A stretch of DNA of 64,000 nt, taken from positions 208,603 through 272,602 of IMG/VR virus record IMGVR_UViG_3300026484_000007; one strand, 5' to 3'. The position numbers were made by a program, and so were the translations under genes. This document shows, one piece after another, positions 1 through 64,000 of this stretch (positions within the stretch are counted from its first letter, which is position 1; the number at the start of each line of letters is the position of its first letter). The notes beneath the pieces are model-generated. The model was not told the DNA's origin. It did not search any database and was given only the letters and a program-made list of their open reading frames with translations.

Positions 1-2
1 TT

Positions 3-410
3 ACTAGTGGAAATCAATATCATAGAATGTGGAGAGTAATTAATTTTTGGAATTATCATAATTATAAAAATGGAATTATAATTACAGATTCGCCTATAAT
101 AAATGGTATATTTTATGATACTCATCCAAAAAAGGAATTACTCAAAAAAGTTTTAATCGAATACTCTGAATTCGACGAATACAAAAACAATTTTGCTGGA
201 CTTGAACAATTTAATTATTTATTAATAAGAGATCATGATTTTGAACAATCTGGAAGACTTCAGACTTCAGAAGAATCTGATAAAATTACGAATGATATTA
301 AAAAATTTTTTAATAAAAATAATAAGGATCTTTTAGAGATTCAAACTTCAAAAGCTCAAGAATTTATTTTGAATGATATTTTAAAAAATATAAAAAAGGA
401 AAAAACATGA
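3..410 (+). CDS. AAA_28/NadR-like P-loop kinase/ATPase, C-terminal part (runs off the left edge)
   Basis: Frame is open upstream of the ATG at 27 (TSGNQYHRMW...). Motifs IIITDSPI and GRLQTSEES resemble phage NadR/AAA_28-type proteins. Walker A is not in the window. Confidence 0.55.
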   Translation, partial: TSGNQYHRMWRVINFWNYHNYKNGIIITDSPIINGIFYDTHPKKELLKKVLIEYSEFDEYKNNFAGLEQFNYLLIRDHDFEQSGRLQTSEESDKITNDIKKFFNKNNKDLLEIQTSKAQEFILNDILKNIKKEKT

Positions 411-847
411 AAGAATTAGAATTGAACGCTTCGAACAAGCCAAATTTTTTATCGGATGAAGAAATTAATTCTCTTTTGGATGTAGTTTTCGATAAAAATT
501 TTATTGAAAACACTCAAAGAAAATATTTTACTAGCGATAATAAAGATGATATAATTAAAGGCCATCAATTAATACTAGAACATATTAGTGTTAGAATTGA
601 TAAGCTTTTACTTGGATTTAAAAATATAAAAATAGAAGGATCTTTAGCAGATCCAATAATAAAAATTCTTGGAGAAAATCAATATGATGATCACGTGAAT
701 TTATTTAAAATTATTCAATCGACAAAAAATCTAAATAACGATATTATCGAAGCTATTGCTCAAATGGATTATATTGAAAATAAAATAAGAAAAAAAGTGG
801 AAGAAAAGGAACTCGAAGATGAAAATACAGAAGAATGTCATTTTTGA
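407..847 (+). CDS. hypothetical protein (FliM-N-like LSDEEINSLL motif)
   Basis: 146-aa ORF with AAGGA RBS, overlapping both neighbours. Confidence 0.7.
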   Translation: MKELELNASNKPNFLSDEEINSLLDVVFDKNFIENTQRKYFTSDNKDDIIKGHQLILEHISVRIDKLLLGFKNIKIEGSLADPIIKILGENQYDDHVNLFKIIQSTKNLNNDIIEAIAQMDYIENKIRKKVEEKELEDENTEECHF

Positions 848-1307
848 TAATAATACTAAATTACTAATTTATGCAGATGGTAGTTGTCTCGGAAATCCTG
901 GAAAAGGAGGATGGGCAGCTCTTTTAATTTTTTTAAAAAATGGAGCGAAGAAAGCTGAAAAAATGATATCGGGTTGTTCTAAATCTAGCACTAATAATAA
1001 AATGGAATTACAAGCAGTTATCGAAGCTTTAAAAACTATAAAATTAAATACTATTTCGTATCCAATAGAGATTCATGTTGATTCTCAATATGTTCAAAAA
1101 GGGCTAACTGACTGGAGAGAATCTTGGGAGTATCGAAATTTTAGAGGAGTAAAGAATCCTGAGCAATGGAAAGAATTGATTGATTTAATAAATAAAATTG
1201 AACATAAAAAAATTAAAATATCTATCAATTATGTAAAAGCTCATAACGGGCATCCTGAAAACGAAAGAGTCGATGACGAAGCAAGAAAAAAAGCCGAGAG
1301 ATGCTAA
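819..1307 (+). CDS. rnhA: ribonuclease HI
   Basis: IYADGSCLGNPGKGGWAA, TNNKMELQAVIEAL, DSQYV, VKAHNGHPENERVD: all RNase HI catalytic motifs present. Confidence 0.97.
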   Translation: MKIQKNVIFDNNTKLLIYADGSCLGNPGKGGWAALLIFLKNGAKKAEKMISGCSKSSTNNKMELQAVIEALKTIKLNTISYPIEIHVDSQYVQKGLTDWRESWEYRNFRGVKNPEQWKELIDLINKIEHKKIKISINYVKAHNGHPENERVDDEARKKAERC

Positions 1308-1341
1308 AGAAATGCTAAAGAATGGCTAAAAGGGGAAGCGT

Positions 1342-1830
1342 ATGAAAAACATGAAAAACATGAAAAACATTTTTACATCCATAAAAGATCTTTTTAAAAA
1401 AGATTACGAAAAAATTATTGAAGAATTAAAAGATGAGCATAAATATTTACTCATTCTTTATCACGAAATTATTCATATTTGTACGGTAGAAAAAGATATT
1501 GAAAGATTAAATAATATGATCGATAATTTTTTAAATATCTTAAAAGAACATTTAGAAAAAGAAAATAAAGAGATCTATGAATTTTTTGACAATACAATTA
1601 CTGATGAATTGATAAAAGAACATATCGAAAAAATTAGAAAAGACATCAAAATTATTGATAAAAAATTGAAAATTATTTTAAAAAAGCATAGAAAAATCAA
1701 AGAGGAAACCCTTGATTCATTCCTAAGAGATTTTTCTTATTTAATACAAATGATAATCAAAAGAGTTGAGTTAGAAGAGAATATTATATATTCTTATTTT
1801 CTTCGTAAAAAATCTTCAAAAGCAATTTAA
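1342..1830 (+). CDS. hemerythrin/HHE cation-binding domain protein
   Basis: LKDEHKYL ... EHLEKENKEIY ... RVELEENIIY four-helix hemerythrin-like pattern. Confidence 0.7.
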   Translation: MKNMKNMKNIFTSIKDLFKKDYEKIIEELKDEHKYLLILYHEIIHICTVEKDIERLNNMIDNFLNILKEHLEKENKEIYEFFDNTITDELIKEHIEKIRKDIKIIDKKLKIILKKHRKIKEETLDSFLRDFSYLIQMIIKRVELEENIIYSYFLRKKSSKAI

Positions 1831-1927
1831 AGAAATAAAAATTCATTATCAAATTATAAGCATATGATAATCATACGAAAATCATTCAAATGTGATAAAA
1901 TTACAATAAAATCAAAGGAGACTAGAA

Positions 1928-2575
1928 ATGAAAAAAATTACATTAACTGAAGCATTATCTGAATTAAAATTATACGATAAAAAAATTACTAAAGAAATAT
2001 CAGAATTAAGTAGATCTAAAAGCACAGTCGATTATGTTATAGGTAAAAATAAATTAACTGAAATCAATAAAATGACTGAAGAAGAGTTAAAAGAATATGC
2101 TCAAAGCGCTGTAGATAAATTATTAAATTTAATTAAAAACAGAGGTATTCTTAAAGCAGCAATTGCTAAAGCAAACGCAATTACAACATTAAACGTTAAT
2201 GGAAAAGAATATACTATCGTAGAAGCTATTGAAAGAAAAAATAATATTTATAAAGAAAAAGAAATTTTAAATATTCTTGCAGAAAATTATAACAATGTTG
2301 CTTATAAAGTTTCAAGAATCAATGAAAATGCGAGAGATGAAGTAAATAGATTATTAGAAGCTAAATTATCTAGCGATAGTAAAAATCAATCGTCAGATGA
2401 AATTGAAAAACTATCTCAAGTTCTTTTAGAAGCTAAAGAAGCTAAAATTCTCGATCCATATAAAATCGGAGATTTAATAGTAAAAATGCAAGAAGAAATT
2501 GAAGAGTTCGAAACTAACATCGACGTAGCATTATCAATCGTAAATGCTAAAACAGAAATCGAAGTAGATCTTTAA
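1928..2575 (+). CDS. conserved coiled-coil protein (DIP1984-like family)
   Basis: N-terminal TLTEALSELKLYDKKI, central AIAKANAITTLNVNGKEYTIVEAIERK, C-terminal IDVALSIVNAKTEIEV; strong AAGGAG RBS. Confidence 0.6.
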   Translation: MKKITLTEALSELKLYDKKITKEISELSRSKSTVDYVIGKNKLTEINKMTEEELKEYAQSAVDKLLNLIKNRGILKAAIAKANAITTLNVNGKEYTIVEAIERKNNIYKEKEILNILAENYNNVAYKVSRINENARDEVNRLLEAKLSSDSKNQSSDEIEKLSQVLLEAKEAKILDPYKIGDLIVKMQEEIEEFETNIDVALSIVNAKTEIEVDL

Positions 2576-2600
2576 AAGATCTACTTTTTTTTGTCATTAG
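2562..2600 (+). terminator. intrinsic terminator built on a GATC-N7-GATC palindrome, with TTTTTTGTCATTAG tail
   Basis: AAGTAGATC-TTTAAAA-GATCTACTT hairpin followed by a T run. Confidence 0.7.
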
Positions 2601-2622
2601 AAAAAATTGTAAAGGAGAATAA

Positions 2623-4923
2623 ATGAACGATATTTACGTAATTAAAAGAGATGGAAGAAAAGAAAAATTTCAATTAAGCAAAATAAGAAAACAGATTGAA
2701 TTTGCATGCGCGCCTACTTCAGTAAGTCCTCTTGAAATCGAAAGTCTTTTAAAGATTGATCTTCATAAACCAGATTTAAAAACTTCAGACATTCAAGAAA
2801 TCATTATTGGATCAATTGTAAAAAATATTAATATTGATAATAAAGAGTGGGATTTAATTGCTGGTAGAGCAGCGATGTTTGATCTTTATAGAAACGTTTA
2901 TAAAGTTACAGGTTTTGATCCAAAAGATTGGAGAGAACATATTAAATGGCTTACTGAAAATAATAGATACAGAACTGATATTTTATCTAAATTAGAAAAA
3001 ATGGAGAAAGAAAGAAAATTAGAATTCTTAGATGATCTTTTAGAGAACTTTGTAACTGGAAATTATGATTTTCAAATGGTGTACTCGCAAGTACAAGTTA
3101 TTAAATCTAAGTATCTTTTAAAAAGCAAAAGAAAAATTATTGAATATCCAGTGTTGACTGATATAGTTAATAGTATTATTTTATGCGATGGAACTTATGA
3201 AGATTTTAAAATTCTTTTTGAAATGATTCATAATCAATATATTTCATTAGCGACTCCATTTAAAGCTAATCTTAGAATTCCAAATGGAAGTGTTACATCT
3301 TGTTTTATTGGAGAAAATATCGATAGTCTTGCGGGAATTGCTAAAGCTTGGAAAGATATGGCTAAGATATCTCAAGAAGGTGGAGGAATCGGTTGGGACT
3401 TTTCAAAAATTAGACCAGGAGATTCTTATACTGATAACGTTCCTAAATCAAATACTATCAATAAATGGCTTAAGATAGTTAATGATATTATGGTTGCTGT
3501 TAATCAAAGAGGAATTAGACCAGGAGCTTTAACTCCAGCAATACCTTGGTGGCATTTAGATGTTTTTGATTTTATCGATATGAAATCAGAATTAAATGGA
3601 GATCTTAGAGAAAAATGTTTTGACCTTTTCCCTCAAGTAACTGTAGATAATTATTTTATTGATGCGGTACTTAACGACGAAGAAGTTTATTTATTCGACC
3701 AAAAAGAATATAAAGATTTAACTTGCATCGATATTACTGAGTTAGTCGATGAAAAATTATATGAAACTCATAAACATGTTGAAAAATTAATCAATGAAAA
3801 TAAACTTACTCATTATAAAAAGATTAAAGCTAGAGATCTTTGGAAAAAAATCTTATGGGTATGGGTTGAGATAGGTGATTTTTATATCGCTCATAAAGAC
3901 AATATTAATAAAGCAAATTACTTAAAAAATGATCCTCAAGGAGGGATTACAAAGAATGTTAATCTATGTTGTGAAAGTTATAGTCTTACAAAAGCACCTA
4001 CTCAATGGGCTTCAAAATCAATTAATGATGGTGATAGAGAAATAACAATTGAAACGGATGGTAGATATCATGCTTGTAATCTTTGTAGTATCAATCTTAC
4101 AAATCTTGTAGATAAATCGGAAGAATTTATTAAATTAGTTTCTAAATACGCAGTAATTATTCTTGATAGAGGAATTGATTTAAGTACTTTCCCAGTTCTT
4201 GAAGCTGAATTAAATTCAAAAGAATTAAGAAACATAGGTATCGGATTTGTAGGTATGGCTGATTATATGGCTTATAATAATAAAATGTTTGACACTGAAG
4301 ATGGTCAAAGATTTGCGGAAGCTTTAATCGAAAGATTCTCTTGGTACGTTCATAATACAAGCGTAGAATTAGCTAAAGAAAAAGGATCTTATCCATTATT
4401 CAAACCAGAAAATTATTATAAAATTCTTGGGCATAAACCAGAAGAATTAGAAAATTTTAGTAAAGCAAATGGAAATAATTTCCCTTGGAGACAATTACAA
4501 CAAGATATTTTTGAACATGGAATTAGAAATTTTTATTTATTAAGTCCAGCACCAAACACATCAACTGCGATCTTAAATGGATCAACAGCGAGTTTCTTAC
4601 CAGTATATAATAAAGAAATGTATCAAACAATGAGCAATCAATCAGTTCCTATTATTCCTAAATTTATTAAAGAAAAATTCTGGTTGTATAAAACTAAATT
4701 CGATTATATTCCAAAAGATATCATCAATTATACTAGAAGACTTCAAAGATGGATTGACGCAGGAATTTCATTAGAAATTAATATTAATCCAGCTCTTACG
4801 AATATCAAAGAAATTTCAGATGCTATTCTAGATGGTTTTAAATCTGGAGAGCTTAAAGCAATATATTATTCATTGACAATTGATGGTAAAAAACAAGAAG
4901 GTTGTGTATCATGTGCGAATTAG
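2623..4923 (+). CDS. nrdA: ribonucleoside-diphosphate reductase class Ia alpha subunit
   Basis: ATP-cone start VIKRDGRKEKF, TSCF, GGGIG, NLCCE, CNLCSINL, APNTST, YY pair, C-terminal CVSC. Confidence 0.97.
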   Translation: MNDIYVIKRDGRKEKFQLSKIRKQIEFACAPTSVSPLEIESLLKIDLHKPDLKTSDIQEIIIGSIVKNINIDNKEWDLIAGRAAMFDLYRNVYKVTGFDPKDWREHIKWLTENNRYRTDILSKLEKMEKERKLEFLDDLLENFVTGNYDFQMVYSQVQVIKSKYLLKSKRKIIEYPVLTDIVNSIILCDGTYEDFKILFEMIHNQYISLATPFKANLRIPNGSVTSCFIGENIDSLAGIAKAWKDMAKISQEGGGIGWDFSKIRPGDSYTDNVPKSNTINKWLKIVNDIMVAVNQRGIRPGALTPAIPWWHLDVFDFIDMKSELNGDLREKCFDLFPQVTVDNYFIDAVLNDEEVYLFDQKEYKDLTCIDITELVDEKLYETHKHVEKLINENKLTHYKKIKARDLWKKILWVWVEIGDFYIAHKDNINKANYLKNDPQGGITKNVNLCCESYSLTKAPTQWASKSINDGDREITIETDGRYHACNLCSINLTNLVDKSEEFIKLVSKYAVIILDRGIDLSTFPVLEAELNSKELRNIGIGFVGMADYMAYNNKMFDTEDGQRFAEALIERFSWYVHNTSVELAKEKGSYPLFKPENYYKILGHKPEELENFSKANGNNFPWRQLQQDIFEHGIRNFYLLSPAPNTSTAILNGSTASFLPVYNKEMYQTMSNQSVPIIPKFIKEKFWLYKTKFDYIPKDIINYTRRLQRWIDAGISLEININPALTNIKEISDAILDGFKSGELKAIYYSLTIDGKKQEGCVSCAN

Positions 4924-5216
4924 ACCAAAATGCTAAAAATGAAATCTTAAAAGAAATAAGACAATTAAGGCAAAAATTTGAAGAGGATCTTAGAAATAAA
5001 AGATTCTCTTCGGATATACCAGAGAGATCTTTTGCAGATCAGTTTGAGCAAATTGTCCCACCATTAACATTTTTAATAGTGGTTTTATCTATATTGATTT
5101 TATTCATTGGTGATGTATACAATAAACATCAATTAAATAAATTAATTATCGAAAAAAATTGTAGTCAATTTTTAAATAAGATGCATGAAATAAGAGAAAT
5201 GAAGGAGAAAAAATGA
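4902..5216 (+). CDS. small membrane protein
   Basis: Single hydrophobic segment LTFLIVVLSILILFIG; lies between nrdA and nrdB. Confidence 0.6.
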   Translation: MCIMCELDQNAKNEILKEIRQLRQKFEEDLRNKRFSSDIPERSFADQFEQIVPPLTFLIVVLSILILFIGDVYNKHQLNKLIIEKNCSQFLNKMHEIREMKEKK

Positions 5217-6283
5217 GCCAAATATCAAATCAAGTAAATCATAATTGTAAAGTTAAAAAATTATTTAATCCAGATGTTCAGGATGAACACAAATTATACG
5301 GAGGTTGTACGACAAATACATTAGATCTTGCTAACGTAAAATATCCAGTGTTCGTTGATTGGGTGGATAAACAATACGCAAATAACTGGTTACCTCAAAA
5401 AGTTGATATGACTGGGGATTATAGTCAATACTGGAATGATTTAACAGATGATGAAAGAGTTGCGTTTGATAATATTTTATCTTTCTTAATATTCTTAGAT
5501 AGTATTCAAACGAACAATCTTCCTAATATTGCAGATTATATTACATTACCTGAGGTTGTATATGCATTAGCAAGACAAACATATGACGAAGCAATACATA
5601 GTCGTTCATATGGATTAATATTAAATTTTAATATTAAAGATAAAGCTAAAATAGAAGAAATTACTTATCTTTGGAGAAAAAATAAAATTCTTTTAGAAAG
5701 AAATAAAAAAATTGCAGAGATCTATCAAGACGCAAAAGATAATCATTCTGATCTTAATTTTATCAAAGGTCTTATAGGGAATTTTATGTTAGAAGGAATT
5801 TATTTTTATAATGGATTTCAGTTCTTTCATAATCTTGCATCAAGAGGTCTTATGATTGGAACAGATACTCAAATCAGATATATCCAAAGAGATGAATTAG
5901 GACATTTAAAGCTTTTCGCTGATATTATTAAAATATCGCAAGAAGAAAATCCAGAAATTTGGACAGACGAAGTTAAAGAAATCGTTTACGATATGTTTAG
6001 AGATGCTGTAGATCTTGAAATTAAATTTAGTCAAGATGTTATTGGAGATAAAATTCTTGGAATGAGTTCACAAGCAATCGAAGATTACGCTTATTGGCTT
6101 GGGAATAAAAGACTTAAAGAAATTAAATTAAAACCAATTTTTCCAGAAAGAAAAAATCCTTATTCTCATTTAGAAAAAATTGCTTCTGTCGAAGATGAAA
6201 GTTCAAATAGAACTAATAACTTCGAAAGCACATCAATTACTTATAAATCTCCAGAAATTCTTGATGGATGGGATCAAATTTAA
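5213..6283 (+). CDS. nrdB: ribonucleoside-diphosphate reductase class Ia beta subunit
   Basis: NNWLPQKV, FLDSIQ, EAIHSRSY, LEGIYFYNGF, IQRDELGH, NFESTSITY. Confidence 0.97.
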   Translation: MSQISNQVNHNCKVKKLFNPDVQDEHKLYGGCTTNTLDLANVKYPVFVDWVDKQYANNWLPQKVDMTGDYSQYWNDLTDDERVAFDNILSFLIFLDSIQTNNLPNIADYITLPEVVYALARQTYDEAIHSRSYGLILNFNIKDKAKIEEITYLWRKNKILLERNKKIAEIYQDAKDNHSDLNFIKGLIGNFMLEGIYFYNGFQFFHNLASRGLMIGTDTQIRYIQRDELGHLKLFADIIKISQEENPEIWTDEVKEIVYDMFRDAVDLEIKFSQDVIGDKILGMSSQAIEDYAYWLGNKRLKEIKLKPIFPERKNPYSHLEKIASVEDESSNRTNNFESTSITYKSPEILDGWDQI

Positions 6284-6305
6284 AACCGATTTAAAAAGGA
6301 ATCAA

Positions 6306-6491
6306 ATGTTACTTAAAGAATGTAATGGTTGCAAATATCTAGCTCGATTGATCGGTATAGGTCAAGGAGTTAGATGTACAAATCCAGAAAATCAAATAAC
6401 TGGAATGGATGGATCAAAAGCGATAGTTATATCTCAGATAGAGAATTGTAATTATTATAAGCAACATAAAAAAGATAAGAAAGAATCTTAA
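6306..6491 (+). CDS. small Cys4 (zinc-binding-like) protein
   Basis: AAAGGA RBS before the ATG at 6306; CNGC...C...C pattern. The track's start at 6180 overlaps nrdB and is unlikely. Confidence 0.6.
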   Translation: MLLKECNGCKYLARLIGIGQGVRCTNPENQITGMDGSKAIVISQIENCNYYKQHKKDKKES

Positions 6492-6512
6492 AAGGATCTT
6501 AAAAAGATCCAA

Positions 6513-6540
6513 TTGAAATATTTTTTTTGAAATTTAAGAT
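6513..6540 (+). promoter_or_regulatory. sigma70-like promoter for the large ncRNA
   Basis: TTGAAA-N16-TAAGAT ending about 9 nt before the first strand of the closing helix. Confidence 0.45.
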
Positions 6541-6672
6541 TTTCTTTAACTTTCTTTATCAGGCGATAAAAATCGAATAATCCCGCCTGACTGGAGCGAA
6601 ATACCAGTCACAAAATTATTTTACATGGGTTAAAATAAGGAGATCGCACTGAAGATGCGCTTTTATAATTAC

Positions 6673-6744
6673 ACCAAAAACGAAGGTTCGATTCCTTCCT
6701 TTCCCAACATAATAGGGAAAGTAGCCAAGAGGTAAGGCATTGGT
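6673..6744 (+). tRNA. circularly permuted tRNA-like domain (3' half precedes 5' half, no closed anticodon loop)
   Basis: ACCAA-aaac-GAAGG-TTCGATT-CCTTC-CTTTCCC-A, 8-nt linker, then GGGAAAG-TA-GCC-AAGAGGTAA-GGC-A-TTGGT. All four stems pair perfectly. Confidence 0.8.
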
Positions 6745-6775
6745 TCCAAAATATAAATATATAACAATCGAACGA

Positions 6776-6859
6776 AAAGTTCAAAGTAAAAAATTTAAAA
6801 TTTAATGCTTAAATACTAACTACTAAAAATTAACCTTCAAAATTTAAAATAAAAAGCTT
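6776..6859 (+). repeat. 12 consecutive degenerate 7-nt units, each starting AA
   Basis: aaagttc aaagtaa aaaattt aaaattt aatgctt aaatact aactact aaaaatt aaccttc aaaattt aaaataa aaagctt. Confidence 0.7.
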
Positions 6860-6938
6860 TTTAAAATCTTGGAGGAAGTTTTAAGTGGCGAGGATTAGCC
6901 CGATTTTTGATCCAAGCTGCTTGATAGAGAAAGACTTC

Positions 6939-6976
6939 AAAACCCTCGCATAGTGCGAGGGTTTTTTTGTCGTTAG
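6939..6976 (+). terminator. intrinsic terminator with GTCGTTAG tail
   Basis: AAAACCCTCGCA-TAG-TGCGAGGGTTTTTTT. Confidence 0.9.
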
Positions 6977-7015
6977 AAAAAATTAGATAAAATTAGAAAA
7001 ATAAAAAAATTTTGT

Positions 7016-7110
7016 AAATAAAATCTATGGGGAGCAATGCTCCCCATAGGGGGACTTTGTCCCCCTTGGAGGAGTGGAGACTTTTCGTCTCCACTCCTCT
7101 CTTTCTGCTA
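7016..7110 (-). ncRNA. GC-rich triple-hairpin cassette 1 (putative small RNA; strand uncertain)
   Basis: Hairpins CTATGGGGAGC/GCTCCCCATAG, GGGGGAC/GTCCCCC and GAGGAGTGGAGAC/GTCTCCACTCCTC. Leftward promoter-like motif at 7116-7145. On the - strand the last hairpin is followed by ATTTTATTT. Confidence 0.5.
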
Positions 7111-7115
7111 TTTAT

Positions 7116-7145
7116 ATATCAATTAAAACTAAAGCAGTTCTAAAA
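7116..7145 (-). promoter_or_regulatory. bipartite motif TTTTAGAACT-N14-(A/T)GATAT (putative phage promoter)
   Basis: Same motif and spacing at 7334-7363, 7966-7995 and 8695-8724, the last directly upstream of the only - strand gene. Confidence 0.55.
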
Positions 7146-7166
7146 AATCTCCGTAAATAAAATTAC

Positions 7167-7328
7167 AAATAAAATCTATGGGGAGCATTGCTCCCCATAG
7201 GGGGACTTTGTCCCCCACTCACTGGGGTGGTTGCCCACATTGGCAACGGGAGCAATCCCGCTCATTTGAGCGGGGCCCGACCACCCCGGAGGACTCACCT
7301 CCTTTCTTGGAGTCCTCCTTTTTTGCTA
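7167..7328 (-). ncRNA. GC-rich multi-hairpin cassette 2 with SD/anti-SD loop (putative small RNA; strand uncertain)
   Basis: Shares the two terminal hairpins with cassettes 1 and 3. Extra multibranch domain at 7224-7287. Hairpin 7288-7318 has loop ACCTCCTTTCTTG. Confidence 0.55.
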
Positions 7329-7333
7329 ATTAA

Positions 7334-7363
7334 ATATCTGATAAAACTAAAGCAGTTCTAAAA
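7334..7363 (-). promoter_or_regulatory. TTTTAGAACT-N14-AGATAT motif
   Basis: Copy of the bipartite motif, followed on the - strand by TAGCAAAA. Confidence 0.55.
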
Positions 7364-7442
7364 AATCTTTATAAATAAATTTAAAAAATCTTTTCTAAAA
7401 CAATATATAAATTATCAATTAAAATATATAAGGAGATTAATT

Positions 7443-7727
7443 ATGGCAACTGCTTTTCATAAAGATTACAATGCAGAATACGTAATCGGTGATGACGTTG
7501 TAAATTCTGAAGAAGTAAAAAATACTCAGCCAACTGTATTATCTAAAATTATAGATGGAAAACCAGCTGATGTTAATACCGAAACTAAAGATATGCTAAC
7601 CGAAGAAACTGTATGGTTTAGAAATGACAGAATCAGACAAACTCTTCAAGATCAATACACTGAAGTTTCTAGACAAACTTTTGAAATTGATCAATTTGAA
7701 ACTACTGATTTACCAGGAAATCCATAA
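7443..7727 (+). CDS. hypothetical protein
   Basis: 94 aa, AAGGAG RBS. Confidence 0.75.
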   Translation: MATAFHKDYNAEYVIGDDVVNSEEVKNTQPTVLSKIIDGKPADVNTETKDMLTEETVWFRNDRIRQTLQDQYTEVSRQTFEIDQFETTDLPGNP

Positions 7728-7778
7728 GCAAATATTGCGATGCATGGCGCTAATGGATAACTCGTATATATATCTCAT

Positions 7779-7826
7779 AAAACTCCGGAGTTCTAAAATA
7801 GAGCTCTGGAGTTTTTTTGTCGTTAG
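7779..7826 (+). terminator. intrinsic terminator with GTCGTTAG tail
   Basis: AAAACTCCGGAGTTCT...AGAGCTCTGGAGTTTTTTT. Confidence 0.7.
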
Positions 7827-7865
7827 AAAAAATTAGAAAAAATTAGAAAAAATAAAAAAATTTGC

Positions 7866-7960
7866 AAATAAAATCTATGGGGAGCAATGCTCCCCATAGG
7901 GGGACTTTGTCCCCCTTGGAGGAGTGGGGAATTTTCATCTCCACTCCTCTCTTTCTGCTA
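7866..7960 (-). ncRNA. GC-rich triple-hairpin cassette 3 (near copy of cassette 1)
   Basis: Part of a ~185-bp direct repeat (6961-7145 vs 7811-7995). Confidence 0.5.
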
Positions 7961-7965
7961 TTTAT

Positions 7966-7995
7966 ATATCTAATAAAACTAAAGTAGTTCTAAAA
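7966..7995 (-). promoter_or_regulatory. TTTTAGAACT-N14-AGATAT motif
   Basis: Copy of the bipartite motif. Confidence 0.55.
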
Positions 7996-8042
7996 ATAAT
8001 TAAAAATTAATGCGAAAAAAAGAGACAGAAGCGTCAGTAGGC

Positions 8043-8663
8043 TTAAGCCTCCGATTGATGCTTTTTAAGCAATTTATCGAAGGCTTTCAGATACCTACTA
8101 ATCTTGACAATATACACAATTGTCGCCCCTGAAATTATCCCGAATAGGAGTATAACTCCATTGTCGGGCAACTTCAGGTATGAATAGCCCATTAATAATA
8201 GGGCCACAACCAATTGCACTCTCGAGCGCGCTTTATTCACGTCACTCGAAAACGTCTCCGCCTCTTCTGAATTCAGCAAGACGTTCGTCAAAACTGAATT
8301 CATGTTCGCCTGAACGGCGAACAACAATACATACAGCGGAAAGATCAATACGACGATCTTTGCCGCTAATACTCTATCTATCTCCGGATGGAGATAGAAT
8401 AGGTACACTAGAATGCAGAAATACGCTACATCTAGTGTGCTTAATAACACGAAGCTCGCAAAGTAGCTAATTTTGTGTGTTAGCCACTTATTGAACTCCA
8501 TCATTGTAGCGCTCATTAGACTAATGAACGCGATAAACCCAACCGAGAACTCACCATAAAGGTGAGACTCAAATGGTTGAATTATTTGGAAAGCTAAGCT
8601 TCCCAGAATAACTATCTTTATTCTTAATGTTAAGAATAAAGACTTCAATACTTCCATCTTCAT
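8043..8663 (-). CDS. polytopic membrane protein (about 5-6 TM)
   Basis: AAGGAG RBS on the - strand, several hydrophobic helices, visibly more GC-rich than neighbours. Confidence 0.75.
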   Translation of the reverse strand: MKMEVLKSLFLTLRIKIVILGSLAFQIIQPFESHLYGEFSVGFIAFISLMSATMMEFNKWLTHKISYFASFVLLSTLDVAYFCILVYLFYLHPEIDRVLAAKIVVLIFPLYVLLFAVQANMNSVLTNVLLNSEEAETFSSDVNKARSRVQLVVALLLMGYSYLKLPDNGVILLFGIISGATIVYIVKISRYLKAFDKLLKKHQSEA

Positions 8664-8694
8664 CTTTTCTCCTTTGATTTTTTTGCTATTTTAG

Positions 8695-8724
8695 ATATCT
8701 CATAAGCCTTTACCAGTTCTAAAA
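8695..8724 (-). promoter_or_regulatory. TTTTAGAACT-N14-AGATAT motif upstream of the - strand gene
   Basis: - strand reads TTTTAGAACT ggtaaaggcttatg AGATAT ctaaaaTAGCAAAAAAATCAAAGGAG...ATG. Confidence 0.6.
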
Positions 8725-8824
8725 AAAACTTCGATTTTCTTAACAAAGATTTTCTTAACAAACGAAGAAAATTCATAAGAATAAAATACAAATAAATACA
8801 AAAATATTTAATTAAGGAGTATTA

Positions 8825-10273
8825 ATGGGTTTTGATTTACTCGATATAAATAAATTTATTAAAGAAAAGGATGCTAAAGAAGTAACATCCGAAAAAACAT
8901 TTTTATTTACAAAAGGCGATTTTATTCCAGATCCAAATGGTTTATATAGTCCACAGATCTTCGAAGGAACTGGTATTAAAGGACAACGGGATAAATACGG
9001 ATACATATCTTTAAAAAATACAATTATGCATCCATTAATTTATAAGAATCTAAAAAAGATTGCTACAATTTTTTATTATGTAGCAACTTCTGAAAAACAC
9101 GTTGAAATTATTGATGGTGAACTTATAGAAACACCACCAGAAAACGGTGGTAAAACTGGATTAGACTTTCTAATAAATAATTGGAAAAAAATTAATTTAG
9201 ATAAATACAAGAAAGAAACGAATGAATTCTTTATTGAGTTTCTAAAGAAAGTTCAAGAAAAATTAATTTTTATTAATAAACTTCCAGTTATTCCAGTACT
9301 TTATCGACCTTATACTTTTGAACACGGACGAGTAATTGAAGATGAAATTACTGAAAAGTATAAAAAAATTTTATTAGAATACAAAAAAACTATGGGAGGT
9401 CTTTCCGGTCAGCCTTTGAATTCGTTGAATTCTAAAAATTTAACTGCGTCTGAAGATGCAGTTAGTTTAACTGGAAGAAGATCTACTATATCTAACATTG
9501 ATAACCCATTAGGTATTTCTGATGATAATGGATTAGAATTATTAAATTCATTTATTCAGAATAATGTAAATTCTTCAGAAAAAGTTCAAAAATACGTTCA
9601 GGATCTATATGATTATTTTATTTCTAAATTAGAGAAAAAAGAAGGTTTCTTTAGAAGTAATTTAGTAGGTAAAAGATTAGATAATGTATCAAGATTAGTT
9701 GCTAATGCTCGTCCAGATATACCAGTAGATTGCGTAGGTATTCCTTGGCATGTATTAATTAATATTTTTGATTATTACGTATTAGCTGAGTTAGAGCATA
9801 ATAAAGATGTCGCTGAAAAACTTGGTCTTGCTGACATTAGTACAGTAGACTTTGGAAAACACATCTATTATATCTATAAAAACTGTGATATTTATTGCAA
9901 GTCGTTTCCTGAAAGACAACAGATATGGATAGAATTACTTACAGAAATCTTTGATAAACATGATTATCTTAGAGTAGTATTTAAACGGGATCCAGGTTGG
10001 TCAGCGAATTCATTCTGGTCAGTAAAACCATTAATCTTAAAAGGATGTTCGTATTACATTGTTGTAAATTCATTTTATTACAAACCACTTGGTGGAGATA
10101 GTTTTAATACTAATATTCTAATTAAAGAATCTACTCAAAAATCTATTACTAAAGATTTAATTTTATCAAAGGATCCAAAAAAGATCCAAAAAAGATATAC
10201 GTTAGAATTTCCAGTAGCTAATGAAGCAAAAACATTAAAAAATTATTACGAAAAAAATAAAAAGGAGAAATAA
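8825..10273 (+). CDS. DNA-directed RNA polymerase beta' subunit, N-terminal fragment
   Basis: GLYSPQIF, YGYISL, LPVIPVLYRP, KKEGFFRSNLVGKRLD, VVFKRDP. Ends at PLGGD (NADFDGD position) followed by an unrelated 57-aa tail. Confidence 0.88.
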   Translation: MGFDLLDINKFIKEKDAKEVTSEKTFLFTKGDFIPDPNGLYSPQIFEGTGIKGQRDKYGYISLKNTIMHPLIYKNLKKIATIFYYVATSEKHVEIIDGELIETPPENGGKTGLDFLINNWKKINLDKYKKETNEFFIEFLKKVQEKLIFINKLPVIPVLYRPYTFEHGRVIEDEITEKYKKILLEYKKTMGGLSGQPLNSLNSKNLTASEDAVSLTGRRSTISNIDNPLGISDDNGLELLNSFIQNNVNSSEKVQKYVQDLYDYFISKLEKKEGFFRSNLVGKRLDNVSRLVANARPDIPVDCVGIPWHVLINIFDYYVLAELEHNKDVAEKLGLADISTVDFGKHIYYIYKNCDIYCKSFPERQQIWIELLTEIFDKHDYLRVVFKRDPGWSANSFWSVKPLILKGCSYYIVVNSFYYKPLGGDSFNTNILIKESTQKSITKDLILSKDPKKIQKRYTLEFPVANEAKTLKNYYEKNKKEK

Positions 10274-10974
10274 TGGCTAGAGCACCTAAAACAACAAGAC
10301 GAAAAAGAAAAAATCAAGAAGAATTACAAACAGCACAAAATACTCAAGATGTACAAACAACGTTAAACGAAGAAGGATCTTTAAAAGATCCAAACAAGTT
10401 AACTGATTTAACGGAACCGACAGATTTAAAAGATCAATCTAATTTAACTGATTTAACTGAGCCAACAGTTGAAATCGATAATGAATCTAAAAATGAATCT
10501 TTAAAAGATCTAACTGAGCCTACTATATCTACTGGCGAAACAACTGAGCCAACAGTTGAAAATGTATCTCAAGAAGATCCAACTGCAGAAGAGCTTAAAG
10601 AAACTTCAGAAAAAGAAATTTTAGAAGAAGCTAAAGAAGAAGCTAAAGAAGATACCAAATCTGCAAAAAAACGTAATACTAAAAAGCGATCTAAAAAAGA
10701 TTCTGAGGTTGAAGTCGCTCAATCCAATCAATCTAATCAGATCAATCAAGAATCTAAAAAAGATCGAAAAAAGATCTCTTTTTTAGATAAAGTAAAAATG
10801 GCTGCAAGAAATGAATTATCGGAAACCGAAAAATTAAAACAAGAATTAATTAAAAAATCAGTTTCTGATGTTTTAACTCAAGAATATCAAAATACCGTTT
10901 ATGTATCTAAAGCAGATCAAAATAAAATAAAAGATAAACATGTTACTTATAATATGTCAGATCTTGGATTTTAA
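10273..10974 (+). CDS. low-complexity charged protein with DLTEPT repeats
   Basis: AAGGAG RBS; basic N-terminus and acidic repeats. Confidence 0.75.
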   Translation: MARAPKTTRRKRKNQEELQTAQNTQDVQTTLNEEGSLKDPNKLTDLTEPTDLKDQSNLTDLTEPTVEIDNESKNESLKDLTEPTISTGETTEPTVENVSQEDPTAEELKETSEKEILEEAKEEAKEDTKSAKKRNTKKRSKKDSEVEVAQSNQSNQINQESKKDRKKISFLDKVKMAARNELSETEKLKQELIKKSVSDVLTQEYQNTVYVSKADQNKIKDKHVTYNMSDLGF

Positions 10975-10992
10975 TATTAAAAAGGAGAATGT

Positions 10993-11724
10993 ATGTATTT
11001 AGCGTTAATGATCGAAGAATCATTTAATGAATTTCTTCAAAAAAATAATCTTCCTCAAACTACTTTAGAAGAAACCCACTATTTAAAAACCGGAAAAAAT
11101 CCTGGTTCTTTTAATTTAATTGAAGAAGGAGCTTTAGCTCGAGGAGCTGGGCTTGGGGCTCTTGTAGGTACTGCTGCGGTAGGAACTGCTCTTGGTATGG
11201 ATCATAGTCACATGCATGACATGCGCGACGCTTACGATTTCGCTCATAATGATGAAACTGGATTAGAAAATTCAAAAATAAATCAAGGGATTAAAGATGC
11301 TTTAAAATCAGATAATGAAACTGAATTTAAAGACAATAATGGAGAAGCTCCAAAAGATAAACCAGATTTAATTGATTCTGCGGAAGAAAGAAAGAAAATC
11401 GATGAATTCGTGAAAAACTGGAATGCGGAACATAAAGACCATCCATTGTCGACTAACGACATTATTAGTAAATACAATATGACTCAAAATAAAGAATTTA
11501 CTCAACTTCAAAGCAGAATCGATAATGCAGATTTAAATAAATCTAAAGCATTCCAATCTAATTGGGATAGTCTAAAACAAGGCGTTGGTAATCTTTGGAG
11601 TGGTTCTAAAGAAGGGCTTAACGATAAAGCGCTTGGAGCATTAAAAGTTGGTGGAGCAGCAATTGGTGGTGGAGCAGCAATTGGTGCAACATTAGGTGGA
11701 ATTCTTGGAAATAATAGAAGATAA
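10993..11724 (+). CDS. glycine-zipper virion-like protein (paralog family)
   Basis: IEES and IEEG motifs, N-terminal GAGLGALVG segment, C-terminal GGAAIGGGAAIGATLGG. Confidence 0.6.
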   Translation: MYLALMIEESFNEFLQKNNLPQTTLEETHYLKTGKNPGSFNLIEEGALARGAGLGALVGTAAVGTALGMDHSHMHDMRDAYDFAHNDETGLENSKINQGIKDALKSDNETEFKDNNGEAPKDKPDLIDSAEERKKIDEFVKNWNAEHKDHPLSTNDIISKYNMTQNKEFTQLQSRIDNADLNKSKAFQSNWDSLKQGVGNLWSGSKEGLNDKALGALKVGGAAIGGGAAIGATLGGILGNNRR

Positions 11725-11773
11725 TAGAAGATAATATAAAATAAAAATAAAAATTTTATAAAAGGAAGCGAAT

Positions 11774-13126
11774 ATGGCTTATGTTTTTAAAAAAGACAAA
11801 AACGGTAAATTAAAATTGATTAAACCATCAACCTCGGCTACCTCAACGACCGACAAAAGTGATCTTTTAAAGATCACTAATTCTCATAATTCTCATACTT
11901 CACTCAAAAGAACAATTGAGGAAAATTCATCTGCTATTTTAGAAGTTCCTATAGAAAAAGAAACCGAAAAATTTATCGAGACTCGAGACTGGGTAATTCC
12001 AAAAAAATTCATGATGCCAGATTGGGTAGAAAAAAATTTAAAAGACTTTAAAGATCAAGCAAGAGAAATTATCTCAAACGCAGACGAATCTTCTATAGAT
12101 TCAATTAATCCTAAAATTAAAAAATTAATTGAAGAATTAATTCTTGATAATAAAGTTAAACCTAAGTATCCTTTAAATAAAAAGACTCTTGGAAAATTAT
12201 CGAATGAAATGTGGAAAGTCTTCGGTGAAGATGAATTCATGTATCGATATTGGATACTACAAGAAGCTGGATTTTTTCTAAGTACTTTTAAACCATCTGG
12301 ATTTGAACCTGAGGCTCTACAATTACCTGAAAAATTCGTTAAAAGAAAAGACGCATTATTAAAAGAATTTGAAAAACGAGTTAAAGAACACGGTAAAGAT
12401 AAAGCGGTAGCTTGGATTGATAAAGAATTTAATAATTTAACCAACGAGGTAATCGATTACTGGGAAGAAAAAGGTATTAACGTTGTAGATATGATTAGAT
12501 CAGGAGCAAGAGGTGGTCCAGCGGATATTAGAAAAATGCTTGTTGCTGTTGGGTTAAGTATTGATAGTTCAGGAAAACCAAACGACGTTATTATGACGTC
12601 ACAAATCGAAGGTTTATCTCAAACTCAATTCTTTCATTATTCTTCACAAGCAATTATGGCATTATATGCAAAATCTTCAGAAACTGCTGTTCCAGGTTAT
12701 CTTGCAAGAAAATTAAGTACAGTTGCGGACGCGGTAAATCTTTCAGAAGTTGAAGATTGTAAAACGAAGAGATTTTTGGAAGTAACAGTTCTTGATTCAG
12801 ATGTTCTTAATGCGTTAGATGGTAGAGTATTGCATACAGGTAAAGTTATTGATTCTGAAAAAGATACTAATTTAATTGGTAAAAAAATTAAAATTAGATC
12901 GCCTTTATATTGTAAGGCAACTGATGGTATATGCGCTACATGTTATAATAAAAAAATTATTCAGAAAATGAATTGGCAGCCTGGAGAAAAAATTGGGTTG
13001 CATGCAGCTACAACTCTTGGAGATCAAGCATTAGTAAACTTAACACTTAAAAAATCTCATGTTGGTCTTTCATTAAATATGGAAACCGTAGATTTAGAAA
13101 AAGATATTTTTCAATTCGCAGAGTGA
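11774..13126 (+). CDS. RNA polymerase beta' subunit, middle fragment (bridge helix, Zn site, trigger loop)
   Basis: MIRSGARG, EGLSQTQFF, ETAVPGYLARKL, EDC, IRSPLYC...GICATCY, GEKIGLHAATTLGD...LTLKKSHVG. Confidence 0.9.
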   Translation: MAYVFKKDKNGKLKLIKPSTSATSTTDKSDLLKITNSHNSHTSLKRTIEENSSAILEVPIEKETEKFIETRDWVIPKKFMMPDWVEKNLKDFKDQAREIISNADESSIDSINPKIKKLIEELILDNKVKPKYPLNKKTLGKLSNEMWKVFGEDEFMYRYWILQEAGFFLSTFKPSGFEPEALQLPEKFVKRKDALLKEFEKRVKEHGKDKAVAWIDKEFNNLTNEVIDYWEEKGINVVDMIRSGARGGPADIRKMLVAVGLSIDSSGKPNDVIMTSQIEGLSQTQFFHYSSQAIMALYAKSSETAVPGYLARKLSTVADAVNLSEVEDCKTKRFLEVTVLDSDVLNALDGRVLHTGKVIDSEKDTNLIGKKIKIRSPLYCKATDGICATCYNKKIIQKMNWQPGEKIGLHAATTLGDQALVNLTLKKSHVGLSLNMETVDLEKDIFQFAE

Positions 13127-13164
13127 TCTTTTTTAGATCACTCTCTAGCTTTTTTTGTCATTAG
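13119..13164 (+). terminator. terminator on a GATC palindrome, with GTCATTAG tail
   Basis: AGAGTGATCTTTTTTAGATCACTCT...TTTTTTTGTCATTAG. Confidence 0.65.
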
Positions 13165-13176
13165 ATAATTTTTCCT

Positions 13177-13317
13177 GAAAACTCGTGATCTTAAAACGTT
13201 GAGCTTCATTAGATATCTAAAGATATATACGAGTTCTAAAATTTATAAAACCGTTTTAGAACTCGTATATATCCTTAGCATCGAAAAAAGATGCTACTTG
13301 AAAAATCAAAGTTTTTC
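13177..13317. repeat. ~140-bp dispersed palindromic element, copy A
   Basis: GAAAACTCGTGATC..AAAACGTTG..GATATATACGAGTTCTAAAA..TTTTAGAACTCGTATATATC..GATGCTAC..AGTTTTTC. Confidence 0.85.
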
Positions 13318-13372
13318 TTTTTCATTTTTTAAAAAATTGAATTTTTTAAACGAAGCCAAAAAAGGATTTTTT

Positions 13373-14464
13373 ATGAGCGCGGCAAGCACAACGAGAGTGA
13401 TAAATTTAAACAGATCAATCTTTTATCTTAATCAATCTTGTGTAAAAGAAATTCATGAATCTTCAATGTTAATTGAAGAAATTTCAAGTAAAGAAATAAT
13501 TTCAAAAATAAGATCATTTATGCCTAATTTAGATAATAAAATTGCTAAGCAATTTAATAATATATATAGAATTTTATCTAATGCGTTAGCATCTAAAAAA
13601 GATCTTGAAAGAATAAAAAAGATCAATGATGAGCAAATGAAAGCCATCGAAAAATATTTAAAAAAGAATGGTATAAATACTAAAAAATTAAAAGATAGAC
13701 TTAAAGAGAAAAAACAATTAACTCCAACCGATTTAGATTTAATCATCGAGATGGGATTAATTGAATTAAAACACACAACTGCGAAAGATTTTATTGAAGT
13801 CGTAGCTTTCGTTTTAGTAGCTTTTATTTTAAATACTTTTATTATTTATTCTATACTTGATCTTATATTTTTCATCAATCCATTGGCTAATTATAGTCAA
13901 GCTATGATGGTAGCTGTTTCAATTGGAGCAGTACTTTCAGCACCATTCGTTGAAGAAGCTGGTAAACGAGTAAGTATTGAAAGAAAAAAAGGTTTACTGT
14001 ATATTATAGGTTTTAATATTGCTGAATATACTTCTTATGTTTCTGCAGCTGCAGGAGCAGGTCTTGGATACATGATAATTATGATGATTGTTCGATTGTT
14101 ACCGGTTGCAATGCATTTCTCAAATTATAGTATTCATCAAAAAGGTGATATTGATCAAAAAATAGCAGATAAGTATAAAATTTCTACTGAAAGAGATTTC
14201 AGACAAGACGCTCAACGAATAGCAATGACAATACATAGATTTTGGAATATTGGATTAATATTTTTAGCTCCACTTGCAGGTTGGGCAAATTCTTATTTTA
14301 GCAATAAATTTCCTGTGAAAAAAATTGAAGAAAAAATTGAACCAAGATCATATTTAAACGAAATTCAAAAATTCTTTAAAGAAAAATCTAAAACTTTAAA
14401 ATACATTAATGCTAAAAAAGTAATCGAAAAAAATATCAAAAAAAATATCAAAAAGGATAAATAA
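13373..14464 (+). CDS. PrsW/M82-like intramembrane glutamic protease with soluble N-terminal extension
   Basis: APFVEEAGK, GFNIAE, AMHF and IHRFWN motifs in TM segments. AAGGA RBS before ATG 13373; the track's start at 13199 lies inside the repeat. Confidence 0.65.
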   Translation: MSAASTTRVINLNRSIFYLNQSCVKEIHESSMLIEEISSKEIISKIRSFMPNLDNKIAKQFNNIYRILSNALASKKDLERIKKINDEQMKAIEKYLKKNGINTKKLKDRLKEKKQLTPTDLDLIIEMGLIELKHTTAKDFIEVVAFVLVAFILNTFIIYSILDLIFFINPLANYSQAMMVAVSIGAVLSAPFVEEAGKRVSIERKKGLLYIIGFNIAEYTSYVSAAAGAGLGYMIIMMIVRLLPVAMHFSNYSIHQKGDIDQKIADKYKISTERDFRQDAQRIAMTIHRFWNIGLIFLAPLAGWANSYFSNKFPVKKIEEKIEPRSYLNEIQKFFKEKSKTLKYINAKKVIEKNIKKNIKKDK

Positions 14465-14736
14465 TGGCTTTAAAAACTTCATATATTGAATTAAATAAAG
14501 ATTATCAAATAATTTTAGATAACTCTGGGCAAAATTCCTCAGCAGATAATTTTATTCAAGTTAATCATGGAACAGCAGAATTGTTCTTTGATACCGATAC
14601 TCCAAGTTCATCTTCGATTGGATTAAGATGGTCCGCTGGAGCTCGAATTTTATTCGTGCCTCAAGGATCAAAATTATATGGAAGACTTTGGAAAAATTCC
14701 GATAGCTGTAGCGTAATCGTGAACAAAGACTCTTAA
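14464..14736 (+). CDS. small beta-rich hypothetical protein
   Basis: 90 aa, AAGGA RBS, translationally coupled. Confidence 0.7.
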   Translation: MALKTSYIELNKDYQIILDNSGQNSSADNFIQVNHGTAELFFDTDTPSSSSIGLRWSAGARILFVPQGSKLYGRLWKNSDSCSVIVNKDS

Positions 14737-14746
14737 AGGATAAAAT

Positions 14747-15154
14747 ATGGCTAATAAAAATTATACAGTTGGCCTTGATAAAAAATATTTAGATCTAGTT
14801 GACGCAGATCTAACTCCAGAAAATCAAAGATTTTTAAATGATTACGTTGCTAAAAAATTAAGAATGATAGATAACACTATCATCGCAAATCATCTTAAAA
14901 AAATGGATCAAGAAGCTTCTCATTATAAAAATCTTGATAACTTTGAAAAACAAGAGATAATTAATTCCGAAAGATGGAAAAATCCATTGATCGGTGCAAC
15001 TATTGGAGGAGCTCTTGGTTTTGGACTTACTGATGTAATCAGTGGAAATCCTACGACCGATGGAATATTTGGCGCTCTTGGGTTAGGAGTTGGAGCTTAT
15101 CAAGGTAAGAAATATACTGATTTTAAATTAAAAAGGCAAGGATTGATAAAATGA
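14747..15154 (+). CDS. glycine-zipper membrane-type protein
   Basis: GATIGGALGFG and GALGLGVGAY. Confidence 0.65.
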   Translation: MANKNYTVGLDKKYLDLVDADLTPENQRFLNDYVAKKLRMIDNTIIANHLKKMDQEASHYKNLDNFEKQEIINSERWKNPLIGATIGGALGFGLTDVISGNPTTDGIFGALGLGVGAYQGKKYTDFKLKRQGLIK

Positions 15155-15894
15155 AACGAAGAAATTATTTTAATTATTTAAAAGGATCTGCAAAAGATCT
15201 TTTAGAAGAAAATGATCGTTATCGAGCGTTCTATCCCACTTCCACTGCCGCTGCCGCTCCACAAAGATCAATTTGGTCGGATATGAAAAACGGCGCAAAA
15301 AATCTTGGGAATAGCATAGTAAATTCTGCTAGTAAATTTGGATCTAAAATAACTAATGACCCAAAAATTGCTGCAGCTACAGGAGCAGCGATAGGTGGAG
15401 CTCTTCATCTTTACGATGTTCATGATGCAAAATCTGATTTATCTGATCTTATGGGCAAAAATTTTGATGCAGAAAAAATTAATAAAGATACATTCAATAG
15501 CAATTATGAGCAATACAAAGATCTTTATAATAAAGAAGGTATTAATAAATTTGATGCGAATAACGATGGATACTTAGATAAAAACGAACTTCATAAACTT
15601 TATAATACATATAAAAATGATACAAGTTGGTTCCCGTGGTGGAATGATGCAGATGATAAAATCAGTGCGGCTAAAGAATATTATGATTATATTCAAAAAA
15701 CTCCAGCAATGGATTTTAATAAAGATGGAATTGTAGATTCTAATGACACTAAAGCAATGAAAGATGTTGATCGTGTCGTTAATAGTAGTTTACCTGCGAA
15801 CTTAATGGGTGGTGCTGCAATTGGAGGAGCTCTTGGATATGGAACTAATAAACTTAATTCAAAACTTAATTCAAAATTTGGAGGACATTCATGA
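15151..15894 (+). CDS. glycine-zipper protein with two EF-hand-like loops
   Basis: GAAIGG at both ends; DANNDGYLDKNE and DFNKDGIVDSND. Confidence 0.65.
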   Translation: MKRRNYFNYLKGSAKDLLEENDRYRAFYPTSTAAAAPQRSIWSDMKNGAKNLGNSIVNSASKFGSKITNDPKIAAATGAAIGGALHLYDVHDAKSDLSDLMGKNFDAEKINKDTFNSNYEQYKDLYNKEGINKFDANNDGYLDKNELHKLYNTYKNDTSWFPWWNDADDKISAAKEYYDYIQKTPAMDFNKDGIVDSNDTKAMKDVDRVVNSSLPANLMGGAAIGGALGYGTNKLNSKLNSKFGGHS

Positions 15895-16658
15895 AAAATA
15901 TAAAAAAGACAAGAACGCTTAATTATTTAAATGAGGCATCTAATAGAGATCTTTCAATTGCTTTAACTGGATTAGGTTTTGGAATTGGTGGAGCCGCTCT
16001 TGGCGACTCAATATATGATGCTCACTTAGATCATTATAATTCCGAATTCCAAAAACAATTTTCCGATATTAATGCCACCAAAGATCAATTATTGAATGAA
16101 AAATTTGGTGATCCTGAAAATAATAAAGAAGCTCTTCAATCATATCAAGATCAATACAATAAAATAAAATTTGCTGATTTTAATAAAGATGGTTTCGTTG
16201 ATGAACGAGAATACAACAAAGCACTTGAAAATTATAAAAATTATATTAACAGCGGAGGTAATAATCCATTCTCTGATAATTATAAAAATTTAGATTATAA
16301 ACCAGATACAGTAAAACAATTAAATACTTATAAAAATTTATTACATGATAAAGATTTTGTATCTAAATTCGATGTAAATCAAGATGGAACATTTAACGCA
16401 AGAGAATTACAGTTATTGAAAAAACTTCCAGAGTATCAAGACAGAATGAATTCTTTTGAATATCAACCATATTTATATGGAACTGCTGGAGCAATAGCGG
16501 GAATGAAATTAATGGATGCTGCGACTAGAGGCGAAAGTTCTGATAAAGATCGAATAAATTTTCCAAGTAATAGATTTGCTCCGTTTGGTGCTCCAAAAAG
16601 ACCAAACGAATCTCAAGAAATCGTAGATAAAGTTCCACTACCACCGATAGTAAAATAA
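15891..16658 (+). CDS. glycine-zipper protein with two EF-hand-like loops
   Basis: GLGFGIGGAALG; DFNKDGFVDERE and DVNQDGTFNARE; C-terminal GTAGAIAG. Confidence 0.65.
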   Translation: MKNIKKTRTLNYLNEASNRDLSIALTGLGFGIGGAALGDSIYDAHLDHYNSEFQKQFSDINATKDQLLNEKFGDPENNKEALQSYQDQYNKIKFADFNKDGFVDEREYNKALENYKNYINSGGNNPFSDNYKNLDYKPDTVKQLNTYKNLLHDKDFVSKFDVNQDGTFNARELQLLKKLPEYQDRMNSFEYQPYLYGTAGAIAGMKLMDAATRGESSDKDRINFPSNRFAPFGAPKRPNESQEIVDKVPLPPIVK

Positions 16659-16692
16659 AAAATTATATAAAATTTAAATCAAAGGAAAATCG

Positions 16693-17445
16693 ATGTTATC
16701 GAAAGACAAATTTAATAAATATTTAAAAATTGAAAATAATACTGTAATTGCAAAAGCACCTATCCGAATCGATCTTGATCTTTCAGAATACAAAAATATA
16801 TCGGAAGAATTTGATACGGATAATGATTCTGGAATTGCAGAGACTGCTAATGGAGTTTATGAGATTCCAGGATTTTTTACTTTAGAAATTCTTGATAATG
16901 ATAAGAATATCGTTGATAGTATTCAATTCTTTTTCCCATACAACGTATACTTATTAGGATCAAATAATTCTGAAATTAGTAGTACAAGATTTTTAATGGA
17001 ATACGAAGAAGGGGATTCAATATTCTTCGCGAAATTTAAAAAACAAGAAACTGATATTAGAATTCTTGACAAATTATTTGAAAACGGGATAAAATATCTT
17101 AGTACAAGAATGGATTTCTTAATTTATAATATTTGGAAACAAGTTGAACCAACGATTAACGTTCCTTGGCATCACTTTGAAGTAATTGTTTCTCAATTGT
17201 ATGGTAAAAGAGTTGAAGGAGGACATTACGTTCCTTTACGATTAACTAACGAAGAGTATTCTAAAAAATATGCTTTAAATACTAAACAAGCAGCGCACTA
17301 TTTTGGAGAATCAAGTGGATTCTTATATGGATATAGTAATGATGCGTTATTGACTAGTGTTTCTAAAGATAAAACAGTTCCGAAAAAATATAGACCAGAT
17401 TATTATATGGAAAAATTAATTGCCGGAGAAGTTAATGAAGTTTAA
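16693..17445 (+). CDS. probable RNA polymerase beta' subunit, C-terminal fragment
   Basis: INVPWHHFEVIVSQL matches the beta' INDKHIEVIVRQM motif; ends MEKLIAGE, like the ENxIxG motif. Confidence 0.6.
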   Translation: MLSKDKFNKYLKIENNTVIAKAPIRIDLDLSEYKNISEEFDTDNDSGIAETANGVYEIPGFFTLEILDNDKNIVDSIQFFFPYNVYLLGSNNSEISSTRFLMEYEEGDSIFFAKFKKQETDIRILDKLFENGIKYLSTRMDFLIYNIWKQVEPTINVPWHHFEVIVSQLYGKRVEGGHYVPLRLTNEEYSKKYALNTKQAAHYFGESSGFLYGYSNDALLTSVSKDKTVPKKYRPDYYMEKLIAGEVNEV

Positions 17446-17458
17446 AAACTTATAAAGT

Positions 17459-17505
17459 TTAAAAGTGATCTAAAAAAGATCACTTTTAATTTTTTTTGTC
17501 TTTAG
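17459..17505 (+). terminator. terminator on a GATC palindrome, with GTCTTTAG tail
   Basis: TTAAAAGTGATCTAAAAAAGATCACTTTTAA then T9. Confidence 0.65.
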
Positions 17506-17549
17506 CAAAATTTTAGCGAAGTTCTATCGAAGTCAATAAAAAAACTTTT

Positions 17550-17680
17550 GAAAACTTGAGTTTCCAGAACGTTGAGCTTCTATAGATATCTAAAGATATA
17601 TAGCAGTTCTAAAAATTTTAGAACTGCTTTTATATCGCTTGTATCTAAAAAAGATGCTACGTGGAAAATCAAAGTTTTTC
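17550..17680. repeat. ~140-bp dispersed palindromic element, copy B
   Basis: Same core, GCAGTTCTAAAA/TTTTAGAACTGC. Confidence 0.85.
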
Positions 17681-17741
17681 AAGTTTTAAATTTAAAAAAA
17701 TACAAAGAAAGAAAAAGAAAGAAAATTAAAAGGATAGTTAA

Positions 17742-19397
17742 ATGAAATTAGATCAATTATTAATGAAACAAAAAACATCTTTGAAAGACTCAGCATTTCC
17801 AGCTTTATTCGCTGGCGACGAAATTACTATAAGTTATTTACCTGAGATCGGAGCATCCGGAATAAATTTTATTAATAAATTAAGAAAGAAAAATATTTTC
17901 AATGAAGTTCTTATTTATCCATATTATACCCTTGGAGCGAAAAAAATTATTTCTAAAGATTACATTGCAGATTTTAAAAAATTAAATCCAAATATAAAGA
18001 CTGTTTATAAATTTAAAACTTTCATGAAAAACAGAGCAAACGTGATCGATCTAACTCCACTGATGGATCTTTTTTCGATCCTAATCAATCAGCAGCCAAA
18101 ATTTAAAGTTTTAAATGAAACGATTGATGCTATAAATAATTATTTTACTGAGAATGTATCTTCCCAAGATCCTACTGGAGAAAAACATTTTATTTTCGTG
18201 GATTGTAATTCTAAAAGCAATTTTAATTTCTTAGATTCTATTTATAGATTATTTAGAAAAAAAGCTTTCAAACTCAATCATGATCTTTTAAAGATCAAAG
18301 GTTTATTTGTAATAGCTTTAAACGAATCTGAAGAATTTGATATTTATCCATTAATCCATAAAAAAGAAAAACATTTAATCTTTCGACCTGATATTTATAG
18401 ATTAATCAAAAAAGATCTTACTGGGATCGAAGAAGAAGAAATAAACGAATTCGTTGATTCATATGAAAAAATCAATGAAGCTAGAAATAATATTTTAAAC
18501 ATTACTGATAAACTTTTAAATAAAATTGGGAAAGGATCTGCAAAAGATTCGAAAGAGACTGCAGACTTTCTAAATCAATTAGGAAATGCTAAAGAAAGAT
18601 TTGAAAACTACATCGATTTAATTTATCAAGAATTATCAAGTAATGATATTCCTGGAAATGATTATATAGAAAAACTTCATCGTTTATTTCCGAAAGACAC
18701 GACGGATCCAAAAAAGATCCAAAAGATTGAAAAATTAATTTCTTACATAGATGATCTTAATAAGATCTATAATGGATCAATTAAAATAAAAAAAGATTTA
18801 ATTAATAAATCTGCTGATATTTATTATGATCCAATGGAGATCGTTAAGTTAGATGAAATTTCTGTTTATAATAAGCAGAAAACAGAATTCGATGAAGTGC
18901 TAGATAAATCAATGTTTGATTTAATTAAAAGTATTGAGCGAGATAAAGATGCAGGAATTGAAGTTCTTGATATTAAAGTAGAAGTTCAAGACACTAATAA
19001 AAGTAGATTTAAAAAATACAAAGTTAAATTAAAGAATACTAAGTTCGGTAAAAAAACTCCATACGAAATAGAATTTCTTACTCCGTATCCTATCAAAGGA
19101 AAATATTTAAAAATAGGTGGAGTAAGATACATAATGTTAAATCAATTTATGGCTAAACCTATTTTAAAAATTAAGCCTAACATTGTAAGATTATATACTC
19201 ACTTCAGTACTTTCTCAGTAACTTTAAAAACTCATAAATATAATAATACTCAAGATTTCCACGAGATCTTAATGAAAGTTACTTCTAGTATAAAAGGATC
19301 TAAAATAGATTACGTCGAATCTACTAACAATGATCCGCGCGAAAAATATAAATTTTATATCGATAGAACTTTTATAGATAAAACTATAGAATTATAA
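17742..19397 (+). CDS. probable RNA polymerase beta subunit, N-terminal fragment with large extension
   Basis: PYPIKGKYLKIGGVRYIMLNQ resembles beta GTFxINGxERVxVSQ; directly precedes the main beta gene. Confidence 0.6.
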   Translation: MKLDQLLMKQKTSLKDSAFPALFAGDEITISYLPEIGASGINFINKLRKKNIFNEVLIYPYYTLGAKKIISKDYIADFKKLNPNIKTVYKFKTFMKNRANVIDLTPLMDLFSILINQQPKFKVLNETIDAINNYFTENVSSQDPTGEKHFIFVDCNSKSNFNFLDSIYRLFRKKAFKLNHDLLKIKGLFVIALNESEEFDIYPLIHKKEKHLIFRPDIYRLIKKDLTGIEEEEINEFVDSYEKINEARNNILNITDKLLNKIGKGSAKDSKETADFLNQLGNAKERFENYIDLIYQELSSNDIPGNDYIEKLHRLFPKDTTDPKKIQKIEKLISYIDDLNKIYNGSIKIKKDLINKSADIYYDPMEIVKLDEISVYNKQKTEFDEVLDKSMFDLIKSIERDKDAGIEVLDIKVEVQDTNKSRFKKYKVKLKNTKFGKKTPYEIEFLTPYPIKGKYLKIGGVRYIMLNQFMAKPILKIKPNIVRLYTHFSTFSVTLKTHKYNNTQDFHEILMKVTSSIKGSKIDYVESTNNDPREKYKFYIDRTFIDKTIEL

Positions 19398-19418
19398 ATT
19401 AATCATAAAGGACAAAAT

Positions 19419-22400
19419 ATGATCAAAAAAGATACGTCTGATGCTACATTAAAATTAAAATCTGCAAAATTTTATATAGATTTTCATAATGAAAAAAATA
19501 ATAAATTATTTTTTTATGAAGTTTATTCTAAGAAAAAAGGAACTGCTGGAGCAGAGCGTCTCGAATACGCTTATATGACTCCAGACGACGAAGTGATCTT
19601 TTACAAACCCATCGATGATATCGAAGAGCATGAAATACCAAAGAAAGATCTTCGAGAGTTTCTTCTTGGTAGAATTAATAGCATAGCGATGTTAAAATTA
19701 GGAGCTAGAGTTGATATTAAATCAAAATCTTCTAAACCTACTTTTAAAATTAAAGCGTTGAGCAATGAACCCGAAGTAATTCTTTTTGCTAGTATTATTT
19801 TAGGATTAAGACCTGCGCTAGATTTCATGGGAATAAAGTATAGTTTTAATAAGACTAAAGAAGGTTATAAATCTATAAAACTATCCACTCAAGATGGTAA
19901 AACTAAATATTTTAATATTTATGCTAACTCTTTATACGATGAATACGTTTTAAATGGAATGTCTTCTTTTATTAAGAAAATTGAATTCACTGAAGAAAAT
20001 TTATCTTCTAAAGATGTATTCATAACTTATTTCGATAATCGTTTTGGTAAAGGTTTATTTAATTCTTATAATCAAAAGTTAGTATCTTTTATAGATACAA
20101 CGACTGAGCAAATTTTAAGATCGTATGGTTATAGTACGGATCCATTAAAATTATTATGTATAACTATGCCTAAGAAAATACTAAACGAAGCAGTCGATGA
20201 TATCGATAATCTTGAAAATAAAAGAATTAGAATGGCTGAAAGTATTGCTCACTCAGCTTATAATGCAGTTTCGCAAGCTCTTGTAAAATTCAAGAAAGAA
20301 TCTAAATTAGATAACGTTAAATTACATATTCAAAAAGATTATATTATTAATAATCTTATTAACACTGGTATGGTTCAATGGAGTAATCCAGTTAACCCAT
20401 TAGAAGAATTAACTACTTCTGCAAAAATTACTAAAACTGGGGTTGGGAATCCATTAAAAGAACAGATCACTATAGACAAAAGGGATCTTAATGAAAGTTA
20501 TTTTGGAGTTGTATCTGCGACACATACTAATGAGTACGGTGGAATAGGTTTAAACCAAACTCTCGTAAATAAAATGATGATCAAAGATAGATTCGGAAGT
20601 ATTTTAATTAAAAAATTCCAAGATACTAATCCTTTTGAAATACTAAGTCCAATTGAAAGTATTGCTCCATTTATGGATACAGATGATACTACTAGAAAAG
20701 TTATGGGGAATCAGCAAACCTCACAATTCATTCAAGTTAAAAATCCAGATGTTCCTCTTGTTCAAACTGGTTTTGAAGCTTATATACCTTATATAGTATC
20801 TGATAGATTTGCAATGAAAGCTAAAAAACCTGGAACTGTTAAATTAGAAAAAGACTATATTATAATGAAATACAATGATGGTTCTGAAGAAATCTTTAGT
20901 ACTAAACCCACTAAAGCGAGAACTAAAAGAGGTCTTTATATTCCAATTGAATATAACGTTCTTGTAAAAGATGGTCAAAAAGTAAAAGAAGGAGAAATCC
21001 TTGCAGCAACTAATTCTTTAAAACACGGAAAATTAGGTATAGGAAAAAATTTAGTAGTCGCAGAAATGTCTTATCGAGGTATGAATTACGAAGATGGTTG
21101 GGTAATATGCGAAGACCTTAAAGAAAAATATCAAAGTTCTTTATATGAAAAAATTACTATAATTATTCCAGAAGGTGCTAAGATTCAAGATTTTAATATT
21201 GAATTAAATAAAAACACTAAACCTGGAGAAAAATTAATTTCGTATGTTACAAACGCAACTGAGTCTTTAGAATTCGATGAAGAAAATAGTATTACTGATG
21301 AAAATACTGATGATTTAAGTACAGGTAAAGAGATTAGAGGTAATACAGTAACTTACTATAGTATCGGTGGACAAATTGCAGATTTTGTAATAAAATTAAA
21401 TTCTACTAAAATTGATAAAAAAATTATAGAAAAATTTAAATTTCAAAATTCAGAAATTGAAAAAAAATTAAAGATTTGCGAAAAACTCAAAAATGAAATT
21501 AATAAATTAGATTGTAGAGATAACATTGAACATCTTGAAGCTCTTGAAGTTGGTGGACATAAAGCAAATAAAATGGAGCCAGAAGGAGCGATTATTGAAG
21601 TCTATATCGAAACAGAAAATCCAATCAGAAACGGATCAAAATTTACTTTAGCGAGTACTGGTGGTAAAGGTACTGTACAATACATTATTGATAAAGATAA
21701 AAAACCTTATACAAAAGAAACTGGATTAGAAATTGATTTTATTGCGACTCCGTTGTCAATCATTTCAAGAAAAAACCCAAGTATTATTTTACAATTGTAT
21801 CTTGGAAAAGTAATTTATTTTCTAAATAAAAAAGTTGAAGAATTAGCTAAAGAAAATAAAATTTCTTCGGTTAGAACTTTAATTACTAAAGTATTTGAAA
21901 GAATTGATAAATCAGATGATAAAGTTTATCTAAATCAATTAAAAGGATTCTTAAAAAATAAAGATGATTTTCTTAAAAAATATATTTTAAAACATGATCC
22001 TTTAAATAACCCAGCTTTCCCAGCAATTATGCCTCCATTCGGAAGTAAATTAAGTACGAAAGATATCGAAGATGCTGCAGATATTCTTGGAATTCCTTTA
22101 CAAGAACATGTAATAATTCCAGAAGAAGATAATAAAGAGACTAAATATAAAGTTACTGTTGGAATTATGCCAGTATTTTATTTAGAACATTTTCCAAAAG
22201 CTATGTCAGGGGTAAGAGGAAGTATTAATGTTAAAAATCAATTAACGACTGGACAAGGTCGTGCCGGAACTAAAGAAGGAAACGGAGCAATTAAACTTGG
22301 TTTATATGATATGTTTTCCGTTACATCAAGACGAGCAAATAAGTTCATTAAAGAAATGTGGGCAGTAAAATCAGATGATTACGAAGCGAAAAAAGAACTT

Positions 22401-22538
22401 CGAAAGAAAATCATTAAATCAGCCGAAACTGGCGAAGAAATAAATGTTTCTGATATTGAAGTAAAACCAGAAGATATTACTACCAAAAAATTGATTGAAG
22501 CATATTTTTATGGAGCATGTTTGCAGCCACGTTTCTAA
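19419..22538 (+). CDS. DNA-directed RNA polymerase beta subunit, main fragment
   Basis: NKRIR, NPLEEL, RDLNESYFGVV..THTNEYGGIGL, DDTTRKVMGNQQTSQ, GKNLVVA..GMNYEDG, GSKF..GGKGTV, PLSIISRKN, GAIKLG. Confidence 0.93.
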   Translation: MIKKDTSDATLKLKSAKFYIDFHNEKNNKLFFYEVYSKKKGTAGAERLEYAYMTPDDEVIFYKPIDDIEEHEIPKKDLREFLLGRINSIAMLKLGARVDIKSKSSKPTFKIKALSNEPEVILFASIILGLRPALDFMGIKYSFNKTKEGYKSIKLSTQDGKTKYFNIYANSLYDEYVLNGMSSFIKKIEFTEENLSSKDVFITYFDNRFGKGLFNSYNQKLVSFIDTTTEQILRSYGYSTDPLKLLCITMPKKILNEAVDDIDNLENKRIRMAESIAHSAYNAVSQALVKFKKESKLDNVKLHIQKDYIINNLINTGMVQWSNPVNPLEELTTSAKITKTGVGNPLKEQITIDKRDLNESYFGVVSATHTNEYGGIGLNQTLVNKMMIKDRFGSILIKKFQDTNPFEILSPIESIAPFMDTDDTTRKVMGNQQTSQFIQVKNPDVPLVQTGFEAYIPYIVSDRFAMKAKKPGTVKLEKDYIIMKYNDGSEEIFSTKPTKARTKRGLYIPIEYNVLVKDGQKVKEGEILAATNSLKHGKLGIGKNLVVAEMSYRGMNYEDGWVICEDLKEKYQSSLYEKITIIIPEGAKIQDFNIELNKNTKPGEKLISYVTNATESLEFDEENSITDENTDDLSTGKEIRGNTVTYYSIGGQIADFVIKLNSTKIDKKIIEKFKFQNSEIEKKLKICEKLKNEINKLDCRDNIEHLEALEVGGHKANKMEPEGAIIEVYIETENPIRNGSKFTLASTGGKGTVQYIIDKDKKPYTKETGLEIDFIATPLSIISRKNPSIILQLYLGKVIYFLNKKVEELAKENKISSVRTLITKVFERIDKSDDKVYLNQLKGFLKNKDDFLKKYILKHDPLNNPAFPAIMPPFGSKLSTKDIEDAADILGIPLQEHVIIPEEDNKETKYKVTVGIMPVFYLEHFPKAMSGVRGSINVKNQLTTGQGRAGTKEGNGAIKLGLYDMFSVTSRRANKFIKEMWAVKSDDYEAKKELRKKIIKSAETGEEINVSDIEVKPEDITTKKLIEAYFYGACLQPRF

Positions 22539-22574
22539 ATTATAAGTATTTAGAAGATTTAGAAGGAGTCGACA

Positions 22575-23576
22575 ATGAAAAAAATGACTAAATTTTTATC
22601 AGTGATCTTTTTAGGATCACTTTTTTTAAATCCACTTTCAGCCAATGATTATAATGATTATAATGATTATAATGATTGTAATGATTGTTTTGAATTTAAC
22701 GATGGAATCGCTATTCCTACAAATCCTATATTAAAAAATAGACTATCGACAAAAATTAGCAATAAAGAATTTTATATCAATGTGCTAAACACTTGTCCAG
22801 GTTTAACATCAAATGAAAAAATTTATTTTGAATTAAACAGAACGAGAATTGATAGTAAAACTGGAAATTGTTATACGGAAAGTAAAATTGTATCTATCGA
22901 AGATCCAACGATTCGTCTTTTTTTGCCAGAGAATGTTTTAAAATTAAAAGTTAAAGATAGTTGGAATATCGCAAAAATTTCGATCGATTACAATTTAAGA
23001 CAAATGATTTATCCATTCAAAATAGTATCTAAAAAAGATTCTTCTGATACTTTTGCGGTAAGACCTGATCATTTTCGAATAAAAGTTTTTAAATCTTCAG
23101 CGTCTGATCCAACCGTATCATCTACATCATCCACATCATCTATACCATCTATACCAGCGGGAAATTTTATTTCACTTAAAATAGAAGCATTAGATTATCA
23201 AGGGAATGTTGTGACGTACGATAAATCTACAGATGATTATTTAACTATAGAACTTTCTCCTGGAAATAAAATACAATTTATTCCTTATAATATAAAAAAC
23301 GGGCAAGGTTTAATAAGAATGATGTTTTCTTTATCTGCAGAAGATCAAGAAATTAAATTAATAGATGAAACTTTTTCTAATATAGATATAAACGATTCTT
23401 TAGAAGATCAACGATATTTTGAAGGAAAAGTTAATTTACGAATCTCAGAAAGATTCAAATCTTGGTGTGGAACTGGAACTGGTGAGAAAGAAAACGATCC
23501 AAATAAAAATACAGTTCAGCCTAATATAAGAAATAATGTAAATAAAAATTTACAATACCATAAAATGCAATGGTAA
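22575..23576 (+). CDS. secreted protein (Sec signal peptide, Ig-like)
   Basis: MKKMTKFLSVIFLGSLFLNPLSA signal; DTFAVRPDHF and AGNFISLKIEALD motifs; NDY repeats. Confidence 0.65.
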   Translation: MKKMTKFLSVIFLGSLFLNPLSANDYNDYNDYNDCNDCFEFNDGIAIPTNPILKNRLSTKISNKEFYINVLNTCPGLTSNEKIYFELNRTRIDSKTGNCYTESKIVSIEDPTIRLFLPENVLKLKVKDSWNIAKISIDYNLRQMIYPFKIVSKKDSSDTFAVRPDHFRIKVFKSSASDPTVSSTSSTSSIPSIPAGNFISLKIEALDYQGNVVTYDKSTDDYLTIELSPGNKIQFIPYNIKNGQGLIRMMFSLSAEDQEIKLIDETFSNIDINDSLEDQRYFEGKVNLRISERFKSWCGTGTGEKENDPNKNTVQPNIRNNVNKNLQYHKMQW

Positions 23577-23624
23577 AAAATGGTAAAAACGATAAAAATG
23601 GTATATTAAATTAAGGATTTAATA

Positions 23625-24818
23625 ATGATTATTACACACAATTATTATATTGATTTTTTTAAAGCCTTTAATCAGTTTCTTAAAAAGATTCTTGATCCTC
23701 GCGCTTTAAAAGACGGTAGAGGTATTCAAAAAATTGAATACTCTATCGCATCTAAAACACTTCTGAGTCATAAATTATATGGAAATGAATCTTTTGAATA
23801 TCCAAATTTAATTATTGATCTTCAAGATATCCATGCTGACGAAGGTGTAAGTACAATTAAAAATAATGCTTATGGTTTAATTGATAATATTAATACGGTT
23901 TATCTCGCGGATAATCTTGATAAGAATCAGTTTATTAAAGCAGAAATGAAAAAATATATTCTTAATTTTAATATTACTATTAATTTAGAAGAATCTGCTG
24001 ATATGTTAAATTTTTATCATTTAATTACGAATCATGTTCCTGTTAATTTTACATTCGTGGATTTTTCATTCTTTTATGGAATAGACATTACTGAGTTTGT
24101 AAATGATGGGAATTGGGATTTTGATAATGATAATATTTTTAACGTATTTAAACAACCTGATCCAACAGAGAGAGATAAAGAGTATTATTATTCTTATTTA
24201 AAAACTCAACCAGAATTAGAATTAACTGGAATTTCTAAAAATGAAGATAAAGAAGGAATGAAGTACAGTATTCAAATGAATTTTCTTGCATCGTTCTTAA
24301 TTCCTTCTTATATTTACGGAACGAATTTTATTAACATTGAAAGAATTGTTCTTCAAATAGATACTACTGATAAAGATGATTATCCTATCATCACTGACAC
24401 AGAAAATATATTTAGTACAAATAAAATTAAAAAAGGATCTTTTTTAGATCCTAATAGTTTTATTTTAAATGAGGAAAACGAATCTTTTGATATAATTTTG
24501 AAAAATGAAGCTAGCGATGAAGAAACTTTAAATTCATTAAAACAATTTAATTATATTTTAAAACTCGAACCTGATCTTTTGGAGATCTTTTCTCAAAAAA
24601 CTCCACATAAGACAGAGAAAAGATTAAATCTTTATTTAGAGAATTTTGAAATTGTATCTGAAGAAGATAAAACAATACTGAGAATCACTAAAGAATCTCA
24701 AAAGACGCATTTTTCTTTATTAGAAGATTTTTTTATAAATTATATAAACTATATAAAAAATGAGGAGAGCGAATCTTCTCAATTTTACAACTTTCAATTA
24801 TTTTATGCGGAGAAGTGA
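23625..24818 (+). CDS. virion structural protein, possibly T4 gp15-like tail terminator
   Basis: N-terminal YYIDFFKAF, YPNLIIDLQDI, YILNFNITI pattern; position in morphogenesis region. Confidence 0.35.
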   Translation: MIITHNYYIDFFKAFNQFLKKILDPRALKDGRGIQKIEYSIASKTLLSHKLYGNESFEYPNLIIDLQDIHADEGVSTIKNNAYGLIDNINTVYLADNLDKNQFIKAEMKKYILNFNITINLEESADMLNFYHLITNHVPVNFTFVDFSFFYGIDITEFVNDGNWDFDNDNIFNVFKQPDPTERDKEYYYSYLKTQPELELTGISKNEDKEGMKYSIQMNFLASFLIPSYIYGTNFINIERIVLQIDTTDKDDYPIITDTENIFSTNKIKKGSFLDPNSFILNEENESFDIILKNEASDEETLNSLKQFNYILKLEPDLLEIFSQKTPHKTEKRLNLYLENFEIVSEEDKTILRITKESQKTHFSLLEDFFINYINYIKNEESESSQFYNFQLFYAEK

Positions 24819-24880
24819 TCTTTTTTAGATCACTTTTTAACCAACTATAAAATTCTAGAAAATTAATTAAGGAGATTTAA

Positions 24881-25714
24881 ATGTCAAAATATTCTGAAAT
24901 CTTAGGGCAACTTATTAATGAAAATATAAGCAAAGCTCATGATTATATCACAAATCAATTAATTATGGAACATCTTTTAAAAACTGGTAAAGTTACAATT
25001 GAAGAAGCTCAATTATTCAATCAAATGACGTATTCAGTGCTTTATGAAAGTTCTCATTTAATGGTACCAACAGTTGAAGAAATTCAAGAAGCGATGATGC
25101 CACCTGCGCCAGCTCAAATGGGTGCGCCAGCTCCAGGAGCAGCAGGAGAGGAACCAGTTCCAGCAATGAACGAAGCGCCAGCTCCAGCTCCAGCAGATGG
25201 AATTCCAAATGAGGGAGAACCAAGTCCTCAAGAAATTCAAGCTGCAATCGATGGTGGAGAAGCTCCAGCAGGTTTAAAAACATTAGTTGATCCAGAAACA
25301 GGAGAAAAATTTCAATTTGATCCAACAAGCGGATCTGTAATGCCTGAAGCTAAAGACGACATGCCAGTACCAGGAGATACAATGGGAGATTCTGCAGAAC
25401 CAGTTCCAGCCCCAGAAGCAGAACCAGCAGCTCCAACAGATGAACCAGCAGCTCCAACTGATCAAGCAGGTTTACCTAAAAAAGACGTAAGTGCTAGCGA
25501 AGGAAATGTTGAAGAATCTACTGCTGCAGAAGCTACAGCAGCTACTGCGGAAGAATCTAAAAAAGATCAAAATATTGAAGAATCTGCGAATGTAGACGCT
25601 TCTGCAAAAGAAGAAGCAAAAGAAGAAGCAAAAGAAGAAGCAAAAGAAGAAGCAAAAGAAGAATTAAATGAAAATGAATTACTAGTTCAATCATTAATGA
25701 ATCTTATAAAATAA
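24881..25714 (+). CDS. acidic Pro/Ala-rich prohead core/scaffold-like protein
   Basis: Many (I/L/V)xE motifs, (EEAK)4 repeat, N-terminal domain paralogous to the next gene. Confidence 0.5.
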   Translation: MSKYSEILGQLINENISKAHDYITNQLIMEHLLKTGKVTIEEAQLFNQMTYSVLYESSHLMVPTVEEIQEAMMPPAPAQMGAPAPGAAGEEPVPAMNEAPAPAPADGIPNEGEPSPQEIQAAIDGGEAPAGLKTLVDPETGEKFQFDPTSGSVMPEAKDDMPVPGDTMGDSAEPVPAPEAEPAAPTDEPAAPTDQAGLPKKDVSASEGNVEESTAAEATAATAEESKKDQNIEESANVDASAKEEAKEEAKEEAKEEAKEELNENELLVQSLMNLIK

Positions 25715-25745
25715 GATAAAATAATATTTTTAAAAGGATTAAATT

Positions 25746-26108
25746 ATGGAAAACAATCCTACTATAGTAGATAAGGTACTTTCGAAGATTATCTTCGAAA
25801 ACCTTATTAAAAACGGAAAAGTTACTTTAGAAGAAGCTCAAATCATCAATGAAGCAATTATCGAAATCGTTGATAGATATAATCATACTATTATTGAAGA
25901 AACTGCAAAAATCAATACTTTAATGAATGTTCAAAATTCTCAGCCTCAGCAACCTCAACAACCTCAAATTAATGAAGCTGAAATGAATAGAATACTTCAA
26001 AGTATTGAGGAAGCAGCAATCGAAGCTACACAAAACAATCAAAAAATTATTGAAGAATCTGAAGAAATGTCAATTGCAGAAAAACTTGCATCTAAAGTTT
26101 TAAAATAA
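25746..26108 (+). CDS. paralog of preceding gene; prohead core-like
   Basis: ENLIKNGKVTLEEAQIIN vs EHLLKTGKVTIEEAQLFN; repeated IEE motifs. Confidence 0.55.
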   Translation: MENNPTIVDKVLSKIIFENLIKNGKVTLEEAQIINEAIIEIVDRYNHTIIEETAKINTLMNVQNSQPQQPQQPQINEAEMNRILQSIEEAAIEATQNNQKIIEESEEMSIAEKLASKVLK

Positions 26109-26144
26109 TTTTTAAAAAAATAAAAATCAAATTAAGGAGTACTA

Positions 26145-26653
26145 ATGAATTACTTTGAAAGAGTAAAATTACATGAAATTTGCGAAAGTGTAAAAGAAAC
26201 TTATCTTTTAAATAGCATCGAAGAAAATGCTAATGAAATCGAAGTTCTAAGAACTAAAAAATTCTTAACTGAAACATTTAATACAATTGAAAAATTATTA
26301 ATTGAAGAAGCAATTGCTGATGGTGTAAAAAAAGCAGCAATTATTGGAGCAGCAGGGTTAGCTGGAACAGCTGCAGGTTATGAACTTGGTCATGCTGCTG
26401 ATGCAGGGGAATTAGCAGCGGGAAAGTAATTGATCCAGCTGCCCCAGAAGAAGTTGTAGTTGATAAAAATTTAATTACTGCAGATGACGTTGAAAAGCGA
26501 GAGATGAATGCTTTTGCGTTATCTGACTTATACAAACTTGCTCAGCAAAATCCTAATGCTGTTTTATATGGAGGAGCGTTAGGAACAGCTGGGTTAGCTT
26601 CTGGTGCAGTCGCTGCTCAAGCAATGAATTCTCAGAATCCAAGAAGTAGATAA
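26145..26653 (+). CDS. glycine-zipper protein expressed as a 94-aa form and a ~169-aa -1 frameshift form
   Basis: 0-frame stops at 26429 right after G GGA AAG. The -1 frame stays open for 75 codons to TAA 26651-26653 and encodes the family's C-terminal GGALGTAGLASG zipper. Confidence 0.65.
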
Positions 26654-26667
26654 AAATTATAAAAATA

Positions 26668-26715
26668 TGGAGTTGTGATCTTTTTTAGATCGCTCTCCAG
26701 TTTTTTTGTCGTTAG
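26668..26715 (+). terminator. terminator on a GATC palindrome, with GTCGTTAG tail
   Basis: TGGAG..GATCTTTTTTAGATC..CTCCA then T7. Confidence 0.65.
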
Positions 26716-26750
26716 AAAAAATTCTGAAAAAATTCTGAAAAAAATTATAA

Positions 26751-26890
26751 AAAACTTGAGATTCGCGGACGTTGCGCTTCTGTAGATATCTAAAGATATA
26801 TAGCAGTTCTAAAATTATCAGAGTGGTTTTAGAACTCGTATATATCTTTGTGTATCCAAAATAGATGCTACATAGAAAATCAAGTTTTTC
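26751..26890. repeat. ~140-bp dispersed palindromic element, copy C
   Basis: Same core. Confidence 0.85.
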
Positions 26891-27033
26891 AATGTTTTCT
26901 TTTGATTGATTTTGATTAAGATTAATTTTAATTTTAATTTTAATTTTAATTAAATTTTATTTATAGCCAAAATCGATCTAACGAAGATAAAAATCTTTAA
27001 TTTAAAAATAATATTATATACTAAGGAGAAATA

Positions 27034-27876
27034 ATGAGTCTTTATACTTTAATTGAAGAAGCTTATAATTCTAAAGAAAAAGCTCTCGCGACAATGGGAC
27101 TTGGTGCTCTTGGAGCAGGAGTAGCTGCATATCATGGTCATAGCGTTGATCAATTAGATAATTTGATAGATAAAGAAACTGGATTAACCGATTTAGAAGC
27201 GAATAACTTTAGAGCAGACGCTGCTTTATCAAAAGATGGAATACTAGGGAAAGTGAAAGGAGTTTTTGATTTATCTACTGGTAAATTAGATCCTCGAGAA
27301 TTAGCTAAAGCTTATCAAACAGATCCAGATGTTAAAAATTTAATAGATGAAAAACTAGATCCTGAAAGCAAAAAATATATATTAAAAATTATGAATCTTC
27401 AAGATAAATTCAATGATCATCTTTTTCATATTGAGAATGATAAAAAAGAATTACCTGGGGTATTTAATGGTCATGCAAACGCAACTGCTTACGGAGCAGC
27501 AGGATTAATGGGTGGGGCAGCTCTTGGAGCAGCAGCGACATCAGATACGCTTAATCCTAAAAAAGAAACTAAGCAGTTAAAGAAAATTGAAAAAGATTAT
27601 GAAAAAATTTTAAAAGATAAGCAAAAGCTAGCAGAAGAGCTTGAAAAAGAAAAAGCTTTACAATCGACTGTAAAAGATTATCATTTAGAGTCGACTCCAG
27701 CGCCTCCAGCGCCTCAAGCGCCTCAAGCTCAACCAGCGCCAGTTCAGATACCATTTCATCCAAACGTTCAATATTATTATGATCCATTAAATCCATATGG
27801 TTTACCAGCTCAATCTACACAACCTACCCAACCTATTCAACCTATTCAACCTATTCAACCTACTTTATTAAGATAA
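27034..27876 (+). CDS. glycine-zipper virion-like protein with Pro/Gln tail
   Basis: LIEEA, GLGALGAG, GAAGLMGGAALGAA. Confidence 0.6.
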   Translation: MSLYTLIEEAYNSKEKALATMGLGALGAGVAAYHGHSVDQLDNLIDKETGLTDLEANNFRADAALSKDGILGKVKGVFDLSTGKLDPRELAKAYQTDPDVKNLIDEKLDPESKKYILKIMNLQDKFNDHLFHIENDKKELPGVFNGHANATAYGAAGLMGGAALGAAATSDTLNPKKETKQLKKIEKDYEKILKDKQKLAEELEKEKALQSTVKDYHLESTPAPPAPQAPQAQPAPVQIPFHPNVQYYYDPLNPYGLPAQSTQPTQPIQPIQPIQPTLLR

Positions 27877-27894
27877 CTTTTAAAGGAATTAATT

Positions 27895-29682
27895 ATGAAA
27901 AACGAGAAAAAAGAAATGAATTTTAAACCAAAAAAATTTAGAGAAATCGAAGAAAGTTTTTTAAAAAATCTTGGATTATATGGTGGATTGGGAGCAGCAG
28001 GAGCTGCTGCTGCAATCTATGGAAACGATCATTGGGATCCGAATGCGACTCATACTGAAGTTGTTGAAAAAGTAAAACATGGAGTAGGCGCGACTGGGGA
28101 TAAAGCTGCATGGGACGCGCATGTAAAAAAGGAAAATGAATTTATAAATAATGAAACAGCTTCCGATTTTAATAAATTAATGAAGGGTAATTTTAGTAAT
28201 TCTAAGAACGATTACCAGGAATACCTAAAACAAACAGAGACTATCGATGATTTTAGAAAACTGACACCAGAACAGCAAAAACATTATATTCTTAGCTTAG
28301 CGGGATATGATTTCGATCATCCTGAAGCTTCTAAAAATACTTTAGCATTAAAGTTTGCTCAAGATTTTTATGCTCAAGAATTAGCTAAACAGTATCCTGA
28401 GGCTAAAAACCCTGAAATTTTTCAAACTATGGCTAAGAATTTCTTTGATAATAATAATACTAATGATACTTGGATGTTTAATAAAGATAATAAATTCGTT
28501 CAAGCTCAAGCAGGAGCTGAAAATTCATTCAACGATGCTTTAAAATTAAACAGTCCTAAAATTGATTTTAAAAATGATTGGACTACTTTTACTCAAAATA
28601 AAAATCAAGATTATATGAACATGGGAAGAATTTTATCAACAGTTGATGGAAATGGTAATGATAATGGCAACAATTTAGTAAATTTTGGAGATTTTATTAA
28701 AAAAGATGGAACGTTTGATTTCAATAAAGCTTCGCAATTTTATAATGGAGATGTTAATAAAGTTAAAGAATTATATAAAACATTTATCGATGCCGCTGAT
28801 ACTGACGCAGGCGATACGTTTTCAGGAGACAATATTAAAAATAAAAATCCTTACCCAAATCCGAATGGATTTTTTGATCATATTTCAAATTATTTTTCAA
28901 AAGGTAATATGCCTTTTAATAAAATTAATTCCATTGATGATTTAAAAGCTTGGAATGAAAAACTTTTAGAGACACAACCAAATGCTGCAAAAATATCAAA
29001 TTATGATGCTGTTTATAGTGGATTTTTTAATCCTGATACTATGCATCCAGCTGGAACATTAAACAGTTCTCAAGGGACTGATCTTGATTCTAATTTAGAT
29101 TTTTCAAAATTAACTTTAAAAAGCGATACTACGACACCGTCACCTGTAAAAACAGATTTTGATCAATTCAATAAAAAATATGAATCCTATAAACCATACG
29201 GAGACCAGGCAAATATTTTTATAAAAAACTGGAGTAATTCTACTGTCTTTGATGGACAAGGTAATGTAAAAGATACAGATTCTGTAGTTAATCCAAATGA
29301 AAAGTGGAGAGAATTTGATTATGATAAAAATGGTAAGATAGATGAAAAAGATTTTGAAGCTTTTAAAAAGTCGGACGAATATCATAAAAAATTAGAAGAA
29401 TACAGAAACAAACATCATTCTGAATACGAAAAAAAATTTTTAGAAAATTATAAAGGCAAAATTCCCGAAAAATATAATCCGGGGCATGATGAAATAATCA
29501 AAGAAAAGAAAGAAGTAAAAGGTATTACTACTAAACCGATGGCTGGTCTTGTAGGAGCTGGAGCTGGACTTGCTGCAGCAGGTATAAGTTCTGCAATCGC
29601 TAACGCAGCAAAAAAACCTAATCATTCGCAGTTCCCAGCTCATCCAACGTATTCGCCGTATCCAGCATATCCTCATAGATAA
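27895..29682 (+). CDS. large glycine-zipper protein with EF-hand-like loop
   Basis: IEES, GGLGAAGAAA, DYDKNGKIDEKD, GLVGAGAGLAAAG. Confidence 0.6.
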   Translation: MKNEKKEMNFKPKKFREIEESFLKNLGLYGGLGAAGAAAAIYGNDHWDPNATHTEVVEKVKHGVGATGDKAAWDAHVKKENEFINNETASDFNKLMKGNFSNSKNDYQEYLKQTETIDDFRKLTPEQQKHYILSLAGYDFDHPEASKNTLALKFAQDFYAQELAKQYPEAKNPEIFQTMAKNFFDNNNTNDTWMFNKDNKFVQAQAGAENSFNDALKLNSPKIDFKNDWTTFTQNKNQDYMNMGRILSTVDGNGNDNGNNLVNFGDFIKKDGTFDFNKASQFYNGDVNKVKELYKTFIDAADTDAGDTFSGDNIKNKNPYPNPNGFFDHISNYFSKGNMPFNKINSIDDLKAWNEKLLETQPNAAKISNYDAVYSGFFNPDTMHPAGTLNSSQGTDLDSNLDFSKLTLKSDTTTPSPVKTDFDQFNKKYESYKPYGDQANIFIKNWSNSTVFDGQGNVKDTDSVVNPNEKWREFDYDKNGKIDEKDFEAFKKSDEYHKKLEEYRNKHHSEYEKKFLENYKGKIPEKYNPGHDEIIKEKKEVKGITTKPMAGLVGAGAGLAAAGISSAIANAAKKPNHSQFPAHPTYSPYPAYPHR

Positions 29683-29694
29683 AAGGAGGATTTA

Positions 29695-30243
29695 ATGTTA
29701 AATTATTTACAAGAGCAATCTATAGGGCTTCAAGTTCTAAAATCAAAATTGGTTCCAGAAGAATCAAAAGAAGAATCTAAAAAAGATTCGAAAGAATCTT
29801 CTGGTCTTTTTAAGAAAACAGGTATCTTTACTGGATTAAGAGCTAGCGATAATTTTAGTAAAAATAAAGTAAAAGATGCGATAGATAAAACTTCAGAAGC
29901 CGCTTTCGATTCAATTGGAATGACCGAAAATAAACCTAAAAAAGATAATGAAAAATCTTTTGGTTACATTGCTGACAGCGCGTATCAAAAACTTCAAAAG
30001 ATCGATGAAGTAATTAATATTTTTGAAACAACATTTCGCAATAACGTATTGACCGTCAAAGGAACTCATAAAAGAGGTTTACCGTATGTTTCTCTCACTA
30101 AAGAAAAAATGGCTAAAACTTACAAAAAACCTCGAGCGCATGCTACTGATCCTCTTGGGAAAGATCCAAAACAAGCTGCGATAGATTTAAGAAAAAATAC
30201 AAGAGTTCTTCAAAAGATCAAACAAGGAACACAAAATGGCTAG
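29695..30243 (+). CDS. hypothetical protein
   Basis: AGGAGG RBS, 182 aa. Confidence 0.7.
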   Translation: MLNYLQEQSIGLQVLKSKLVPEESKEESKKDSKESSGLFKKTGIFTGLRASDNFSKNKVKDAIDKTSEAAFDSIGMTENKPKKDNEKSFGYIADSAYQKLQKIDEVINIFETTFRNNVLTVKGTHKRGLPYVSLTKEKMAKTYKKPRAHATDPLGKDPKQAAIDLRKNTRVLQKIKQGTQNG

Positions 30244-30571
30244 TATTCTTGTTGGTGATATTGATACGACAATGATCAACGGAATTCCAAATGAATTAAT
30301 TTTTAAAAATATATTAAATAATAATATTCAATTTTTTCAAGAAAACGAATTGAAAGCGTTAGATACTTTTAAGATCGATGAATCTTATAAATACCGTCCA
30401 GATAAAGTAGCTTTCGAATACTACGGAGAAGACGGCTATTATCCTCTCGTGCTTTACGCAAATAATATTGGATCAATTTTACAATTTAATCCAGAGATTA
30501 TTGGAGATGAGATAAAATTATTAAAACCAGAATATGCATTAAAATTAATAATTGATTATAGGCATAAATAA
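30236..30571 (+). CDS. baseplate wedge protein, T4 gp53/LysM-like
   Basis: YRPDKVAFEYYGEDGYYPLVLYANNI. Confidence 0.7.
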   Translation: MASILVGDIDTTMINGIPNELIFKNILNNNIQFFQENELKALDTFKIDESYKYRPDKVAFEYYGEDGYYPLVLYANNIGSILQFNPEIIGDEIKLLKPEYALKLIIDYRHK

Positions 30572-30660
30572 TATAATAAATAATATAATAAATAATATAA
30601 TAAATAATATAATAAATAATATAATAAATAATATAATAAATAATATAATAAATAATATAA
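30565..30660. repeat. tandem repeat (TAAATAATATAA)x8
   Basis: Direct reading. Confidence 0.95.
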
Positions 30661-30743
30661 TACATATATGCGAACAGACGCAGTCAATTAACTGACCTTA
30701 CTGACCTTACTGACTACGTCAAAACGATTAAAAGGAGATTTAA

Positions 30744-31772
30744 ATGTTATATCGAGAAATTAAAAGATTTCATCTCGAGAAAGTCCCGTTAAATCAAGAA
30801 ACATTTGACGAATTAAAAAGAAGACTTTTTTTAGCTTTATCCAAATATAAAAGTTCTAAAAAAACAAGAATCGTTCATAAAATTATAGAAAATAATCTTT
30901 TTCAACTTTATTTTTTCAATAAAGATATTTCTGACGAAGTGATATTAATTTTTTCAGAGAATAATAAAATTACATTATTTCCTATAAATATTGATTTAAT
31001 TGCAGATTACTCGCCTGATGATATAGTTCATATCGCGGACCAAATTATTTTAACTCATAGAAAATTAAAAGAAGAAAAAGAAGTTTTAAGCGCGCACCAA
31101 ATATACAATATTGAAAAATTAAATAAAAAATTAGAAGATTTATATGAAAGATATTTAGACGCTTTTGATTATTTTAAAATAATTGATATTCTTTATTATG
31201 GATTTTTAAAATTCTTAGCGGGAAGAATATTCCTTACGAATCAAAAGTTATCGAAAGAAGTCCTTGAAGAACTATCAAGCATCATCTTTGAAATTATTTC
31301 AAAAATCTATACAAAAAGTGTTAAAAAATATTTAAATTCATATGAAGAAAAGATAGTTAAAGCTATCGCAGGTATCTATGTTTTAAGTGCTTTTAAAGAA
31401 GAAAATTCTTCAATGATTCTAAAAAAGATTCAAAAAATTTATGACGAAGAAGTTTTTTCAGCAATTAAAAAAATTAGAAAAGTAAGTATGAAATCTTTAG
31501 ATGATCTTATTGAAGCTTTATTCGATACAGAAGTTTTTAAAGTTTCAAAAAATATTTTCAAAATCAATCTTAGACAAATCCTTGGTGACAAAGCAGAATA
31601 TTTTATACAAGGTCCAGCAAATGAATTCATTGCATTCTTGTGTTCTTTGAATCATAAAAATCAATTATTTAATGCTTTATCTCCGAATGAAAAGAAAACT
31701 GTTAGATTAGAAGAACTTGTTTTTAATGAAAAAGGAAATGTGATCTTAAATAAATTAAGGCCAATGCTATGA
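30744..31772 (+). CDS. hypothetical helical protein
   Basis: 342 aa, AAGGAG RBS. Confidence 0.75.
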   Translation: MLYREIKRFHLEKVPLNQETFDELKRRLFLALSKYKSSKKTRIVHKIIENNLFQLYFFNKDISDEVILIFSENNKITLFPINIDLIADYSPDDIVHIADQIILTHRKLKEEKEVLSAHQIYNIEKLNKKLEDLYERYLDAFDYFKIIDILYYGFLKFLAGRIFLTNQKLSKEVLEELSSIIFEIISKIYTKSVKKYLNSYEEKIVKAIAGIYVLSAFKEENSSMILKKIQKIYDEEVFSAIKKIRKVSMKSLDDLIEALFDTEVFKVSKNIFKINLRQILGDKAEYFIQGPANEFIAFLCSLNHKNQLFNALSPNEKKTVRLEELVFNEKGNVILNKLRPML

Positions 31773-32080
31773 CGCCTACTATTATAAGAAAAGGATCTAA
31801 AAAAGATTCAGAAAAGAAAAAATTTTCTTTTCTATTTGAATATACGCCAGATGGCGAAATGTATCTTACAAAGATCACTCGACCTGTAAGCTATTTTATT
31901 ATGCTTTTTATTTTTATATTTTTATTAATTCTCAATAGTTTCAATGTAATTCATACTGACGAATTATATATTGAAACATTAAAACAAGTTCTGCTTTTAA
32001 TGACAGGATTTTATTTTACTGCGCGCACGCTCGAAAAAATTCAAAAAGGATCTAAAAAAGATCCTTTGGATGAGAAATAA
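31769..32080 (+). CDS. holin-like two-TM protein
   Basis: Two TM helices, GFYFTARTLEK motif and charged tail typical of holin families. Confidence 0.55.
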   Translation: MTPTIIRKGSKKDSEKKKFSFLFEYTPDGEMYLTKITRPVSYFIMLFIFIFLLILNSFNVIHTDELYIETLKQVLLLMTGFYFTARTLEKIQKGSKKDPLDEK

Positions 32081-32201
32081 AAAATAATTTTTTAAATTAA
32101 TTTTTTAAAACGATTTTCCCTAAAAGGATCCTAAAAGGATCCTTTTAGGATTTTTGTCGTTAAACGAAAACCAAATTAATTTAATATTTTAAGGAGACCT
32201 A

Positions 32202-35200
32202 ATGGGTGCTTTAGGTAATGAATATTTATATAAAAAATTGGTCGAAGAACAACAAGCGCAAGAAATGCGTAATAAAATGGCTTCGAAAAATAGTTTTTTT
32301 AATAAAAATATAATCGGAGGAACTCAGCGTATGACTGGTAGTCCATTGATTGGAGCTCTTGCTCCTACAATGGCTGCTGGAATGGGTAAAACGATGGTGA
32401 CTGCTCACACAACTGACGCAGCTCTTCAAATGGCAGGATCTATTCCTTATTTATTTTTAAAAGCTGGTCAAGGAGCAAATTATTTAAATAAATATAAACA
32501 ATTAGATCTTAAATTTCAAAGCGGTTTGATGGATAATTATAGTGGCTTTAGTCATACGATGCATAATGCTATGAAAGTTCAAACTGCTTCTGCGGGAGCT
32601 AGTGCGGCTGCCGCTGCGCTTGGTCATACTGGAGCAGCTCAATGGATAGCTGCTCATAACCCAATGCTTATGGCTTTTCATGGATTAGGACCAAGTAGTG
32701 GGCTGGGATCTTTAACAGGAGCAATTGGAAAAGGAACCGCAGGACTTTTAGGTTTAAAAGGTGGTGCTGCGACAGCTCTTGGAACTCTTGGATCTTTCGC
32801 TCCTATGGCGTTAGCCCTTGGTGGGTTAATGTATGGTGCTCATAAATTTAATAAAATGGGTGGAAGCGATACAACCATCCAAAATAAAAAAATTAGAAAC
32901 GAGACTCCAAAAGTCAATGGTATTCAAAAGTTGATCTCCGAAGGATCATATAAGACACATGCGAATACTATTCAAATGCTTCAGGCTCAAAATTTATTAG
33001 ATCCTTTTCAGACTTTACAATTAACTATCTTAAATGATATTAATCTTAATACCACAGCTAATAAATTAAGTTATATTGAAAAACACACGAAATCAACAGA
33101 TAATGCTAGAGTAAGTAATGAATTAGCTAATAGATTTTATCAAGATGAATTTCGATCGAGCTCGTTGAGTGGTTCAAAAAATTTAAATAAAAATATTTGG
33201 TATAATGTAAACCAAGGGATCTCTTTAGGATCATTTAGATTATTTGCAAACTTAATGGGTCCTTTATCTCGAGTTATGTTTGGTCAACATGTTGGAGAAA
33301 TTAATTCTCAAATCGATAGCATGCTGACTTCAGACAGCAGAAATTCTTTTCATAATGCTTTAACGAAAAGCGCAAATAAATTAAACATTCCTCATAATTT
33401 ACTTTCATCAGTTCACGCGAGCGCAAATGATTTTCTTAAGTATGAATCTTTTGAAGATCAATTATTAGGTTTAACTGCAAACATTCATGAAATATCAAGA
33501 ACAAGTGCGTTAGCCCTTTTAGATATACGAACTGGTATGGGTTATAATCAAAGCACTTCTCTTGGTGATGGAGCAAAAACATCTGCTTTTAGTATCATCG
33601 GAGACACCAAAGATTATCTAAAAAGAACAGCAGGAGTAAAATCATTTGAAGATAAATCTTTTGCTCAAAAATATTTTGGAAGCTTTTGGGGAACCTTACT
33701 TGAAGGTGGATTAAGTTTTGCTCACGGATTAAGCACAAATGTATTAAAAGAAACAGCAAAACTCGGTGGTAAGCAATTAGATAAAGGATTAGTAAAATTA
33801 TTTGGAGCAGGATTCTCTGACGATCTTAATTACAAAGAAGCGGTTAAACAGAAAAAGATAAATAACTTACTTAAGTTAGCTGCTAAAAAAGGCGACATCA
33901 ACGAAGCATTTAATTCAATGACTAATTCTGATTATGATTTAAGTCAGTCGCTTCATATAGCGACCATCTTACATAAAGAAAGAAAAAAAGAACATTTCAC
34001 TGGAAATTATTCTGACGACATTGAAAAAGCTTTAAATGGTTTAGATCTTGAAACAGAGATAAATGAAAGTAATATCACAAAAGAACACGTTAAAAACGCT
34101 GAAAAAGTTCTAGATAAAATTAATAATACAATCAGAAAACTTAACGATGAAAAGAAAAGAATTACTAATCCAGATAGATTAGAAGAAATTAATAAAAAGA
34201 TTAAATCATTCAGAAGAATAAAAACAATTGTAGAATCTCGATATTCTAAATTGAATCTTTTATGGATCGCTAAAAAGAATGGTGGAATTGAAAAAGCAAT
34301 CCAATCTGGTAAATTAAATTCTGATAAAGATGCTTTTTTAGCTTATAAAGAATTTGATCCTACTCAATCCGGAGGAAGCAATAGTTACGTTCAGAATTTA
34401 TTAAATCCATTTTTAGATCCATTCAGACAAATGCGATCTTCTTTTATAAATTATAAAGAAAATCTTGCTCGAAAATTAAGAAATTCATTCAATATTTATT
34501 CTCAAAAAGATATTGAAAAATTATACGACGACGCTAAAAGTAAACTTAGAAAAGTCGATTATGAAAAATCTGGTAGGGAATTTCTTGGTAAAAAATTCCC
34601 AGATATGATGATCCAAATTCTAAACGAACTTAAAACACAGAGTTCGTATTTAAAAGATCTCTTACGTTGTAATGGTTGTAGCGTTAAGCAAGTAAAAGGA
34701 TTAATTTCAGGAAAATGGCGAGGTCAGTTTGGTGATATAATGACTGACTCAGAATACGATAGAAGACTTTCAACAGAAGCTTTATCCCAAGTGGAAGGAC
34801 AATTAGAAACCGGTAAAAGCAAAAGATTAATTGGAGGTCTTACTAAACACATAGGAATTAATCTTTTAAAATTGATGACTCTTGGATCAATCAAAGCGGA
34901 AGAATTCAATACTGGATCATCCGTTATGAAAAAATTTAGAATGTATACAAGATTAAATGACGATCAGCTTCAAAGAATTCAGGAAAAAGAAAATAAAGAA
35001 AAAGAATTCGAAAAAGAATTAAAAGAAAAAGTAGAATCTGAGAAAAAAAGTTCTAAAACTTTAGAAGTAATTGAAACGACTGTTAAAAAATGGTTTTCTT
35101 TTGAAAAAGAATCTAAAAAAGATTCAGAGAAGAAAGAAGAATCAAAGAAAAAATGGTTGGAAAATTTATTAGTTGGAGGTTTAGGTTTATCTCTTGGAGG

Positions 35201-36713
35201 TTTATTATATAGTGGGTTCGGTTATCTTGCAGAACATTTAGATCATATGATAGATAGCGCATATGAATGGATGCAAGATAACTCTTCAACATTAAAAAGT
35301 GTAGCTGCTACACTTGGTGGAATAGGAGCTGCATACGGTATTAAAAAAGCGAAAGACGCCGTTTTCGGAAAGAAACAGAAACCTAAAACAGATACTTCTG
35401 AAAAACCTAAAAACGATAAATCCAAAAATAAAAAAACTAATAAAACTAATAAACCTAAAAACAATAAACCTAATAAAATTAAGAAAATCGTAAAAAATAC
35501 GAAACGATCATTAAAAGGTTTCTGGGGAATTTTCCTTGAAAAGCTTAAGAATGTTTGGGATCGAGCGCTTGATTTATTCAAGAAAAAGAATCCAGGCAAA
35601 GTCGATAAAAAATCTTATAATTTTATCAAAACTATTAAAAATTTTATATCTAAGGCTCCAGAAGCTTTCGTAAAATTATTTAAGAGTTTTAGATCTGTAA
35701 GCGGATTTTTAAAAGCTACTAAAATAGTAAGAGCTTTCTTTTCAATGTTAGCAGTTGGTGGAGCTGTTGTTTTAGGTTCCGCTGGAATTGGATCAGCAAT
35801 GATCGCAATATTCACTTCATTTATTATTTTCTTAGTAACTGATTTCTTAATCGATATTGTAATTGATTTAATTAATTCTACAGGTGAAGCTGAAAACTAC
35901 GAAGCTCAAATTGTTTTAGAATCATTGAATAATATTAAAGATTTATCAAATGATGTAGAATACTATAAATTTTTATCTTCGCTTGATTCATTAGGTAATA
36001 TTGATGCGGCGAACACGTTAGTAAAACATTATACACGGACTGGAGATCTTAAACATAATTTATCAGCACTGATTGGAGGCGTTGAAGATAATTATTTTGA
36101 GAACGATGGAATAATATTTAACTTCAAAGAAAAAAATAAAAATGGCGCTAAAATAAGTAAAGATTTTATAAAAAATACATTATACAATCATCTTCGATTT
36201 AATGATACTAGTAATGTTATTAGAGAGATGAATGCATTTGAATTATATGCAAAAGATAAAGATGATATAAAAAATATGCAAGCAATTGCTAACTTTAAAG
36301 TAATAGTAGAAATGCTTGATGAAAAGAAAAAACAAGAAATCTTTAGTTCTCCAGAAGTCTTTATGAGAAACTTCAATGACTTCCTTAAACAGCCAGATAA
36401 CTGGATCAACTCTCACGGTTTAACTGGTAGAGTAAAAAAGAAAAATATTGAATTCACTAATAAATTTGGAGAAGATTTTAATAAAGCTATTTATTATGAA
36501 AACGAAATTACTCCGAAATATAAAGCTGGTGCATCAGCAATATCGGAAGTTGATTTCAAAAAACCATTAGAAGAAGCAGTACAACAAATTACATTAAGTA
36601 TATCAGAAGCAGCATCAATAATCACTTCAGCAATTAATAATCAGACGGTTAGTCTTTCAGGAACTTTAGCAGCAACAAAAGTTGAAAGTATTTCGTCTAT
36701 ATCCGAAAAATAA
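32202..36713 (+). CDS. probable tape measure protein
   Basis: 1503 aa, helical, Gly/Ala-rich and hydrophobic stretches, located between baseplate-like genes. Confidence 0.5.
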   Translation: MGALGNEYLYKKLVEEQQAQEMRNKMASKNSFFNKNIIGGTQRMTGSPLIGALAPTMAAGMGKTMVTAHTTDAALQMAGSIPYLFLKAGQGANYLNKYKQLDLKFQSGLMDNYSGFSHTMHNAMKVQTASAGASAAAAALGHTGAAQWIAAHNPMLMAFHGLGPSSGLGSLTGAIGKGTAGLLGLKGGAATALGTLGSFAPMALALGGLMYGAHKFNKMGGSDTTIQNKKIRNETPKVNGIQKLISEGSYKTHANTIQMLQAQNLLDPFQTLQLTILNDINLNTTANKLSYIEKHTKSTDNARVSNELANRFYQDEFRSSSLSGSKNLNKNIWYNVNQGISLGSFRLFANLMGPLSRVMFGQHVGEINSQIDSMLTSDSRNSFHNALTKSANKLNIPHNLLSSVHASANDFLKYESFEDQLLGLTANIHEISRTSALALLDIRTGMGYNQSTSLGDGAKTSAFSIIGDTKDYLKRTAGVKSFEDKSFAQKYFGSFWGTLLEGGLSFAHGLSTNVLKETAKLGGKQLDKGLVKLFGAGFSDDLNYKEAVKQKKINNLLKLAAKKGDINEAFNSMTNSDYDLSQSLHIATILHKERKKEHFTGNYSDDIEKALNGLDLETEINESNITKEHVKNAEKVLDKINNTIRKLNDEKKRITNPDRLEEINKKIKSFRRIKTIVESRYSKLNLLWIAKKNGGIEKAIQSGKLNSDKDAFLAYKEFDPTQSGGSNSYVQNLLNPFLDPFRQMRSSFINYKENLARKLRNSFNIYSQKDIEKLYDDAKSKLRKVDYEKSGREFLGKKFPDMMIQILNELKTQSSYLKDLLRCNGCSVKQVKGLISGKWRGQFGDIMTDSEYDRRLSTEALSQVEGQLETGKSKRLIGGLTKHIGINLLKLMTLGSIKAEEFNTGSSVMKKFRMYTRLNDDQLQRIQEKENKEKEFEKELKEKVESEKKSSKTLEVIETTVKKWFSFEKESKKDSEKKEESKKKWLENLLVGGLGLSLGGLLYSGFGYLAEHLDHMIDSAYEWMQDNSSTLKSVAATLGGIGAAYGIKKAKDAVFGKKQKPKTDTSEKPKNDKSKNKKTNKTNKPKNNKPNKIKKIVKNTKRSLKGFWGIFLEKLKNVWDRALDLFKKKNPGKVDKKSYNFIKTIKNFISKAPEAFVKLFKSFRSVSGFLKATKIVRAFFSMLAVGGAVVLGSAGIGSAMIAIFTSFIIFLVTDFLIDIVIDLINSTGEAENYEAQIVLESLNNIKDLSNDVEYYKFLSSLDSLGNIDAANTLVKHYTRTGDLKHNLSALIGGVEDNYFENDGIIFNFKEKNKNGAKISKDFIKNTLYNHLRFNDTSNVIREMNAFELYAKDKDDIKNMQAIANFKVIVEMLDEKKKQEIFSSPEVFMRNFNDFLKQPDNWINSHGLTGRVKKKNIEFTNKFGEDFNKAIYYENEITPKYKAGASAISEVDFKKPLEEAVQQITLSISEAASIITSAINNQTVSLSGTLAATKVESISSISEK

Positions 36714-36729
36714 TTTTTAAGGAGCTTTT

Positions 36730-38181
36730 ATGGGTAAAAATAACACCGGTAACTCTAGTCCACAAATTCCAGGAATGGAAATTGAAGAACTTGATATAAA
36801 AACTTTAGCAAATTCCGGATCAGGTATTAAAGCAAATAAAATTCATTTAGTTGTTTTGGGTCAATTACCTGGATTCAATTCCGAAATTGATCCAAATTTT
36901 GCTTTAGAAAAATTAAATTTAAGAAACATTCCATTGATTGATTTTATTCCAGTTTCTTATAGTATACCTTTAATTAATAAAATGATGTCAGGAGCTTCAG
37001 AAGGATTATCTAAATTTAGCGCGATGTTAGCTGAAGGTGAATTTGGAACTATGGGATTATATTTAAAAAATGGATTAAGTTCAAGTTATAACTCTTTTAA
37101 ATCTCTTCTTTCATCGGCAGCAAATTCTGTCAATCAAAAAGGATTCGTAGGCGCTTCGACATCTGCTCTTGCTGATGGAGTTCAGAATTTGACAAAGTTA
37201 GCAGATTCTACTTCATTGTATAACTATGAAGCTTCTCCAGAAAACGAATGTAATTTTTTATTTAATTTACTTTTAATGAGATACGTGAATTTGAATTGGG
37301 GGGTAGACGCCAAATCGCATATTTCTTCTTACCTTAAAGAAGATAAAAAAAATAAACAAGATGAAGCTAAAATAAAACAAGGATCGGAAGAATACTTAGG
37401 AGTAAGATTAATTGCTGCAAATGATGCTATGTATAATGAATCAATTAGTAATTCATTTGGACAAAATGAAGCTTTAAATGTCTTATCAAATAACCCGTTA
37501 GTTAACGCATTTTCTGGAGCGGCGACGTCTCTTTTCAATAAAGGAGCAAACGCAATTACAAACGCTACAAAAATTAATGCTCTGAATACAGTACAGAATC
37601 TCCCTAAACTAAGTTATGGAGATGCATTGAAAGTCTTTGAAGGATCTAGTACTGGTAATATAATTACTCAAATTGCTCAAAGTAAATTTCTTGGAATGAA
37701 TATAGCTTTACCAAAAGCTTTTAATAGTTCAAATTTTTCGGATAATTTTAGTATAACAGTGAAGTTATCTTCTCCGAGTGGACATCCAATTGATATTCAA
37801 AATTATATTATAAATCCTTTAAAAATTTTCTTATCTATGGCAGCTCCAATTACGCAAAATCTTGAAACATATTATTTACCATTATTATGGAAAGTACAAG
37901 GTTATGGTATTCATAATGATTTAGTAGCTTATATAAATAATATAACTATAATGAAAGGCGGAATGGAAAATTCAGTCAATGATTATCTTCAACCAACAAT
38001 GATTGAAGTAAGATTAACTTTAAGTACGATTTCTGAAACAATGGCTGCTGTAGCTGCTCCAGATGTGCTTGTTTCAGATACAAACGAACGAAACGCGATT
38101 GGTATGACTACTCCTTTAAGATCAGCTGAATCTATGGACCAATCCAAATATAAAAGAGAAAAATACACTGTGAAATTATAA
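36730..38181 (+). CDS. probable baseplate/tail-tube initiator (gp48/gp54-like)
   Basis: C-terminal tube-fold pattern FSITVKL...YINNITIMKGG...PTMIEVRLTL; follows the tape-measure candidate. Confidence 0.45.
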   Translation: MGKNNTGNSSPQIPGMEIEELDIKTLANSGSGIKANKIHLVVLGQLPGFNSEIDPNFALEKLNLRNIPLIDFIPVSYSIPLINKMMSGASEGLSKFSAMLAEGEFGTMGLYLKNGLSSSYNSFKSLLSSAANSVNQKGFVGASTSALADGVQNLTKLADSTSLYNYEASPENECNFLFNLLLMRYVNLNWGVDAKSHISSYLKEDKKNKQDEAKIKQGSEEYLGVRLIAANDAMYNESISNSFGQNEALNVLSNNPLVNAFSGAATSLFNKGANAITNATKINALNTVQNLPKLSYGDALKVFEGSSTGNIITQIAQSKFLGMNIALPKAFNSSNFSDNFSITVKLSSPSGHPIDIQNYIINPLKIFLSMAAPITQNLETYYLPLLWKVQGYGIHNDLVAYINNITIMKGGMENSVNDYLQPTMIEVRLTLSTISETMAAVAAPDVLVSDTNERNAIGMTTPLRSAESMDQSKYKREKYTVKL

Positions 38182-38223
38182 TAAAAATACAATAAATTAT
38201 AAAATTTTTTACAAAGGATTCAA

Positions 38224-38397
38224 ATGAAAAAAACAGAAAATGATAAAAATGATAAAAAAATTTTAGAAATAAAAGATCCTTTATCTAAAAAAGATTTAGA
38301 AATAGAAACAATCGTTTGCGATGAATTCTTAGAAGAAGGATCTTTTATAGAAATCGATTTAGACGTTATCGATTTCGTAGAAAAACTTAAAAAATAA
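38224..38397 (+). CDS. 57-aa hypothetical protein (below ORF-track cutoff)
   Basis: AAAGGA RBS, MKKTENDK...FVEKLKK. Confidence 0.55.
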   Translation: MKKTENDKNDKKILEIKDPLSKKDLEIETIVCDEFLEEGSFIEIDLDVIDFVEKLKK

Positions 38398-38453
38398 AAA
38401 AGGATCTTTTTTAGATCCTTTTTAAAAATTAAAAATATAAAGGGAGATTAATA

Positions 38454-39032
38454 ATGTTAGATGATATTCAAAAACCACTTACAACGCTTATAAATATTTT
38501 TAATATTAATTTTATAGTAGGAATTATTTTATTTTCAATCGTTTTTACTATTGGAATGATTTTATTCAAAGATCAAATTAAATATTTATTTTATTCATTT
38601 ATGGATTTTATGAGATCTTTTATAGATCGCAAGTCTACTCAAAAATCTATAAAAGATCAACAGAAGCAATCTTCTTCGTCTTCTCCGCGCGCTCAGCTTT
38701 CTATACAAGAAGCGCAAGAAGTTAGACGATTATTAAACGATATCATTAAAGAAAAATTTAATTTTTATTTAATCAATGAATTATTACCTATGTACTATGG
38801 TAATAAAAAACCAGATAAAAATGATATTAATGAATTGCAAGAAAGATTTTTCACTGATGTATCGTTATTGATCACAAAGGATCTAAAAAAGATCTTTTTA
38901 AAATATTATACTACAGAAGGTATAAAAATATACATTAATGAACAATTTTTGTATTACGTGAATAAAATTGATAAAGCTTTCTATACTGATCAGACTTCGA
39001 TAGTTTCCGACGATTTATATAAATCGATATAA
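38454..39032 (+). CDS. membrane-anchored hypothetical protein
   Basis: N-terminal TM FIVGIILFSIVFTIGMILF. Confidence 0.7.
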   Translation: MLDDIQKPLTTLINIFNINFIVGIILFSIVFTIGMILFKDQIKYLFYSFMDFMRSFIDRKSTQKSIKDQQKQSSSSSPRAQLSIQEAQEVRRLLNDIIKEKFNFYLINELLPMYYGNKKPDKNDINELQERFFTDVSLLITKDLKKIFLKYYTTEGIKIYINEQFLYYVNKIDKAFYTDQTSIVSDDLYKSI

Positions 39033-39094
39033 CAACGTAATAAACGTAAAACGTAATAAAACGTAACAACACGCAACAACGTAAAGGAGAATAA

Positions 39095-41458
39095 ATGCCT
39101 ACAAACACAAACAATATAAATCATAAAAATTATAAATTAAAAATTCTTCAAGAGGCATCTTGGGAAGATGCTTTTGAAGATGAAGATCCAGTTGATGATG
39201 TTGTGGATAGTGCGTCAGCGCTAAACTCTCACGAACAGTCGCTTAAAGCAATATCATCTTTAGAAGATCTCGAAAAGATCGATAAACAGTTTGATTCATT
39301 ATATAAAAATTTTCTTGATAAAAATGATGATATTAATCTTTTTTCAGCGAAAGTTCAACGAATTGAATTGAGTAAAACATCTCAATTATATAAAAGAGAA
39401 AAAGAAAAAGAAGAGCCTGATGATCCTTTCGATGATCATAAACAAGCTCAGGAAGAATTAAATAAACTTTTCAATAATGAATCTAATGATATTCTTAAGA
39501 TTTTCCAATCTCAAACTATTCATAATAATAGAAAAGATCTTTATGAGATGTACGATGAAATCGCTGATATAAATTATATTGCGTATAAAATGCTAAGAGT
39601 GTATCTTGATAATATTTTAATTAAGAATGCTCAAACTAAAACATTCATTAATATCAAAGAAAATGAAGATAATAAAAATTTAGCTAAAATCGATGATACT
39701 AAATTAGATTTTATTAAAAAGATGCTTGATATGTTTTTAGTATTTTTTGATATTCAAAATAAGTTAAAAAACCAAATTGTTCCAAAGACTTTAAAGTACG
39801 GAGATTTTTATATTGAAGTTGTTGATCTTTCAAAGATCGATAATATTCTTTATAGACAACCTCAATTATTAACTGAAAATTTCGTAATTGAAAATAATGG
39901 AAGGAAAAAAACTTATAAAAATGTTTCTTACGCTTATCTTGAATTACCGTATAAAGAAAATTTTATGGAGTCTATGGATGCTGAAAACATTAATGAATCT
40001 AAATTCGGATCTAAAAAAGATTCGATTCATGATTTAAATAATTTAGCTCCAGCAGGCAATAATTTTGAAAATTTGGAAGAATCCTTTCAATACAAACTTG
40101 AAAAATTACGAGATAAATTATCGGCGAGAGTTCTTGAAGAAAGCGATATTCCTTTTTTAAAAAGAAATGATAATGAAGAATTTGATATTGAAAATTTATT
40201 TAAAATGGATCTTGATAAGATCGAAAATATTTATTTAAGATTACAAGACCCAAGTAAAGTTCTTAAAGTAGAGCAAGATGGAGTACTTTATGGGTATTTA
40301 GTAATCGAAGATGTCGATAGAGAAAAAAATGGGGATGAAGAAGAGATAAACATATACAAACGATTTTTATCGGATAATGAAAGTGGATCAAATGATGATG
40401 TAAATAAAAATGTTACAAAAAATATTGCTGGAGAAATTTCAGAGAAAATCTCAGAAAGACTTGCGGAATTTATTAATCAGAAAGGTGATTTTGAAGCTAT
40501 TCCAGATGAACTTAAAGCATCATTAAGAGTAATTATTTATCAAAAATTACTTAAGAAATCTAAGATAAAATTTAGATTTTTAGAAACTTCTGATATGGTA
40601 AATTTTCATACAGTGATTGATAAATTTGCTCCATATGGAACGTCAATTTTCGATCCAATTATTCAACCAGTAAAAATGTATACTATTGGATTAATGACTT
40701 CGATAGTATCAAGACTTAGTAGAGCTGCAGTGATTCGAAAATGGAATATTGAAGTAGGTAATAAAAGAAACTATCAAGCTGTAATCGAGCAAGTTAAAAA
40801 AGATCTTCGTAATAAATCAGTAACATACGATAGTCTTACTAGTATTAAAAATATATCAAAAATGATTACCGATTTTAAAGATATTGCGACAGTTACTAGA
40901 GATGGTCAAAGATTTATCGATCTTGAAGTGATGCCAATGCATGATCGATCTTTACCTATTCAAGAATTACAAGATCTAAAAACAGAATTAATTGCTGCGA
41001 CTGGAATTCCTGCGACTTATTTAAATATGCCAGATGCAGTTGATCTTAGAGAGACTCTTGTAAATATTAATATCAATTTTGCAAATACTATTATTAGTCA
41101 GCAAAGTTATATCGAAGATGGTCTGAATATTTTATTTAATATTATTATTAAAAAATTATTAAATTTAAATGGAATACCAGATAAAGGTTTCAATATATCT
41201 AGTATTTTTAAATTAACTTTAAACACTCCATTAGTACTTCAATTACAACAGAGTGAAGCTCTTGTTGGAAGTATAATTAATATTATTGGAGCATTGAATC
41301 AAGCTCAGCTTCAGATAGATCCATTAAAATTATTAGAAATGTATATACCTCAAATGAATTGGGAAGCATTGAAAAAATCTGGAGAAGAATTAACTCGAGA
41401 CGAAATCAAAAAGCAAATTATGATGCAACAAGACGGTCAGCAAGCTGGAGGATTTTAA
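39095..41458 (+). CDS. portal protein, T4 gp20-like
   Basis: LYEMYDEI, LKYGDFYIE, PYGTSIFDP, SRLSRAAVIRKWNIEVGN, LIAATGIPATYL. Confidence 0.8.
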   Translation: MPTNTNNINHKNYKLKILQEASWEDAFEDEDPVDDVVDSASALNSHEQSLKAISSLEDLEKIDKQFDSLYKNFLDKNDDINLFSAKVQRIELSKTSQLYKREKEKEEPDDPFDDHKQAQEELNKLFNNESNDILKIFQSQTIHNNRKDLYEMYDEIADINYIAYKMLRVYLDNILIKNAQTKTFINIKENEDNKNLAKIDDTKLDFIKKMLDMFLVFFDIQNKLKNQIVPKTLKYGDFYIEVVDLSKIDNILYRQPQLLTENFVIENNGRKKTYKNVSYAYLELPYKENFMESMDAENINESKFGSKKDSIHDLNNLAPAGNNFENLEESFQYKLEKLRDKLSARVLEESDIPFLKRNDNEEFDIENLFKMDLDKIENIYLRLQDPSKVLKVEQDGVLYGYLVIEDVDREKNGDEEEINIYKRFLSDNESGSNDDVNKNVTKNIAGEISEKISERLAEFINQKGDFEAIPDELKASLRVIIYQKLLKKSKIKFRFLETSDMVNFHTVIDKFAPYGTSIFDPIIQPVKMYTIGLMTSIVSRLSRAAVIRKWNIEVGNKRNYQAVIEQVKKDLRNKSVTYDSLTSIKNISKMITDFKDIATVTRDGQRFIDLEVMPMHDRSLPIQELQDLKTELIAATGIPATYLNMPDAVDLRETLVNININFANTIISQQSYIEDGLNILFNIIIKKLLNLNGIPDKGFNISSIFKLTLNTPLVLQLQQSEALVGSIINIIGALNQAQLQIDPLKLLEMYIPQMNWEALKKSGEELTRDEIKKQIMMQQDGQQAGGF

Positions 41459-41484
41459 AATCCTCCAGCTTTTTTTGTCGTTAG
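41442..41484 (+). terminator. intrinsic terminator with GTCGTTAG tail
   Basis: AGCTGGAGGATT-TTAA-AATCCTCCAGCT-TTTTTT. Confidence 0.85.
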
Positions 41485-41494
41485 AAAAAACTTT

Positions 41495-41625
41495 GAAAAC
41501 TCGTGATCCTAAAACGTTAAGCAACGATAGATATCTAAAGATATATAGCAGTTCTAAAATTTTTAGAACTGCTTTTATATCGCTTGTATCTAAAAAAGAT
41601 GCTACGTGGAAAATCAAAGTTTTTC
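41495..41625. repeat. ~140-bp dispersed palindromic element, copy D
   Basis: Same core. Confidence 0.85.
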
Positions 41626-41650
41626 AATATAATTTTAAATAATTTTTATT

Positions 41651-41791
41651 GAAAACTCGTGATCTTAAAACGTTGAGCAACGATAGATATCTAAAGATAT
41701 ATACGAGTTCTAAAACCACTTTAGAAATTTTAGAACTGCTTTTATATCGCTTGTATCTAAAATAGATGCTACTTTAAAAAACAAGTTTTTC
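41651..41791. repeat. ~140-bp dispersed palindromic element, copy E (tandem with D)
   Basis: Same core. Confidence 0.85.
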
Positions 41792-41892
41792 AAAAGTTTT
41801 TTTTGCCCTCTTAATTATTTTTAATTAAAAAATACAAAGAAAAAATTAAACGAAGTTTTAAACGAAGTTAAAGAAGATAAAAAGGAGATAAA

Positions 41893-43599
41893 ATGTCAAA
41901 ATTCGAAAACTTTTTTGGAGCGCTTCCTATTTTAAAACATATGAAATCTGAAGATTTTAAAGCTTTAAAATTACTAACAGAAAATGAAAAATATTCAGAA
42001 GATCTTCAAAAACTTGAAAATATTAATTCTAAATTAATCAATATTATCAATAACCCTTATTTAAAATATCCTAATTATTTAAAAGAACAAGATGAATCTT
42101 TTATAGATACATTTTATAATAATAAAGAAGGTAAAGAAAAATTAAAAAAAACATTAAGTGATAGATATCGATCTTCAATAGATACATTAGAAGAATATTC
42201 TAAAAATTTAGATAAAATAGATTATACTTTTGAAATTCTTTTTGAAGCTCAAGAAGAAGTAAATTCCGAAAGCCAATCAGATCCTTCTCAATCTCAAAAT
42301 GGCGAAAATAGAAAATTATCTGACGAACAGATTCAGCAGATAGCTCAAGGTATCCAAGATGGATCAATATCCGAAGAAGAGATTCAATCTGCGATACAGC
42401 AAGGTCAAATTGGAGAAGGAGATGTTGAATTAATTCAACAAGCGATGGGTCAGCAATCTGAAGAATCTGCTCAACAAAAAGAGGAAATTTCTAAACAACA
42501 AGTTGATCAAATTACTGATTCTTTTATTCGATTAAATTTATTTGATAAAATTAATGATCTTGAAGAAAAATTTGAAAGTTTTATCAATACTTCAAATGAT
42601 GCTGAAATGGTCGAAAAAATTAAACAATTAAAAAATTATTTAGATATAATTCTTTCTTTAGTGTATAATATGGATGTAAATTTGCTTTACCAATTATACG
42701 CTACTATCGAATTAAAAGCAATTACATTATTTAAAGAAAAAATGGGAATAAAAACTATAGATGATGATGACGAATACTTAATTAATCTTCAACGTCAAGC
42801 ATATGCTCAAGAATTAAAAAGTAAATTTCCAAAAGAAATTCTTATGGAAAAATTAGCTTCTGGCGAATTAGAAGGTACTACGATTCTTGAAGATTTAGTA
42901 AAATATCAAATATATTCAGAAGAAGAAATTCAACAGATGATGCAAGAGGCACAGCAGCAACAGGAACAACAACAGGCGCAAGAACAAGGGCAACCAGAAC
43001 AAGGATCCCCAGCAGATCAACAACCTGGAACACCTGATCCAGCAGCAGCTCAAGCGCAACCTCAGCCAGATCAACCTGCTCAGCAAGCTAATCCTCAACA
43101 AGTTGATCCAGCGCAAGCGGGACAAGCTCAAGCTCAACCTCAACCAACACAAGGATCTCCAGCAGATCAACAAGCTCAAGCGGGACAAGCTCAAGCACAA
43201 CCTCAAAATAATCAAGAACAATTAGCTCAGCAGATGATGCAATCTGCTGAAGAATTAAAACAAGCTGCTCAAGTAATGTTAAATAATTCAGAACAAGATG
43301 AAATTACGCAAATCGCTAACGCAATCGTATCTGGGCAAATGTCAGCTGATGAATTAATTCAACAATTTATGAATAATCAGATTTCGAAAGAAGATTTTAA
43401 AAAGATTATTTCAAAAATCGATGAAATTAAAAAAGCTGGTGGAGAAGGATCTTCTGGAGATCAAGCTCAAAGCCAAGCTCAAAGTCAAGGCGAACAGCAA
43501 ATTACAGATGATGAATCTAAAGATTTAAAAGCAAAAGAATCGAAAGAACCTAAAAAGAAAAAGAATGTTGACGTTAGTAGCGACGCAGTTGATGTATAA
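41893..43599 (+). CDS. Gln-rich acidic protein, possible scaffold/head protein
   Basis: 568 aa downstream of portal; QAGQAQAQPQ repeats; LxE motifs. Confidence 0.5.
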   Translation: MSKFENFFGALPILKHMKSEDFKALKLLTENEKYSEDLQKLENINSKLINIINNPYLKYPNYLKEQDESFIDTFYNNKEGKEKLKKTLSDRYRSSIDTLEEYSKNLDKIDYTFEILFEAQEEVNSESQSDPSQSQNGENRKLSDEQIQQIAQGIQDGSISEEEIQSAIQQGQIGEGDVELIQQAMGQQSEESAQQKEEISKQQVDQITDSFIRLNLFDKINDLEEKFESFINTSNDAEMVEKIKQLKNYLDIILSLVYNMDVNLLYQLYATIELKAITLFKEKMGIKTIDDDDEYLINLQRQAYAQELKSKFPKEILMEKLASGELEGTTILEDLVKYQIYSEEEIQQMMQEAQQQQEQQQAQEQGQPEQGSPADQQPGTPDPAAAQAQPQPDQPAQQANPQQVDPAQAGQAQAQPQPTQGSPADQQAQAGQAQAQPQNNQEQLAQQMMQSAEELKQAAQVMLNNSEQDEITQIANAIVSGQMSADELIQQFMNNQISKEDFKKIISKIDEIKKAGGEGSSGDQAQSQAQSQGEQQITDDESKDLKAKESKEPKKKKNVDVSSDAVDV

Positions 43600-43600
43600 G

Positions 43601-43670
43601 AATTATTAAAAATCATTAAGAATTATTAAGAATTATTAAGAATTATTAAAAATTATTAAGAATTATTAAA
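43601..43670. repeat. tandem repeat (AATTATTAAR)x7
   Basis: Direct reading. Confidence 0.9.
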
Positions 43671-43708
43671 AATATATAGAATTATAAAAAATTATAAAAA
43701 GGATTACG

Positions 43709-46621
43709 ATGGCTACTGAAATAGTAACGAATGAAGATTATAAAAAAGTAGAAATTCTTGGATTATTGCCAACCGCTAGAGATCCATCCGATTGGCTTCG
43801 AATGGTCGCAAGAATTTTTGGGGCTTATAAACAAGTCGATTTAAATAAATCCATCGCAGCTTATATCGATGGATTCGATATTAAAGTTACCGAAGAAGGT
43901 GATCGATATAAATTCGAGATCTCTGCTGGATCATGTTTTATTGATGATCAATTTATTGGATTTAAAGATGACGTCGTATGGTATCTTTATAAAAATACCA
44001 TAGTACCAAACTCTGATAAAATTTTAGTCCTTTATTATCAATGGTCTTTAGAATTTAATTATAATCTCGCTGAGTTTAAAGTAATTGATGAATCTGAGTT
44101 CGTTCCTCAAAATATGATTAGAATTCGAAGATTTAAAATTAATGCTGATTATAGTATTACATTAGAACCATCTGATTTAGATCAACAATTCGCAGATAAC
44201 TTTAAAAAATTATTTGAAATTGCTTCAGATAAAGTTGTATCTTCAATGGATTCATTAAAGTATCATTTTGAATCGTATGATGTTGAAGAAAATAAAATTG
44301 CTCCAGAAACTAAGTCAGGTGACTTTGTATATTTAGATTATATTACTGGACAATATCGCCCTGCTAGATCATGTACTAAAAAATACGATAAAGCAGTAGG
44401 AATTTATTTAAAAAATATTAATAATAATAAACAATATGTAATTTTTTCTGGGATAGTGAATTTCGATGAATCTCAATGGTACATCGATGATGAAAGAAGT
44501 TATCTAAAAAATTTAGAAAAAGGTACTAGTTATTACTTAGCGGACAATTGTCTGGAAACCAACGTTTATACTGGAGAAGTGAAAGTAATCAATCCAGGAG
44601 CTATAAGTTCAAAATTTTATCCAGGGCTGGTTAGAGTAGGATTTTCAATCGATGAAAATTCTTTATTTATTCAATTAGATTATTCTTCTGAAATGAACGT
44701 GAATAATATATTAGAATTATTTGGAGATAAAGAAAGATTCTCTTTAAGATACACTCAGTTTTATGATTATTTTTCTATAGTAAATCAATTAAATAAATAT
44801 AATGAATACACTGCGGGAGATTATTTATCTCATAAAGATTTAATTGATTCAAATATAGATGAAATTGATTCTCGTATAAATACGGATCTTTCAGATCTTA
44901 ATACAGCTTATTCAAATTGGAGCACTGCTAAATCTAATTTAGAAAATCATGTTTCATCTACATCAAGTTCATCAGATTACAAAACGAATTTTGAATCTAT
45001 ATTTAATCAGTATCATAAAAAGATCTATAATCAATTGAAAGCAATTTATAATGGAGACCAAATCAAAAACGTTCGTGATAATATTAAATTTATTTTAGAT
45101 TTAATTAAAGCAAATATTGATGCTAGTCAAAGTGCTTATGATGATATTGCTACTGCAAATACATCATTTGAGACAAAAACGATTGGTAAAAAATGGCAAG
45201 CATTAATAGATGATATGAATGATATTTACGACATGATTAATTATTGGTATCAATTATTAGGAACTGGCACTGACGATAAAACCTTACTAGCAAATTCTGA
45301 AAAAAGAATTCAGGATATTATAATAAATTATTTTAATAAAACTAACGATCTATCAACGACTATTAATAATTCAAATACATATTTGGATATTACTACTGAA
45401 AATGACGATGGTAGTACAACAACCACTACTGGTTATATTTCAAAAATTATTAATAGTATTCAAGATTCATTAAATTCTTTCAGTTCAAATCATTTAACAG
45501 TTATGTCTGTAGCTCAAGATCCAAATAATTATAGATTTGATGATACATTCTTTACTTTAGACTATCAAAAAATTACTGATTATTATCAATTATCAAAAAC
45601 TTTAACTTGGGATGATGTAAGATATTATAAGGATTCTGATTTAACGGTTGATAATGTGGATGAAGAAACTGGAGAAGGAACTTATAGTTATTCGACTGAA
45701 ACTGACGCTGATGGTATTGCAAATATTCAAACCAATGACGTATTATTTAATACGACTACTGAAGTAAACGATACTTACGTAAATATTTATGATAATACTA
45801 GTCCAGATTCGGATAATTACAAAGATGAAACTTTATATACTGAAATGAAATTAGGTCTAGCTTTATTAAGCAATAATCTTTTATATATAAATAAAGTTCA
45901 TGATAGTTTATTATACATGCGTGGATATATTATTGAATTCCAAAAATTAATTACTTATTTTGATAATTATTTTAGTGCTGTTAGTATCTCAACAGAAACC
46001 TCAAATATAGAAACAATCAATACTAATTTTAATACATTAGCAGTAACTTTAATGAATAAAAAAGATCTTTTAAATAATCATCAAATCGAAACATATACTG
46101 ATAAAATGATTAAAGATAAATTAAATATCCATTTAAATGAATTAAATTCTATCAAAGCTGATAATGAAAATACGGTAATTGATTTAAGTACTAAAATGAC
46201 AACAGTGAAAGAAAATCTTGGAGTAGATTTAGATCAAAATAATCCTGTTTTAAGTATCTTTAGTATAAATAATTATCAGCGAATAATTTATAATTACACT
46301 TACATCGTTCAACGTTTAAGAATCAAATTTACTGATAAAAAAGTTATCGAAGATCGAATTCAGATCATTGATAATAAAATTGCTTTTGTGACTAGTCAAC
46401 CAGTAATTGATCAAGCTTTATTAACTCAATTGCAAGATCTTAAAGCATCATATGTTAATACATTAAATCAAGTGAATTTTGAAATTGAAACTTTAGCTAC
46501 TGAATTTAATAGATTAAGAACAGAGCATTTAGGTTTACCAGCGACAGCTGTTGAATCCGCAGATTTCGATGATGGAGGATTAGCTGTTAGTAATTTAGAT
46601 TGCTTAGATACCTCAGAGTGA
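43709..46621 (+). CDS. large virion/tail-fibre-associated protein with long coiled coils
   Basis: N-terminal FEISAGSCFIDD and GDFVY...AVGI beta modules seen in fibre proteins. Confidence 0.5.
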   Translation: MATEIVTNEDYKKVEILGLLPTARDPSDWLRMVARIFGAYKQVDLNKSIAAYIDGFDIKVTEEGDRYKFEISAGSCFIDDQFIGFKDDVVWYLYKNTIVPNSDKILVLYYQWSLEFNYNLAEFKVIDESEFVPQNMIRIRRFKINADYSITLEPSDLDQQFADNFKKLFEIASDKVVSSMDSLKYHFESYDVEENKIAPETKSGDFVYLDYITGQYRPARSCTKKYDKAVGIYLKNINNNKQYVIFSGIVNFDESQWYIDDERSYLKNLEKGTSYYLADNCLETNVYTGEVKVINPGAISSKFYPGLVRVGFSIDENSLFIQLDYSSEMNVNNILELFGDKERFSLRYTQFYDYFSIVNQLNKYNEYTAGDYLSHKDLIDSNIDEIDSRINTDLSDLNTAYSNWSTAKSNLENHVSSTSSSSDYKTNFESIFNQYHKKIYNQLKAIYNGDQIKNVRDNIKFILDLIKANIDASQSAYDDIATANTSFETKTIGKKWQALIDDMNDIYDMINYWYQLLGTGTDDKTLLANSEKRIQDIIINYFNKTNDLSTTINNSNTYLDITTENDDGSTTTTTGYISKIINSIQDSLNSFSSNHLTVMSVAQDPNNYRFDDTFFTLDYQKITDYYQLSKTLTWDDVRYYKDSDLTVDNVDEETGEGTYSYSTETDADGIANIQTNDVLFNTTTEVNDTYVNIYDNTSPDSDNYKDETLYTEMKLGLALLSNNLLYINKVHDSLLYMRGYIIEFQKLITYFDNYFSAVSISTETSNIETINTNFNTLAVTLMNKKDLLNNHQIETYTDKMIKDKLNIHLNELNSIKADNENTVIDLSTKMTTVKENLGVDLDQNNPVLSIFSINNYQRIIYNYTYIVQRLRIKFTDKKVIEDRIQIIDNKIAFVTSQPVIDQALLTQLQDLKASYVNTLNQVNFEIETLATEFNRLRTEHLGLPATAVESADFDDGGLAVSNLDCLDTSE

Positions 46622-46737
46622 TCTTTTTTAGATCACTTCTACGGGAGTGATCTTTTTTAGATCACTTTCAAAATTGAATTAAAAATAATTAAAAATAATT
46701 AAAAATAATTAAAAATAAAAAACTTAAAGGATTCAAA

Positions 46738-47046
46738 ATGGGATTAAAAAGATACATCACGATAATGAACGAAGATAATCAAACGAAAACCGTCGGGACA
46801 GATGTTACTGGTTTACTATTTGAAGTTTTCGTGTATAACGATCACGACACAAATGATTCTCGACAACCAACAATAAAATTTTATTTTCAAACAGATGACG
46901 ATTTAGAGATTACTGTTTTTAAAAAGAAATTAGAAGTGAATGAAACTTTTATTTTAAAGCCAGAGATATCGTTAATATCAGATGATTTAAAAATCTACTG
47001 CGATTTAAAAGGAGTTCAAGTAGTAACTCAAGTTCTTCAAAATTAA
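46738..47046 (+). CDS. small beta-rich hypothetical protein
   Basis: 102 aa with RBS. Confidence 0.7.
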   Translation: MGLKRYITIMNEDNQTKTVGTDVTGLLFEVFVYNDHDTNDSRQPTIKFYFQTDDDLEITVFKKKLEVNETFILKPEISLISDDLKIYCDLKGVQVVTQVLQN

Positions 47047-47057
47047 AGGATCGAAAA

Positions 47058-49277
47058 ATGGGAATAGTAGTAAAGACTAAAGAAATATATCCAATTTACG
47101 AAGAAAATTGTAAAGCGAATCAAGAGATTGCTCTTGTCGAAGCAGCTCGAGATGATAATAATGAAAATAATATACATTATAAAGCTAAAGATAGCACTCA
47201 AGTATATTCATATATTCATATAAATGGAGATACTGGAGAAATCACTTTAACCACTCAAGGGGTCGAAGCAGTAAATACAGATTACGATGATAAATCATTA
47301 GAATTATGGTCTCTTGATTTTACGGTGATAGCTGAAGATACTGAACTTGGAGATTCAATAGAGATTGATCTTAGTGTTCCAGTTGTAAGAGTTAACGACA
47401 GCGCTCCTGTTGTAACAGATGAAATTAAATATCCTATTTATAGTAAAGATGTTAAAGAAGGTCAAAGAGTTCTAGATGTAAGAACTATGTATCCAAGTTA
47501 TTATAGAGTAATTAATACATCTTCAAAATATTTTACATTTAATGATTCTCAATTTGGTGCTTGTACATTAACTGCTGATGGAGTAGAACAAGCACAAAAA
47601 ATCTTTGAAAACGGCGGAAATCAAATGAGATTAGATGTCGAATTCGAAGATCAATATTGTGGATTAAAAACCACTCGTACTTATTATATTGATTTAATTG
47701 AAGGTTCTGCGGTTGAATACGTTCCTAAGAAATCAATTCTTGAGAATATCGGAGTTGTTCTTGGAATAGATATTTCTTCAAAATTTGAAACTTTTAAAAC
47801 CGATGCTGAAATAAAAAATAAATATTTATTAAATCAATATTTTGATTCTTTAAGTATAGATGATTTAGGTTTACTTGAAAATATTTTCAAAGGTGTAGCT
47901 TATTTTGAAACTGAAATGGGCAATAAATATAATGACACTAATCAATCAAATGAAATCATTAATGAATATAAATTAATGAAATCAATCGAAACTAACAGAA
48001 CTTCTTTAATCAATAAAGGTATAAAACATTATTTACAAGCGCTTGATAAAGATTATACTTTAAATTATAATTTTCAAGGGAAGATTAGCAATTCCAATTT
48101 TAATCTTGGGACAAATTTATTTAATTATCAGGATGATCAATCAATTAAAAATATTTTTTATAATGTAATGTATTTAAAAGATCAAATTGAGAATCTTGTT
48201 GATAAAAAAATTCAATCGAACAATGAATCAATTTCATCAGTTGTTGGTCAAGCTTTTAAAGCAGTACATGATGAATTCAATTATGTGAATAAAAGTATTC
48301 TGATGAATCATTTTACAAAACTTGGTAAATATATTTGGAATACAAATAAACGGGTTTATAAAATCTTGACTAATCAAAATAAATTAACTAATGAAGTTTC
48401 TGTGGATTCATCAAGAATTCAAGATATAATAAATTTATTATTTATTGATGATACTAGTACTTTACCTACGTCAGCGGCAGCTAATTATGATACATATAAA
48501 GGTGATCATACTACGGAAACTCTTACTGGAACATCAAAAGGATTTTTTGGATGGATCAAAGCGATCGATGATAGATACTTAGAAGACTGGGGAGTTAATG
48601 ATAACGATCGTTGGCAATTCACGAATAGCACTGATGGTGATGGTGAATTAAAATATGATAAATTAACTAGATTAATTGCTGCTACAGCTGGTGATGCAGA
48701 CGAAGTTGCTCGAATACTAATGGAAACAGATGATATTACTTTTGAGCAAGGTAAATCAAAATTTTATTTTATCGGTGGAGATAGTAATTGTAAATTACAA
48801 TTATCCGCAGATGCAGGTGTTACGACTATAGTTGAAGCTGATGAATTCGATGGAACTGCATCTTCTGCGAAATACGCGGATATCGCCGAATATTATTTAG
48901 CAGATAAAAATTATGAAAAAGGAACTGTATTAGTATTTGATTCTTCAGATTCCGATTTTGAAATTACCCTTGGATCTTCTAAAGATCAATATCCGATAGG
49001 GATCGTTTCTTCAAGACCAGGATATATATTAAATTCATCTAAAGCAGAAATTCCAAATTGGAATTTAATTGCGTTAAAAGGAAGAGTTCCTGTAAAAATT
49101 AATTCAAAAATAAAAGAGATCAAAAAAGGATCTTTATTGTATGCTAGTGTATCTGAGCCAGGAACTGCTACGCCAGAAAAAGATGATTCTATAGGAAACA
49201 AACCTATCGCAATTATCATTCAAAGATATAATAAAACTGATGATGAAAACATACTCGTTAATTGCTACGTTATTTAA
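47058..49277 (+). CDS. tail fibre/spike with cadherin-like Ig domains and C-terminal intramolecular chaperone (peptidase G2-like)
   Basis: INGDTGEITL...VVRVNDSAPV cadherin motif; GTASSAKYADIAEYY...IGIVSSRPGYILN...IALKGRVPVK. Confidence 0.75.
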   Translation: MGIVVKTKEIYPIYEENCKANQEIALVEAARDDNNENNIHYKAKDSTQVYSYIHINGDTGEITLTTQGVEAVNTDYDDKSLELWSLDFTVIAEDTELGDSIEIDLSVPVVRVNDSAPVVTDEIKYPIYSKDVKEGQRVLDVRTMYPSYYRVINTSSKYFTFNDSQFGACTLTADGVEQAQKIFENGGNQMRLDVEFEDQYCGLKTTRTYYIDLIEGSAVEYVPKKSILENIGVVLGIDISSKFETFKTDAEIKNKYLLNQYFDSLSIDDLGLLENIFKGVAYFETEMGNKYNDTNQSNEIINEYKLMKSIETNRTSLINKGIKHYLQALDKDYTLNYNFQGKISNSNFNLGTNLFNYQDDQSIKNIFYNVMYLKDQIENLVDKKIQSNNESISSVVGQAFKAVHDEFNYVNKSILMNHFTKLGKYIWNTNKRVYKILTNQNKLTNEVSVDSSRIQDIINLLFIDDTSTLPTSAAANYDTYKGDHTTETLTGTSKGFFGWIKAIDDRYLEDWGVNDNDRWQFTNSTDGDGELKYDKLTRLIAATAGDADEVARILMETDDITFEQGKSKFYFIGGDSNCKLQLSADAGVTTIVEADEFDGTASSAKYADIAEYYLADKNYEKGTVLVFDSSDSDFEITLGSSKDQYPIGIVSSRPGYILNSSKAEIPNWNLIALKGRVPVKINSKIKEIKKGSLLYASVSEPGTATPEKDDSIGNKPIAIIIQRYNKTDDENILVNCYVI

Positions 49278-49307
49278 ATTTATTTAAACGTAGATCAAAC
49301 GTCATTT

Positions 49308-49345
49308 AAAAGTGATCTTTTTAAGATCACTTTTTTTGTCGTTAG
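49308..49345 (+). terminator. terminator on a GATC palindrome, with GTCGTTAG tail
   Basis: AAAAGTGATCTTTTTAAGATCACTTTTTTT. Confidence 0.7.
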
Positions 49346-49377
49346 AAAAAATCCATAGAAAAGATTATAAAAATTAA

Positions 49378-49515
49378 GAAAAAACAGCGATCCTAAAACG
49401 TTGCGCTTCTATGGATACACAAAGATATATACGAGTTCTAAAGTTTTATAGTTTTAGAACTCGTATATATCCTTAGTATCGAAAAAAGATGCTACTTAGA
49501 AAATCAAAATTTTTC
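49378..49515. repeat. ~140-bp dispersed palindromic element, copy F
   Basis: Same core. Confidence 0.85.
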
Positions 49516-49546
49516 AAGAAAAAAATAAAAAAATAAAGGAAAATAA

Positions 49547-50509
49547 ATGCTAAATGAAATTACTTTATTTATCACAAAAGAATGCAATATGAACTGCGAT
49601 TATTGTACTCAAGAAAATAATAAAGATTCGATAGATGATAATGAATCGCTAGAGTTAACAATCAAAACAATTGAAAGTTTAATCAAAGATAAAAAATTAA
49701 GTTCAAAAACTTCGTGGCATTTTTTTGGAGGAGAACCTACTTTAAAATTCGATAAAATGTTAAAATTATATAAGTATTTAAAAACTCAAGGCTTTAAAAA
49801 TTTTAAATTATTTACTAATGGATTAATAAAAGAATCTTTTTTAGATCACATTCCAAATGATATAATGATTTCGATATCCTACGATGGATTGTCTCAGAAA
49901 AATCGATCTTCAAAAGATCGTGATAAAATTATTAATAATATTAAATATTTAATTACTAAAAATAATTTTGAAAAAATAAATTTCATTTATGATGAATTTT
50001 TATTAAAAAATTATTTTTTTATTAGTGATCTTTTAAAGATCCCTGAGTGGAAAATTACACATAGTTTAAATAGAAATTTTTATTGGTGGACTCCAGAAAG
50101 AATTGAAAAATATTTAACCGAATTTAATGCTTTAGCAGAATATAATTTTTTTGCAAATATATATAGAAAAAATAAAGATATCGAAGATATATATTTTATG
50201 TATTTTCAAAATATATTTAATCAATCAAAAAGATCGATTTTAGGATGTGGGCTTAAAGATTCTCGAATAAGTATATATCCAGATGGATCTATCAAAAATT
50301 GCGGAATTAGATCATTTAATGAAGATGATTATGTTTCTCAAAAAGAGATTGAATCTTTTTGTAAAAATTGTGAAGCTTATAAATTCTGCGATAAAAAATG
50401 CCCTATCGAAATGAAAAAATTTCCAGAGCTTTTTCAATATTCTTTTTGTGAAATAAAAATAAATGAAATTAAAACGCTTGAAAAATATTTTAAAAAGGAA
50501 CTTAAATGA
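49547..50509 (+). CDS. radical SAM protein with SPASM-type C-terminus
   Basis: CNMNCDYC, FFGGEP, TNG, SYDG; CG...C...CKNC..FCDKKCP. Confidence 0.9.
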   Translation: MLNEITLFITKECNMNCDYCTQENNKDSIDDNESLELTIKTIESLIKDKKLSSKTSWHFFGGEPTLKFDKMLKLYKYLKTQGFKNFKLFTNGLIKESFLDHIPNDIMISISYDGLSQKNRSSKDRDKIINNIKYLITKNNFEKINFIYDEFLLKNYFFISDLLKIPEWKITHSLNRNFYWWTPERIEKYLTEFNALAEYNFFANIYRKNKDIEDIYFMYFQNIFNQSKRSILGCGLKDSRISIYPDGSIKNCGIRSFNEDDYVSQKEIESFCKNCEAYKFCDKKCPIEMKKFPELFQYSFCEIKINEIKTLEKYFKKELK

Positions 50510-50916
50510 ATTCAGAACTTATCTTATACAAGTATCTTATTACAGATAAAATACGATCTTTAAAAGATCTTTTTAATCTTAATCCAGATGAAAAATTAAT
50601 TTATGCAATAGATAATTTATTAGAGAGCGCTATTCTTTTTGAATCTTTAAATGATTCAAAACTAGAAAAAATTTCAGAAGAATTATTTAATCTTCATGAA
50701 AGATTATATTCGGAAATAGAAAATATAGTTCATAAAAAATTCCAAAATGAATTATTAAATGAAAAAATTATTAAAGAAAAGCAAGAGTACTACGAAGAGA
50801 TCTTAAAAAGATCACAAACTGATTTAGACAAAAAAGAATATGAAGATATCGAATCTCTCGAATTTCAATTGAAAAAGGATATAAGAAAGGATACAAGAAA
50901 GGATACTAAAAAATGA
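50506..50916 (+). CDS. hypothetical helical protein
   Basis: Translationally coupled to both neighbours. Confidence 0.7.
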   Translation: MNSELILYKYLITDKIRSLKDLFNLNPDEKLIYAIDNLLESAILFESLNDSKLEKISEELFNLHERLYSEIENIVHKKFQNELLNEKIIKEKQEYYEEILKRSQTDLDKKEYEDIESLEFQLKKDIRKDTRKDTKK

Positions 50917-52100
50917 AAGAAGCATCAAAAAATACAATAGAAAACACGGTAGTGATCGATTTAATTACTAATAAAGATTGCAATATGAATTGCAAGTATT
51001 GCTTTGAGCAAGGACATTTTAAGAATACTCAGCTAACCGAAGAAACAATAAATAATATTTTTAATTATATTAAATTATTAAAAGAAAAAGATCCTTCGGT
51101 AAATTTTGAATTTATTTTAATTGGTGGAGAACCGAGCATCGCAAAAAATTTAAATTTATTTTTAGAAAAATTGAAAACCTTAGACGAAAAGGATCTAAAA
51201 AAGATCACTTATATGACAAATGGATTATCAAAAGAAAAAATTGAAAATCATTTAAATCAAATAAATAATCTAATTGATCCTAAAAAGATCGAACTTCAAA
51301 TTTCTTATGATGGAAAAGGTTTTCATGATAAAAATAGATTATTTAAACAACAAGGGAATTTAATTCCTACAAGTGCTATTATAAAAGAGAATATCGATTA
51401 TTTTTATAATTCTGGTAAATGTTATGTTACTATAAAAAGTACAATAACTTATCAAGATTTATTAGATAAAGGATCTTTATTAGATACATTAAACGATTTT
51501 GAAGAATTAAATGAAAAATACCATATATTATATTCCGTTTCAGAAGACAAAACATCGTTCGAAATTCCTGAGAATTTATTTAAAAATAATTTAAATAAAT
51601 TATTAGAATCGTTATTGATCTTAGAAAGATTCGAAAAAGATTTCTTTAAAAAGAAAGGATATTTTTTGACTAAATGGTTTAATGGTGCTAGTTATAGAGC
51701 AGATAATAAAACTTGTGGTATGGGAAATAAAATTATTAGTTTTTCTCCAACGGGAGATGCAATGGCTTGCCATGCAATTGAATACTACGACACTAATGAA
51801 TCTAAAAAAGATCTTTTATACGGAAATATCAATCAAGACTCTTTAGATAGCATTTATGAAAATTTTGAAAGAATTAAAAAAGAAATCAATAATAATAAAT
51901 ACAACCAATGCATAGATTGCAAAACTTTATATTGTAGCAAATGTCCAGCATACACTTTCGAATCTTTAAAAGATCTAAAAAAGATCTATACTGGATCTAA
52001 ATTAAATAATCAAAATTTATGCAACTTTTTTAATTTATTAAGCATAAATATTTATAGAGTTTATAAAGAATTAAATATTCTTGATAAGCTGAAAAAATAA
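50913..52100 (+). CDS. radical SAM/SPASM protein
   Basis: CNMNCKYC, IGGEP, TNG, ISYDG; CGMG...ACH...CIDC...CSKCP...C. Confidence 0.92.
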   Translation: MKEASKNTIENTVVIDLITNKDCNMNCKYCFEQGHFKNTQLTEETINNIFNYIKLLKEKDPSVNFEFILIGGEPSIAKNLNLFLEKLKTLDEKDLKKITYMTNGLSKEKIENHLNQINNLIDPKKIELQISYDGKGFHDKNRLFKQQGNLIPTSAIIKENIDYFYNSGKCYVTIKSTITYQDLLDKGSLLDTLNDFEELNEKYHILYSVSEDKTSFEIPENLFKNNLNKLLESLLILERFEKDFFKKKGYFLTKWFNGASYRADNKTCGMGNKIISFSPTGDAMACHAIEYYDTNESKKDLLYGNINQDSLDSIYENFERIKKEINNNKYNQCIDCKTLYCSKCPAYTFESLKDLKKIYTGSKLNNQNLCNFFNLLSINIYRVYKELNILDKLKK

Positions 52101-52112
52101 AAAGGAGAAATT

Positions 52113-52682
52113 ATGGCTAAGTGTACGTGCGAAGTGATTAGTGCGTGTTCTTCCACTTGGAACTCAAAGTATTGTAGTACAGTTTGTGCATGTAATGACG
52201 TTACATCTTGTTATGACGATTGTAGCGCTTATCTTTCGACATCTCAAGCTAGAGACGATTTTGATAGCACTAAAGAAGATGAGGTTAATACTGCTAGAGA
52301 TAATTTTAAAGGTAAAAAAGTAATTAAAATTTCCGATTTAAAAGCAATTCGAAAATATTTGAATGATATTGCTAAAAGTAAAAAAGATAGTTCTATCACA
52401 ATAGATGAATTAGATAAAAGTAAAGGAGATACCGTTGAAGCAGCTGACGCAGATGATCCAAGAAAAACTAGTTTAAAAATTGGCCTTTTATCTGGAGTAA
52501 ACGCTGCGAGCGCAACATATGATCTTGGAAATATGGGAGAAATTGAATCAGAAGACATCATTGATGGATCGCAATTAAAAACTATAGCCGAATCAATTGT
52601 TGATATAGCTTTATCATGCAGATGTGTTGGTTATTCAGCACAAACTTGTAATGATCAATGTGTTTGCGATTGTAATTATTAA
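52113..52682 (+). CDS. Cys-rich protein, candidate radical-SAM substrate / tail-tip component
   Basis: 8 Cys in the first 37 aa and 6 Cys in the last 21 aa (CVCDCNY end). Confidence 0.6.
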   Translation: MAKCTCEVISACSSTWNSKYCSTVCACNDVTSCYDDCSAYLSTSQARDDFDSTKEDEVNTARDNFKGKKVIKISDLKAIRKYLNDIAKSKKDSSITIDELDKSKGDTVEAADADDPRKTSLKIGLLSGVNAASATYDLGNMGEIESEDIIDGSQLKTIAESIVDIALSCRCVGYSAQTCNDQCVCDCNY

Positions 52683-52729
52683 AAAATTATTAAAATTATT
52701 AAATTTAAATTTATTAAAAAGGAGAAAAT

Positions 52730-53521
52730 ATGTATTATACTTATGTATTTATGAAAAAAGTTTCAGACAATTATTATCAACCGATATCAATAGATAGAGT
52801 TTTTCAAACAGTAGCACCATTCTTAAAATTAGATAATTTTGATTTAGCAGCAAGAATTGATGATCAAGCAATTCGATTAATAGAATATGCGTGGAAGAAT
52901 AAAGAATTTCCTTTAATAAAAGCAGATTATGGAGATATGGTTAGCGTCGACAAAATCATTGTTTTTTCAATGGAAGAATTCAGAAAAGAAATTCTCGCGA
53001 CTAGAAATCCTAATAAATTAAAAGGTAAAACAATTGAAGAGCTATTCGACGATGAAGATTTAAAAAATGAATATCTTTTTGAAAAAAGAAAAGAAGAAAT
53101 TCTTAAAGAGATTCTTAATCAATTCTTCCCAATGTTTAACGTTTGGGATTTAATGAATATGATTAAATATTTAGAATACTGGGGAATTTTATTTAATGAA
53201 GGAATTGTAATTTCTGAAAAAAATAAAGAAGACAAATTCATCGAAATCATTGAAAAAGACGATGATTATCTTTTAGAGATCCTTGAAAAATTCTTAGAAG
53301 CAAAAGAAAGATTTGATAAATTCAATAAAAGTTATTCAGTATATAATAATTTAATTCAAGAGATGGATGAAGTTATGTATTGGGATTTTGATACTTTCGA
53401 AGAAGCTATAGGCACTCTTGATAAAATAAGAAATACATATGTAGCACCAGAAAATTATACTTGGGATAGCGATCTTTATTTATTTAGAAAAATAAGAAAG
53501 GAATATCTTGATAAAAAATAA
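52730..53521 (+). CDS. hypothetical protein
   Basis: 263 aa, AAGGAG RBS. Confidence 0.75.
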   Translation: MYYTYVFMKKVSDNYYQPISIDRVFQTVAPFLKLDNFDLAARIDDQAIRLIEYAWKNKEFPLIKADYGDMVSVDKIIVFSMEEFRKEILATRNPNKLKGKTIEELFDDEDLKNEYLFEKRKEEILKEILNQFFPMFNVWDLMNMIKYLEYWGILFNEGIVISEKNKEDKFIEIIEKDDDYLLEILEKFLEAKERFDKFNKSYSVYNNLIQEMDEVMYWDFDTFEEAIGTLDKIRNTYVAPENYTWDSDLYLFRKIRKEYLDKK

Positions 53522-54377
53522 AAAGGATCGTAAGACTCATTATCATATAATCCTTTCGGATTATTGTGATCGAAGCTGTCCTTATTGTATAAATTCTTCG
53601 GATCAAAATGAGATCATATCAAAAGACGATTACGATTTAATTTTAAAAGAATTAAAAAAAGTTATTACAACAGATGATCTGCAAAAGATCGTTATCGAAT
53701 TTAATGGAGGGGAATTTACTTTAATAAAAAATATTGAATGGTATTTTGAAAGATTATCTTTTATTTTTCAAGATCTATCTAAAAGTGATCTAAAAAAGAT
53801 ACAAATAATACTTACTACGAATTTCATAGCAGAAAATATTATTTATAATAATATTTATGATCACTTGAGATCTTTTTTAGATCATGATCAAATATGGTTT
53901 TGGGTAAGCACGCACTATGATTATACTGAAGAAAATTATATTCAAAAATTAAAAGATTTTTTAAGTTATCATAAAATTAAAAATAATAAAATAAATTACT
54001 GGTTTAACACATTAACCGTTTCGAAAAAACATAATAAATACATTAATGATCTTAGAAAGATCGCAAAAGAAAAATTAAAAGAATTATTTGATTTTCATAA
54101 CATTATTTTTAGTACTTCCAATTTAATTCCAGTTTCTTCGCTGAAAAAGAATATATATTGGTATGACACCAAACCTAAATTATGCTCGGGAAATATTTAT
54201 TTAATTATGTATAAAGGAGTGAGCAATTATTGTAAAGAAGAATTTTTTTCTTTCAATGAGATCTTTAAAAGATACGAACAGGATAATCAAGGTAATCGAA
54301 GTATACTTTGTAAGAAATCCTGCACCGATCAAAAATTTGATGAAGAATTATTTAAGCCTAAATATTTAAAAAAATAA
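53508..54377 (+). CDS. radical SAM protein
   Basis: CDRSCPYC, NGGEF, TTN. Confidence 0.85.
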   Translation: MIKNKKDRKTHYHIILSDYCDRSCPYCINSSDQNEIISKDDYDLILKELKKVITTDDLQKIVIEFNGGEFTLIKNIEWYFERLSFIFQDLSKSDLKKIQIILTTNFIAENIIYNNIYDHLRSFLDHDQIWFWVSTHYDYTEENYIQKLKDFLSYHKIKNNKINYWFNTLTVSKKHNKYINDLRKIAKEKLKELFDFHNIIFSTSNLIPVSSLKKNIYWYDTKPKLCSGNIYLIMYKGVSNYCKEEFFSFNEIFKRYEQDNQGNRSILCKKSCTDQKFDEELFKPKYLKK

Positions 54378-54423
54378 TTAAAATAATTAAAATAATAAAA
54401 ATAATAAAAAGCAAGGGAAATTA

Positions 54424-55191
54424 ATGCAATATGTATATTATAGACTCGACCCTAAATATTTACAAGAAAAATATAAATTAGAAAGTACTCTTCAAGATTT
54501 TTTTTATGGATATCAAACGTTTATAAATCCAGAAAAGAAATACATAATTAAAAACATTCCTCCATTAATCAATCAAGATAAAGACGGCTATTTTTATTTT
54601 TGGAATAAATTTTTATCGTTATTTTCATATGCTAGCGATCATCATCGATTTACTTCGCAAGATATATATATTGATCACGATGTTTTTTTATTTAATTTGC
54701 CTTCCAAAGATACCGAGAATTCCAATAATTTTTATTATACTTATGGGATTTATAATAGCACTAATAAAGTTAGTGCAGCTTGTTTTTCTTTAAAAAAATT
54801 TGAAGATTTTAAATATTATTTTAAAGTTTTTTTTAGTTGTAATGATTATATTAGAAAGAAGCCAGAAAAATTCGAAGAATTTTTATTAACAGAGTGGATA
54901 AAATCATTCATGTCCGACAAAAATTCTGAAAAATTAAAGAAAAAAATCATAAAGTTTTCAGAAAATAAGATAACGTTAGAAAAGCAAAAAACCTTTAAAA
55001 ATTTTATACTACATTATCAGACAAATTTTTTATATCAATTTATTATAAAAAATAAAGATAGTATTAAAATATTTTTAAAAGAAAAATTTTATATTAAAAC
55101 ATTACATGATCTTTTAAAGATCCTTAAAGATCTTGAAAAGATTTATAAGGATTTAAAAAATGAAAAAATATCAAAAAGTTATTTTTTATAA
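54424..55191 (+). CDS. DxD-motif (GT-A-like) protein, paralog of 56135-56761
   Basis: RLDPKY..KY and YIDHD shared with the paralog. Confidence 0.45.
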   Translation: MQYVYYRLDPKYLQEKYKLESTLQDFFYGYQTFINPEKKYIIKNIPPLINQDKDGYFYFWNKFLSLFSYASDHHRFTSQDIYIDHDVFLFNLPSKDTENSNNFYYTYGIYNSTNKVSAACFSLKKFEDFKYYFKVFFSCNDYIRKKPEKFEEFLLTEWIKSFMSDKNSEKLKKKIIKFSENKITLEKQKTFKNFILHYQTNFLYQFIIKNKDSIKIFLKEKFYIKTLHDLLKILKDLEKIYKDLKNEKISKSYFL

Positions 55192-55945
55192 ATTAAATTT
55201 TTTCAATGGTAATCTTTTTTACGCATTTGAATATTTTGAATATCTACGAAAAAATAATTGGAAATTAATAATAGATTTAAATGGATCTTTAAAAGATCCA
55301 TTTAAACTTCCAATAAATAAAAAAATTTTATTTGAAGCGTTTCGAGAAAAATACAGTAAAAAATATCATAATTTATTTACTGAAATTATTTTCTTGAAAC
55401 CTTCAACTTTTTTTGTCGCCGATAAAATCCTTGTATTAGATCAAACCAGCATAAAATATTTAAATAAAACATTCGTGTCTAAAAAGATTATTTATAATTA
55501 TGGAGACGATGAGCGATCTTTAAAAGATCCTTTGAATAATAAAAATAATAAAAATAATAAAAATATTATTACGATAGGAGATAAAGATATCGGTTGTAAA
55601 ATTCAATATCATTATCCATTAAAATTAAATTTTAAAATCTTAAAACGTTTAAATTATAAAAGGATCCAAAAAAGATCCTTTTTGGAAAATAAAACAAAAA
55701 ACATCTATGAAAGAAAAAGAAATGTTAAAGATTTTCATTATACTTTCGATACTTTAATTTATAAAAAAGAAAATTTCTGGGAAAGAGCAAATCGATTAAT
55801 TCCAGAATGTAAATTTTATAATAAAGAAATAATATTTGAAAATAAAGATAAAAGAATTGATAGCGCAAATCTTCGCTATCAATCGTCGTGGAAAGATTAT
55901 AGTTTATATCATAGTGATTTTAAAGATTTCGTGGAAAATCTTTGA
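55160..55945 (+). CDS. glycosyltransferase-like (GT-B?) protein, paralog of 59644-60579
   Basis: GNLFYAFEY, AFREKY and RLIPECKFYNKEI shared with the paralog. Confidence 0.4.
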   Translation: MKKYQKVIFYKLNFFNGNLFYAFEYFEYLRKNNWKLIIDLNGSLKDPFKLPINKKILFEAFREKYSKKYHNLFTEIIFLKPSTFFVADKILVLDQTSIKYLNKTFVSKKIIYNYGDDERSLKDPLNNKNNKNNKNIITIGDKDIGCKIQYHYPLKLNFKILKRLNYKRIQKRSFLENKTKNIYERKRNVKDFHYTFDTLIYKKENFWERANRLIPECKFYNKEIIFENKDKRIDSANLRYQSSWKDYSLYHSDFKDFVENL

Positions 55946-56075
55946 TTTTTAAAGTAGCATCTATTTTCGATACAAGCGATATAAAAGCAGTTCTAAAAAA
56001 TTTAGAACTGCTTTAGAACTCGTATATATCTTTGGGTATCTAATGAAGCGCAACGTTTTAGGATCACGAGTTTTC
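55934..56075. repeat. ~140-bp dispersed palindromic element, copy G (inverted)
   Basis: Reverse complement reads GAAAACTCGTGATCCTAAAACGTTGCGCTTC...GATGCTAC. Confidence 0.85.
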
Positions 56076-56134
56076 AAAGGAAAAAATGAAAGTATAAATA
56101 AATTTATAAATAAATCAAAGTCAAGGAATTATTT

Positions 56135-56761
56135 ATGGACGATTTAAAATTTATTAGAATAGATCCAAAATATATGGAGGATAAATATAAATACGAAGAC
56201 GAAATAACTTATATTATTTTTAAAGATCTTTTTAATATAGAAATAAAATACATTGAACCGATTTATAAAAATTTTTATAAAGAAAGAAAATATATAGATA
56301 AAAAATGGGAAAAGATTTTGACACTGATACATTATTCTTTTTCAGATTCATCTAAAAAATATTATATAGATCATGATATAATTATTAACCCTCGTGTATT
56401 ATCAATGAATAAAATAAACGCGACTTTTGGAGCATATTGCAAGACAGGTAATAAGCTAATGGCTAGTTTTATAGATATGAAAATTATTCAAAATTATAAA
56501 AATATTTTATCTGAAAATATTTTTTTATTAAAAGATATAAATAATGAAGAAATATTATTTAAAGAAATTATTTCAAAATTTAATAAATTTAACAATGTAA
56601 ATTATTTCGATTTACCATTTAATACTATAGAAAATTTAACTTTTCAAATGCATTATAATATTAATTTTATACAACCTTTAATTATAAAAAATAAAAAAAT
56701 AAAAAATAAAAAATATTTAATAAATTTGACAAAAAAACTTAGGAGAATTTATGAAAAATAA
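56135..56761 (+). CDS. DxD-motif protein, paralog of 54424-55191
   Basis: RIDPKYMEDKY, YIDHD. Confidence 0.45.
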   Translation: MDDLKFIRIDPKYMEDKYKYEDEITYIIFKDLFNIEIKYIEPIYKNFYKERKYIDKKWEKILTLIHYSFSDSSKKYYIDHDIIINPRVLSMNKINATFGAYCKTGNKLMASFIDMKIIQNYKNILSENIFLLKDINNEEILFKEIISKFNKFNNVNYFDLPFNTIENLTFQMHYNINFIQPLIIKNKKIKNKKYLINLTKKLRRIYEK

Positions 56762-57845
56762 AAATGATAGATTAAATAAATTTAATAAATTTAATAAATT
56801 TAATAAATTTAATAAATTTAACTCTATAGAAGATCTTTATAATAACTCATGTTTAAAATATGATCATTCGATAATAGATATCAAAAATGAATTTATTAAA
56901 TTAAATAAAATTTTAAAATTAAATGATGAGAGAATTAAAATTGATACGGGATTTGCTTGTAATGCTAAATGTTATTTTTGCTATTATCGATCTCATTTAA
57001 AAGATCCATTTCTTGAATTATCAGAAATTAAAAAACAGATCTTTCATGCAAAACAAATGAATTTTAAACAGGTGGAATTTAGTGGAGGAGAAAGTACTTA
57101 TCATCCTAAATGGTTTGATATGCTTGAAATTGCTCAAAAGTTAAATTTAAAATCCAGTTTGGTTTCAAATGGATTATTATTATCAAACTATGATTTTATT
57201 AAAAAAAGTTATAATTTAGGACTTAAAGAAGTTTTATTTAGTGTTCATGGTTATAAAGAAAATCATGATAAAATGATTGGGGTTGAAGGAGCGTTCGAGA
57301 AGATAATCCAAGCTATAAAATATTCTAAAGAACTGGGTATTCTACCAAGGATAAATATAACAGTCAATCTCATGAATATCAAAGTAATTCCTAATATAGT
57401 AAATTATTTATTGAATATAGGAGTGTATCAATTTAATTTTATAGAAATAAATAATTCTCATGAAGCTTTTAAAACAGCAAGAAAACAGCATTCGGAAATA
57501 TATAATTCTTTTAAAGAGCTTGAACCGATTTTTGATAAAATAATTGAAACTTATAAAAGAGATGATTGTTTAAATATTAGATATTTACCGTATTGTAAAA
57601 TCAATGAAAAGTATCATAAATACATGAAAAATTATATCCATCACTGGTTCGATCATTTTGATTGGAATCCATTGTTTGTGCATAGAACCGATTTTACCAC
57701 GGATAAAATTAAAACTTGGAAAAAAAGAGATTTATCTGTTTTCATAAAACAATTAAAAGCAACAAGAGATTATTGGTATTATAAAGATGAAGATTGCGAA
57801 AGTTGTAAATTTAATGGAGTATGCGATGGATATAAAAAACAATAA
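56751..57845 (+). CDS. radical SAM protein
   Basis: CNAKCYFC, FSGGE, SNG, SVHG; C-terminal CESC...CDG; N-terminal NKF repeats. Confidence 0.92.
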   Translation: MKNKNDRLNKFNKFNKFNKFNKFNSIEDLYNNSCLKYDHSIIDIKNEFIKLNKILKLNDERIKIDTGFACNAKCYFCYYRSHLKDPFLELSEIKKQIFHAKQMNFKQVEFSGGESTYHPKWFDMLEIAQKLNLKSSLVSNGLLLSNYDFIKKSYNLGLKEVLFSVHGYKENHDKMIGVEGAFEKIIQAIKYSKELGILPRINITVNLMNIKVIPNIVNYLLNIGVYQFNFIEINNSHEAFKTARKQHSEIYNSFKELEPIFDKIIETYKRDDCLNIRYLPYCKINEKYHKYMKNYIHHWFDHFDWNPLFVHRTDFTTDKIKTWKKRDLSVFIKQLKATRDYWYYKDEDCESCKFNGVCDGYKKQ

Positions 57846-57865
57846 AAAATTTAAGGATTAATTTT

Positions 57866-58732
57866 ATGCGAAATACAGATGAAATACAAAATTTTTATTT
57901 AAAATCAATGGCTCAGACTCCACTTTACAATACATTATATTTAAATACAGTTTTTACTAAAAAATGCAATTTTAATTGCAGTTATTGTTTCCAAGATAAA
58001 ACAGATGAAATTCTCGATTTGAACGTATTTGAAAATATTTTAAAAAAATTATTAAAATTTAAAAATATTGATAAATATATTTTTTCCATAATGGGAGGGG
58101 AATTATCTTTATTAGATGCTAAGTATATAAATAATATTTTTAATATATTTAATAAAGAATTTAAAGAATTAAAAAAATTAAAAAAAGATATCAAAATAGT
58201 CTTCGTTACTAATTTTTCTACGGATTTTAAAAATATTTATGAATTATATTTTTCAAAAGATTTTCTTAGTAAAAACGTTTTATTAGATTTAGCTATATCT
58301 CATCATCATCAAAATGAAAATCAATTATTCAATAAAGCAATAAATGATTTTATTGATCATAAATTATTGCTTCAAGAAAATATATTATTTACTATCAAGA
58401 CATTTAATATTAATTCATACGAAAAATTTATCAATTTAAAAAACGAATTCTTTAAAAAACATAAAAAATATCAAAATGATTTTTTAATCGAATTCGGTGA
58501 TAAAAATTGGAAAATTCAAAAAAGAATTTTTGCAAAAATAAAAAAATTTACAAGACCAGTAATATGTAATTCTTGGAATTATAATTTAGATTCAAATGGA
58601 AAATTATATCATTTATGTAATTTAAAAGAAATCGATATAAATGAAATAAAACAGATCCCTATTTTTTGCAATAAAAGGTGTAGCAATTATGAAATCGAAC
58701 AAGACACTTATAAAAGACATATACAAAAATAA
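57866..58732 (+). CDS. radical SAM protein
   Basis: CNFNCSYC, MGGELS, TNFS. Confidence 0.88.
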   Translation: MRNTDEIQNFYLKSMAQTPLYNTLYLNTVFTKKCNFNCSYCFQDKTDEILDLNVFENILKKLLKFKNIDKYIFSIMGGELSLLDAKYINNIFNIFNKEFKELKKLKKDIKIVFVTNFSTDFKNIYELYFSKDFLSKNVLLDLAISHHHQNENQLFNKAINDFIDHKLLLQENILFTIKTFNINSYEKFINLKNEFFKKHKKYQNDFLIEFGDKNWKIQKRIFAKIKKFTRPVICNSWNYNLDSNGKLYHLCNLKEIDINEIKQIPIFCNKRCSNYEIEQDTYKRHIQK

Positions 58733-59657
58733 ATTGATAAGATTTTCTGATCATTTAGCTCAGCCAATAAAACCCAAAATAAATATCAGCACCGTTGTTA
58801 CATATCAATGTTCTCTTAATTGTCCGTATTGTAATCAAAAAATAGATAGAAATAATATTTTAAAATCAAAAAAAGATTTTAAATTAATTAATTTAATTCT
58901 TTATGAAAAAGTATTACAAAAAATGTTTGATGAATTTTTAAGAAATAAAAATATCAATTTAAACGATTTTAATGTTGCTTTTAATATTTTAGGAGGAGAA
59001 TTATCAGAATTGCCTTTAAATTATAATATCGAATTAATTAACATTCATCAGAGAATTATTAAAAAATATAATCTAAACGTCGAAATAACATGGTTATCAA
59101 ATTTTACTCAAAATAATAATTATTTTAAAAAGATATTCGATGAGTTAAATAATTTTAATCATAAAGAAAATGATAAAATATATAATTTTGAATTATTATT
59201 TAGCATTCATGGGGAATATTTAAAAAATCATTCAAAAGAAAAAATAAAAGATAAATTTATTGATTTATTTAAATACAAGAATATTAACGAACATACATGT
59301 ATTAAAATATTTGGAAAACATCTCAGCAAATACTTTATAAATGAACTTCATAAAAATCATAATTTTAATAATTCTTTTGAAATTGGAGATTTAAATTTTC
59401 TATCTTACTCAAGACAATTTAAAAATAATTATGATTTAATTAGACCGGTTAAATGTTATAATTTTAATTATGATATAACGCCTGACTTATCAATTATTAA
59501 TCAATGTAATAAAGATCCCGAAGGGAAAACTATAAGAATGAATTATTTTAATTTTAAATGCAATGATATTAAAAAATGTAATAAAAAATGCCCGATAGGG
59601 GATTTTGAATTCAATGTTTATAAAAAGGTTATGAAAAAGGATAATGAAAATGAATAA
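58689..59657 (+). CDS. radical SAM protein (paralog of preceding gene)
   Basis: CSLNCPYC, LGGELS, SNFT, RPVKC. Confidence 0.88.
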   Translation: MKSNKTLIKDIYKNKLIRFSDHLAQPIKPKINISTVVTYQCSLNCPYCNQKIDRNNILKSKKDFKLINLILYEKVLQKMFDEFLRNKNINLNDFNVAFNILGGELSELPLNYNIELINIHQRIIKKYNLNVEITWLSNFTQNNNYFKKIFDELNNFNHKENDKIYNFELLFSIHGEYLKNHSKEKIKDKFIDLFKYKNINEHTCIKIFGKHLSKYFINELHKNHNFNNSFEIGDLNFLSYSRQFKNNYDLIRPVKCYNFNYDITPDLSIINQCNKDPEGKTIRMNYFNFKCNDIKKCNKKCPIGDFEFNVYKKVMKKDNENE

Positions 59658-60579
59658 AATTAATTTGAGCAAAAATGATAAAATATTTAATTTTATTGAT
59701 AATAAAAATACTATTTATTTAACATATTCCCCCGCTAAAGATGAATACGAAAGAATTTGTGGACATACTTTCGAAGTAATGGATTATTATCTTTTATTAA
59801 AAGATAATGGTTACAATGCAAAAATATTGATTTTTGATAAATTTAAAAATAAAAATAAATTATTTAACGCATGGGAAGATAAATACGTTTTGGATGATTA
59901 TCCAAATTATAAAAAAGATGTAATATTTAAAAATATTAATTTTAATTCTATAAATAGATTATATATTCCTGGATATTTAATTATTACTTCTGGAATTGAT
60001 ATTTTTTGGGACCAAATATTTAAAACATTGACTAAAAAAATAATTTCTTTTCAATGCGAAGAATTTGATTATTCTGAGTATTTAAAATTTAAAAATTTTT
60101 ATTTGCTTAGAGATGAAAGAATTTATCAAAATAAAAATTCTTCAGAAAAGACATTTAATTATCTTAAAAAAATATATTTTAAAAGATATAAAAAAATAAA
60201 TAATATAAAAACCAAAAAAACACTTGTATATGTAAATTCAAAATTAAAAGATTTATCAGAGGATCAAATACGATTTTTCATTAAAAACTACAAAATCGAA
60301 AATATATTATTTATATCTGGAACTATACTTACCAAAGAACAAGAGCAAAAATATTTAAAATATGGTGAATTAAAATATGCTCCAGTTGAAAATTTATTTG
60401 ATCAATTCGATAATTATTTAGTAACTCCTAATACAAGGAACTTCGATTGTAGTCCAAGATTCGTAGCGGAATGTAAATTTTATAATAAAGAAATATTCGT
60501 TCCTTTTAATCCAAAAGAAGATTTAGGTTTTTATTGGAGATGGTATGATATAAAAATTGATCGAAAAATTTTATTTTAA
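59644..60579 (+). CDS. glycosyltransferase-like protein, paralog of 55160-55945
   Basis: GHTFEVMDY, AWEDKY, PRFVAECKFYNKEI. Confidence 0.4.
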   Translation: MKMNKINLSKNDKIFNFIDNKNTIYLTYSPAKDEYERICGHTFEVMDYYLLLKDNGYNAKILIFDKFKNKNKLFNAWEDKYVLDDYPNYKKDVIFKNINFNSINRLYIPGYLIITSGIDIFWDQIFKTLTKKIISFQCEEFDYSEYLKFKNFYLLRDERIYQNKNSSEKTFNYLKKIYFKRYKKINNIKTKKTLVYVNSKLKDLSEDQIRFFIKNYKIENILFISGTILTKEQEQKYLKYGELKYAPVENLFDQFDNYLVTPNTRNFDCSPRFVAECKFYNKEIFVPFNPKEDLGFYWRWYDIKIDRKILF

Positions 60580-60617
60580 AAATAATTTTTTTTACTAGAA
60601 TTATCAAAAGGAATAAT

Positions 60618-61622
60618 ATGGATAAAATTTTAACTTTAGAAAATATTAAAGCATTAGAAATCGGTTTAAATAATACATGCAATCTTGCTTGCCCAATGTG
60701 CACGAGACAAGAATTGAAATCAAAAGTAAAAAATTTATTAAATAACTGTGAACTCAATTTAGATATTCTGAAAAAAAGGATAAATGAATTAAATATTGAA
60801 AGAATAGAGATCGTTGGTTCAATAGGAGAACCATTATTTTATTCTTCTATTTTTAATTTAATTGAATTTTTAAATGAAAAGAATATAAGAATAATTATTA
60901 GTACTAATGGTTCTATTAAAAATTTTAATTTTGAAAAGCTTGGAAGATTATTAAAAGAAAATGATATAATTAGATTTCCTATGGATGGAACTTTTGAAAC
61001 TCATTCAATTTATAGAAAAAATAGTGACTTAAACTTAGTATTAAATAATATAAAAAAATTAAAAAAAGAAACTAAAGCTACAATAATTCTTCAAACTATT
61101 ATATTTAAATATAATGAAAATCAATTAGATGAAATTTTTAAAATATTTAAAGAATCAGAAGCTGATTTATTTGAACTTACTCATACAGGGTATTCCGAAT
61201 ATTTAGATGATCAAGTTAGACCAGTTGATGAATTATTAAAATTATATAAAAAAAACGATAAGATCGCCAATGAGAAAAAAAATATTATAAACTGCGAAGC
61301 GATAAAAGATAAAAAAATTTATCTTAATTGTTTTGGATATTTTTTACCATGCGAAAATCTTGATGAATATGTATTTTTGCATAAAGATGATATTCATTCT
61401 TGCTCGGAAGCTAATCTTAATAAATTATTTTATCAAAATAATATGCAAGAAATAATTAAAGAAATTAATTCTATAATAAAAAATAAACAGAATTTCGTAG
61501 AATGCCATCAATCTTGCGGATTATTTAATAATATAATTAGAAAAAAATTTGATGTTTTCCAATTTACAAAAAACGGTGAAAAATATAAATTAAAAAAATA
61601 TAGATTATTATATAATGATTAA
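60618..61622 (+). CDS. radical SAM protein (twitch/SPASM-like tail)
   Basis: CNLACPMC, GSIGEP, STNG, MDG, PC..C...C. Confidence 0.9.
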   Translation: MDKILTLENIKALEIGLNNTCNLACPMCTRQELKSKVKNLLNNCELNLDILKKRINELNIERIEIVGSIGEPLFYSSIFNLIEFLNEKNIRIIISTNGSIKNFNFEKLGRLLKENDIIRFPMDGTFETHSIYRKNSDLNLVLNNIKKLKKETKATIILQTIIFKYNENQLDEIFKIFKESEADLFELTHTGYSEYLDDQVRPVDELLKLYKKNDKIANEKKNIINCEAIKDKKIYLNCFGYFLPCENLDEYVFLHKDDIHSCSEANLNKLFYQNNMQEIIKEINSIIKNKQNFVECHQSCGLFNNIIRKKFDVFQFTKNGEKYKLKKYRLLYND

Positions 61623-61690
61623 TAAATAATTATAAATAATTATAAATAATTATAAATAATTATAAATAATTATAAATAATTATAAATAAT
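61621..61690. repeat. tandem repeat (TATAAATAAT)x7
   Basis: Direct reading. Confidence 0.95.
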
Positions 61691-61704
61691 TAATGGGAGA
61701 TATT

Positions 61705-62787
61705 ATGGTAATTAATGAATTTGGTAAACTTAAAGAAGTAATAGTTGGTCGCGAATTAAAAGTATCTAAACGCGCTCTAGATTTATCTTTTAAAGTTCTT
61801 TATAGTAAAATTATGAAAGATAAAGAATGGGATGAATTTGAAGAATATAAAATTTCTCAAAAATTTATCGATGAAAGAAATGAAGATTTAGATAATTTTG
61901 CTAAACTTTTAGAAAATATGGGGGTTAATGTTATTCGTCCAGAAAAACAAACCGATATGAAAAAAATAAAAACCCCTTATTTTGAATCTTTAGATCTAAC
62001 ATCCTCTAATGTAAGAGATTTGACTTTAGTGTATAAAGATGCTATTTTTGAATTTCCCCCTATTTATAGAGGAAGATATTTTGAACATCATTATCTTTAT
62101 AATTATTTTAAAAAGAAAATGTATAAAGATAATTATTTATGGATTAAAGCACCATTAAATAGATTAATGGATGATAGTATCGATTATCTTGATTGGGATG
62201 AAAAAAGAAATTTTGAAAATTTTAATATAGATAAATATGATATAGCAATTGATGCTGCTCAATATTTAAAAATTAATGATATTTTATTATGCAATTATAG
62301 TCTTTATAATCATAAATTAGGAACTAAATGGTTTGAATTAAATTTTAAAAGATTATTTCCTGATACAAAAATAATTTATACTAAAGCATTAATTGATAAT
62401 CATTTAGATGGAAATATTATACCTTTAAGAGAAGGTGTTTTGCTTATAAATGATTATAATTTATATAAACCTATAGAATATTATTTACCTAATGAATTTA
62501 AAAAATGGAAATTAATAAAAATTAATAATGATAGAATGTCTTCTGATCAAATAAAAAAATATTTAGATTATTATACAAGTATTCCTCAAATAGCTTCCTT
62601 GAGAGGAATGGATATTAACGTTCTTAGTTATGATAGAAATACTGTATTCGTGAATAAAGATAGCATGAATGTTATTAAAGCTTTGGAAAAAGAAAAGTTC
62701 GATGTTATTCCAGTACAACTTAGGCATTCTGAGATATTTGGTGGAGGTTTACATTGCGTAACATTAGATGTCAATCGTGAAGAGTAA
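61705..62787 (+). CDS. amidinotransferase (glycine/inosamine-phosphate amidinotransferase family)
   Basis: NEFGKLKEVIVGR, VRD, DAA, HLD, GGGLHCVTLD (Asp-His-Cys triad). GGGAGA RBS favours ATG 61705. Confidence 0.92.
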   Translation: MVINEFGKLKEVIVGRELKVSKRALDLSFKVLYSKIMKDKEWDEFEEYKISQKFIDERNEDLDNFAKLLENMGVNVIRPEKQTDMKKIKTPYFESLDLTSSNVRDLTLVYKDAIFEFPPIYRGRYFEHHYLYNYFKKKMYKDNYLWIKAPLNRLMDDSIDYLDWDEKRNFENFNIDKYDIAIDAAQYLKINDILLCNYSLYNHKLGTKWFELNFKRLFPDTKIIYTKALIDNHLDGNIIPLREGVLLINDYNLYKPIEYYLPNEFKKWKLIKINNDRMSSDQIKKYLDYYTSIPQIASLRGMDINVLSYDRNTVFVNKDSMNVIKALEKEKFDVIPVQLRHSEIFGGGLHCVTLDVNREE

Positions 62788-62855
62788 AAGAGTAAAAAGA
62801 GTAAAGAAAAGCAAATATAAAAAAATATAAAAAAAATAAAAATAAAAGGATTATT

Positions 62856-63671
62856 ATGCTAAATATAGAAAAAAAATTAAATGATTTAAAAGAAAGTTAT
62901 TATGATAAAATAATTTTAAAAAATTCTGAAATCTTTAAAAAAAATAATTTAAATCCTCATGATATAAAGATAACCAATAAAGTTATTTATATTCCTTTTA
63001 CCTACTGCGAATTTTTTCCAGTATATGAAATTAAAAACACGAAAGAAAAATTTGTTTTAAAATACGAATTTGAAGAATATAAAGAAATTTTAAAACAAGA
63101 ACTTGAAATATACATAAAGATTTTTGAAAAATTTAAAAACGATTTAAAAGAATCAAATATTAATATAAAAACGGAATTTTATAATATTGATTATTATAAA
63201 GATTATTTAGAAAATTATAAAATTTTTAAAAAAAATGATAAAGATTTATTATATATTCCATCGATAAAAAAAGATGAAAAAATAAAATATCTTAAAATTT
63301 TTAATTTTAAAAATCTAAATTTATTATATAAAGAATATGTTGGAACGAATTTTATTTATTTAGATTGGTACGATCTTGATCAAAAATTTACTTTAAAAAC
63401 TATTAATTTATTTGATCTTCTTAGTTTTGAATTTATTTATCCTCTTAAAAAATTAAATATTGATTTATTTTTATTTTATTACTATCTAGTAATTATTAGA
63501 AAATTCAATATATTTGAAGATAAAAATTTATCAAGTGAAAAATTTTGTAAAAGAATAATAGAATTTGAAAATTTTTTTACCGATATTAATGATTTTATAT
63601 TCAAAACACCTCAATTCAAAATATTTTTATCAAAAATAAAAAAATTTAAAGAGGAAAACGATGATTTATAA
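62856..63671 (+). CDS. hypothetical protein
   Basis: 271 aa with RBS. Confidence 0.7.
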   Translation: MLNIEKKLNDLKESYYDKIILKNSEIFKKNNLNPHDIKITNKVIYIPFTYCEFFPVYEIKNTKEKFVLKYEFEEYKEILKQELEIYIKIFEKFKNDLKESNINIKTEFYNIDYYKDYLENYKIFKKNDKDLLYIPSIKKDEKIKYLKIFNFKNLNLLYKEYVGTNFIYLDWYDLDQKFTLKTINLFDLLSFEFIYPLKKLNIDLFLFYYYLVIIRKFNIFEDKNLSSEKFCKRIIEFENFFTDINDFIFKTPQFKIFLSKIKKFKEENDDL

Positions 63672-64000
63672 TATTAAATTTGAAGATATAAAAACATTTG
63701 AAATAAATTTAGTCAATGCATGTAATCTTAAATGTCCTCTTTGTCTTAGACAATCTAATGATTTTAAAAACAGCTTATATAATAATAAAAGAAATGAAAT
63801 AGATTTTAATGATTTAATAACTTTTTTAGATAAACTTCCTAATTTAAAAAGAGCGATTCTGATGGGAGCTACATCAGAACCAACTCTTTATTCCAAGTTT
63901 TTTGATTTTATTAAATACTTAAAATCAAGAGATATTGTTCTGAGAATTAGTACTAATGGTAGTACTCATAATCCTAAATGGTGGACTGAGTTAGGTCAAT
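63661..64000 (+). CDS. radical SAM protein, truncated by window end
   Basis: Translated by hand: MIYNIKFEDIKTFEINLVNACNLKCPLCLRQ...MGATSEP...STNGS. Confidence 0.88.
   Translation, partial: MIYNIKFEDIKTFEINLVNACNLKCPLCLRQSNDFKNSLYNNKRNEIDFNDLITFLDKLPNLKRAILMGATSEPTLYSKFFDFIKYLKSRDIVLRISTNGSTHNPKWWTELGQ

Follow-up and report, generated by a model that had tools for sequence, protein, structure and literature searches.

A conserved phage protein gene and its partner structured RNA in a jumbo phage from a vent metagenome

Organisation of the locus

The stretch analysed here, called the window, is 64,000 nucleotides long and is the last 64 kb of a 272.6-kb IMG/VR jumbo-phage record that is 97% complete. 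The only public runs that contain it are DNA runs from a hydrothermal vent metagenome. Near one end of the window, a gene for a 215-aa protein lies after an RNase H gene and a hemerythrin-like gene, and is followed by nrdA, nrdB and then a structured RNA of 384 nt, with a 15-bp closing helix (P1), a pseudoknot, a heptad array and a conserved 3′ hairpin module (Table 1). The gene and the RNA are each single-copy in the genome. The sequence-only reading had noticed a coiled-coil protein 4 kb upstream of a large non-coding RNA, separated from it by nrdAB, and this observation is confirmed.

Table 1. Features of the gene and RNA region, in window positions.
Position	Strand	Feature	Remarks
819-1307		RNase H gene	
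1342-1830		hemerythrin-like gene	
1885-1912	+	sigma-70-like promoter match, TTCAAA-16-TAAAAT, upstream of the protein gene	weak: promoter-like matches in this AT-rich region are not above chance (39 found, 31.6 expected)
1928-2575	+	gene for the 215-aa protein, predicted helical bundle, phrog_1491 / T5.085 family	distant relative of DIP1984/DUF6847
2561-2587	+	intrinsic-terminator-like hairpin with a T run, overlapping the end of the gene	12-bp stem; terminator-like sites number 7 against 1.5 expected
2623-4923		nrdA	
5213-6283		nrdB	
6513-6540	+	promoter-like site, TTGAAA-16-TAAGAT	ends 10 nt before the RNA 5′ end; weak on its own
6550-6933	+	whole structured RNA, 384 nt	begins 3975 nt after the gene
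6550-6564	+	P1 closing helix, 5′ strand, CTTTCTTTATCAGGC	15 bp including 2 G-U pairs; followed by the A-rich junction GAUAAAAAUCG, where relatives have GAAAAC
6582-6638	+	pseudoknot: S1, CCC 6582-6584 with GGG 6627-6629; S2, UUAUUUU 6616-6622 with AAAAUAA 6632-6638	read by eye; extra hairpin inside (6588-6594 with 6604-6610); conserved GGGUUAAAA at 6627-6635
6673-6744	+	lineage-specific insert, circularly permuted tRNA-like cloverleaf	entry stem ACCAA/UUGGU; T hairpin GAAGG-UUCGAUU-CCUUC; 7-bp acceptor-like hairpin (6699-6705 with 6715-6721) closed by a 9-nt loop; D-like hairpin
6773-6856	+	single-stranded array of 12 x 7 nt	CGAAAAG TTCAAAG TAAAAAA TTTAAAA TTTAATG CTTAAAT ACTAACT ACTAAAA ATTAACC TTCAAAA TTTAAAA TAAAAAG
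6863-6919	+	conserved 3′ module, AAAATCTTGGA...TCCAAGCTG	AAAAUC, helix H1 (6868-6873 with 6911-6916), inner hairpin H3 (6887-6889 with 6898-6900), then GCUG; AAAAUC-CUUGGA...UCCAAG-CUG
6919-6933	+	P1 closing helix, 3′ strand, GCTTGATAGAGAAAG	
6939-6965	+	intrinsic terminator, 6 nt after the RNA 3′ end	12-bp stem, 6 G-C pairs, T run

The protein belongs to a large phage family labelled tail fiber

Pfam and NCBIfam searches gave nothing significant for the protein, but it matched the PHROG 1491 profile end to end (E 1.9e-48, residues 1-214 against profile positions 2-210 of 211). The family includes T5 gene T5.085. The residues K14, L68, K76, N83, D199, L202 and N206 are invariant in 47 sequences including the window's. 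A tblastn search found relatives in 737 phage records, among them T5-like phages, Pseudomonas KIL-like phages, Vibrio phages, Bacillus Bastille-like phages, Lactococcus 949-like phages, Clostridioides phiCD211 and several jumbo phages. An exhaustive profile search found 3752 cluster representatives at 50% identity, of which the best 150 are all about 200-220 aa long and single-domain.

AlphaFold2 modelled the protein (pLDDT 94) as an elongated antiparallel helical bundle, in which the N- and C-terminal strands and a hairpin form a small 4-stranded sheet at one pole. The term coiled coil was therefore roughly right, but the coil is intramolecular. The only solved structure with the same fold is 3KDQ, of the DIP1984 or "septicolysin" family (Pfam DUF6847, PF20935), with Z 11.2 and 152 of 152 residues aligned, against 7.7 for the next hit, a Foldseek probability of 1.00 and a profile E of 0.011. 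That protein is about 60 residues shorter and has no known function and no known RNA binding. At the sequence level the window protein does not reach the Pfam threshold for DUF6847, as it gave no hit at E <= 0.1, while relatives scored 11-25 bits, below the gathering threshold of 27 bits. Searches of PDB sequences, BFVD, AFDB and the ESM Atlas did not yield a functional name either.

The conserved residues are K14, K18/19, R72, K76, N83, T86, A100, E102, R103, K104, F194, D199, L202, S203, N206 and T209. Judging from the topology of the model, which makes this an inference, they all lie within a few turns of the strands, that is, at one pole. The family as a whole is mildly acidic, with a median pI of 5.6, and the window protein has a net charge of −5.

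PHROGs and RefSeq carry the label "tail fiber protein" for this family, and we found no support for it. The gene sits among early and nucleotide-metabolism genes, next to RNase H, the hemerythrin-like gene and nrdAB in the window and in the early tRNA region in T5, the model is a compact helical bundle and not a fibrous fold, and no tail-fiber family matched in Pfam.

The RNA in the window

The whole RNA folds with z = −5.65. Its 3′ module scored 57.4 bits (E 1e-8) against a covariance model built from the window's own and 11 related 3′ modules, so that this score is partly circular, and the independent evidence comes from the hits in loci outside that set. The array consists of exactly 12 heptads with consensus AAAAUUU, 42 of 56 positions being identical in the best 8 units, and its autocorrelation peaks at lags 7 and 14 (0.51 and 0.50). 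Small hairpins complete the fold. None of this is a chance pattern.

Because of a T-loop, GGUUCGAUUCC, and weak Rfam hits, we first considered a two-piece (permuted) tmRNA or another tRNA-like translation RNA, for which a pseudoknot and an A-rich stretch also speak. Rfam gave weak hits to beta_tmRNA (22.5 bits) and tmRNA_permuted (18.7 bits) at 6680-6749, far below the gathering thresholds of 84 and 47 bits, and ARAGORN found nothing. These weak hits are explained by the insert, for which the permuted cloverleaf is the minimum-free-energy fold. Its acceptor-like stem is closed by a loop and has G3-C70 instead of G3-U70, and the A-rich track has stop codons (UAA) in all frames. Moreover, the insert is absent from nearly all other members, including the closest relatives (loci L234 and L235). 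The tmRNA reading is thus refuted as an explanation for the family. Compared with the tmRNA-SmpB system, which shares a pseudoknot followed by an A-rich single-stranded stretch and closure by pairing of the ends, there is no chargeable acceptor end, no reading frame and no SmpB.

No Rfam 15 family accounts for the RNA. The whole window and 12 related loci gave only tRNAs at gathering scores, the RNAs of T5 and of a further related locus (L056) had no hit at E <= 1, and in the window the only hits fell on the tRNA-like insert or the terminator.

The gene and the RNA are associated in both directions

The sequence-only reading had stated, without verification, that genes of this family are often followed by a long non-coding tract with AAAG-periodic repeats and an AAAATC(C)TTG...CAAG(G)CTG end, and had proposed co-occurrence and adjacency as a test. 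In the first two annotated phages examined, phiCD211 and Pseudomonas KIL1, the homolog is followed by a gene-free tract of 450-640 nt with the same features. We then collected 80 IMG/VR loci by protein similarity alone. A sequence profile of the 3′ module hit 59 of them, always on the gene's strand and 160-380 nt after the stop codon. A covariance model of the module hit 73 of the 80 at the same place, with only two stray weak hits in 1 Mb, and the remaining loci have the RNA in diverged form when read by eye. P1 starts 10-40 nt after the stop codon, and RNA lengths are 290-440 nt. Among 80 bacterial or MAG loci, also chosen by the protein alone, 75 have the module at the same offset and on the same strand. 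These are prophages in Bacillus, Lysinibacillus, Brevibacillus and Psychrobacillus, plus a Cloacimonadota MAG at 56% identity and a Persephonella MAG at 48% identity, the closest relatives.

For the reverse test, IMG/VR was scanned for AAATCCTTG-N30-60-CAAGGCTG. Of the loci returned, 27 were positive by the covariance model, and 24 of these carry the gene directly upstream on the same strand. Two more had too little upstream DNA in the locus, but their records hold the gene, and the last record, only 49% complete, lacks it. None of the 53 model-negative chance matches has the gene. Clustering all ORFs of the loci showed no other conserved neighbour, as the commonest families, which include HU, an SbcD-like phosphoesterase, PhoH and ClpP, reach at most 21 of 81 loci. 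The conserved unit is therefore exactly one gene plus one RNA. The modules that characterise the cassette (P1, GAAAAC junction, pseudoknot, heptad array and AAAUCC...GGCUG module) are all present on the gene's strand in the window, which differs from the norm in distance. We conclude that the unverified statement on this family was correct.

The helices co-vary and are strand-specific

To ask whether the conserved tract acts as RNA, pairing was examined across the loci. P1 was found in nearly all loci, with 60 different sequences and a median of 13 bp, against 7 bp when the 3′ strand of another locus was substituted. It averages 12.2 bp when G-U pairs are allowed, but 6.9 bp with Watson-Crick pairs only and 7.6 bp under the pairing rules of the opposite strand, so that the structure belongs to the transcript of the gene's strand. 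In the 3′ module 96.5% of cells are paired, with 155 double-sided changes. None of 500 shuffles was as high and slid controls gave 33-51% paired, although this alignment was fitted to the model. A MAFFT alignment of the 5′ module was too poor for column-wise pair counts, and the pseudoknot was therefore scored per sequence. A pseudoknot of fixed geometry and free sequence was found in 38 of 54 RNAs, against 12 of 162 shuffles. This strict geometry misses T5, locus L064 and the window's true pseudoknot, which was read by eye. A long-range pairing between the GAAAAC junction and the U-run of the 3′ module is possible, but both sides are nearly invariant and offer no covariation.

These results bear on the possibility that the repeats act as DNA, that is, as an iteron, centromere or origin-like array bound by the protein on double-stranded DNA. 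Short direct repeats next to a small helical protein gene do recall partition or replication loci, and HU, ParA-like and replication genes are sometimes nearby. However, the flanking helices depend on G-U pairs, are strand-specific and show compensatory changes, a discrete RNA with exactly these borders exists in T5 (see below), and a 7-bp period does not keep binding sites on one face of B-DNA. We consider this reading very unlikely.

The 7-nt period is family-wide

Spacings between AAAG motifs peak at 7, 14 and 21 nt (19%, 12% and 5% of spacings, against about 1% each in shuffles). Motif-free autocorrelation is 0.446, 0.413 and 0.381 at lags 7, 14 and 21, against 0.31 in shuffles (0.308 at lag 7), and lag 7 is the best lag in 56 of 63 RNAs. 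The usual unit is AAAR-N-U-Y. Some clades use other units at the same period: CAGGACU in the GC-rich locus L035, and GCAAGGA or CAACAA in a group of jumbo-phage contigs (L040, L042, L046 and L055).

The RNA could be a protein-independent decoy or sponge, its heptad track soaking up a host molecule such as an A-rich-RNA-binding protein, a ribonuclease or toxin that cuts A-rich RNA, or the anticodon loop of tRNA-Lys(UUU), since UUAAAG is complementary to U33-A38 of that tRNA. The adjacent protein would then act in the same pathway, or in making the RNA, without staying bound to it. In favour of this reading, the usual heptad AAAG-UU-Y is A-rich and single-stranded, the cassette is embedded in or next to tRNA gene clusters in many phages, the RNA is abundant in T5 and the protein is not basic overall. 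Against it, a universally conserved host target such as a tRNA loop would not tolerate the change of heptad sequence between clades, and no reason is given for the near-absolute one-to-one linkage with this single gene across very different hosts. We regard it as unlikely, though it remains the strongest of the alternatives.

A discrete RNA accumulates in T5-infected cells

T5 has the gene as T5.085 (YP_006913.1), with the RNA directly after it, whereas record AY692264 annotates an ORF on the opposite strand. The tract is at least 90% identical in about 440 T5-like records, where it is annotated as nothing or as "promoter". We examined public RIP-seq and RNA-seq runs of T5-infected cells, in the form of assembled contigs. 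Two runs contain a separate 366-nt contig (positions 7965-8330 of our T5 locus, L103), with a word depth of 1017 and 831, against 107-193 and 328-477 in the flanks, and the species is found at 3-10 times the flanking depth. In NC_005859 it lies at about 43,135-43,500 on the minus strand. Illumina adapter is joined directly at position 8330, the 5′ end of the species. Contigs in four other runs start at 7961-7979. These ends are 2 nt after the stop codon and at the foot of an extended P1 of 17-20 bp, and the species folds with a 20-bp P1 and z = −6.2. This is good but indirect evidence for a processed, stable RNA, as it rests on assembled contigs of RIP-seq libraries and not on raw reads or a Northern blot.

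Adjacency and co-transcription would also be expected if the RNA only regulated or stabilised this gene, or if both acted separately in one pathway. The RNA might be a 3′ element setting the stability or translation of the mRNA, or an antidote to a harmful protein, as in a type III toxin-antitoxin pair (ToxIN, CptIN, TenpIN), where a protein gene carried by phages or plasmids is tightly linked to tandem RNA repeats. The RNA is indeed a repeat-bearing RNA immediately 3′ of a small protein gene, co-transcribed with it in nearly all loci and in excess over the mRNA in T5 (3-10 times). However, in the window it is 4 kb away, behind two terminators and with its own promoter-like site, so a cis role is dispensable. 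Type III repeats are 34-45-nt pseudoknot units lying upstream of the gene of an endoribonuclease toxin that cuts them, while here the units are 7 nt long, inside a larger scaffold downstream of the gene, and the predicted fold is a helical bundle, not an endoribonuclease. The cassette is also common in strictly lytic phages such as T5. This explanation appears unlikely.

A putative ribonucleoprotein

We propose that the gene and the RNA are the two components of one conserved phage cassette. In almost every other genome the RNA would be co-transcribed with the gene it follows, then released as a stable RNA of about 300-400 nt. In the window, since the closest relatives have the adjacent arrangement, nrdA-nrdB was inserted between the two, and the RNA, having kept its promoter-like site and terminator, would work in trans. 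The most likely mechanism is that the two form a ribonucleoprotein. P1, the pseudoknot and the 3′ hairpin module would fold into a closed scaffold protecting the ends and presenting an unstructured track of 10-14 heptads, on which copies of the protein would dock through their conserved, Lys/Arg-rich, sheet-capped pole, one per 7-nt register, giving a particle of defined size.

Our analysis establishes the linkage of gene and RNA, the existence of a strand-specific structured transcript, the 7-nt period, expression in T5 and the separability of the two parts in the window. In contrast, binding of the RNA by the protein, the use of the basic pole, the role of the heptads as docking sites, any oligomeric state and the biological function are inferred only. 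The sequence-only interpretation, an oligomeric protein binding the 12 x 7-nt array to form an undescribed ribonucleoprotein, is thus partly supported: the partnership is strongly supported by comparative genomics, whereas the mechanism remains a reasonable inference. That the heptad sequence changes between clades at a constant period fits a co-evolving dedicated partner better than a universal host ligand, but the acidic bulk of the protein argues against over-confidence. We estimate the probability of direct ribonucleoprotein formation at about 0.5, while a functional link of some kind is very probable.

The cassette sits in early, tRNA-rich and nucleotide-metabolism regions, which points to an accessory role early in infection, such as translation or tRNA biology, or host takeover. 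More tentatively, it may represent a widespread and previously unrecognised class of phage ribonucleoprotein, from T5 to jumbo phages and prophages of Bacillota, in which the 7-nt-periodic track acts as a ruler for assembly of a particle of fixed length, acting early on translation or tRNA biology, or against a host defence. If the pair forms a particle, this adds a new RNA class and a new RNA-binding fold, which would be present in a classic model phage and in thousands of environmental phages, and the track would be a rare natural example of a sequence ruler for protein assembly on RNA. The cassette gives a function lead for a large family now mislabelled, and indirectly for the DIP1984/"septicolysin" fold, and it explains a conserved "intergenic" tract in about 440 T5-like genomes.

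Comparison with known systems

The protein family was already known under its tail fiber label, but the RNA appears undescribed. No record examined annotates it, and literature searches on T5.085, phrog_1491, DUF6847, DIP1984, septicolysin and T5 ncRNA or RIP-seq, which did not cover subscription-only papers, gave nothing on this gene or RNA. The nearest analogies each share single features only. Ro60 (Rsr) with Y RNA or YrlA, including phage-encoded copies, also pairs a non-coding RNA with the adjacent gene of its dedicated protein, the RNA ends pair in a long closing stem, and the RNA can carry a tRNA-like module, as in the window. However, the protein here is a predicted helical bundle and not a HEAT-repeat ring, no Rfam Y-RNA family matched, Y RNAs have no 7-nt repeat track, and the consistently adjacent gene is phrog_1491. 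TRAP with the trp leader and HutP with the hut mRNA, in which periodic single-stranded RNA is wrapped on a ring oligomer, are the best precedent for one protomer per repeat: HutP reads UAG triplets at a 7-nt period, and TRAP reads 11 triplets at a 5-6-nt period. Those RNAs are cis-acting operon leaders and not free stable RNAs with a scaffold, the proteins have beta-rich folds, and no homology was found. GOLLD and ROOL are large, ornate, phage-borne RNAs that often sit beside tRNA genes, but no Rfam match was obtained, the present RNA is smaller, and it has an invariably linked protein gene, which GOLLD and ROOL lack. In many loci of the present family, a tRNA gene starts 3-100 nt after the RNA or lies just before the gene, and in one locus (L031) a real tRNA-Ser lies inside the RNA.

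Elements within and around the RNA

Inspection of the RNA and its surroundings, in the window and in loci carrying the same cassette, revealed additional features, whose positions are collected in the table below. Within the RNA itself, a circularly permuted tRNA-like cloverleaf is embedded. It is composed of an anticodon-stem-like entry helix ACCAA/UUGGU, a canonical T hairpin with loop UUCGAUU, a 7-bp acceptor-like hairpin closed by a 9-nt loop (G3-C70), and a D-like hairpin. This is the minimum-free-energy fold, and the element is absent from the closest relatives. In locus L031, which also carries the cassette, a bona fide tRNA-Ser(UGA) gene was found inside the RNA, between the pseudoknot and the heptad array. 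Processing of this tRNA would cut that RNA into two pieces held together by P1.

We also found that some clades use different heptad units, while the 7-nt period is the same: CAGGACU in a GC-rich phage (locus L035), and GCAAGGA or CAACAA in jumbo-phage contigs (L040, L042, L046 and L055). This is a possible handle for studying protein-RNA co-evolution.

Just after the RNA, in an otherwise AT-rich region, three copies of a GC-rich element were detected, 79-94% identical. Each has three strong hairpins, CUAUGGGGAGCAAUGCUCCCCAUAG, GGGGGACUUUGUCCCCC and GGAGGAGUGGAGAC...GUCUCCACUCCUC, and the middle copy is longer than the others. They could be a family of small-RNA paralogs, or else a repeated regulatory or terminator element. 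On the other side of the RNA, a 103-aa ORF overlaps the end of nrdB and ends just before the promoter-like site of the RNA. It has a CxxC-containing segment (ECNGCKYLARL...VRCTNPENQ), and no family match was found for it.

Positions of the additional features in the window and in related loci
Sequence	Position	Feature
Window	819-1307	RNase H gene
Window	6180-6491	103-aa ORF
Window	6673-6744	Circularly permuted tRNA-like cloverleaf
Window	7003-7146	GC-rich element
Window	7154-7387	GC-rich element (middle copy)
Window	7853-8019	GC-rich element
L031	6703-6777	tRNA-Ser(UGA) gene inside the RNA
L035	6800-6860	CAGGACU heptad units
L040, L042, L046, L055	about 150-240 nt after the gene	GCAAGGA or CAACAA heptad units
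L079	1866-1954	tRNA with anticodon CUA
L087 (T5 record AY692264)	1-468	RNase H gene
L087 (T5 record AY692264)	2719-3516	T5p083

Gene neighbourhood and annotation in T5 and other phages

In the T5 record AY692264, the ORF annotated at this locus, T5p083, is on the strand opposite to the conserved gene. In NC_005859, the conserved gene is correctly placed as T5.085, but it is named 'tail fiber protein', a label that is propagated through PHROGs and RefSeq without support. An RNase H gene lies 0.6-2.3 kb upstream of the cassette both in this jumbo phage and in T5, which could be either residual synteny or coincidence. Finally, in the phage contig L079, the cassette is directly followed by a cluster of 14 tRNAs, in which ARAGORN calls a tRNA with anticodon CUA, an amber reader labelled tRNA-Pyl.

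Follow-up and report, generated by a model that had tools for sequence, protein, structure and literature searches.

An uncultured giant phage from a hydrothermal vent carries one short bipartite DNA palindrome, with the core ATC-N7-GAT, about every 600 bases of its 272.6-kb genome, within genes, in terminator-like hairpins and at promoter-like cassettes. This density is best explained, although only tentatively and from sequence alone, as a site for an unidentified symmetric DNA-binding protein, while a methylation signal is not supported. The analysis started from a window of 64,000 nucleotides of this genome, where a sequence-only reading had noticed a repeated GATC-N7-GATC palindrome. That observation is real, whereas the interpretation attached to it, either a site for a dimeric phage protein or a methylation-dependent signal analogous to paired GATC binding by SeqA, is only partly supported.

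Occurrence and selection at the DNA level

All 29 positions listed in the sequence-only reading are exact GATC-N7-GATC matches within +/-1 base. The window holds 60 exact matches, against 0.87 +/- 0.95 (maximum 3) in dinucleotide-preserving shuffles; the first lies at 639, outside the span of 2567-55677 originally given, the last lies at 55663-55677, and none is found from 55678 to 64000. The extent of the sites in the window and the motif-free tail are as follows.

639..55677, no strand given: span of the 60 exact sites and of 110 sites of the relaxed form G.?ATC-N7-GAT.?C; 49 exact sites are genic and 11 are non-genic or at a gene boundary, while by a crude ORF map the 110 relaxed sites split into 89 genic, 9 non-genic long hairpins, 7-8 in promoter-like cassettes and 4 other.
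55997..64000, no strand given: motif-free tail, with GC of about 20%, rich in radical-SAM genes, with no exact site and background levels of the core.

Genome-wide (272,602 bp), 248 GATC pairs occur at a start-to-start spacing of 11, while every other spacing from 4 to 60 has 2-25 pairs, spacings 10 and 12 being at background. Enrichment of the N7 spacing over codon-preserving shuffles had been named beforehand as the test of the observation, and it holds: genic pairs number 190, against 31.1 +/- 4.2 after synonymous-codon shuffling and 2.1 +/- 1.5 after permutation of codons within genes, so that both codon choice and protein sequence have been bent to the DNA word. No other spacing comes near this, although spacings 21/22 are mildly raised because of three-unit arrays. 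Genome-wide, the genic sites use all three reading frames (89/62/39), and the peptides DLKKI, DLLKI, (G/R)SLKDP and GSKKDP are present, in support of the claim that selection acts on the DNA independently of frame. A repeat selected at the peptide level is thus rejected, as different peptides are used in the three frames and the synonymous shuffle alone removes five sixths of the sites. Enrichment of GATC as such is likewise rejected, as 1429 genic GATC minus 380 in pairs is about equal to the 1042 expected.

Anatomy of the word

Three points of the sequence-only description need correction: the selected core is ATC-N7-GAT rather than GATC as such, the spacer is T(n)A(7-n) with a T-to-A polarity, and besides genes and terminators the word sits in a promoter-like cassette of roughly 150 nt that had not been described. 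The word is usually written A-nn-G-ATC-T-(T/A)5-A-GAT-C-nn-T, and the extended form AGTGATCT-N5-AGATCACT occurs 7 times in the window. The GAATC/GATTC variants reported by the sequence-only reading are real and enriched. The outer G may sit at -1 or -2 (GATC or GNATC, such as GAATC, GTATC and GCATC), and the relaxed form has 466 sites in the genome, against 6-28 at other spacers. Tolerated single mismatches fall only on the outer G/C, are symmetric on the sense and antisense strands and show no G.U-wobble bias. The position weight matrix is symmetric, with A at -3 and T at +17, T at +4 and A at +10, and invariant ATC/GAT. Such a two-fold-symmetric consensus with conserved base identities and a fixed half-site distance of one helical turn fits an operator or site of a symmetric dimeric DNA-binding protein. 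However, the freedom of the G between -1 and -2 is unusual for rigid base readout, and A6/T6 spacers are far commoner than independent half-site preferences predict.

In genic sites the bases at -3/+17 and the inner T/A are conserved as identities without base-pair covariation, the observed complementarity being equal to the independence expectation (outer pair 3, 93 against 91.8; inner pair 1, 119 against 119.9). Of the 190 genic sites, 115 have no extension beyond GATC, positions are spread evenly along genes, and one typical bare genic site folded at only -3.9 kcal/mol (z -0.4). Genic copies therefore lack the features of intrinsic terminators.

Sites also form arrays of 3-5 units with an exact 11-bp period inside ORFs. 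Tandem duplication as the origin of these arrays is rejected, as it would shift the reading frame, and they must have been built by substitution. Overlapping 11-bp arrays would, however, make two dimers share one central unit. Distances between sites show a weak helical-phase signal at about 10.9-11 bp, and distances of 12-60 bp are depleted. Arrays in the window include the following.

10751..10776, no strand given: three-unit array (GAATC-N7-GATC-N7-GATC) inside ORF 10273-10974.
18753..18778, no strand given: three-unit array inside ORF 17742-19397, which holds 7 exact sites in 1.6 kb.
51962..51997, no strand given: four-unit array (GAATC-N7-GATC-N7-GATC-N7-GATC) inside ORF 50913-52100.

In the portal alignment, sites are made by conservative substitutions (N to D, L to I and x to K) at non-homologous positions, as the sites of the closest relative, L007, lie elsewhere. 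This bears on a non-adaptive spread, in which a mutational or gene-conversion bias (for example templated correction of quasi-palindromes), or copying from the abundant hairpins, would generate the word without function in genes. The non-genic hairpins could act as conversion donors, and the motif-free, lower-GC tail, with one gene 63% identical to a relative, looks like un-ameliorated DNA. However, palindrome correction does not favour one specific triplet or one spacer length, the sites are built by scattered point substitutions with amino-acid changes, there is no flanking similarity among genic sites beyond the 21-bp consensus, and 11-bp arrays sit inside intact ORFs. Non-adaptive spread is thus considered very unlikely.

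Terminator-like hairpins

The use of the word in terminators, as claimed by the sequence-only reading, is confirmed at the level of sequence and predicted folding for the non-genic subset only, termination itself being inferred. Outer pairs are complementary in 48 of 58 non-genic sites against 21 expected, folding energies are -14 to -28 kcal/mol (z -5 to -7), and the terminator scan calls such hairpins terminator-like (30 against 6.2 and 14 against 4.5 expected), with the conserved tail TTTTTGTCGTTA. The copies in the window include the following.

2561..2587, plus strand: terminator-like hairpin built on the motif (GAAGTAGATCTTTAAAAGATCTACTTT followed by a T-run), just after the ORF ending at 2575.
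13120..13144, plus strand: terminator-like hairpin AGAGTGATCTTTTTTAGATCACTCT at the stop of the RNAP-beta-like ORF 11774-13126 (-15.2 kcal/mol, z -5.1).
17459..17489, plus strand: terminator-like hairpin TTAAAAGTGATCTAAAAAAGATCACTTTTAA followed by T8, after ORF 16693-17445 (-15.3 kcal/mol, z -5.8).
38397..38423, no strand given: hairpin AAAAAGGATCTTTTTTAGATCCTTTTT between ORFs 36730-38181 and 38454-39032.
46617..46666, plus strand: two tandem AGTGATCTTTTTTAGATCACT hairpins at the stop of ORF 43709-46621 (-28.1 kcal/mol, z -7.1).
49308..49334, plus strand: terminator-like hairpin AAAAGTGATCTTTTTAAGATCACTTTT with the conserved tail TTTGTCGTTA, after ORF 47058-49277 (-14.4 kcal/mol, z -5.5).

These hairpins raise the possibility that every copy, including the genic ones, works as a small hairpin in RNA or single-stranded DNA (stem GAUCU/AGAUC, A5 or U5 loop), recognised by a phage RNA-binding or hairpin-binding factor for termination, antitermination in the manner of boxB, mRNA processing or stabilisation, or priming. 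In agreement with this, the lower stems of non-genic copies carry compensatory changes, the loops are orientation-biased in terminators (U-rich in sense, 20 against 6) and in cassettes, which a pure dsDNA site does not predict, and the cassette copy GUAUCUAAAAAAGAUGC pairs with a G.U wobble only in the sense orientation and sits where a 5' leader hairpin would be. The 5-bp stem with an A-rich pentaloop also resembles lambda boxB. However, genic sites show no covariation at any flanking or inner pair, weak folding and no wobble-tolerant mismatch pattern, ATC/GAT identity is fixed although any complementary triplet would pair, and the would-be closing pair varies without compensation in the cassettes of the focal phage and of its relative L005. 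A general structural signal is thus regarded as unlikely, although a structural role exists for a fifth of the sites and cannot be fully excluded for the rest.

Promoter-like cassettes and related phages

The genome contains about 29 copies of a palindromic promoter-like cassette of roughly 150 nt with two divergent arms, whose promoter function is inferred from sequence alone. It has a long, highly conserved AT-rich element (TATATATC), with the motif starting about 5-7 nt downstream. Several copies lie 39-115 nt before start codons, while some face away from the neighbouring genes. Copies in the window, all with approximate boundaries, include the following.

13186..13334, plus strand: cassette copy (GCATCGAAAAAAGATGC, core at 13280).
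17548..17697, plus strand: cassette copy with a central hairpin AGCAGTTCTAAAAATTTTAGAACTGCT, called in the terminator scan, then TATATCGCTT, then GTATCTAAAAAAGATGC (motif core at 17643-17655).
26759..26908, plus strand: cassette copy (GTATCCAAAATAGATGC, core at 26854).
41493..41809, plus strand: two tandem cassette copies (motif cores at 41588 and 41755), upstream of ORF 41893-43599.
49384..49532, plus strand: cassette copy (GTATCGAAAAAAGATGC, core at 49478), directly upstream of the radical-SAM gene 49547-50509.
55917..56066, minus strand: inverted cassette copy, marking the boundary between motif-rich DNA and the motif-free tail.

In the relatives L005/L061 and L063 the word occurs in intergenic cassettes only, as inverted arms around AT-rich TATA-like cores, while the focal phage, and apparently its closest relative L007, spread it into genes. 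Within cassettes ATC/GAT is invariant.

Beyond these relatives, the 21-mer AGTGATCTW5AGATCACT gave no viral contig, only the phage's own contig had multiple hits in metagenomes, and 185,579 genomes yielded 10 single, chance-level hits. A search of IMG/VR with the portal protein alone found no relative, and megablast of a 4.5-kb ORF against GenBank phages found nothing. DNA sequencing runs X2 to X5 hold partial sets (0.58 to 0.23) of the 31-mers sampled from window positions 41000-47000. In the window, no Rfam family reached the gathering score and no tRNAs were found.

Methylation, modification and candidate binding proteins

Family searches of the 97%-complete phage genome for Dam, N6_N4 and N6 methylases, HsdM, HsdS, HU/IHF, MutH, SeqA and TGT were negative (PF02086, PF05869, PF01555, PF02384, PF01420, PF00216, PF02976, PF03925 and PF01702). 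The methylation-dependent, SeqA-like reading is thus not supported. More than half of the sites are two GATCs one helical turn apart on the same face, and a Dam of the unknown host cannot be excluded. However, 218 of the 466 relaxed sites have at least one half that is not GATC, GNATC halves are positively selected, single GATC is at expectation, and the spacing is rigid at 11 bp rather than tolerant in helical multiples. In addition, SeqA is confined to some Gammaproteobacteria, an unlikely host group for a 27% GC vent phage. This reading is considered largely refuted.

The word might also be the target of a bipartite-specificity DNA-modifying or restriction-type enzyme, such as a Type-I-like methylase with a symmetric half-HsdS or a dimeric base-exchange enzyme of the phage's 7-deazaguanine pathway, and would then be a self-mark rather than a passive binding site. 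A 3-bp + N7 + 3-bp palindrome has the geometry of Type I targets, and the phage encodes FolE, QueD, a QueE-like radical SAM, two QueC copies and a DpdC-type DUF6884 (PMC11888242). TGT/DpdA enzymes act as dimers, and distant DpdA3 forms escape standard models (PMC6884629; 10.1101/2023.04.13.536721). However, besides the negative domain searches, DpdA3-type phages modify all G and not a motif (10.1101/2023.04.13.536721), modification targets need not be enriched, and restriction targets are normally avoided. This explanation is thus unlikely.

A Chi-like or nuclease- or recombination-modulating word is also unlikely. Each copy would give a small protective or recombinogenic effect against a host or phage helicase-nuclease and, being palindromic, would work from either end of a linear, permuted genome. 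The density and even dispersal resemble Chi or USS-type words whose benefit adds up per copy, and the phage encodes a non-specific nuclease, a Rad50/SbcC-like ATPase and a RecJ-like nuclease. However, known Chi sites are short, contiguous and asymmetric, and a rigid 3+7+3 word with an A/T-only spacer and promoter-cassette ancestry fits a duplex-binding regulator better.

As to the binder itself, none was identified in Pfam-level screens, which found only two weak small HTH ORFs (P0037 and P0038) that are not claimed as the binder.

Interpretation

The word most likely serves as the binding site of a rigid, two-fold-symmetric (dimeric) sequence-specific DNA-binding protein made by the phage, although confidence in this remains below even. 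Each half of the protein would read one ATC/GAT half-site, in successive major grooves on one face of the helix, across an A/T-only spacer. The word is old in this phage sub-clade as an arm of intergenic promoter cassettes, an operator-like position, and in the focal phage, and apparently in its closest relative, it has been written by point substitutions through the whole genome. That suggests that the putative binder has acquired a genome-wide, dose-dependent role, such as coating or compacting, marking, or protecting phage DNA. Because the word is self-complementary, it also seeds the stems of many intrinsic terminators. The enrichment, the anatomy, the three contexts and the phylogenetic distribution rest directly on the analysis, while it is inferred that a protein binds, that it is dimeric and phage-encoded, and what it does.

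A further, unlikely but not excluded possibility is that a giant phage has turned an ancestral promoter operator into a genome-wide 'self' code, with hundreds of phased binding sites for one phage protein written through its genes. That protein would coat, compact or tag the probably 7-deazaguanine-modified phage chromosome, for example to tell it apart from host DNA during nuclease attack, replication or packaging, and this would be the first viral counterpart of USS, Chi or Noc-type genomic words.

Genome-wide selected words (USS/DUS, Chi, KOPS, Noc, SlmA and MatP sites) are known from bacterial chromosomes and reveal machines that read whole replicons, while a literature search found no description of a comparable word in a phage. 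Here the word is dense enough to have altered protein sequences throughout a 272-kb genome, and it can be traced from a promoter-cassette element in relatives to a genome-wide element in one lineage. If a protein reads it, that protein is a handle on how a giant phage organises, marks or protects its chromosome, and the word is a ready-made bait for finding it. The motif, the cassette and the terminator consensus also give a first transcription map, inferred from sequence, for an uncultured vent phage clade.

Comparison with known systems

SeqA binding to paired hemimethylated GATC shares with over half of the phage sites two GATCs on one face of the helix, but in the phage GATC is not required, the spacing is rigid, and no Dam or SeqA was detected in its genome. 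Operators of dimeric or tetrameric phage repressors (434, P22 Arc/Mnt and similar) share a two-fold-symmetric site with half-sites one helical turn apart, an A/T-rich non-contacted spacer, and a position flanking or overlapping promoter cores, as in the cassettes. They occur a few times per genome and outside genes, however, while this word has about 470-670 copies, four fifths of them inside ORFs, and no repressor homologue was identified.

Chromosome-organising palindromic sites (Noc NBS, SlmA SBS, MatP matS, ParB parS) are 12-16-bp palindromes bound by dimeric HTH proteins, scattered through genes, and marking or organising a replicon. They number tens per megabase, whereas this word has about 1.7 per kilobase, in a phage, and no ParB, Noc or SlmA-type protein turned up in the Pfam screens, in which those families were not searched by name.

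Early (virion-RNAP) promoters of AR9/phiKZ-type jumbo phages and PeSL cassettes of T4-type phages resemble the 29-copy cassette in its long, conserved AT-rich element, with the motif starting about 5-7 nt downstream where in AR9 the transcription start lies 6 nt downstream of AAATATATATTAT (PMC5312081), in copy number (34-41 in AR9), and in combining a promoter and a stem-loop between genes, the promoter of the present cassette being putative. The sequence is unrelated, and the cassette is a 150-nt palindrome with two divergent arms.

REP/BIME elements occur as hundreds of copies of a small palindrome, some acting as terminators or protein-binding sites. REPs are strictly extragenic and spread by RAYT transposases, whereas about 80% of the present sites are intragenic and the word is built by substitution; no transposase family appeared in the Pfam screens, in which RAYT was not searched by name.

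DNA uptake sequences (Haemophilus USS, Neisseria DUS) are likewise short words kept at roughly one copy per kilobase by DNA-level selection, present in genes in all frames, where they shape peptides, and reused as inverted repeats in transcription terminators. USS and DUS are asymmetric contiguous words in bacterial chromosomes, read by the competence machinery, while the present word is a bipartite palindrome in a virus, with promoter-cassette ancestry and no link to uptake.

Genomic context of the window

The window occupies the last 64 kb (208,603-272,602) of a single 272,602-bp viral contig, Ga0256837_1000001, which is classed by IMG/VR as linear and 97% complete, originates from a hydrothermal-vent metagenome and has a GC content of 27%. 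The contig belongs to a jumbo phage with split multisubunit RNA-polymerase genes, of which the beta-like ORF 19419-22538 is 22% identical to those of Staphylococcus phage S6, Yersinia phage phiR1-37 and Bacillus phage PBS1, and it also encodes a T4-type portal and both ribonucleotide reductase subunits. Metagenomes hold a large clade of relatives with contigs up to about 290 kb, none of which is closer than 62-69% protein identity.

Two further regions of the window were noted. The ORF-poor stretch 6491-8825 may be a cluster of small RNAs, as it holds a 186-nt direct repeat (6961-7146 and 7811-7996), three copies of CTATGGGGAGCATTGCTCCCCATAGGGGGACTTTGTCCCCC, and a tRNA or tmRNA-like T-arm piece at 6680-6749 (beta_tmRNA partial match, E 2e-4, below gathering score), although ARAGORN finds no tRNA. 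The region 49547-61622 contains at least five radical-SAM genes, one with a SPASM domain, and one further radical-SAM hit was obtained among the other window ORFs. These genes follow the structural genes, and the cluster is conserved in the relatives L001, L003 and L005 (L denotes contigs of related phages). The five genes are as follows:
49547-50509, radical-SAM gene
50913-52100, radical-SAM gene
53508-54377, radical-SAM gene
56751-57845, radical-SAM gene
60618-61622, radical-SAM gene

Enrichment of the paired word

The iterated GATC-N7-GATC palindrome described in the sequence-only reading is real, and all of the coordinates listed for it were correct within one base. The word occurs 60 times in the window, against 0.87 +/- 0.95 in dinucleotide-preserving shuffles, and 248 times genome-wide, where among all GATC-GATC spacings from 4 to 60, spacing 11 has 248 pairs and every other spacing has 2-25. 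Of the 248 sites, 190 lie inside ORFs, in all three frames (89/62/39) and evenly along gene length, while 58 are intergenic or at gene boundaries, although only 9% of the genome is non-coding; these gene calls come from a crude longest-ORF map, thus a few sites called genic near ORF starts are really intergenic. The comparison with shuffled controls, which had been set beforehand as a test that could refute the observation, fails to refute it, as genic pairs number 190 against 31.1 +/- 4.2 when synonymous codons are shuffled within genes and 2.1 +/- 1.5 when whole codons are permuted, so both codon choice and amino-acid sequence have been shaped. Single GATC is not itself selected, since the 1429 genic GATCs minus the 380 in pairs roughly equals the 1042 expected.

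Conserved core and arrays

The selected word is not GATC, a finding that counts against the rival Dam/SeqA reading. One-mismatch variants are enriched only at the outermost G and C, symmetrically and with no preference for G.U-compatible changes, while mismatches in the inner ATC...GAT are at or below background. ATC-N7-GAT occurs 671 times, against about 155 at other spacers, and when the base before ATC is not G, the base before that is G in over 80% of the excess half-sites (GAATC, GTATC, GCATC). The relaxed form G.?ATC-N7-GAT.?C has 466 sites genome-wide, against 6-28 at spacers 4-10, and 110 sites in the window, against 0-8. The consensus is a 21-bp palindrome, A-nn-GATC-T-(W5)-A-GATC-nn-T, where the spacer is almost always T(n)A(7-n), with T6A and TA6 as the commonest forms and A-to-T order virtually absent.

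Twenty-six pairs of sites overlap at exactly 11 bp, giving arrays of three to five units with an 11-bp period inside intact ORFs, for example:
window 51962-51997, array within an ORF
genome 81,305-81,340, array in a Rad50/SMC-like gene

An 11-bp tandem duplication would break the reading frame, so these arrays were assembled by substitution. Otherwise, sites avoid separations of 12-60 bp, and inter-site distances carry a weak periodicity of about 10.9-11 bp.

Genic sites

About 80% of the sites are genic, and these are bare, as 115 of 190 have no complementary extension beyond GATC. Complementarity at flanking and inner positions equals the independence expectation, apart from a small excess at the first outer pair (75 against 53.6), and a typical bare genic site folds at only -3.9 kcal/mol (z -0.4). 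What is conserved is base identity (A at -3, T at +17, T at +4, A at +10), not pairing, which counts against the rival reading of the word as an RNA or ssDNA hairpin signal.

Non-genic hairpins

In non-genic hairpins the motif caps long stems such as AAAAGTGATCT-W5-AGATCACTTTT, which show clear compensatory variation (GT/AC, AG/CT, GA/TC, GC/GC), with outer pairs complementary in 48 of 58 sites against 21 expected. The five tested fold at -14 to -28 kcal/mol (z -5 to -7). Most of those after genes lie within about 60 nt of the stop codon, many carry a conserved tail TTTTTGTCGTTA, and the hairpins are called by the terminator scan (30 found against 6.2 expected; 14 against 4.5). By our own tally, their loops are U-rich in the sense orientation in 20 cases against 6.

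Terminator hairpins of different stem sequence share the tail TTTTT(TT)GTCGTTAGAAAAA, which suggests a sequence-specific part of the termination signal, or an adjacent conserved element. The tail is found at many sites genome-wide and, in the window, at:
2588-2597, shared tail
41472-41481, shared tail
49335-49344, shared tail

Outside the window, four tandem 28-bp repeats, each a hairpin AAAGGATCTAAAAAAGATCCTTT, lie at genome 89,055-89,175 between two minus-strand genes of unknown function (87,292-89,022 and 89,181-90,932), and may be a quadruple terminator or an operator or centromere-like array.

Putative promoter cassettes

The third context, overlooked in the sequence-only reading, is a conserved cassette of about 150 nt present in about 29 copies genome-wide. 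It is an imperfect palindrome centred on a hairpin AGCAGTTCTAAAA(A)TTTTAGAACTGCT with arms TATATATC-N4/5-GTATCTAAAAAAGATGCTAC..., where the better-conserved arm reads TATAT(A)TC-GCTT-GTATCTAAAAAAGATGC-TAC... and the A-rich spacer always lies in that arm's own orientation. The copies in the window, with approximate boundaries, are:
13186-13334, one copy
17548-17697, one copy
26759-26908, one copy
41493-41809, two copies in tandem before ORF 41893-43599
49384-49532, one copy
55917-56066, minus strand, one copy

Several copies lie 39-115 nt upstream of start codons, while some face away from the neighbouring genes. In AR9, the early virion-RNAP promoter is AAATATATATTAT-N6-G(+1) (PMC5312081), and by analogy the cassette is provisionally read as a divergent early-type (virion RNAP) promoter pair, with transcription inferred to start at or next to the motif and with a predicted two-hairpin 5' leader.

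Distribution among relatives

Relatives at 55-62% identity carry the same core only in intergenic cassettes, as inverted arms around AT-rich TATA-like centres, while their genes are at background. L005 and L061 have (C)AATC-N-AAAAT-N-GATT(G), whereas L063 has GGATC-W7-GATCTCA flanking GAGAGTATAAT, and the L063 core contains a sigma-70-like TATAAT. These cassettes, which show that the word predates its genic expansion, are located at:
L063, 6060-6415 and 2260-2400
L005, 1-300 and 9550-9900
L061, 11100-11330

A 46%-identity relative, L062, has nothing. The closest relative, L007 (69% portal identity, only 4.9 kb available), has 11 ATC-N7-GAT against about 2 at other spacers, two of them inside the portal gene. 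In the portal alignment the focal sites and the L007 sites are at different positions, and the focal sites were made by conservative replacements (N to D, L to I, x to K) or lie in a small insertion, which counts against the rival possibility of non-adaptive spread.

The last 8 kb of the genome (window 55997-64000; genome 264.6-272.6 kb) has no site and about 20% GC, and an inverted promoter-like cassette marks its boundary. Its ORF 56751-57845 is 63% identical to L005, whereas its neighbours are 30-45% identical, suggesting recent exchange with, or import from, a motif-less relative. The word is therefore an old cis-element of the clade's putative promoter cassettes, which one lineage has spread through its coding sequence. 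Outside this contig, the extended 21-mer is not iterated anywhere in the viral, metagenome or genome collections searched.

Candidate readers of the word

Family searches of the phage genome found no Dam, other N6 or N4 methylase, HsdM, HsdS, MutH, SeqA, HU/IHF or TGT/DpdA, results that count against the Dam/SeqA reading and against a further rival, a bipartite modification target. Pfam screens of essentially all ORFs showed many replication and repair functions, namely type II topoisomerase, B-family polymerase, SNF2 helicase, Rad50-like ATPase, RecJ-like nuclease, endonuclease VII, a non-specific nuclease and an actin-like (ALP_N/MreB-like) ATPase. Only two weak small HTH proteins (ORFs P0037 and P0038) turned up, and no binder can be named.

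By Pfam, the region 79-209 kb of the genome, outside the window, holds a dense anti-defence and repair repertoire, comprising Cas_csx3 ring-nuclease-like, Tad2-like, Apyc1-like, NADAR and NAMPT/NAPRTase plus NUDIX (NAD salvage) domains, T4 RNA ligase with a PNK-like RNA repair set, the actin-like ATPase and the type II topoisomerase. The same region encodes a complete 7-deazaguanine (preQ0/ADG-type) pathway with FolE, QueD, a QueE-like radical SAM, two QueC copies, a DpdC-type DUF6884 (PMC11888242; G000:C1:91274-91690 (-) on the phage contig) and Q_salvage, and ThyX is present. Phages with this gene set, such as Campylobacter phage CP220, replace all G with a 7-deazaguanine through a very divergent DpdA3 (PMC6884629; 10.1101/2023.04.13.536721). 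The DNA is thus probably heavily 7-deazaguanine-modified, with the G's of the word probably modified like every other G, which would also explain why GATC need not be avoided.

Interpretation and comparison with known words

The features that define the genic majority, namely fixed identities without covariation, strict two-fold symmetry, a rigid one-turn distance, an A/T-only spacer and independence from strand and frame, point to duplex recognition by a symmetric protein, while the ancestry in promoter-like cassettes points to a regulator or operator origin. The density, the even spread and the per-site cost in amino-acid changes point to a function whose benefit adds up per copy along the genome; a Chi-like word remains among the rivals. 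DNA-level selection itself is regarded as near certain, whereas recognition by a symmetric protein is inferred from sequence and is held only tentatively, as several points argue against it or remain unexplained: the alternative of G at -1 or -2, the excess of A6/T6 spacers, the overlapping arrays that share a central unit, the orientation bias of terminator loops and the absence of an identified binder. The interpretation offered in the sequence-only reading, a site for a dimeric phage protein or a methylation-dependent signal analogous to SeqA binding, is accordingly supported in part, the former being the tentatively preferred reading and the latter a rival that is not supported. Because the word is self-complementary, it is a natural seed for terminator stems, which parallels the use of inverted USS/DUS pairs as terminators.

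What the first reader, a model, noticed from the sequence alone, without database searches (positions are those of the whole stretch)
6550..6933. Undescribed ~385-nt ornate RNA with long-range helices and a pseudoknot
Seen: an ORF-free unit between a sigma70-like promoter (6513-6540) and a strong terminator (6939-6968). The ends pair over 16 bp, CTTTCTTTATCAGGCG with TGCTTGATAGAGAAAG, using G-U pairs that only work on the + strand. AAAAATCG-aa-TAATCC-CGCC (6568-6587) pairs with GGCG-a-GGATTA-gcc-CGATTTTT (6887-6908). CTTGGA (6868-6873) with TCCAAG (6911-6916) crosses that helix, forming a pseudoknot. An alternative local hairpin TCAGGCG/CGCCTGA (6559-6590) competes with both long-range helices, suggesting a co-transcriptional switch. 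I cannot assign it to tmRNA, RNase P, a group I/II intron, GOLLD or ROOL by eye.
Basis: seen in the sequence. Interest (0 to 1): 0.9.

Follow-up and report, generated by a model that had tools for sequence, protein, structure and literature searches.

The report
Phage RNA with rearranged tRNA-like core
A giant uncultured phage encodes a roughly 390-base non-coding RNA whose centre is a tRNA look-alike with its parts in rearranged order, held on a long double-stranded stalk; this is the design of bacterial Y RNAs (YrlA), here in an unusually large, so far unique version.

Summary
The two outer arms pair at -40.7 kcal/mol against -14.9 +/- 3.2 for shuffles, and their pair probabilities are 0.98-1.0. 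A strong terminator follows.

Positions 6673-6744 form a circularly permuted tRNA-like cloverleaf: closing stem, 4-nt variable loop, T arm, 7-bp acceptor stem closed by a loop, then D arm.

A covariance model built only from 13 such modules in other phages scores this one at 67.3 bits (E 2.5e-20). Across 19 modules, 16 of 20 pairs covary.

The order T arm, closed acceptor, D arm is the YrlA (bacterial Y RNA) design. In other phages these modules lie beside a DUF2828/DUF7788 gene, and I show that its product has the Ro60 fold.

The window RNA is not a YrlA member:
- Rfam YrlA gives 22.7 bits against a cut-off of 69.
- The GNCGAA motif is absent.
- No Ro60-like gene lies in the 64 kb.

It is not a tmRNA either: it has G3-C70 and ARAGORN finds nothing. 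The ~310-nt scaffold has no homolog anywhere I searched. The pseudoknot and the switch are unsupported.

Verdict: a new, oversized variant of a known kind (a tRNA-mimic scaffold RNA). Its partner and function are inferred, not shown.

The parts
6513..6540 (+). Possible sigma-70-like promoter (TTGAAA, 16-nt spacer, TAAGAT). Weak; the true 5' end is unknown.
   Evidence: 9 of 12 matches, and such sites are as frequent in shuffles. The phage encodes its own multisubunit RNA polymerase, so another promoter type is possible.
6550..6587 (+). 5' arm of the long terminal stalk: 6550-64, 6565-67, 6568-75, 6578-83 and 6584-87.
   Evidence: it pairs with 6887-6933 at -40.7 kcal/mol (z = -8 against shuffles). 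Pair probabilities are 0.98-1.0 for the main helices and 0.72 for the 3-bp 6565-67/6910-12. No comparative support, because no homolog exists.
6588..6610 (+). Hairpin UGACUGG / CCAGUCA at the top of the stalk.
   Evidence: probability 0.97.
6640..6664 (+). Small hairpin (CGCA/UGCG core) in the 5' linker 6611-6672.
   Evidence: core probability 0.92. Thermodynamic prediction only.
6673..6744 (+). Circularly permuted tRNA-like domain. Closing (anticodon-stem-like) helix 6673-77/6740-44; variable loop AAAC 6678-81; T arm 6682-98 with loop UUCGAUU; 7-bp acceptor hairpin 6699-6705/6715-21 with discriminator A6706 and loop AACAUAAUA; U8 A9 at 6722-23; D arm 6724-38 with G18 G19.
   Evidence: 67.3 bits, E 2.5e-20, with model R1 built from 13 modules of other phages; 16 of 20 pairs covary across 19 modules. 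Rfam YrlA aligns T, AS and D in this order at 22.7 bits. Read directly from the sequence: U8, A14, G15 with C48, G18 G19, G53-C61 and the T-loop UUCGAUU are in place.
6745..6821 (+). A/U-rich 3' linker, mostly unpaired in the prediction.
   Evidence: Its short reading frames do not resemble tmRNA tags.
6822..6886 (+). Long A/U-rich hairpin (6822-24/6884-86, 6826-31/6877-82, 6834-40/6869-75, 6843-49/6859-65).
   Evidence: probabilities 0.71-0.98. Prediction only.
6887..6933 (+). 3' arm of the terminal stalk.
6939..6968 (+). Intrinsic terminator: 12-bp stem with 6 G-C pairs, then a T run.

Best explanation
This is a stand-alone non-coding RNA gene of an uncultured 272.6-kb jumbo phage. The transcript is about 385-420 nt and runs from near 6550 to the terminator at 6965.

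Its functional core is a tRNA mimic at 6673-6744. In three dimensions this would be an L-shaped tRNA body made of T arm, acceptor stem and D arm, with the strands connected in permuted order. The acceptor stem is closed by a 9-nt loop. The 'anticodon stem' opens into the rest of the RNA instead of ending in an anticodon loop. The domain sits, with two linkers, on a stalk of about 36 bp formed by the 5' and 3' ends.

This is the YrlA/Y RNA design. By inference it works the same way. The stalk and linkers bind a partner protein, either a Ro60-like ring encoded elsewhere in the phage or host, or another protein. The tRNA-like domain is recognised by tRNA-handling proteins: modification enzymes, RNase P, the CCA-adding enzyme, and possibly host tRNA-targeting nucleases or RNA-repair enzymes. 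The RNA would then act as an adaptor or decoy in RNA quality control or repair during infection.

Shown: the fold elements, membership of the core in a recurring covarying phage module, and the link of that module to Ro60-like genes in other phages. Inferred: expression, the partner and the function of this particular RNA.
For: 1. Anatomy. The permuted cloverleaf has every canonical tRNA tertiary nucleotide. The T arm and acceptor have probability 0.98-0.99.

2. Independent model. R1 was built without the window, from 13 modules of other phages. It scores the window at 67.3 bits, inside the 60-83 bit range of true modules and above tandem tRNAs, which reach at most 58 bits.

3. Covariation. 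Across 19 modules 93% of cells pair, 16 of 20 pairs change on both sides, 0 of 500 shuffles reach this, and slid controls pair at 31-51%.

4. Closest Rfam family. YrlA is the best Rfam match by bit score on the core and aligns T, AS and D in the same order. YrlA gives sub-threshold hits (27-38 bits) to sister modules.

5. Literature. [quoted passage not shown]

6. Ro60-like neighbours. Sister modules lie on the same strand within about 5 kb of DUF2828/DUF7788 genes in L028, L132, L054 and L077, and in 10 of 80 further loci that share conserved flanks. That protein models with pLDDT 89, and its best PDB matches are Ro60 (1yvr, 9nep_A; E 1e-6; TM 0.61-0.67 over the full length).

7. Jumbo phages with ROT/TROVE proteins and tRNA-like partners are on record (PMC7824862).

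8. The terminal stalk is far beyond chance, and a terminator follows.
Against: - No Ro60-like gene lies in the 64-kb window (jackhmmer; hhalign best probability 2%; Pfam on about 50 ORFs). The other 208 kb of the contig could not be read.
- The flanks lack the GNCGAAN0-1G motif of YrlA. They also lack the AGGAUnnUUCAGCAA / AAAAAGUnnAUCCUG flanks of the Ro60-like-associated phage modules.
- The RNA is 3-4 times longer than YrlA or the sister units.
- The scaffold has no homolog, so none of it has comparative support.
- Other module subclasses sit in tRNA arrays with no Ro60-like gene in the fetched DNA, so the module is not tied to Ro60 alone.
- The closing stem (probability 0.09) and the D stem (0.23) are weak thermodynamically.
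- Expression has not been shown.
Confidence: 0.5

Rival explanations
1. Two-piece, aminoacylatable tRNA-like RNA that works like a permuted tmRNA. RNase P cuts before G6715 and the 3' side is trimmed to A6706, after which CCA is added. The two pieces, about 157 nt and 219-254 nt, stay paired. The charged RNA enters ribosomes, and the A/U-rich segment 6745-6821 may serve as a tag template.
For: - Gene order is that of permuted tmRNA genes: T arm and 3' acceptor strand first, then the 5' acceptor strand. The precursor ends pair, as in those genes.
- Partial Rfam hits cover 6680-6749: beta_tmRNA at 22.5 bits and tmRNA_permuted at 18.7 bits.
- The acceptor stem is a canonical 7 bp with discriminator A followed by ACA. 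M. smegmatis YrlA, which has a 7-bp stem, is cut by RNase P and receives CCA (PMC4201824).
- 5 of 21 sister modules start the acceptor loop with NCCA.
- Phage two-piece tmRNAs are known (PMC9004378).
Against: - Position 3:70 is G-C, not the G.U that AlaRS needs.
- ARAGORN, which detects permuted tmRNAs, finds nothing in the window.
- The Rfam scores are far below the cut-offs of 84 and 47, and they cover only the T arm and acceptor.
- The domain has a full tRNA-type D arm, which tmRNA lacks.
- No frame in 6745-6890 ends in a hydrophobic tag of the ...LAA type. The best candidate ends ...KFNA.
- No pseudoknots are supported.
Confidence: 0.1
2. A tRNA decoy that acts without a Ro60-like partner. 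The anticodon-less tRNA body binds and blocks a host tRNA-targeting defence nuclease or a tRNA-modifying enzyme. Lacking an anticodon loop, it cannot itself be inactivated.
For: - The tRNA body is complete but has no anticodon loop.
- No Ro60-like gene was found in the window.
- Many sister modules sit inside phage tRNA arrays, which are commonly read as a counter to tRNA depletion.
Against: - Nothing explains the roughly 310 nt of scaffold.
- No nuclease-related or anti-defence gene was recognised next to the RNA.
- The idea is purely inferential and overlaps the best explanation in mechanism.
Confidence: 0.15
3. Evolutionary debris: a remnant of two adjacent tRNA genes (3' half of one, 5' half of the next) in an intergenic region whose flanks happen to pair. 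No function.
For: - Tandem tRNAs mimic the T-to-D order and score up to 58 bits with R1.
- The RNA is a singleton with no homolog.
- The 21 bases of T arm plus 3' acceptor strand are identical to ordinary phage tRNAs.
Against: - The two acceptor strands pair 7 of 7 and the closing stem 5 of 5, which two unrelated tRNA halves would not do.
- The outer arms pair at z = -8.
- A terminator sits right after the 3' arm.
- ARAGORN finds no tRNA gene anywhere in the 64 kb that could have been the source.
- The same architecture recurs with covariation in many phages.
Confidence: 0.08
4. A permuted tRNA gene that is completed by RNA processing, either as permuted intron-exon group I splicing or by cleavage and ligation through a circular intermediate, to yield a normal tRNA.
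For: - The 3' half precedes the 5' half, as in the permuted tRNA genes of some algae.
- The same module occurs in giant-virus contigs L026, L044 and L103, which carry an NCLDV capsid gene.
- The flanks total about 305 nt, the size of a small group I intron.
Against: - The bases next to the closing stem (U-C-C-A-A... on one side...U-U-A-C on the other) cannot be joined into a normal 7-nt anticodon loop with U33.
- No group I or II intron signal appears even at E up to 10, although a permuted intron could escape that model.
- The A/U-rich flanks show no P3-P8-like core in the predicted fold.
Confidence: 0.03

Closest known systems
YrlA (Rfam RF02553), the bacterial and phage Y RNA with a tRNA-like domain that partners Ro60/Rsr (Chen et al. 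2014, PMC4201824)
   Same: - A terminal stem formed by the 5' and 3' ends.
- A closing helix that encloses T arm, closed acceptor-like stem-loop and D arm in that order.
- tRNA tertiary nucleotides kept.
- A 7-bp acceptor stem, as in M. smegmatis YrlA.
- It is the best-scoring Rfam model on the core.
   Different: - 22.7 bits against a cut-off of 69.
- No GNCGAAN0-1G motif.
- No Ro60 gene within 4 kb or anywhere in the 64 kb.
- About 385 nt against about 110 nt.
- 61-nt and 142-nt linkers with extra hairpins between the stalk and the tRNA-like domain.
Phage permuted tRNA-like modules next to DUF2828/DUF7788 (Ro60-fold) genes. Not curated in Rfam; defined here by model R1.
   Same: The core domain is a clear member: 67.3 bits, with the same closing stem, 4-5-nt variable loop, T arm, 7-bp acceptor hairpin and D arm.
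   Different: - Those units are about 110-130 nt and often tandem.
- They carry the conserved flanks AGGAUnnUUCAGCAA ... AAAAAGUnnAUCCUG and sit in tRNA arrays beside the Ro60-like gene.
- The window RNA has none of these flanks, no tRNA genes nearby and a unique large scaffold.
Two-piece (circularly permuted) tmRNA: Rfam RF01850, RF04321 and the alpha/cyano families. Phage examples in PMC9004378.
   Same: - Permuted order of T arm, 3' acceptor strand and 5' acceptor strand.
- Paired precursor ends.
- Similar overall length.
   Different: - G3-C70 instead of G3.U70.
- A full D arm.
- No tag frame and no supported pseudoknots.
- ARAGORN is negative, and Rfam scores are 16-22 bits against cut-offs of 47-84.
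Large ornate phage-associated RNAs (GOLLD RF02032, ROOL)
   Same: A phage-borne, large, structured non-coding RNA. GOLLD also lies beside tRNA arrays; for example L037 carries both GOLLD and permuted modules.
   Different: No match at any threshold. It is much smaller and has a different architecture.

Membership tests
YrlA (RF02553) | Reaches the Rfam gathering score of 69 bits | tested here: not met
   No hit in the whole-window scan. 22.7 bits over the full-length model when only 6650-6770 is searched.
YrlA (RF02553) | tRNA-like domain in the order (V) T arm, closed acceptor-like stem-loop, D arm, enclosed by a helix that leads to the terminal stem | tested here: met
   Sequence reading, RNAfold and the YrlA alignment.
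YrlA (RF02553) | GNCGAAN0-1G motif near the 5' end, the putative Ro60 contact (PMC4201824) | tested here: not met
   A regex over 6540-6975 finds no match, only NNCGAANN near-matches.
YrlA (RF02553) | Encoded within 4 kb of a Ro60/TROVE gene, on the same strand | tested here: not met
   The neighbours are RNR subunits, small ORFs and RNA polymerase subunits. No Ro60-like ORF lies in the 64 kb.
YrlA (RF02553) | Bound by Ro60; tRNA-type modifications (TruB, DusA) | not testable with these tools
   Needs immunoprecipitation and modification mapping.
   67.3 bits, E 2.5e-20. True members score 60-83 bits.
   16 of 20 pairs change on both sides, 93% of cells pair, 0 of 500 shuffles reach this. The alignment was fitted to the model, so it leans towards the structure.
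This defines the Ro60-like-associated subclass. | tested here: not met
Two-piece (permuted) tmRNA | G3.U70 alanine identity pair in the acceptor stem | tested here: not met
   G6717 pairs with C6703, which is G3-C70.
Two-piece (permuted) tmRNA | Detected by ARAGORN or by the Rfam tmRNA models at threshold | tested here: not met
   ARAGORN finds 0 genes. beta_tmRNA gives 22.5 bits against 84, and tmRNA_permuted 18.7 against 47; both are partial matches.
Two-piece (permuted) tmRNA | Tag reading frame with a resume codon and a hydrophobic C-terminal tag, flanked by pseudoknots | tested here: not met
   The three frames of 6745-6890 give only short frames with no ...LAA-type end. The only candidate pseudoknot is 6 bp.
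Two-piece (permuted) tmRNA | Processing into two pieces, CCA end, aminoacylation, SmpB binding | not testable with these tools
   Needs Northern blot or RACE and charging assays.
Canonical tRNA | Colinear cloverleaf with an anticodon loop | tested here: not met
   ARAGORN and Rfam tRNA are negative. The order is permuted and there is no anticodon loop.
GOLLD / ROOL / other curated large RNAs | Match to the Rfam covariance model | tested here: not met
   No match at gathering score, and none at E up to 10 in 6400-7100.

The most novel reading that the evidence does not exclude
The RNA is cut by RNase P inside the acceptor loop, receives CCA and is charged with an amino acid other than alanine. 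That would make it a two-piece, phage-encoded tmRNA analogue, or another kind of aminoacyl carrier, that evolved from a tRNA independently of SsrA. The long stalk would hold the two pieces together, and the A/U-rich segment would act as a template or ribosome-binding part.
Probability: 0.06. Interest if true: 0.9.

Novelty: new variant of a known kind. Interest (0 to 1): 0.6.

Why it matters
Y RNAs with a tRNA-mimic domain are known from about 250 bacteria and a few phages, always as RNAs of about 110 nt beside a canonical Ro60 gene.

This finding and its relatives add three things.
- The permuted tRNA-like domain is a reusable building block. Phages mount it on several unrelated scaffolds.
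- A very common phage protein family of unknown function (DUF2828/DUF7788, more than 570 loci in IMG/VR) has the Ro60 fold and sits beside such RNAs inside tRNA arrays.
- At least one jumbo phage carries a version 3-4 times larger, with its own terminator and no visible Ro60-like gene nearby.

If the RNA is expressed, it gives a concrete handle on two questions: how jumbo phages manage RNA damage, repair or tRNA-targeting host defences, and what the tRNA-like domain of Y RNAs is for, which is still open.

Tried and rejected
Known families
- Rfam at gathering score over the whole window gave nothing.
- ARAGORN found no tRNA or tmRNA.
- GenBank phages by blastn gave only a 57-nt A/T-rich chance match.

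Search for homologs of the whole RNA
- The exact 21-mer of T arm plus acceptor hit only ordinary phage tRNAs in IMG/VR.
- Synteny through NrdB homologs (60-67% identity; L120-L123) and through RNA polymerase beta' homologs (52-62% identity; L124-L127, also L002 and L003) found no related RNA by nhmmer, blastn or T-loop scan.
- A metagenome-wide pattern scan returned the same contig plus sister modules only.
- The scaffold halves searched against all 220 fetched loci and against the window itself gave nothing.

Ro60-like partner
- A single-sequence AlphaFold model of the DUF2828 protein was useless (pLDDT 41).
- Sequence-profile searches of the PDB did not find Ro60. Only the model built from an alignment plus Foldseek did.
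- I could not read the rest of the 272-kb contig. The local repeat motifs occur only at 7-8 kb.

Other readings
- The small ORF 6655-6735 (26 aa, behind an AAGGAG) runs through the conserved tRNA-like domain. I judged it fortuitous.
- A relaxed module finder produced only noise.
- cmscan's alternative 5' acceptor strand GGUAAGG (6731-37) was rejected, because GGGAAAG gives a perfect 7-bp stem and fits model R1.

Full report
**Context.** The window is the last 64 kb of IMGVR_UViG_3300026484_000007, a 272,602-bp viral contig. It has about 27% G+C, and nearly all genes are on the + strand. It encodes ribonucleotide reductase subunits just upstream of the finding. It also encodes several split beta and beta' subunits of a multisubunit RNA polymerase, as phiKZ-like jumbo phages do, together with a T4-like portal and virion proteins. 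The closest cultured phages share at most 27% identity in the beta' fragment. It is therefore an uncultured, deeply branching jumbo phage.

**The observation.** The region 6550-6933 holds no + strand ORF of 30 aa or more.

- 6550-64/6919-33, which is 15 bp with two G.U pairs
- 6565-67/6910-12
- 6568-75/6901-08
- 6578-83/6892-97
- 6584-87/6887-90
- a hairpin at 6588-94/6604-10

Several measures place this beyond chance:
- The whole RNA folds at -98.2 kcal/mol, z = -6.4.
- The two outer arms alone pair at -40.7 kcal/mol, against -14.9 +/- 3.2 in 1000 dinucleotide shuffles.
- Their pair probabilities are 0.98-1.0.
- A strong intrinsic terminator follows at 6939-6965.

- The sigma-70-like promoter is at chance level in this A/T-rich DNA, and the phage has its own polymerase.
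- The proposed pseudoknot is 6 bp (-6.2 kcal/mol) and competes with a local helix of probability 0.98.
- The alternative hairpin has probability 0.0 in the full RNA.

The centre of the RNA, 6673-6744, is a tRNA cloverleaf with its strands in permuted order. Its parts, in sequence order, are:
- a 5-base strand, ACCAA
- a 4-nt variable loop, AAAC
- a T arm, GAAGG-UUCGAUU-CCUUC
- the 3' acceptor strand CUUUCCC, then discriminator A
- a loop
- the 5' acceptor strand GGGAAAG
- U8 and A9
- a D arm, GCC-AAGAGGUAA-GGC
- A26
- UUGGU, which pairs back to ACCAA

All the nucleotides that build the tRNA elbow are present: U8, A14, G15 with C48, G18 G19, G53-C61 and the T loop. There is no anticodon loop. 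The 'anticodon stem' opens into a 61-nt 5' linker and a 142-nt 3' linker, and these lead to the terminal stalk.

cmscan in E-value mode picked up part of this as weak partial matches to permuted tmRNA models. When only the core is searched, it gives a full-length but weak match to YrlA at 22.7 bits.

**Is the core a real, recurrent element?** I scanned IMG/VR for a T loop followed within 20-40 nt by this D arm. I then screened the matches for complementarity of the two acceptor strands. About 20 phage loci had the same permuted module with different stem sequences. One metagenome scan added more.

A covariance model (R1) was built from 13 modules of other phages, without the window. It scores the window at 67.3 bits, E 2.5e-20. 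True modules score 60-83 bits. Tandem tRNAs, the expected false positives, score at most about 58 bits.

On the 19-module alignment A2:
- 93% of cells form standard pairs.
- 16 of 20 pairs show changes on both sides.
- No shuffle of 500 reaches the observed values.
- Sliding the 3' partners drops pairing to 31-51%.

The alignment was fitted to the model, which favours the structure. Even so, the stems differ almost completely between loci.

**What kind of thing is the module?** Its topology is exactly that of YrlA: terminal stem, closing helix, then T arm, closed acceptor-like stem-loop and D arm. YrlA is the tRNA-mimicking Y RNA of bacteria and some phages. It is defined by this domain, a GNCGAAN0-1G motif and a Ro60 gene within 4 kb. 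Its domain is modified by TruB and DusA. In M. smegmatis, where the acceptor stem has 7 bp, it is cut by RNase P and given CCA (PMC4201824).

Rfam's YrlA model gives sub-threshold hits of 27-38 bits to many of the phage modules, but none reaches 69 bits. That holds even in loci chosen for the partner gene.

In L028, L132, L054 and L077 the modules lie on the same strand as a gene for a DUF2828+DUF7788 protein, within about 5 kb. More than 570 such genes exist in IMG/VR. Among 80 fetched loci, R1 hits were all on the gene's strand. Ten of them share conserved non-tRNA flanks, AGGAUnnUUCAGCAA ... AAAAAGUnnAUCCUG.

Sequence searches did not link this protein to any solved structure. An AlphaFold model from a 52-sequence alignment (pLDDT 89, pTM 0.88) has Ro60 as its two best PDB matches: 1yvr and 9nep_A, E about 1e-6, TM 0.61-0.67 over the full length. 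The vWA domains rank next. The protein also carries a DVSGSM MIDAS-type motif. The phage modules are therefore Y RNA-like partners of a Ro60-fold protein. They form an uncurated relative of YrlA.

Other module subclasses have different flanks and no Ro60-like gene in the DNA I could fetch. They include L037, L137 and L142 as one group; L056, L058, L136 and L138 as another; L085; and the L040 and L111 types, which keep an intact anticodon arm. The domain is thus a building block used on several scaffolds.

**Where the window RNA fits and where it does not.** Its core is a clear member of the module class. Its scaffold is not.
- It has neither the YrlA motif nor the Ro60-like-associated flanks.
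- It is 3-4 times longer than YrlA or the sister units.
- ARAGORN finds no tRNA gene anywhere in the 64 kb.
- No ORF in the window resembles the Ro60-like profile (jackhmmer; hhalign best probability 2%; Pfam and PHROGs).
- Relatives of the phage found through NrdB or the polymerase subunit lack the RNA in the fetched flanks.
- The scaffold halves match nothing in about 2 Mb of fetched phage DNA.

The stalk, linkers and 3' hairpin therefore rest on thermodynamics alone.

**Mechanism.** The best-supported reading is a Y RNA-like adaptor or decoy. The stalk and linkers would bind a partner protein. The tRNA-shaped domain would be recognised by tRNA-handling proteins. I give this 0.5, because the partner is unseen.

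The tmRNA-like rival gets 0.1. In its favour are the gene order, the 7-bp stem with A73, and the enrichment of NCCA at the start of the acceptor loop in sister modules (5 of 21). Against it are G3-C70, a full D arm, the lack of a tag frame, and negative ARAGORN and Rfam results.

The remaining rivals are a Ro60-independent decoy (0.15), tRNA-gene debris (0.08) and a permuted tRNA completed by splicing (0.03).

**Novelty and verdict.** This is not a member of any curated family. In design it is a new, oversized and so far unique variant of the YrlA-type tRNA-mimic RNAs. The side result may be of wider interest than the single RNA: DUF2828/DUF7788 proteins have the Ro60 fold and travel with permuted tRNA-like RNAs in phage tRNA arrays. 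Interest 0.6.

Noticed in passing
window 6961-7146, 7154-7320, 7811-7996: A 186-nt direct repeat (94% identity) and a longer third variant lie right after two terminators. Each holds an A/T-rich TTTGTAAATAAAATCTATG box, then three G+C-rich hairpins ending in a terminator-like stem. This stands out in a 27% G+C genome. Each is followed by a conserved AAACTAAAGCAGTTCTAAAAA box upstream of genes (7126, 7344, 7976; a diverged copy near 8705). They look like small-RNA or promoter cassettes. The motifs occur only here in the 64 kb.
   Followed up: partly
L028:2873-4285, L132:2700-4118 (-), L077:5747-7309 (-), L143-L222: The DUF2828+DUF7788 phage protein family (more than 570 loci in IMG/VR, thousands in metagenomes) is predicted to have the Ro60 (TROVE + vWA) fold. 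It sits inside tRNA arrays next to Y RNA-like units with the flanks AGGAUnnUUCAGCAA ... AAAAAGUnnAUCCUG. Some units carry the permuted tRNA-like domain and some only a simple hairpin. Rfam YrlA does not reach threshold on them.
   Followed up: partly
L098:11135-11261 (-), L128:481-660: A 'dumbbell': a permuted tRNA-like module is nested inside the anticodon stem of an ordinary-order tRNA-like cloverleaf. The two stems are separated by a 3x3-nt internal loop.
   Followed up: no
L026, L044, L103: The same permuted module, with 14-18-nt acceptor loops, occurs on contigs that encode an NCLDV-type major capsid protein, that is, giant viruses of eukaryotes. There it may be a true permuted tRNA gene like those of some green algae.
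   Followed up: no
L056:3130-3527 (-), L058:99-167, L136:569-958, L138:1247-1636: In gut-type phage contigs the modules sit in repeated units that start with GCGGCU...UCAUCCUUCUA. From memory, this box resembles the 3' end of 16S rRNA (an anti-Shine-Dalgarno-like sequence). The units end in ...AAAUUUCCGC.
   Followed up: no
L037:2762-3121 and 9181-9694; L137, L142: A phage tRNA array with three tandem permuted modules, several with an encoded ACCA after the 3' acceptor strand. It also holds tRNAs that Rfam spans over 130-200 nt, which suggests long inserts, and a GOLLD RNA at 156 bits.
   Followed up: no
L040:1508-1591 (-), L111:4227-4294 (-): Variants of the module keep an intact anticodon arm after the D arm (loops CUCUUAA and CGCAUAA). 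In these the permutation point lies in the variable region instead.
   Followed up: no
window 50913-58732: A cluster of at least four radical-SAM/SPASM-type genes lies where G+C falls from about 27% to about 20%. It is possibly a peptide- or nucleotide-modification cassette.
   Followed up: no
window 6306-6491: A 61-aa ORF with two Cys pairs (zinc-ribbon-like) ends 60 nt before the RNA gene. It has no family match. It could be unrelated or an RNA-binding partner.
   Followed up: partly
window 15151-16658: Two adjacent phage ORFs give EF-hand and dockerin-like calcium-binding motif hits, which is unusual for phage proteins.
   Followed up: no
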